In this document: positions 1-15,420 of the stretch, piece after piece | Numbering within the stretch: position 1 is the stretch's first letter | Layout: each line of letters begins with the position of its first letter | IMG/VR virus record: IMGVR_UViG_3300048080_000500 | Location: 1-15,420 of that record | Direction: 5' to 3' (one strand) | DNA: 15,420 bases | Source: a virus | Notes under the pieces: generated by a model | Databases searched by the model: none | What the model was told of the DNA's origin: nothing | Seen by the model: the letters and a program-made list of their open reading frames with translations, nothing else | Made by a program: the position numbers and the translations under genes

Positions 1-127
1 GGCACGGTACGCCTGTCCGGCGTGTCCGGCACACGGCCTCGGTCCCATCCTCGGTGCGTCGGCAGCGCACCGCCCGGCGGCGTAGCCATGGCTCACCACC
101 TCACCTGTCGTTGTTGCCGCCAGGGCC
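1..127 (+). repeat. Terminal direct repeat, copy 1 (identical to 15294-15420)
   Basis: Base-by-base comparison shows ggcacggtacgcctgtccgg...tcgttgttgccgccagggcc is identical at both ends. The length is exactly 127 nt, which is typical of a k-mer overlap left by a de Bruijn assembler on a circular or concatemeric template. The repeat lies inside coding sequence: bases 1-85 are the 3' end of ORF 15214-15378, and 88 onward is the next ORF. Confidence 0.97.
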
Positions 128-276
128 CGCCTGTGGCGGGCCCTGGCCAGGGCCGGCCGCGGTACTGCGCCCGGTGCCTGGCCGTCTGCCCATCCGGCTG
201 GCCCTGCTTCCTGCGCCATCCCCGCATCAGCCGGCACGCGTTCCCGCCGCGGCGGCCGCTCACGGAAAGGGGGTGA
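88..276 (+). CDS. Small Cys/His-rich protein, 62 aa (MAHHLTCRCCRQG...YCARCLAVCPSGWPC...)
   Basis: ATG at 88 lies 2 nt after the TAG of the preceding Cys-rich ORF, suggesting operon coupling. Motifs CxCC and CxxCxxxC are present. Same frame as track ORF 22..276, but the GTG at 22 would overlap the upstream ORF. Mild C3 codon preference, like other + strand genes. Confidence 0.45.
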   Translation: MAHHLTCRCCRQGPPVAGPGQGRPRYCARCLAVCPSGWPCFLRHPRISRHAFPPRRPLTERG

Positions 277-367
277 TCGCCGACGCAACGCCGCCACCGC
301 ACCCTACTGCACCGGATCCTAATCTGGCTACACCACCACGGAATCAGCTTGTGAAAGGAGCTACAAA

Positions 368-976
368 GTGAACGACAACGAAGCCAAAGCCATCATCACC
401 AGCGCCCAGATCTACCTCGGTCGCTACAAGCGCTCAAAGGCCGCGCTGGAAGAGGCGAAGAACACACTCGAAGAATACATGGACGACACCAACCAGGAGG
501 ACGTGGCCGGCACGTCGCCGGGTTCCGGCGCTCGCTTCGTCGAGCGCCAGAACCGCACCCTGAACCTGGAACCAATGGCGGACGAGCACATCATCTGGTG
601 CGCCAGAAACGGACTGCTCGCCCCCATCATGGGGAAGGTGGACGCGCTCGCGCAGGCCGCGCGCTCGTCGCTCCAACCGTTCATCTCACCGGCGGCAGGG
701 ACCCGGTACGTAGACTTGTACTTCCCGTCCTGGGGCAGCGCCAAGGCGCAGCCCACGGCGCAGACGGCAGCGCCACCGTCGCCGCCGCCCGTGCCCAAAC
801 CGGCACCGGCGCCCACGCCCAAGCCCGCCGTCCAACCCACCGCCTCGCTCACCTTCTGCCCAGACCACGGGAAGAGCCGCTACTCTGAGAAGTCGGGCGG
901 ACTCTACTGCCCGTCCAAACTGGACGACGGCTCTTGGTGCAAGTGGACGACGGCCACCGAAGGGAAAGCAGCCTAA
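368..976 (+). CDS. Hypothetical early protein, 202 aa: helical N-terminal domain, Pro-rich linker, C-terminal Cys/His zinc-ribbon-like motif (FCPDHG...YCPSK...WCKW)
   Basis: GTG at 368 lies 8 nt after aaaggag (353-359). Codon usage looks like real coding. The linker is APPSPPPVPKPAPAPTPKP. C/H spacing at the C-terminus fits a zinc ribbon. The N-terminus loosely resembles Gam/Gp157-type helical phage proteins, from memory only. Confidence 0.8.
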   Translation: MNDNEAKAIITSAQIYLGRYKRSKAALEEAKNTLEEYMDDTNQEDVAGTSPGSGARFVERQNRTLNLEPMADEHIIWCARNGLLAPIMGKVDALAQAARSSLQPFISPAAGTRYVDLYFPSWGSAKAQPTAQTAAPPSPPPVPKPAPAPTPKPAVQPTASLTFCPDHGKSRYSEKSGGLYCPSKLDDGSWCKWTTATEGKAA

Positions 977-977
977 G

Positions 978-1073
978 ATGGACATAACCAAGTGCGCAAT
1001 CTGTCGGCACCCATGGCACGGCCTCAAGAAGTGCCGCCAGTGCAAGTGTGGAACCGGCTGGTACGTGCGTTAG
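978..1073 (+). CDS. Mini zinc-ribbon protein, 31 aa (MDITKCAICRHPWHGLKKCRQCKCGTGWYVR)
   Basis: Hand-translated and below the track length cutoff. ATG starts 1 nt after the TAA of the upstream gene. The CxxC-x8-CxxCxC pattern is present. The RBS is weak. Confidence 0.4.
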   Translation: MDITKCAICRHPWHGLKKCRQCKCGTGWYVR

Positions 1074-1099
1074 TCTAGTACCCGTCAGCCGCCAGCGGG

Positions 1100-1132
1100 A
1101 ACCGGCGTCACTGTCAAGCGGTGGCGCCGGTT
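1100..1132. terminator. Bidirectional hairpin between convergent transcription units
   Basis: Arms aaccggcgtcac (1100-1111) and gtggcgccggtt (1121-1132) form 12 bp with one T:G position, around a 9-nt loop. It sits in the 64-nt gap between the + strand stop (1073) and the - strand endolysin stop (1138). No U-tract. Confidence 0.55.
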
Positions 1133-1137
1133 AACTT

Positions 1138-1887
1138 CTACCCCCACCAGAAACGCGGCGACCCGTACTCCGGCGACTGCGCACGGCTGTCGCCGTGGGC
1201 ATGCTTCTCGTACGCCCTGACGCCGGACAGGCCGCAGGTTTTCATCATGCCCGCGACCACGACCGGCGGCACACCGGCCACGACCACGTCAGCCGCGATC
1301 CCCCGCATGTGCATCGAGTTTCGCGCCGAGCCAGCCAGCCGCCGATTGTACACCACCGACCGGAAGCCGGACGTCACGACGACCGGCCGGCCAAGCTTCT
1401 TCCGCAACGCTTCCAGCTTGTACATCAGGCACCGCACGTTCTCGCGAGCCTCCGCAGGCGGCACCCGCCCGCCTCCAAACCCACCCGTGTCCGGGGTCAC
1501 GAACTCAGCCCACCTAAAGTTAAGTGTCCCGCGATCACCCCTCCCTAACGACCTCACCGCCGCCATCGTCTTCGGACCTACGACGCCATCACCCACCAGC
1601 CCGTACGCCCGCTGAAACCGGCGCACCGCAGCCGCGGTCGCCGGGCCCATGACGCCGTCTATCCGCAAGAACACCCTCGACGGCTTGTCCGCCGCCCAGC
1701 CAGCCACCCGCCGCTGCACTTCCTTCGGGGCCAAACGCGGAGCCGCACCCATCACAGCACCCCCAGCAAGATACCCACCCCCAACAAGAAGAGCAGCCAG
1801 GCCAACGCCATCGCGTCTACGCCCAGCTGCAACCTGTTCACGTGTACACCGCGACGACCACCGCGTCGTCGCTCTTCGTCTGGTCAA
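1138..1887 (-). CDS. Endolysin: N-terminal Gly/Ala-rich hydrophobic (SAR/signal-anchor-like) segment + PG_binding_1 domain + peptidase M15 (M15A/VanY-like zinc D-Ala-D-Ala peptidase) domain
   Basis: The PG-binding repeat is RIDGVMGPATAAAVRRFQRAYGLVGDGVVGPKTMAAV. The M15 core is VVVTSGFRSVVYNRRLAGSARNSMHMRGIAADV, matching the SGxR...N...S.H..G.A.D pattern. The hydrophobic stretch is VGLAALLVGGGYLAGGAVMGAAP. The start is uncertain: TTG at 1887 overlaps the upstream ORF by 50 nt, and the alternatives GTG 1755 / ATG 1752 would remove the hydrophobic segment. Confidence 0.88.
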   Translation of the reverse strand: MTRRRATTRWSSRCTREQVAAGRRRDGVGLAALLVGGGYLAGGAVMGAAPRLAPKEVQRRVAGWAADKPSRVFLRIDGVMGPATAAAVRRFQRAYGLVGDGVVGPKTMAAVRSLGRGDRGTLNFRWAEFVTPDTGGFGGGRVPPAEARENVRCLMYKLEALRKKLGRPVVVTSGFRSVVYNRRLAGSARNSMHMRGIAADVVVAGVPPVVVAGMMKTCGLSGVRAYEKHAHGDSRAQSPEYGSPRFWWG

Positions 1888-2056
1888 AGATTACCACCAC
1901 CACCTTACGCCCTGCAACCATGTCGCCGGCCGCAATATCGCGGCTCGTCGGCACGTTCGAAAGACTCATATGAACCGACCCGACCAGCTGCACCCGCGCT
2001 AGATAGGTGCCCGAATCGAACGCTCTGAGGATGCCAGGATGCGTCAGCGCAGCCAT
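1838..2056 (-). CDS. Hypothetical 72-aa protein, possibly a small OB-fold tail-tip/spike protein (gpV / gp138-N-like pattern)
   Basis: ATG at 2056. G-ending codon bias like the other - strand genes. The pattern GILRAFDSGTYLARVQLVGS...NVP...GDMVAGRKVVVVIFD resembles the N-terminal OB domain of baseplate spike proteins, from memory and weakly. Confidence 0.6.
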   Translation of the reverse strand: MAALTHPGILRAFDSGTYLARVQLVGSVHMSLSNVPTSRDIAAGDMVAGRKVVVVIFDQTKSDDAVVVAVYT

Positions 2057-2139
2057 CGTTGTTCACGTTTCATGCTAACAGCGGTCTCGGACAAAATCCT
2101 TCGGACACATTTTGAAGCCCTGGCCTCCTCTACGGTTCG

Positions 2140-2172
2140 AAAAAACGCTCGCCTCATCACACGCCGCCGAGC
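2140..2172 (-). terminator. Weak terminator/attenuator candidate after the 660-aa gene
   Basis: On the - strand, gcucg (2172-2168) pairs with cgagc (2151-2147), followed by g and then UUUUUU (2145-2140). This T6 run is rare in such a GC-rich genome. The stem is only 5 bp with a 16-nt loop. Confidence 0.25.
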
Positions 2173-4139
2173 TCAACGCGCTGCTCGAACACCGCTTTCC
2201 GCGACCTACCCCCCCCCCTCACAAACCGCGTCCGGACGGCCCGCACCCGGGCCTTCACCACCGTCGCCGACACCAGCGCGTCACTGTACTGGACGACGTC
2301 CCCCACCTCCATGCCGCAGTGAGGCGACGTCACCAGATACCCCCGATCACTCTCTAACACGCCCTTTCGCAACCGTGCCGCCGCATGGTCGGCGGCGTTC
2401 CCCGCCGTCACCTCATGCGGCCCACGGCGCCGATCCGCCAGCCCCTTGTTCTCGGCCATCTCCGGAAAATCAAACGCCTGGCCCAGCACGGTTCCCACCC
2501 CCACCACCTCAGCCAACGCCTCCCGCCGCTCGCGCTCGGTCCGACTCCGGTAGATGGCGTGGCCCTCAGCAACGTAATCGTAGTTCACCGCGTCAGACCC
2601 CAGCGGCTCGAACGTCCTGATCGCCGAAGCCCCAAACCCCGAATCCGGCCGAGCAACGTCCGCCATCATCGCCAGCAGCGCCTCGACAGCCGACAACGCC
2701 GACTCGAACGGATGCACCGTCCAAGCCAGAGCAAAGTTCGCCGCCCGCACACTCAAAGCCGCGTGACTCTCCTCCACACCCGCCCTCGCACAGATGCCCC
2801 GATACAGGATGCTGAACGCAAGCGTCCCCGGACTAACGGACGTGCGCGCCCGCCCACCCTCCAACCAATAATCCGCCCCCCGCGTCCTCACCACGAACAC
2901 ACTCTCGCCCCCATCCCGCCGGTACTCCCACCCGACAATCGCCTGGCCCGCTGGCCGGCTGAACAGCGCATCGTACCCCAGCCCAATGTCCACGTCCCGC
3001 CCGAGCTGGATAGGCGCGGGCGGCCCCGCCCACTGACCCCCCGCATTGTCAAACACGAACTCCCCACGCGCCCGAATCCCGTTCTCTTCGACGGTCGCTT
3101 CCACCAGGTCCGCGCTCATGTCCTTCGGCGAACCCGTCGCCACATAGGGCGCTCGGTTCACCTCAGCAGGCCGCGACGTGTAGGCGTAGGTCACGCCGTC
3201 CCCGGCCAGCGCCAGCCCGTTCGCCGCCGTGTCATCGAACGGCACCGGGTCCAGCCACTCCCAGTTGCCAGGCGAGAAAGGGTCCGCCAAATGCCGCTCG
3301 CTCCAGTAGCTCCGGTCATACGTAGGCGACCCCGTGAAACGCTCGACAAAGCTCAGCCGCGAAGCAATGTCCGGCGGCCCCAGATGCGGGGCCTTGAACA
3401 CCACAAGCTGGTCCGTCTCGGCCTGCTGCACGATGAACAACGCCGCCCACACGTCCAACGTCACCGAGAACCCCTCACCAAGAATCAGCGTCCACACCGT
3501 AGGCCGCAGCGTGCTCACCTCCGTGCCAGTCACCACGATGTTGTAGTCCCCCGAAAACTTCATCGCCATGCCCGTCAGCGTCGCCGGTCGCGGCGTCGGC
3601 ATCGCCAACCCAGCCCCGAACGCGCCCACGCCCGTTCGCCTGTACCGCGTGATGATCGAGTCGATGTCGATAATCACCACACACGTCCCCGTCGAGTCCT
3701 TGTACGCCACGCCCACGCCCGTCGGCGTAAGAATCGCAGCACTCGCGATCAGCGTCTCTGTCCCAAACGTCGCGCCCTGGTCGGCACTCTCACGAAAGTA
3801 GACCGACAGCCCCCGATTGTAGACCACGAACACCCGGGCATTGTTGACCACCGCCACGGCGATCACGTTCGTTGTCGACAAGGTGCTCAGGTCAATCCAC
3901 CCCGCACCGTAACCCCGCTCGTACTGGGGCCGCCCCGTCACCGAGTTCGCCCGAACCCGGTGCAGGTAGGTGGTGTCCGCCGCCGCGTCATGCGCGTCAT
4001 CCGCCACGAACGCCGTGAACACCTCCGAGTAGACCAGATGATTGATGCCCCGTATCCGCCCCTCGACCTCGACCCGGACGAACGGCGCACCGGACGGCGC
4101 CTTCTGAGCCGCCAGCAGCGGCGCAGACAGCGTCCTCAC
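2157..4139 (-). CDS. Large virion structural protein, 660 aa; putative tail hub / tail-spike-like protein with an Asp-box (BNR) motif
   Basis: GTG at 4139 lies 2 nt after the TAG of the upstream gene. It is the longest ORF in the genome. The Asp-box SADQGATF (SxDxGxTF) is at residues 118-125 (nt 3765-3788). The C-terminal pattern ...GMEVGDVVQYSD...VKARVRAVRTRF... resembles hub/gpD-type tail proteins, from memory. The antisense 586-aa ORF is R/P-rich junk. Confidence 0.8.
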   Translation of the reverse strand: MRTLSAPLLAAQKAPSGAPFVRVEVEGRIRGINHLVYSEVFTAFVADDAHDAAADTTYLHRVRANSVTGRPQYERGYGAGWIDLSTLSTTNVIAVAVVNNARVFVVYNRGLSVYFRESADQGATFGTETLIASAAILTPTGVGVAYKDSTGTCVVIIDIDSIITRYRRTGVGAFGAGLAMPTPRPATLTGMAMKFSGDYNIVVTGTEVSTLRPTVWTLILGEGFSVTLDVWAALFIVQQAETDQLVVFKAPHLGPPDIASRLSFVERFTGSPTYDRSYWSERHLADPFSPGNWEWLDPVPFDDTAANGLALAGDGVTYAYTSRPAEVNRAPYVATGSPKDMSADLVEATVEENGIRARGEFVFDNAGGQWAGPPAPIQLGRDVDIGLGYDALFSRPAGQAIVGWEYRRDGGESVFVVRTRGADYWLEGGRARTSVSPGTLAFSILYRGICARAGVEESHAALSVRAANFALAWTVHPFESALSAVEALLAMMADVARPDSGFGASAIRTFEPLGSDAVNYDYVAEGHAIYRSRTERERREALAEVVGVGTVLGQAFDFPEMAENKGLADRRRGPHEVTAGNAADHAAARLRKGVLESDRGYLVTSPHCGMEVGDVVQYSDALVSATVVKARVRAVRTRFVRGGGRSRKAVFEQRVELGGV

Positions 4140-4141
4140 GC

Positions 4142-4783
4142 CTAGACCGGCCCCGGATCCGTGCTCTGGCTGCGCAACCGCCTATCGTCGCCGCTATACA
4201 GCTCCCCAGTCCGCAAGGCGTTCGCCGCCGGCAGGCGCCGAAGCGCGGCCTGGAACTCTTCGAGCCGAACCTTCGCAAAGTCCATGTACCGGCCCCAGAC
4301 CTCGTTCCCGCCCACGTTCACCCGGTTACTCGCGAACGACCCCCACTCCAACGCCGCGTACCCGGCGGCGCCGCCGGAGATAATGTCATCGTGGGCCACC
4401 GAGAAGCTGCCGCTCCCGTTGATCACGTGCTCCTGGTGCCAGAGAACGTTAACGCTCTCGACCCCAGAGGGCGGCGACAGCACGTCCAGCGTCAGAATCT
4501 CACCCCACAACGCGAAGGGAGCATACTGAGGGGGGTATCGCAGCGTCGGCCACTCAGCCGCCACCACCCGGACACGCGCCGTCAGACTCGCTATCGAAAC
4601 ATCCCGCGAGCCCGCCACCGTGAACAGCCCCGTCTTCACCTCGAGCGGACTAACCTGGCTGTACTCCCGCAAGGCCCGCTTGATGTGCCGGTCAAGCACC
4701 GCGTCCACCCACCGGAACGCCGCCGCGTCCTCATCGTGCAGGTCCTTCCGAACCGCAGCTCGCAGGGTCGCTAGGTTACTCAT
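4142..4783 (-). CDS. Virion protein, 213 aa; possible head-tail adaptor/connector
   Basis: ATG at 4783 overlaps the upstream TGA (ATGA). The N-terminus MSNLATLRAAVRKDLHDEDAAAFRWVDAVLDRHIKRALREYS recalls adaptor-like proteins common in prophage structural modules, from memory only. Confidence 0.75.
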   Translation of the reverse strand: MSNLATLRAAVRKDLHDEDAAAFRWVDAVLDRHIKRALREYSQVSPLEVKTGLFTVAGSRDVSIASLTARVRVVAAEWPTLRYPPQYAPFALWGEILTLDVLSPPSGVESVNVLWHQEHVINGSGSFSVAHDDIISGGAAGYAALEWGSFASNRVNVGGNEVWGRYMDFAKVRLEEFQAALRRLPAANALRTGELYSGDDRRLRSQSTDPGPV

Positions 4784-6051
4784 CTCCTCACCGGCCGACG
4801 CGGTCTGGCGGCCGGGCGCGGCCCCCGAGGCATCGAGGGACGGCTCGGCCGCCAGGGCGCCAGGGGTCTCCCGCCCACTATATCACTCCGCCGCCCAGCC
4901 ACCACAAGAGGCGGCCCCAACCCCAAAGGCGCGGGCGGCGCAACATCAGTCGCGCCCAGCCCCACCACCACCACCCCCAGGGAACTCACGAAGATAATCA
5001 GTCCGTCGGCGTCCCGCCGGTGACCCGCCTGCAGCGCGTCAACGTCGGCCTGCCCCCACGCTCCGCCGCCAGGCTTCGTATGCCACCGAGCCGTGCGATG
5101 CGCAAACGTCTCCGGCAACGTCACGCTCCCAAAGCTCAACACGCTGTCCACGGAGGTCCGAAGCATCGCGCCGTGAACCACGAACTTCGTCACCGAGTTC
5201 GCCCGCAACCACCCCAACCAGCCAACCCCACGAATCCCGTTCACCATCGTCCGCGTGCTTAGGTGACTGGTCTGACGCTGGTTCCCAAAGTTCTGACCCT
5301 CATTCTGCCCGGCCCCGTCATCGACATCGCCCTCAGCCGCGAAATCGTCCCAATTCTTCCACTTGTCTACCGCCTCCGGCACGCCGAGATAATCGTTGTA
5401 GGTCCCCTGACCGTCAGGGTTCAGCAGCCTCATCTCCGGGTACATCGACTCGTCGAGGTCGTCGGTGTCGCTCATGAACGACATCCACGCCGACCAGAAC
5501 CGCTCCGTGCCCACAGACGCCAGCCCACACTGCATCTCAGGGAAGATCGCCACCCCTTGACCGTGCGTGGTGCTGATCGCCAGAACACCATCAACGAAGA
5601 AGTCCAGCGTCTTCCCCGCCCGCCCGTGCCTCAGACACAGCCGCCGCACAAACCCGCCAGCGAAGATACCAGAATCACCACCCAGTTGAACGTCGTTCGT
5701 CACGTCCCAGAGCCGAAACCTGAGCTCCACCCCCACCCGGTAGTACCGCACGTCCACAAGGTTCTCAACGGAGAACGCGCCAACCACGAAGGTCCTCAGC
5801 ACCACCTCGAACTGCCCGCCCGACGGCTGCCCGTTCGAGAAGTAGTACCCGAACCAGTAATCGAAACCGAACTCCGTCAGCAGGTCCGACGCGTTCGCCG
5901 CCGACCCCACGCCGGACATCGCAGTGCTGCTGTACTTCGCCCAGCCATGATCGCCCGCCGCAACACCAGTACGCTCCGGCGTCATGTTCGACGGGTACAA
6001 CTTCGGTCCCGACAGGACGCAAGGCCACTGGCCGACATCTAGCTGCGCCAC
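4780..6051 (-). CDS. Virion structural protein, 423 aa (beta-rich, aromatic-rich; possible tail or receptor-binding protein) with a Pro/Arg-rich C-terminal tail
   Basis: GTG at 6051 follows ggtgg by 7 nt and overlaps the upstream gene by 13 nt. An alternative ATG at 5985 has no RBS. G-ending codon bias. No recognisable catalytic motif. Confidence 0.75.
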   Translation of the reverse strand: MAQLDVGQWPCVLSGPKLYPSNMTPERTGVAAGDHGWAKYSSTAMSGVGSAANASDLLTEFGFDYWFGYYFSNGQPSGGQFEVVLRTFVVGAFSVENLVDVRYYRVGVELRFRLWDVTNDVQLGGDSGIFAGGFVRRLCLRHGRAGKTLDFFVDGVLAISTTHGQGVAIFPEMQCGLASVGTERFWSAWMSFMSDTDDLDESMYPEMRLLNPDGQGTYNDYLGVPEAVDKWKNWDDFAAEGDVDDGAGQNEGQNFGNQRQTSHLSTRTMVNGIRGVGWLGWLRANSVTKFVVHGAMLRTSVDSVLSFGSVTLPETFAHRTARWHTKPGGGAWGQADVDALQAGHRRDADGLIIFVSSLGVVVVGLGATDVAPPAPLGLGPPLVVAGRRSDIVGGRPLAPWRPSRPSMPRGPRPAARPRRPVRR

Positions 6052-6530
6052 GTCTCGACCACCGCGATCGCATCACGCAGCCGCTCCATCCGAATATACG
6101 GCTTCCCCGCGCCCGTCACGCCAATCTCCGCCCCAGGAAACACCAGCTTCCAAGTCCGCGTCTTCTGCACCCCCTCCTGGCCGCCGCCTGGCTCGAACTG
6201 CGCCCACACAGGCCAGTCCAGCGCCACCGGATAACCCGCTCCCGCCGCCACAAGACACACCCTGAGCAGCTCCCGCACCACAGCGAACGCCCCGCTCACC
6301 TGCGGAAACAACCCAACCACCCGCGTGTCCTCCACCTCCAGATTCACCGCCACCCAGCAGAACGCCGCCGGGTCATCCTCGAACCTCACGAACGCCGTCG
6401 GTCGCTCGAAGGCCTCCGCAAGCTCATCGGCCGGCGTCCGATAATCGGGGGCATCTTCCAGCAGCCACAGCCGCACACGCTCGCCATCAGCGAGCCGCCC
6501 CTCTGGGTCCGCACGCAGCCGCCGACCCAT
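6039..6530 (-). CDS. Hypothetical protein, 163 aa (structural-module position)
   Basis: ATG at 6530 immediately follows the TAG (6531-6533) of the upstream small ORF. Amino-acid composition looks like real coding. No motif recognised. Confidence 0.75.
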   Translation of the reverse strand: MGRRLRADPEGRLADGERVRLWLLEDAPDYRTPADELAEAFERPTAFVRFEDDPAAFCWVAVNLEVEDTRVVGLFPQVSGAFAVVRELLRVCLVAAGAGYPVALDWPVWAQFEPGGGQEGVQKTRTWKLVFPGAEIGVTGAGKPYIRMERLRDAIAVVETWRS

Positions 6531-6671
6531 CTACCGACGCCACTCCAACCAACCCCTCACCAGCTTCGTCATGAACGCCAGCGACAGCGTGACCACGCCC
6601 ACCAACCCCGACGTCAGCGCCAGCCGAATCACCACCAGCTCAGGCTCGGTAAACCCCAGACCACACTCCAT
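6531..6671 (-). CDS. Small single-pass membrane protein, 46 aa (MECGLGFTEPELVVIRLALTSGLVGVVTLSLAFMTKLVRGWLEWRR)
   Basis: Hand-translated and below the track cutoff. Its ATG (6671-6669) overlaps the TGA of the upstream gene by 1 nt (TGATG), and its stop abuts the next ATG. G-ending codons. One hydrophobic helix followed by a basic tail. Confidence 0.6.
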   Translation of the reverse strand: MECGLGFTEPELVVIRLALTSGLVGVVTLSLAFMTKLVRGWLEWRR

Positions 6672-7009
6672 CACGCGGCCATCCCTTCCGGCGCCAGGTC
6701 GAGTATCAGCTGGCGCAGACTCGAATGAATCTCCTGCTGCTGTTCGTGGGTGAGCCCATAGTTCACGGCCACCATCTTCGTCAGCTGCCGCAGCCCCAAC
6801 AGGAGCACCTGCAGGTTCTCCGGGTCCGCCTTCAGCAGAATGTGGATGCGCGATCGCAACAACGCGATCTCCTCGACCAACTCGCCTGGGTCCAGCAGCG
6901 CCGCCCGCCGCAGAACGTTCCGGCCGTATGAGGTTACGGCCCCAGCGTAGAAGCCGTGCTTCCGTGCGTTCGTGTTCTTGGGTTGCCCACCCTGCCTGCG
7001 CTTCGCCAC
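6671..7009 (-). CDS. Basic N-terminus + helical protein, 112 aa; possible DNA-binding / small-terminase-like protein (motif GGQPKNTNARKHGFYAG)
   Basis: I prefer the GTG at 7009, which is in frame and lies 1 nt after the TGA of the upstream 74-aa ORF, over the track start at 7069, which would overlap that ORF. The GxPKxNxNAxKHGxY motif is one I associate with YjcR-type terminase small subunit-like phage proteins. That association is from memory and is not verified. Confidence 0.6.
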   Translation of the reverse strand: MAKRRQGGQPKNTNARKHGFYAGAVTSYGRNVLRRAALLDPGELVEEIALLRSRIHILLKADPENLQVLLLGLRQLTKMVAVNYGLTHEQQQEIHSSLRQLILDLAPEGMAA

Positions 7010-7010
7010 G

Positions 7011-7235
7011 TCACGACAACCTCGCCCGCACCGGAACCGGCACGGGCGCCGCCGACCCGTCCCCAGCAACCGCGCTCACCAACCGCTGAACCCGCTCGCG
7101 CACCGTCGCCGGCTGATGGGCCTGGACTTCGTGAACGTACTCCAACGCGCCACACACGAGCAGCAGGCTCAGAAACTCCCAATTCTCGGTGTCGACCGCC
7201 TGCCGCATCAGCCGTCGGGCCGTCGTCCTCTTCAC
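7011..7235 (-). CDS. Hypothetical protein, 74 aa; first clear gene of the minus-strand operon
   Basis: GTG at 7235 is preceded by ctggggg. G-ending codon bias. Amino-acid composition looks like real protein (MKRTTARRLMRQAVDTENWEFLSLLLVCGALEYVHEV...). Confidence 0.6.
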   Translation of the reverse strand: MKRTTARRLMRQAVDTENWEFLSLLLVCGALEYVHEVQAHQPATVRERVQRLVSAVAGDGSAAPVPVPVRARLS

Positions 7236-7255
7236 GCCCCCAGCCTAGCACACCT

Positions 7256-7269
7256 GTTTCACGTGAAAC
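7256..7269. promoter_or_regulatory. Perfect 14-bp palindrome gtttcacgtgaaac, operator candidate
   Basis: Read directly from the sequence. It lies 21 nt upstream of the GTG at 7235 (- strand) and overlaps a possible -35 region. A TAGGCT (TANNNT-type -10) element ends 6 nt before that GTG, which would suggest a leaderless start. It also overlaps the stop codon of the 53-aa ORF. Confidence 0.3.
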
Positions 7270-7420
7270 GAGCCAGCACAGCCTCGATGAGCGCGACCAG
7301 CGCCATCAGCAGCCCCACGCCTAGCACCAGCGGCAACCAGACCGGCCACTGCCGCAGCAGCCGCCGCGCCGACGGGTAGACCGGACGAACAGGGCGCCGC
7401 CGTCTCATGGCAGCGCCCAT
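7259..7420 (-). CDS. Possible small membrane protein, 53 aa (MGAAMRRRRPVRPVYPSARRLLRQWPVWLPLVLGVGLLMALVALIEAVLARFT)
   Basis: This is the C-terminal part of track ORF 7259..7651. It has a basic N-terminus and one clear TM helix, with G-ending codon bias like the - strand genes. The RBS is weak. The upstream part of the track ORF reads through the tRNA-like sequence and is discounted. Confidence 0.4.
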   Translation of the reverse strand: MGAAMRRRRPVRPVYPSARRLLRQWPVWLPLVLGVGLLMALVALIEAVLARFT

Positions 7421-7504
7421 GATAACAGAAAGCCCCCCGCTTTTGGCGGAGGACTTCCGGCGCAGGCGCCCGCCGGTTGTCAGAACCACCCACAGAAGCA
7501 ACGC

Positions 7505-7516
7505 CCTCTCGAGAGG
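7505..7516. promoter_or_regulatory. Perfect 12-bp palindrome cctctcgagagg
   Basis: Read directly from the sequence. It sits in the non-coding control region, 55 nt from the tRNA-like 3' end. A few 12-bp palindromes are expected by chance in 15 kb. Confidence 0.2.
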
Positions 7517-7570
7517 TTCCGGCGAGCCGGACTGCCAAAGTGTAGCACACCCGTCCTTACAGGCGAGCTT

Positions 7571-7620
7571 TGGTCGGGGCGGTCGGACTCGAACCGACGA
7601 CCTCCTGAACCCCATCCAGA
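7571..7620 (-). other. 3' fragment of tRNA-Pro(GGG), anticodon arm through CCA; candidate attP core
   Basis: The reverse complement reads tctgg-atggggt-tcagg (anticodon arm with U33, GGG, G37), aggtc (variable loop), gtcgg-ttcgagt-ccgac (T arm), cgccccg (3' acceptor strand), a, cca. Upstream sequence cannot form a D arm or the 5' acceptor strand cggggcg. It is therefore a fragment, as expected for a tRNA-targeting integrase. Confidence 0.7.
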
Positions 7621-7685
7621 CACCCAACACCCCCGAAAACGGCTCACCCACCTACACCCCCACATCGGCTAAAGCGCTTGTCCAC

Positions 7686-7700
7686 CTGATACTCTATCAG
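7686..7700. promoter_or_regulatory. Palindrome ctgata-ctc-tatcag (6-3-6), operator candidate upstream of the plus-strand promoter
   Basis: Read directly from the sequence. It ends 24 nt upstream of the TTGACA at 7724. It shares the CTGAT/GATAG half-site words with the inverted repeat at 7854-7921. Confidence 0.3.
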
Positions 7701-7723
7701 GCACCCATCCCCTACCTGACCGA

Positions 7724-7752
7724 TTGACAAACCCACCCGCACCCCCTAACAT
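7724..7752 (+). promoter_or_regulatory. Sigma-70-like promoter candidate for the integrase operon: TTGACA-17 nt-TAACAT
   Basis: A consensus -35 (7724-7729), a 17-nt spacer and a 4/6 -10 (7747-7752). They are followed by AAGGAG (7781-7786) and GTG 7793. Only about one TTGACA is expected per strand at this base composition. Confidence 0.45.
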
Positions 7753-7792
7753 CAAACCGTCAGAACCGTCCATCTCCCAGAAGGAGCAACCC

Positions 7793-8248
7793 GTGCCCGA
7801 ACCCGCCCGTCAGCCCCCGCTCTTGCGCGCACTTCCCGCGCGCGCCGCTGGCTCTGATCTGAAAGATAGAGAGACAGAAGGAAGGACTACCACCCATCCC
7901 TCTGTCTATCACTCAGATCAGATCAGACTCAGACCGCTTTCGCGCAGCGAAAAGCGGCTCGTCAGATGGCTCGAACGCTACGTCCCCGTCACCCCACAAA
8001 CCGACACGGTCCACACCAAGAAGGCGCCGCAGACCTTCTACCGAGCCACCCCGTTTGTGAGAAAATACACAGCCCAGCTCATCCTCGAAGCCCTCAAAGA
8101 CATGACGCACCGCGTCCAAGACCTCCCCGACGGCCCAGCCTGGCGCTGCTGGCGCTCCGAGATCGTCAGCCCCGCCCGGCTCCTGAACCACTCGGTGATC
8201 CAGCTCGCCGCCGAAGCCCGCGAGACCTGGGAGAGGAGCTACCAGTGA
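7793..8248 (+). CDS. Hypothetical protein, 151 aa; first gene of the integrase operon (function unknown; replication or regulatory candidate)
   Basis: GTG at 7793 lies 6 nt after a perfect AAGGAG, in frame with track ORF 7724..8248. The only other in-frame start before residue 110 is GTG 8057, which lacks an RBS. Nt 7854-7957 inside it use many rare A/T-ending codons and carry repeats. Confidence 0.65.
   Translation: MPEPARQPPLLRALPARAAGSDLKDRETEGRTTTHPSVYHSDQIRLRPLSRSEKRLVRWLERYVPVTPQTDTVHTKKAPQTFYRATPFVRKYTAQLILEALKDMTHRVQDLPDGPAWRCWRSEIVSPARLLNHSVIQLAAEARETWERSYQ
7854..7935. repeat. AT-rich imperfect inverted repeat plus CAGAT/CAGAC pentamer run
   Basis: Arms ctgatctgaaagatag (7854-7869) and ctatcactcagatcag (7906-7921) match 14/16 as an inverted repeat. 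The pairing extends with a 4-nt bulge (cagaagg / ccctctg). It is followed by cagat-cagat-cagac-t-cagac (7914-7934). Confidence 0.75.
7934..7957 (+). promoter_or_regulatory. Stable hairpin ccgctttcgc-gca-gcgaaaagcgg inside ORF 7793-8248
   Basis: A 10-bp stem with one bulged A and a 3-nt loop, immediately after the pentamer run. No U-tract. Confidence 0.4.
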
Positions 8249-8433
8249 CCCGCAACGACGTAACCCACCTCCGCTTTCACCCCATCCCCGGCCCAAACGT
8301 CCTCCGGGTCCTCACGGCATGCGGCTGGCACATCCCTCTAGCCCGCACAACCCCAGCCGCCGGCGTGACCTGCAACCGATGCCAGGCAACCAGGCTCTAC
8401 AACACCGAAATCCTCGGACACCCCCGCCCATGA
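8245..8433 (+). CDS. Small Cys/His protein, 62 aa (…ACGWH…CNRC…), Zn-binding candidate
   Basis: GTG at 8245 overlaps the upstream TGA (GTGA) and lies 6 nt after ggagaggag. It is the C-terminal part of track ORF 7966..8433, whose upstream part is out-of-frame overlap junk. Confidence 0.6.
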   Translation: MTRNDVTHLRFHPIPGPNVLRVLTACGWHIPLARTTPAAGVTCNRCQATRLYNTEILGHPRP

Positions 8434-8699
8434 CCAGCATCTGCGCCGGCTGCAAGAGCACCGTCACCTGGAACGGCGCCGAACTCGTCGACGCCGACGA
8501 CACGCCGCACCGCCTCACCTGCACGACCACCCGGCGCAACCGGCGACTCATCGGCCTACGCCGAACCCACTGCCCAACCTGCCAGACGGACACCAGCCAC
8601 GAGATTACCCAGCTCCTGCCACGCGGCCACCTCGTACGCTGTCAGGTCTGCCACCGCGGCCGCCAACAGCCGACGATCCAAACGGGACTAACCGCATGA
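8430..8699 (+). CDS. Double zinc-ribbon protein, 89 aa (CAGC…H…C; CPTC…CQVC); RDF or regulator candidate
   Basis: ATG at 8430 overlaps the upstream TGA (ATGA), and its stop overlaps the integrase ATG (ATGA). Three CxxC pairs. It is the C-terminal part of track ORF 8319..8699. Confidence 0.65.
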   Translation: MTSICAGCKSTVTWNGAELVDADDTPHRLTCTTTRRNRRLIGLRRTHCPTCQTDTSHEITQLLPRGHLVRCQVCHRGRQQPTIQTGLTA

Positions 8700-9634
8700 C
8701 CCGCCGCCAGCCGCCAACCACCCAGGACACGATCGACGCCTTCGTCAACAGCCGGAAGGCGGGCCGCTGCTCCCAGAAATACGAGGCCTCCTTGCGCTAC
8801 CTCCTGGCGCCGCTCGCCCGCGACCACCAGCTCCTACCCGCCCGCCCGGAGCCGATCGAGCGAACGCTCGCCTCCCTCAGCCACCTCGCAGACCAGACCC
8901 GCTACAACACCCACACCGCCATCCGCATGCTCTACCGCTTCAGTGCCCAACGCCTCGGCACAGCCAACCCCACCAGCCACATCAACCGGCCACCCCGCCC
9001 GAAGAAGAAGGTCCCCCGCTACCTCACCGAGCACGAGGTCGACCAACTCATCTTCGCCAACCAGCGGCGCCGCCGCGACAACGCCCTCATCCGGCTCCTG
9101 CTCGACACCGGCGCCCGCCTCGGCGAAATCCACGCCCTCACCTGGCGCGACCTCTCGAACTACACCGGCGAGGACGGCACCAACCAATGGCTCCTCAAAC
9201 TCCCCTACGACGGCAAAACCGGCGAACGCGAGGTACCCGTCAGCCCGAACACCGCCGCCGCCCTCAGGCGCCTCGAAGGCAACCACCCCTGGCTCAACGC
9301 CCACACCCACGCCCCGCTCTCGAAGAGCGGCCTGCAGAAGGCCGTCCAGCGCGCCCTGGCGCGCGCCGGCATCACCGGCGGCCCCCACCTGCTGCGCCAC
9401 ACCTTCGGCCGCCTCTACATCCTGGCCGACGGCGACCTGTTCAGCCTGCAACGCATCCTTGGGCACAGCGACATCAGCACCACCCGCATCTACGCCGACC
9501 TCGACTTCCGCGACGTCCACCGCCAGCACCAACGCTTTAGCCCGATGGCCCGCCGCGACACCAACCTGGCCGCCCACCAACAAGCCCACCAGCTCGAGCT
9601 CCTACCGCCAGCAGCACAAGGAGGCCCCCGGTGA
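8696..9634 (+). CDS. int: Tyrosine recombinase / phage integrase, 312 aa
   Basis: Catalytic signature: TGARLGE (Arg I), HLLRHTFG (His-x-x-Arg), LGHSDISTTRIYADL (His/Trp position and Tyr nucleophile). The N-terminal SAM-like core-binding region is also present. A tRNA fragment lies about 1.1 kb upstream. Confidence 0.92.
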   Translation: MTRRQPPTTQDTIDAFVNSRKAGRCSQKYEASLRYLLAPLARDHQLLPARPEPIERTLASLSHLADQTRYNTHTAIRMLYRFSAQRLGTANPTSHINRPPRPKKKVPRYLTEHEVDQLIFANQRRRRDNALIRLLLDTGARLGEIHALTWRDLSNYTGEDGTNQWLLKLPYDGKTGEREVPVSPNTAAALRRLEGNHPWLNAHTHAPLSKSGLQKAVQRALARAGITGGPHLLRHTFGRLYILADGDLFSLQRILGHSDISTTRIYADLDFRDVHRQHQRFSPMARRDTNLAAHQQAHQLELLPPAAQGGPR

Positions 9635-9843
9635 CCAACGCACCCAGCGTCCAGCTCACCATGGCGGTCCTTCGAAAACTCACCACAGGCAGCAACAAGG
9701 AGGGAGCCTACGCCCGCCTCACCATCGACCTACCCCTCGACGGCCAGCTACGCGACGCACTCGCCTTTCTCGCTGACACACAATCACCCGCCGTGCCCCT
9801 CGAACTCACCATCGCCCACATGCAGGCGAAGCTCCGTGGCTAA
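9631..9843 (+). CDS. Hypothetical protein, 70 aa, translationally coupled to integrase (excisionase/RDF candidate by position only)
   Basis: GTG at 9631 overlaps the int TGA (GTGA) and lies 6 nt after aaggagg (9618-9624). No HTH recognised. Confidence 0.7.
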   Translation: MTNAPSVQLTMAVLRKLTTGSNKEGAYARLTIDLPLDGQLRDALAFLADTQSPAVPLELTIAHMQAKLRG

Positions 9844-9861
9844 CTTCCGTCACACGGGCAA

Positions 9862-9907
9862 ACCCCCGGCCTCGACCCCGCCCGCAGAGCGACCAGAGGT
9901 CGGGGGT
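9862..9907 (+). terminator. Strong stem-loop after the integrase operon
   Basis: acccccggcctc (9862-9873) pairs with gaggtcgggggt (9896-9907): 12 bp including one G:U, with a 22-nt loop. No U-tract. Confidence 0.35.
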
Positions 9908-9927
9908 GCCCACCAACTCCTCCTGCC

Positions 9928-10050
9928 ATGAACGACGCCACGCTCCTACTCCCCGGCTGGGCCATCGCGCTCGGCATCTACCTCTTCGGACTCGCCCTCG
10001 GCTTCTACTGGGGGCGCTGCTGGCCCAAAGGAGACGACAACCATGAGTGA
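9928..10050 (+). CDS. Small membrane protein, 40 aa (MNDATLLLPGWAIALGIYLFGLALGFYWGRCWPKGDDNHE)
   Basis: Hand-translated. One TM helix and strong C-ending codon bias like the + strand genes. It overlaps the next ORF by 8 nt. No SD upstream. Confidence 0.45.
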   Translation: MNDATLLLPGWAIALGIYLFGLALGFYWGRCWPKGDDNHE

Positions 10051-10222
10051 CTTCCTCTTCGACCTACGCTTCCTCACCGGCTTCGGCCTGATCGCCTTCC
10101 TCACCGGCGTCGGGACCGGCTGCGTCATCATGTACCTCGATCGCCACATCTCGCCCATCGCTTCCCCCCACTTCCACTACACCCCACCCAGCCGGAAAAA
10201 GAACACCCGCCTACACCCTTGA
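10043..10222 (+). CDS. Small membrane protein, 59 aa (MSDFLFDLRFLTGFGLIAFLTGVGTGCVIMYLDRH…), holin/pinholin or exclusion-protein candidate
   Basis: Hand-translated. ATG lies 9 nt after aaggag (10028-10033). One TM helix followed by a basic C-terminus. C-ending codon bias. Confidence 0.6.
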   Translation: MSDFLFDLRFLTGFGLIAFLTGVGTGCVIMYLDRHISPIASPHFHYTPPSRKKNTRLHP

Positions 10223-10247
10223 CACACCAGAGCCGCCCTGCTACGCT
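10219..10247 (+). promoter_or_regulatory. Promoter candidate for the head operon: TTGACA-17 nt-TACGCT, positioned for a leaderless transcript
   Basis: A consensus -35 (10219-10224), a 17-nt spacer and a TANNNT-type -10 (10242-10247), then exactly 7 nt to ATG 10255. That ATG has no SD. Confidence 0.35.
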
Positions 10248-10254
10248 GTCGTCG

Positions 10255-10677
10255 ATGCCTGACATAACCGACGAACAGCTCGCCGCACTGCAAGCCAGGG
10301 CCGAAGCAGGCGACTCCGCAGCCGCCGCCCTCGAGGAAACCCAGCAGCGCCTCCAAGCCGCCACCGAAGCGACCCTCGAGCAGGCCCGCGCAGCCAACCC
10401 GACCATCCCCGCCGTCCTGATCACCGGCGCCACCGCCGACGAGATCGCGGCCTCGATTCTCACCGCACAGACCATCGTCACAGAAGCAGTGACCCTCAAC
10501 CCACCCACACCATCGACGCCGGACGCGGCGGTCACGTCGCCTCCTAGCGCGCCCGCCGCTCCGGTCGTCCCCACCAACCAAGCCACATCCCCACCCCGCG
10601 CACCAGCGCCCCCGCCCGAAGGCACACGCGGCTTCGACCGCATCAGCGCTGGCATCGCCGCCCTCACCAAGGAGTAA
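10255..10677 (+). CDS. Scaffolding protein candidate, 140 aa
   Basis: It lies immediately upstream of the major capsid gene. It has an Ala/Glu/Gln-rich helical N-terminus (DEQLAALQARAEAGDSAAAALEETQQRLQAATEATLEQARA), a Pro-rich middle and a short C-terminal helix. I prefer the ATG at 10255 over the track TTG at 10219, which I read as a -35 box. Confidence 0.55.
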   Translation: MPDITDEQLAALQARAEAGDSAAAALEETQQRLQAATEATLEQARAANPTIPAVLITGATADEIAASILTAQTIVTEAVTLNPPTPSTPDAAVTSPPSAPAAPVVPTNQATSPPRAPAPPPEGTRGFDRISAGIAALTKE

Positions 10678-10680
10678 CCC

Positions 10681-11646
10681 ATGGCCCTCACCCTCGCCGA
10701 AGCCGACAAGTACAGCACCAACCAGGTCCTCGTCGGCGTCGCCGAGATAACGATGGACGCGAACCCCTTCCTGGGCCTGATGCCCTTCGTGCCCGTCCGA
10801 GGCAACGCGCTCCAATACCAGCGCGAACTCGCCGCCGGCCTACCGACCTTCATCGCCCCAGGCGGCACCGTGGTCGAAGCCGTACCCACCACCAGCCTCA
10901 TCACCACCGCCCTCAAGATTCTCATCGGCGACGCCGACATCGACAAGTTCCTTCGCATCACACGCTCGAAAGACCAAGACCTCCAGGCCGAACTACTGTC
11001 GATGAAGGCGCGCAACTTCGCCGACACCTGGGGCGACGCCGCCATCTACGGCAGCATCGACGTCAGCGCGAACGAGTTCGACGGAGTCCACCAGATTATC
11101 CAGGACGACATCACCCTCCAGCAGGTACACGCGGGCGCCACCACCATCCCAGGCGCGGGCAGCTTCTCGCTGCTCGACCAACTCATCGACCTCGTGCGGC
11201 CCCGCCCCACCGTCCTACTCGCCAGCCGCCGCAGCATCAGGGGCATCCAACAACTCGCCCGCTCGCAGGGCTGGGACCTGGCCCTCTCGACCATGCAGGG
11301 CATCAGCCGCCCGGTGCGCTTCTACAGCGACATCCCCATCCTGCCGGCCGACTTCATCACCGACACCGAGACCATCACCGCAGGGGAATTCCTCGCCAAG
11401 ACAGGCGGCACCGCGTCGACCATCTTCGCCGCCCGCCTCGACGAGACCGGCCTCTTCGGCATCTCCGCCGACGACCCGGAAGCCCAGGACGACCTCGAAC
11501 GAATCATCCAAGTCGAGCGCGTCGGCACCCTCGAGACCCGCGACGCCAACCGCTGGCGCCTCAAATCCTACACCGCCCTCTGCGTCAAGGCATCACAAGC
11601 GCTCGCCCGCCTCGACGGCATCTCTTCCGCCCCCTGGACGAACTGA
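10681..11646 (+). CDS. Major capsid protein (HK97-fold family), 321 aa
   Basis: ATG lies 6 nt after aaggag (10669-10674). Its size and its position between scaffold and portal fit. The N-terminal pattern LTLAEADKYS…GVAEI…PFL.LMPF…GNALQYQRE and the …KILIGDADID.F… block match capsid proteins I recall from scaffold-dependent podo/sipho-type phages. Confidence 0.75.
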   Translation: MALTLAEADKYSTNQVLVGVAEITMDANPFLGLMPFVPVRGNALQYQRELAAGLPTFIAPGGTVVEAVPTTSLITTALKILIGDADIDKFLRITRSKDQDLQAELLSMKARNFADTWGDAAIYGSIDVSANEFDGVHQIIQDDITLQQVHAGATTIPGAGSFSLLDQLIDLVRPRPTVLLASRRSIRGIQQLARSQGWDLALSTMQGISRPVRFYSDIPILPADFITDTETITAGEFLAKTGGTASTIFAARLDETGLFGISADDPEAQDDLERIIQVERVGTLETRDANRWRLKSYTALCVKASQALARLDGISSAPWTN

Positions 11647-11648
11647 CC

Positions 11649-11834
11649 GTGGCTGGCGTCTACTGCGCCCGATGCCTCACCAACGTCAAGCTCGAACAAG
11701 ACGGCCAGTCGTGCTCGAACTGCGGCGCCACGCTCGTCGGCCCACCACCGCCGCCGCCGCCCGCACCCAGCGACAAGCCACCCCGCAAACCCGCTCGAAA
11801 GGCCCATCCCTCACCGGCGCCCGCCCCAGCCTGA
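11649..11834 (+). CDS. Zinc-ribbon + poly-Pro protein, 61 aa (CARC-x12-CSNC then PPPPPPPAPSDKPPRKP…)
   Basis: GTG lies 2 nt after the capsid TGA. It has the classic CxxC…CxxC ribbon and sits between the capsid and portal genes. Confidence 0.6.
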   Translation: MAGVYCARCLTNVKLEQDGQSCSNCGATLVGPPPPPPPAPSDKPPRKPARKAHPSPAPAPA

Positions 11835-11863
11835 GACCGGCGGCGCCCACCAGGTAAGCCGCC

Positions 11864-13186
11864 ATGCCTGAAGCCCCACTCCCGAAACAACTCCAATCCC
11901 GCGACCGAGAACGCATCACCCGCTACCAAACCCTGCTCGCCTTCTACAACGGCGACCAGTGGCCCGCCAAACGCACCGACCGCCGCCGACAGCTCACCCT
12001 CAACTACGCCCGCACGTTCGCGCACACCGCGACCGCCGCCCTCATGAAGGGGCGCACCGTCACGGTCGAACCCACCGACGACTCCGACGCCGCCACCGAT
12101 CGCGCCGCCGAGACCGAGGTCGCCATCAACCAGGTCTGGCGTCACAACGGCCTCGAGGCGCTCGACTTCGATACCGAACTCGACTGTGCCGTGCTCGGCG
12201 ACGCCGCCTACAAGGTCTGGTGGGACCCGGACGCCCAACAGGTCCGCGTCACCGCCCCCGACCCATCGGGCATCTTCGCCTGGTGGCTCCCAACCGACCC
12301 GTCCCGCTTCTGGCGCATCGCCAACCGCTACGCCCTCGACGGCGACGACGCGGCCGCGCTCTTCCCCGGCCTCACCCTCCTACGACGCAACACCATCATC
12401 GAGGCGTGGACGCTGGACATGTACGAACTCTGGCTGAACGACACGCTCGTCGACGCCCGCCCCAACCCCTACCCCTTCATCCCGTTCGTCATCTTCCCCA
12501 ACGTGCGCGACCCCCAGCAGGTCTGGGGCACGTCCGACCTGCAACCGCTCCTCGACATCCTTCGCGAACTCAACCGCGAAGTGACCCAGCTCTCGTACAT
12601 CATGGAACTCAGCGGCAACCCCATCGCCGTCCTCGAAGGCGTAGACGAAGCGCAGGACATCGCCGTCAAGCCCGGCACCGTCTGGGAGCTACCCAAAGAC
12701 GCCAAGGCGTACCTCCTCGACCTCCTACGCGGAGGCGGCGTCAAGCTACACACCGACTTCTTGCAGGCCCTCTACCGCGGCCTACACGACCTGGCCGAGA
12801 CGCCGCGCTCAGCGTTCGGCGACATCAACCGCGACCTGTCCGGCGTCGCACTCGAACTCGAACTCGACCCGCTCGTCAGGAAGATAGACCGCAAGCGCCT
12901 CATTCGCACCACCGCCTACACCCAGCGCAACGACATGATTCTCGCCCTGCTCGACACCTTCGCCGGCACCAGCTTCGGCCCGACGAACAACACCATCGCC
13001 TGGGGCAGCGTCCTCCCGACCGACCGCGACCGCCAGGTGCAACACGAAACGCTGCTCACCCAAGCAGGCATCCACTCCCGCCGCTTCGCCGCCGACGAAC
13101 TGGGCGACGTCGACGACCCCGACGCCGAGTTCGCCCGCTGGCTCGAAGAACAACGCCAGCTCACCCCACCCACCACACCCCCGTGA
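11864..13186 (+). CDS. Portal protein, 440 aa
   Basis: Its size and its position directly upstream of and overlapping TerL fit. Portal-like blocks are present (…LNYARTF…, …ELDCAVLGDAAYKVWWD…, …NPYPFIPFVIFPN…WGTSDL…LNREV…). Confidence 0.8.
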   Translation: MPEAPLPKQLQSRDRERITRYQTLLAFYNGDQWPAKRTDRRRQLTLNYARTFAHTATAALMKGRTVTVEPTDDSDAATDRAAETEVAINQVWRHNGLEALDFDTELDCAVLGDAAYKVWWDPDAQQVRVTAPDPSGIFAWWLPTDPSRFWRIANRYALDGDDAAALFPGLTLLRRNTIIEAWTLDMYELWLNDTLVDARPNPYPFIPFVIFPNVRDPQQVWGTSDLQPLLDILRELNREVTQLSYIMELSGNPIAVLEGVDEAQDIAVKPGTVWELPKDAKAYLLDLLRGGGVKLHTDFLQALYRGLHDLAETPRSAFGDINRDLSGVALELELDPLVRKIDRKRLIRTTAYTQRNDMILALLDTFAGTSFGPTNNTIAWGSVLPTDRDRQVQHETLLTQAGIHSRRFAADELGDVDDPDAEFARWLEEQRQLTPPTTPP

Positions 13187-14565
13187 CCCGCAACGGCGTC
13201 CACCCCGGCCTCGTCAAGCTGCGGCCATACCAGACCGCCATCGGTCGCGCCATCCTCAACAGCATCACAAACCGCCACGGCCTCACCTTCACCGTCGAGA
13301 TGTCACGCCAGTCCGGCAAGAACGAGCTGTCCGCCCAACTCGAAGCCACGCTCCTGTCCCACTTCGCCCACACCACCTTTGCTGGCGAACCCTTCTCGCT
13401 CATCAAAGCGGCGCCCACGTTCAGCCCCCAGACCCAAATATCGATCCGCCGCCTCAAAGACACGCTCCGCACCGCCAACGTCCCCCACGCCACCGACGCC
13501 GGCCACATCATTCGCATCGGCCACGCCCGGGCCATCTTCCTCAGCGCCGAGCCGAACGCGAACGTCGTCGGCCACACGGCCAACCCGCTCCTCGAGATCG
13601 ACGAGGCCCAAGACATCGACATCGAGAAGTTCGACAAAGAGTTCCGCCCGATGGCCGCGCACTTCAACGCCACCACCGTCCTCTACGGCACCCCCTGGTC
13701 TGAACTCGACCTACTCCACCGCGAACGCCGCGCCGCCCTCGACCTCGAAGCGCACGACAACGTCCACCGGGCATGGGCCGTACCCTGGCCCATCGCCGCC
13801 GCCGAGAACCCCGCCTACCATGCCTTCGTCACCGGCGAACGCTCCCGACTCGGCCCCACCCACCCATCCTTCACCACCCAGTACGACCTCATACCACTCC
13901 CTTCCGCCGGTCGCCTCTTCAGCCCCGACAACCTAGCCCAACTCGCAGGCGACTTCCCCCGGCGCAGAACCCCACCACCCGCAGCCACCATCGCCGCCGG
14001 GCTCGACATCGCAGGCGGCTCCGACGCGGCGCCCGACGCCCACGACCGCACCGTCCTGACGCTCGCCGCCGTCTCGCTCCCATCACCCGCCGACCCCATC
14101 CCTGCTAACCACATCGCCGTCCTTCACCAGGTCGCCTGGCAAGGCGAGCAACACGAACGTCTGCTACCCCAGCTGCTCGACCTCATCAACAACGTCTGGA
14201 AGCCCGCCGCCCTCACCATCGACGCAACCGGCATCGGCGAGACCACAGCCCGCATCCTCACAGCCCGCTCGCCCCGTACCATCGTCAACCCCTACAAGTT
14301 CACCCGCCCCTCCAAGTCCGCCCTCGCCTACGACGTCCTGACCGCCGTCACCACCGGCCGCCTCAAGCTCTACGAACCCGACGGCTCCGACGAATCGACC
14401 ACCTGCTGGAACGAACTACGCGCCGCCCGCGCAGACTACCTACCCGGCCAGCTCATCAACTTCTACGTCGACCCGACCGACGGCCACGACGACTACCTCA
14501 TCTCCCTCTCTCTCGCCGTCCACGCTGCGAACCAGGCCACGCCGCGAATCGCCCGCGGCCGCTAG
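13183..14565 (+). CDS. terL: Terminase large subunit, 460 aa
   Basis: GTG at 13183 overlaps the portal TGA (GTGA). Motifs: Walker A-like SRQSGKNE, Walker B LLEIDEAQD, coupling motif LYGTPW, and RNase-H-like nuclease acidic motifs GLDIAGG, TIDATGIGE, GHDDYLISL. The upstream 408 codons of track ORF 11959..14565 are out-of-frame overlap with the portal gene. Confidence 0.9.
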   Translation: MTRNGVHPGLVKLRPYQTAIGRAILNSITNRHGLTFTVEMSRQSGKNELSAQLEATLLSHFAHTTFAGEPFSLIKAAPTFSPQTQISIRRLKDTLRTANVPHATDAGHIIRIGHARAIFLSAEPNANVVGHTANPLLEIDEAQDIDIEKFDKEFRPMAAHFNATTVLYGTPWSELDLLHRERRAALDLEAHDNVHRAWAVPWPIAAAENPAYHAFVTGERSRLGPTHPSFTTQYDLIPLPSAGRLFSPDNLAQLAGDFPRRRTPPPAATIAAGLDIAGGSDAAPDAHDRTVLTLAAVSLPSPADPIPANHIAVLHQVAWQGEQHERLLPQLLDLINNVWKPAALTIDATGIGETTARILTARSPRTIVNPYKFTRPSKSALAYDVLTAVTTGRLKLYEPDGSDESTTCWNELRAARADYLPGQLINFYVDPTDGHDDYLISLSLAVHAANQATPRIARGR

Positions 14566-14624
14566 CCAACGCCCTACCCCCTCACACCCGCGCACCACGC
14601 CGCCGCCCTTCCACTCGCTCGGCC

Positions 14625-14670
14625 GGCCCGGCCAGCATCTACGACACGGCGCCCTTCGGGTGGCCGGGCC
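14625..14670 (+). terminator. Inverted repeat/stem-loop downstream of terL
   Basis: ggcccggcca (14625-14634) and tggccgggcc (14661-14670) form a perfect 10-bp inverted repeat with a 26-nt loop. The loop contains a nested ccc-ttc-ggg hairpin. It starts 60 nt after the terL stop. No U-tract. Confidence 0.35.
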
Positions 14671-15213
14671 CCCGCCGTCGCTCGCTCACGGGCGCTGCGG
14701 CGCCCGCGTCGGCGTCGTGCGCTCACGCCCACGCGAGGCCAGCGGCGCGTGCGTTCGAGCGGTTACGGCTGCGGCTTCCTCCTCGCACTCCGTCGGCTCA
14801 CGCCGCCGTTCGGCAGGCGCACCACCAGCCCAGCCGCGCACGCTAGCGCCCCGCGTACGACCGCTGCTGCGGCCCCACGGCGGCGCCTACGGCCCCGCAA
14901 CCCGTACAAACGACCGATTCTACCCGCACTCGGTTCGTTTCCCTCATTTCGCGCCTTCTTCAACTCACCCCCCCGCCGCGCGCTTCTCATTTTAGCCCGC
15001 CCGCAAATGGCCTCTGCACGGGTTTCCCGCTGGCTGGGATCACCGGCCCGCCCCTGGCATTATCGCCTTCTTGCGGGCTGCGCCCCTGGTAGGCGGGCCG
15101 GCGCTGCCCCGCCGCGTTTGCCCCGTTGCGGCCAGCCTTGCGGGCGGGCTATGTCCGCCGCGTCCGGCGGGCGGCCTTGGGGCTGTCGGGGCAGGTTCAG
15201 AAAGGGGTCTCAC

Positions 15214-15378
15214 ATGTCTCGCTGTTCCTCTTGCGGCATCCAGGGGTGCATGCTCCTGGCCCGGCCCTGCCGGTGTTGCCTGTCTTGCTGGCAGGCACGG
15301 TACGCCTGTCCGGCGTGTCCGGCACACGGCCTCGGTCCCATCCTCGGTGCGTCGGCAGCGCACCGCCCGGCGGCGTAG
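15214..15378 (+). CDS. Small Cys-rich protein, 54 aa (MSRCSSCGIQGCMLLARPCRCCLSCWQARYACPACP...), possible eight-Cys cross-brace/RING-like Zn binder
   Basis: ATG at 15214 follows gaaagggg (15200-15207) by 6-7 nt. Nine Cys fall in the first 35 residues, including CxxC pairs at both ends. It is the C-terminal part of track ORF 14749..15378, whose upstream part is R/A/P-rich junk. Its stop lies 2 nt before the next ATG (position 88 in circle coordinates). GC3 is only moderate, so coding status is not certain. Confidence 0.45.
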   Translation: MSRCSSCGIQGCMLLARPCRCCLSCWQARYACPACPAHGLGPILGASAAHRPAA

Positions 15379-15420
15379 CCATGGCTCACCACCTCACCTG
15401 TCGTTGTTGCCGCCAGGGCC
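15294..15420 (+). repeat. Terminal direct repeat, copy 2 (identical to 1-127)
   Basis: Same comparison as copy 1. The repeat starts at the ggcacgg of ...gctggcaggcacgg (15294). Confidence 0.97.

Follow-up and report, generated by a model that had tools for sequence, protein, structure and literature searches.

Genome organization

The DNA analysed here (hereafter the window, 15,420 nt) is a complete genome of about 15.3 kb; the tailed phage to which it belongs is uncultured and comes from an environmental lineage with high GC. Its first 127 nt recur unchanged at 15294-15420, so that the sequence closes on itself as a unit of 15,293 bp; terminal overlaps were also found in the relatives L002 (127 nt) and L058 (123 nt). 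About 26 genes are backed by GC3 periodicity, the largest window ORF having 660 aa (Table 1). A first-pass annotation had placed 27-30 genes in 15.3 kb and described a near-minimal tailed-phage-like genome; the length is confirmed by the overlap and the description is borne out by the closure and by the head, short-tail, lysis and integrase/attP genes.

Table 1. Features of the 15,420-nt window, with the evidence for each
Feature	Position	Strand	Evidence or description
Terminal overlap	1-127		identical to 15294-15420; circularly closing assembly
Cys-rich ORF, 62 aa	88-276	+	in-frame GC3 0.80-0.90
202-aa protein, candidate DNA-binding or initiation protein	368-976	+	~125-aa N-domain, Pro-rich linker, C-terminal CHCC zinc finger
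Endolysin, M15 peptidase and peptidoglycan-binding domain	1138-1887	-	PF08291 2e-17, PF01471 1e-11, phrog_894 2e-21
72-aa domain protein, after hub	1838-2056	-	orthologues in 24 loci
Distal tail protein, 660 aa	2157-4139	-	predicted N-terminal BNR/Asp-box beta-propeller and C-terminal gp27/Mu gp44/VgrG-type hub
Head-to-tail adaptor, SU10-adaptor-like, 213 aa	4142-4783	-	PF24175 4.5e-5
423-aa protein	4780-6051	-	candidate receptor-binding/fibre protein
163-aa protein, tail block	6039-6530	-	coding periodicity
47-aa membrane protein	6531-6674	-	sequence
TerS, small terminase subunit	6671-7069	-	motif GxQPxNxNAxKHGxY; phrog matches of orthologues
74-aa helical protein	7011-7235	-	conserved; first of two conserved leftward-operon genes
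53-aa membrane protein	7259-7420	-	sequence, periodicity
~100-nt conserved element	7440-7555		abuts tRNA-like 3' end; conserved in window and three relatives (L002, L010, L045)
attP candidate, tRNA-Pro(GGG)-like remnant	7571-7634	-	anticodon arm, T arm, acceptor 3' strand; no D arm
Sigma-70-like promoter match	7724-7752	+	TTGACA-17-TAACAT; sole match in window
Early protein, ~141-151 aa	7793-8248	+	first rightward-operon gene; motifs RLxRWLE, WRxEIxSPAxxL
Imperfect palindrome	7845-7925		inside 5' part of the early gene; conserved
126-aa protein, two zinc ribbons	8319-8699	+	sequence
Tyrosine recombinase (integrase)	8696-9634	+	PF00589 2e-23; phrog_1 3e-42
70-aa protein	9631-9843	+	homologue in L002
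Two small membrane proteins, 40 and 59 aa	9928-10222	+	sequence, periodicity
Putative scaffolding protein	10219-10677	+	directly upstream of MCP; Ala/Glu-rich; 32-56% conserved in relatives
Major capsid protein (MCP), HK97-fold	10681-11646	+	phrog_212 9e-46
61-aa zinc-ribbon protein	11649-11834	+	conserved downstream of MCP
Portal	11864-13186	+	PF05133 7e-25; phrog_64 6e-35
TerL, large terminase subunit	13186-14565	+	phrog_5909 4e-5
Gene-poor region	14566-15213		~72% GC, no codon periodicity, downstream of TerL
Cys-rich ORF, 54 aa, 9 Cys	15214-15378	+	preceded by GAAAGGGG; spans assembly junction

More than 50 uncultured relatives are present among metagenome contigs, with at least four gene arrangements, and their upper length limit of 14-17 kb shows that the small size is genuine and usual for the lineage. 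Independent samples repeatedly yield contigs of 13.8-16.9 kb; one of 20.2 kb corresponds to about 1.35 units and one of 30.7 kb to two variant genomes in tandem, and none longer than these is known for close relatives. The first-pass annotation had considered a temperate, integrase-bearing element of this size with a full head module unusual; the size by itself stands out less, since DTR contigs between 11.6 and 20 kb are reported in IMG/VR by the thousand, with hundreds carrying HK97 capsid genes (bioRxiv 10.1101/2025.06.18.659913). Comparison with 50,697 deposited phages gave no DNA match to a cultured phage and protein identities of at most 33%, the MCP included. For these reasons, together with the uncultured relatives, a new lineage fits best among the three identities first offered. 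Host labels taken from MAGs conflict, being Binatia, Chloroflexi or Gemmatimonadales.

Searches of all window ORFs against Pfam, PHROGs, NCBIfam and PDB profiles identified no polymerase, primase, helicase, Rep or partition protein, no CI/Cro repressor or Xis and no prohead protease; no tape-measure or tube protein was matched in the window or in the ORFs of relatives. The same families (replication, partition, CI/Cro, Xis, tape measure, protease) were absent from about 115 unassigned ORFs of relatives, and no HUH Rep motif was found in the search for one. These results agree with the first-pass annotation, which had recognised none of these functions, and neither a hidden replication module nor a repressor came to light.

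Head and packaging genes

Of the scaffold, HK97-type capsid, portal and TerL genes proposed earlier as the head module, the last three were upheld by the profile matches of MCP and portal and by the terminase match of TerL, which is 30% identical over 95% of its length (3e-42) to the terminase of Bacillus phage vB_BboS-125. The scaffolding protein matched no family in profile searches and is proposed from its position and composition. TerS, which was missing from the first-pass list, is newly recognised: six of eight orthologues match phrog_1889 and five of eight phrog_370, both annotated as terminase small subunit (best E 1.2e-7), and its true start is probably near 7009. A small HK97-type capsid built from scaffold, MCP, portal, TerS and TerL without a protease is well supported. 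Short-tailed phages that use a scaffold, such as T7, P22 and phi29, normally have no prohead protease.

Tail and lysis genes

The adaptor scores 24.4 bits against PF24175, under the gathering score of 27, and its orthologue in L060 matches the same family at E <=1e-5. The gene always lies directly upstream of that of the 660-aa protein, and the pair is kept directly after the capsid gene clade-wide, including the integrase-less members examined. The 660-aa protein has 383 representative homologues, and its AF2 model (pLDDT 94.5, pTM 0.91) shows a beta-propeller joined to a hub of the gp27/Mu gp44 type. Foldseek matched the model in the PDB to 7aef_q (4e-16), 1wru (2e-13) and 3d37 (TM 0.71-0.73) and in BFVD to 'Phage protein D' and '43 kDa tail protein'; sialidase-type propellers were matched at 1e-4.

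The 72-aa domain, which had no match in PDB or Pfam, forms in six relatives the N-terminus of fused proteins of 300-430 aa and probably serves to anchor a spike or fibre. The 423-aa protein has no relative in any family member, and its position and variability point to a probable role in receptor binding or as a fibre; its last ~60 codons are Pro/Arg-rich, with indistinct periodicity. No profile match was obtained for the 163-aa protein. Of the four large virion proteins claimed at first, the adaptor and the propeller-hub protein are verified, the latter by the structure search, whereas these last two are without family match.

A very short tail, without tube or tape measure, is well supported, in which an SU10-type adaptor would carry a trimeric gp27-type hub with its beta-propeller, followed by a small spike/fibre domain and the lineage-specific receptor-binding protein. 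No structural precedent was found for a hub-type tip placed directly on an adaptor. The short-tailed virion suggested earlier is consistent with the presence of adaptor and hub, the lack of a tape-measure match and the size of the largest ORF. Lysis is accomplished by the small membrane proteins and the endolysin, whose assignment to M15 stands (Peptidase_M15_3 and PG_binding_1 domains) and whose true start is probably near 1755.

Integrase and candidate attachment site

The integrase, whose gene precedes those of the head within the rightward operon, has its motifs legible in the sequence: R (ARLGE), HxxR (HLLRH) and H...Y (LGHSDISTTRIY). The tRNA-Pro(GGG)-like remnant (7574-7634, minus strand; 23.7 bits, gathering score 29) is conserved over 44-50 nt at 84-91% in five relatives whose proteins are just 35-50% identical, and one of these, L005, has a full tRNA-Pro(GGG). 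L002 carries at the same place a tRNA-Gly(CCC)-like remnant, beside an integrase 42% identical. The adjoining conserved element is possibly a terminator or regulatory structure. By eye, the 70-aa protein encoded after the integrase may be ribbon-helix-helix-like; it had no profile matches.

The integrase and attP candidate of the first-pass annotation are thus well founded, and it is from these two that the phage had been called temperate. Against that call, the search for integrated copies found none of the close family in ~60 contigs (IMG/VR, JGI metagenomes, GTDB genomes, ENA, Logan), all of them <=16.9 kb or concatemers, and an integrase homologue is missing in several members, as well as in all three complete or near-complete wider-clade genomes examined (two of them near-identical). 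One sub-clade, which includes the window genome, has probably acquired a tyrosine-integrase/attP cassette whose target is a tRNA gene in its 3' half, in this case tRNA-Pro(GGG), and since the cassette is aimed in this way the phage can probably lysogenise.

Early genes and candidate origins

The 202-aa protein, a core gene of the clade, is a candidate DNA-binding or replication-initiation protein. Its finger has the pattern C-x2-H-x13-C-x9-C-x-W. It had no family or PDB match, just three word-index homologues and an unusable AF2 model (pLDDT 46). The finger resembles GRF-type ssDNA-binding fingers by eye only, Pfam and PDB profiles giving no support. Two Cys-rich ORFs were added to the first-pass list, one (54 aa) without a Pfam match and the other (62 aa) 38% identical to an ORF of L045. 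The gene-poor region preceding them may act as an origin or in packaging; it contains an imperfect hairpin of ~160 nt (14993-15151; 14/14 outer stem; fold z-score -3.4, minus strand), and a gap of 1-1.5 kb lies at the equivalent place in six relatives.

The early protein of the rightward operon, a candidate regulator or initiator, has orthologues in five relatives and beyond these no homologue or family match in database and profile searches. The palindrome inside its gene, a candidate operator or origin, is the lowest-GC spot of the genome and holds all three TCAGATC sites of the window; five orthologous regions fold as hairpins (z -3.1 to -5.9), with none of 200 shuffles as good. The sigma-70-like match is one against 1.0 expected by chance, and weak alone.

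Strand asymmetry and replication

On the plus strand GC skew is about -0.12 to -0.35 in every 1-kb bin and AT skew is positive throughout; the skew is uniform, yet genes at 1138-7420 and 7793-14565 lie on opposite strands. Four-fold sites give a plus-strand skew between -0.38 and -0.71 for 13 of 15 genes, regardless of the coding strand, the only genes without it being the candidate early genes (368-976 and 7793-8248). Streptomyces phage Rowa, one of the cultured phages with the closest MCP (32.5% identical), differs in having values of -0.06 to +0.13. Among MCP orthologues the four-fold skew is bimodal (-0.86 to -0.28 in 44 loci, +0.22 to +0.52 in 9), and it is uniform in each of the gene arrangements. 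Only the orientation of the zinc-finger gene goes with its sign (13/13 by tblastn; 19/19 by motif, every time on the C-rich strand), a link that reflects few independent rearrangements, with flips only in L005 and L011; for MCP, portal, TerL, TerS, integrase and tail genes, both orientations with respect to the skew are found.

Skew is related in principle to replication and single-strand exposure (PMC2804667). No switch of sign was seen within the genome, which rules out bidirectional theta replication. The skew and its flips with the zinc-finger gene suggest unidirectional or rolling-circle-like replication with an unrecognised initiator. Most likely, a phage initiator of unrecognised fold would recruit the host replisome, and the circle would be copied in a single direction, either by unidirectional theta or in a rolling-circle/strand-displacement mode. 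The window's minus strand would then pass through a single-stranded state time after time, and G+T would become enriched in it. The strongest candidate for the module comprises the gene-poor region with its long hairpin and the operon of the two Cys-rich ORFs and the zinc-finger protein; the alternative is the early protein with its GATC-bearing palindrome. The roles given to these candidate proteins are putative.

Autonomy, lifestyle and initiation

On the whole we favour, as a reasonably probable reading, an autonomous uncultured short-tailed phage of 15.3 kb with an integrase cassette and one-directional replication by an unrecognised initiator. A capsid-forming satellite (cf-PICI/P4 type), as had been considered earlier, would have its own small capsid and need a helper to supply replication functions as well as the tube and tape measure that its tail lacks. 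Small size, integrase and lack of recognisable replication genes would suit it, as would a hub fold usually seen at the end of a tube that is built on a tape measure, with neither gene present. We nevertheless regard it as very unlikely, because the phage itself encodes adaptor, hub, endolysin and small membrane proteins, which with the spike-like domain and the variable receptor-binding-like protein make a full exit-and-entry kit; moreover, the adaptor-hub pair persists in integrase-less members and no co-occurring helper-type relative was seen. Tail and lysis genes are reportedly missing from known cf-PICIs, which have a primase/Rep. A lytic or episomal (plasmid-like) phage, with the recombinase as an Xer/Cre-like multimer resolver and the tRNA-like sequence as a relic, is unlikely. 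It would agree with the failure to find integrated copies, repressor or excisionase, with the integrase placed inside the rightward operon and with the integrase-less relatives, but conservation of the tRNA 3'-half-like sequence far exceeds that of the flanking genes, and the different one in L002 is the pattern expected of a functional attP matched to the host tRNA. In addition, capsid and adaptor genes of a distant relative sit within a 27.5-kb bacterial contig, and the missing junction contigs count for little, because assemblies are usually broken at att sites when free and integrated forms coexist in a population.

The remaining possibility is that there is no initiator and host functions suffice, the skew arising from a cause other than replication, for instance a strand-specific deaminase, DNA modification or one-strand damage during packaging or ejection. 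Total reliance on host replication had been put forward in the first-pass annotation and is unproven; the conserved zinc-finger module and the replication-type asymmetry make an unrecognised initiator likelier, and we hold the host-only explanation to be highly improbable. No replication family was matched in any profile search and the skew exceeds typical replication skews, both of which it would accommodate. Nevertheless, DnaA boxes form no cluster (one match, 1.5 expected by chance), and a G+T-rich strand opposite a C+A-rich one is the classical signature of single-strand exposure (PMC2804667). The sign also tracks one conserved gene and the adjoining gene-poor region through rearrangements, and because TerL, TerS and portal lie in both orientations to the skew, a cis-acting origin fits better than a packaging effect.

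Genome organization and related sequences

The first 127 nucleotides of the window are repeated exactly at its end, so that the assembly closes into a circle of 15,293 bp, with a G+C content of 67%. About 26 genes of the window are backed by third-codon-position G+C periodicity, and the features discussed here are collected in the table.

Positions of the features of the window
Feature	Position	Strand	Remark
Terminal repeat	1-127, 15294-15420		exact
Short rightward operon spanning the assembly junction	15214-15378, 88-276, 368-976	+	three ORFs
Zinc-finger protein gene	368-976	+	202 aa, C-terminal CHCC finger
Leftward gene block	1138-7420	-	
Tiny predicted membrane proteins	1755-1883, 6531-6674, 7259-7420	-	
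Tiny predicted membrane proteins	9928-10222	+	
Protein after the hub	1838-2056		72 aa
Hub	2157-4139	-	660 aa
Adaptor	4142-4783	-	213 aa, predicted
Protein without relatives	4780-6051		423 aa
Pro/Arg-rich end of the preceding ORF	4780-4960		last ~60 codons
Protein without assigned function	6039-6530		163 aa
Small terminase	6671-7069		
Conserved element	7440-7555		~100 nt
tRNA-Pro(GGG)-like remnant	7571-7634	-	attP candidate
Rightward gene block	7793-14565	+	
First gene of the rightward operon	7793-8248	+	candidate regulator or initiator
Imperfect palindrome	7845-7925		80-100 nt
Gene-poor region	14566-15213		downstream of TerL
Imperfect hairpin	14993-15151		~160 nt
Cys-rich or zinc-ribbon proteins or domains	15214-15378, 88-276, 857-946, 8319-8699, 11649-11834		five, separate

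Capsid-based searches retrieved 17 IMG/VR loci, 36 JGI metagenome loci (several of them on contigs already counted under IMG/VR), one GTDB MAG contig and more than 140 protein clusters. The close relatives, with capsids 65-83% identical, reach a maximum of 13.8-16.3 kb and the members of the wider clade, with capsids 45-50% identical, have an upper size of 15.5-16.9 kb; the circle of L002 closes with a 127-nt overlap and that of L058, from the wider clade, with a 123-nt overlap. Because close and more distant relatives top out alike, and some of them close on themselves, the small size is a trait of the lineage and not the result of a truncated contig. That the window is an incomplete contig or an assembly artefact is ruled out by its terminal overlap and by the recurrence of this size in many independent contigs. 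Small contigs of 11.6-20 kb with direct terminal repeats (DTR) and HK97 capsids are common in IMG/VR (bioRxiv 10.1101/2025.06.18.659913), and the size alone is therefore only moderately surprising.

Two contigs are longer than one unit. One of 20.2 kb (L024/L042) holds 1.35 units of two variants, 90-93% identical, with a period of ~14.9 kb, and another of 30.7 kb (L056) holds two different variants in tandem, head-to-tail. Such joins could have arisen when strains were co-assembled around a circle, or the contigs could be genuine concatemers or tandem copies. The MAG labels found on relatives conflict with each other (Binatia, Chloroflexi and Gemmatimonadales).

Membership in an already described cluster of small phages was checked against 50,697 deposited phage genomes, and no close member was found. 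No DNA match to the window was obtained among them by megablast; the capsid, portal and terminase share 22-33% identity with proteins of phages of 33-117 kb, and for the hub, the zinc-finger protein and the 7793-8248 protein the same set gave no match. A near-identical member of a described phage cluster is thus ruled out, with no DNA match and a protein identity of at most 33%, and no description of this lineage was found in the literature. The window represents an uncultured lineage of minimal short-tailed phages, probably of family-level rank. Its unusual traits are a tubeless tail tip of hub type, the lack of recognisable replication and immunity genes, and an extreme, invertible strand asymmetry. 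Tail, integrase and head blocks are inverted between the window, L002, L005 and L011, giving at least four arrangements.

Head, packaging and lysis

The integrase, HK97-type capsid, portal, TerL and M15 endolysin that the first-pass annotation had read from the sequence were all confirmed by profile or homology searches. The HK97-fold major capsid protein matches phrog_212 (9e-46) and, by tblastn, annotated capsid proteins (3e-32), and the portal matches PF05133 (7e-25). The large terminase has weak PHROG matches and aligns over 95% of its length, at 30% identity, with an annotated terminase (3e-42), and PHROG small-terminase families are matched by six of eight orthologues of the small terminase (best E 1.2e-7). 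Two features of Caudoviricetes, an HK97-fold capsid and a portal together with a large terminase, are found in the window. The absence of a prohead protease is ordinary in short-tailed phages that use a scaffold.

The endolysin is composed of an M15 peptidase domain and a PG_binding_1 domain. Five tiny predicted membrane proteins are encoded in the window, one of them overlapping the stretch upstream of the endolysin, and some of them are presumably holin- or spanin-like.

The tail

The protein encoded at 4142-4783 is predicted to be SU10-adaptor-like: it scores 24.4 bits with PF24175 (SU10_adaptor) against a gathering score of 27, and its orthologue in L060 has a precomputed match to the same family with E at most 1e-5. 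The gene that always directly follows it encodes the 660-aa hub, with 383 representative homologues. An AlphaFold2 model of the hub made from a 75-sequence alignment (pLDDT 94.5, pTM 0.91) has a BNR/Asp-box beta-propeller as its N-terminal half, while its C-terminal ~340 residues (~320-660) adopt the baseplate-hub fold of gp27, Mu gp44, P2 gpD and VgrG. Foldseek E values for this half range from 4e-16 to 1e-9, with TM scores of 0.6-0.74 relative to hub-only targets of ~310-390 residues; examples are 7aef_q (4e-16), 1wru (2e-13) and 3d37 (TM 0.71-0.73), and matches in BFVD carry names such as 'Phage protein D' and '43 kDa tail protein'. Hubs of the gp27/Mu gp44/VgrG type come first among the top Foldseek matches of the model, followed by beta-propellers, and no nozzle or knob of the T7 gp12, P22 gp10 or phi29 gp9 type is found among its 50 best PDB matches. 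The PDB sequence-profile search of the hub gave nothing significant except propeller motifs.

The 72-aa protein encoded after the hub corresponds to the N-terminal domain of proteins of 300-430 aa in relatives, which suggests an anchor for a spike or fibre; that it is a spike domain with the OB fold of gpV or gp5 was considered and found no Pfam or PDB support. The 423-aa protein encoded at 4780-6051 has no counterpart in the other family members, which is what a receptor-binding protein would show, and no family assignment. The end of this ORF is Pro/Arg-rich and its codon periodicity changes frame there; the ORF may have an earlier true stop, a frameshift or an overlapping small gene. Searches assigned no function to the 163-aa protein encoded next to it.

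A tail in the form of a stub, made of portal, adaptor, hub and spike, is most likely. This reading of the gene content draws on the lack of any ORF large or similar enough for a tape measure, tube or sheath: none of these had a family match in the window, where the largest ORF is of 660 aa, or among ~115 unassigned ORFs from relatives. A fold of the hub type usually sits at the end of a tube as its cap. With T4 gp27, Mu gp44, P2 gpD, VgrG and the N-terminal domain of siphophage Tal the window shares the fold of residues ~320-660; however, the hubs of long-tailed phages and contractile injection systems cap a tube built on a tape measure, neither of which the window has, and its own hub has a BNR-type propeller fused to the N-terminus and is encoded directly after the adaptor. 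The tails of podophage SU10 (Kuravirus) and of T7-like phages have what is predicted to be the same adaptor family, with a large propeller-bearing distal tail protein encoded by the next gene, but the distal protein of the window is not a homologue of T7 gp12 or of the SU10 nozzle, its C-terminal half resembles a trimeric hub, and the genome of the window is ~3-5 times smaller. No documented precedent for a hub placed directly on an adaptor was found in the literature.

Relation to known small phages and satellites

The first-pass annotation had left three identities open, a mini-podovirus, a capsid-forming satellite and a new lineage. With the small podoviruses of the phi29, Cp-1, P68 and C1 type (Salasmaviridae, Rountreeviridae and similar groups, 16-20 kb) the window shares the size class, an HK97-fold capsid with scaffold and without protease, and a portal with a very short tail and no tape measure. 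Those phages are lytic and have linear genomes, with a family-B polymerase primed by a terminal protein, and they package by means of a pRNA or an encapsidation ATPase. The window, in contrast, has TerS and TerL, a circularly closing genome, an integrase with an attP candidate and, where those phages have a knob, a gp27-type hub. No ORF had a polymerase match in Pfam, PHROGs or NCBIfam, and the lack of a protein-primed polymerase with its terminal protein rules this type out.

Capsid-forming satellites (cf-PICIs) are similar to the window in that they span 10-15 kb, encode an integrase and have HK97 capsid, portal and terminase genes of their own. They have no tail or lysis genes and they carry a replication module (primase or Rep), whereas the window has a predicted adaptor, a hub and an endolysin and no match to primase or Rep, and a satellite of this kind is unlikely on both counts. 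By its defining features the window is not a member of any cultured phage cluster either. Functionally the window is a tailed phage and, as we judge it, very probably an autonomous one; the explanation as a whole seems to us somewhat more probable than its contrary. If true, ~26 genes in 15 kb suffice for a capsid, packaging, a stub tail built from a hub, lysis and integration, knowledge that would help in engineering minimal phages and in modelling how capsids and tails evolve.

Search for replication and regulation genes

The earlier remark that replication and immunity genes could not be recognised holds under sequence-profile methods (Pfam, PHROGs, NCBIfam and PDB profiles). No polymerase, primase, helicase, Rep, partition or CI/Cro family was matched by the ORFs of the window in Pfam, PHROGs and NCBIfam, and PDB profile searches of the alignments of candidate early proteins gave no replication or CI/Cro family. 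Nothing significant was obtained in PDB sequence-profile searches of the zinc-finger protein, its zinc-finger domain, TerS, the 7793-8248 protein and the 72-aa domain. No family match to an HUH-type Rep endonuclease was found in the window or in the ORFs of relatives, and DnaA boxes do not occur in the window above chance.

One explanation, that a replication gene is kept in relatives and was lost in the window, was rejected: the pooled scans of ~115 unassigned ORFs of relatives gave no such gene and no replication, partition or CI/Cro family, returning only lysins, LysM, zinc ribbons, TerS, one DnaJ and one HTH_23. A word-index search for homologues found three relatives for the zinc-finger protein and none for the 7793-8248 protein, and the AlphaFold2 model of the former from its 3-sequence alignment was unusable (pLDDT 46). 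The lineage is a recurrent environmental phage clade with a replication system that is invisible to current profiles.

Strand asymmetry

One of the unusual characteristics of the window is its strand composition. C and A are in excess on the plus strand in all 1-kb bins, with a GC skew of -0.12 to -0.35 and an AT skew that is positive throughout, mostly ~+0.2, and although half of the genes lie on each strand the skew is uniform. At four-fold degenerate sites, 13 of 15 genes have a plus-strand GC skew between -0.38 and -0.71; codons ending in C are preferred 2-6:1 in plus-strand genes and codons ending in G 2-5:1 in minus-strand genes. As a control we used Streptomyces phage Rowa, an actinophage of 61% GC whose capsid (32.5% identical) is among the most similar from cultured phages, and in which the four-fold GC skew is -0.06 to +0.13. 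The bias at synonymous sites is thus ~10 times that of an ordinary actinophage. Such strand-wise G- or C-rich codons, along with the gene-poor GC-rich region, could mislead gene callers and host predictors.

The capsid orthologues are bimodal in this respect, with a skew of -0.86 to -0.28 in 44 loci and of +0.22 to +0.52 in nine and almost none near zero, the sign being taken relative to the capsid gene. Since the skew is uniform in each of at least four gene arrangements (the window, L002, L005 and L011) and independent of the coding strand, the bias is mutational, strand-wide, independent of transcription and without polarity switch. Four-fold skew is absent only in the zinc-finger gene (-0.05) and in the 7900-8248 part of the first gene of the rightward operon (-0.03); these two genes may be recent acquisitions or may lie next to the origin.

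A polarity switch is expected of bidirectional theta replication, by which theta replicons can be told from rolling-circle replicons (principle: PMC2804667). The window has the one-sign asymmetry without polarity switch of rolling-circle replicons. Enrichment of one strand in G+T classically points to exposure of that strand in single-stranded form. From the one-sign asymmetry without a switch and from the G+T-rich strand we infer a unidirectional or rolling-circle/strand-displacement-like replication, on the basis of composition only. Animal mitochondria and rolling-circle replicons serve as a model of the asymmetry only: they share a one-sign bias over the whole genome, strongest at synonymous sites and independent of the coding strand, but there is no homology to them, no HUH Rep was detected in the window, and the likeness in mechanism is drawn from composition. 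Asymmetry of the mitochondrial type reverses when the control region is inverted.

Candidate origin and initiator

The bias offers a handle on the location of the origin and initiator, since its sign tracks the zinc-finger gene and the adjacent non-coding region. Only the zinc-finger gene has a fixed orientation with respect to the skew, lying on the C-rich strand in 13 of 13 loci found by tblastn and in all 19 found by motif, which include the distant genomes of 16.5-16.9 kb, while the capsid, portal, terminase, integrase and tail genes occur in both orientations; this argument is based on few independent inversions. Ahead of the zinc-finger gene there is in every case a gene-poor stretch of 0.65-1.5 kb together with small ORFs, which are Cys-rich in the window and in L045. 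Cys-rich or zinc-ribbon sequences, as whole proteins or as domains, are found at five separate places in the window. The gene-poor region contains an imperfect hairpin with a 14/14 perfect outer stem and nested inner stems, and the corresponding region of L004, L010 and L056 also has long-range inverted repeats, whose sequence is not conserved.

The CHCC finger of the zinc-finger protein, C-x2-H-x13-C-x9-C-x-W, is a core domain of the whole clade and is joined to one of two alternative N-terminal domains, of ~125 aa in the window or of ~60 aa with the motif 'DYPFSVSSKF..GTEHLVTIRG'. By eye only, the finger resembles the ssDNA-binding GRF fingers; no family member matched the zf-GRF profile, and the PDB profile search of a 14-sequence finger alignment gave nothing relevant.

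The gene-poor region with the zinc-finger gene is where the origin might be, and the zinc-finger protein would then be a new type of initiator acting on the adjacent hairpin-bearing non-coding region. We regard the proposed replication mode and module as tentative, and rather doubtful than probable. The fuller picture, of a minimal tailed-phage clade with strand-asymmetric unidirectional replication, a new CHCC initiator, a mitochondria-like signature that flips with an inverted origin module and a gp27-type hub docked on an adaptor, is in our opinion unlikely to be correct in all its parts.

A second candidate for the origin is the palindrome in the 5' part of the first gene of the rightward operon, which is the spot of lowest GC in the genome and lies just downstream of the only match to a sigma-70-like promoter in the window. 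All three TCAGATC sites of the window fall in this palindrome, and palindromy, not sequence, is kept in five lineages, including L002, L010, L016 and L045 (z -3.1 to -5.9).

Integration and possible lysogeny

The tyrosine integrase matches PF00589 (2e-23, model positions 2-170 of 172) and phrog_1 (3e-42), and its catalytic motifs can be read in the sequence as R (ARLGE), HxxR (HLLRH) and H...Y (LGHSDISTTRIY). About 1 kb upstream of int lies a sequence like the 3' half of tRNA-Pro(GGG). This remnant lacks the D arm, which is the shape expected of an attP, and its score of 23.7 bits is below the gathering score of 29; Rfam at its gathering threshold gave no match in the window. The 'tRNA-Thr' that ARAGORN places at 7571-7661 was re-read as this remnant, an attP candidate and not a tRNA gene. 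In five relatives it is 84-91% conserved over 44-50 nt, whereas their proteins are only 35-50% identical. At the equivalent site L005 has a full tRNA-Pro(GGG) and L002 (730-800) a tRNA-Gly(CCC)-like remnant beside an integrase 42% identical to that of the window, which looks like a swap of integration specificity. Conservation together with swapping is the pattern shown by functional attP sites that target tRNA genes.

A conserved element common to the window, L002, L010 and L045 abuts the 3' end of the tRNA-like attP candidate, and in relatives it has a hairpin motif of the GCC-TTCG-GG type. It could act as a terminator once the tRNA gene is reconstituted, or function as a regulatory RNA.

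The integrase-bearing sub-clade is probably temperate. No repressor or excisionase was recognised, with no HTH or CI/Cro match in the window in Pfam, PHROGs and NCBIfam, and the HTH_23 match was in one single relative. The search for integrated copies that had been proposed found none of the close family in any collection searched. Four close relatives (L023, L029, L034 and L035, capsids 76-80% identical) have no homologue of the integrase of the window, and no match to an integrase domain was found in L058 or in L060 and its near-identical copy L061, from the wider clade. Upstream of TerL an unassigned ORF of ~270-340 aa is present in L029 (175-1200) and L035 (1118-1930), and L034 has one of 223 aa (4330-4998); none of these has a Pfam match.

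A distant partial relative, L057 (capsid 47% and adaptor 45% identical), lies inside a bacterial contig of 27.5 kb. Its positions 1-5400 carry scaffold, capsid, adaptor and M23 peptidase genes beside ordinary bacterial genes and a gene with an eCIS_core domain; no hub gene follows the adaptor, and the contig end cuts off the left side, where the portal and terminase would be placed. L057, in which the GC skew is absent (-0.07 to +0.05), may be a decayed or domesticated prophage.
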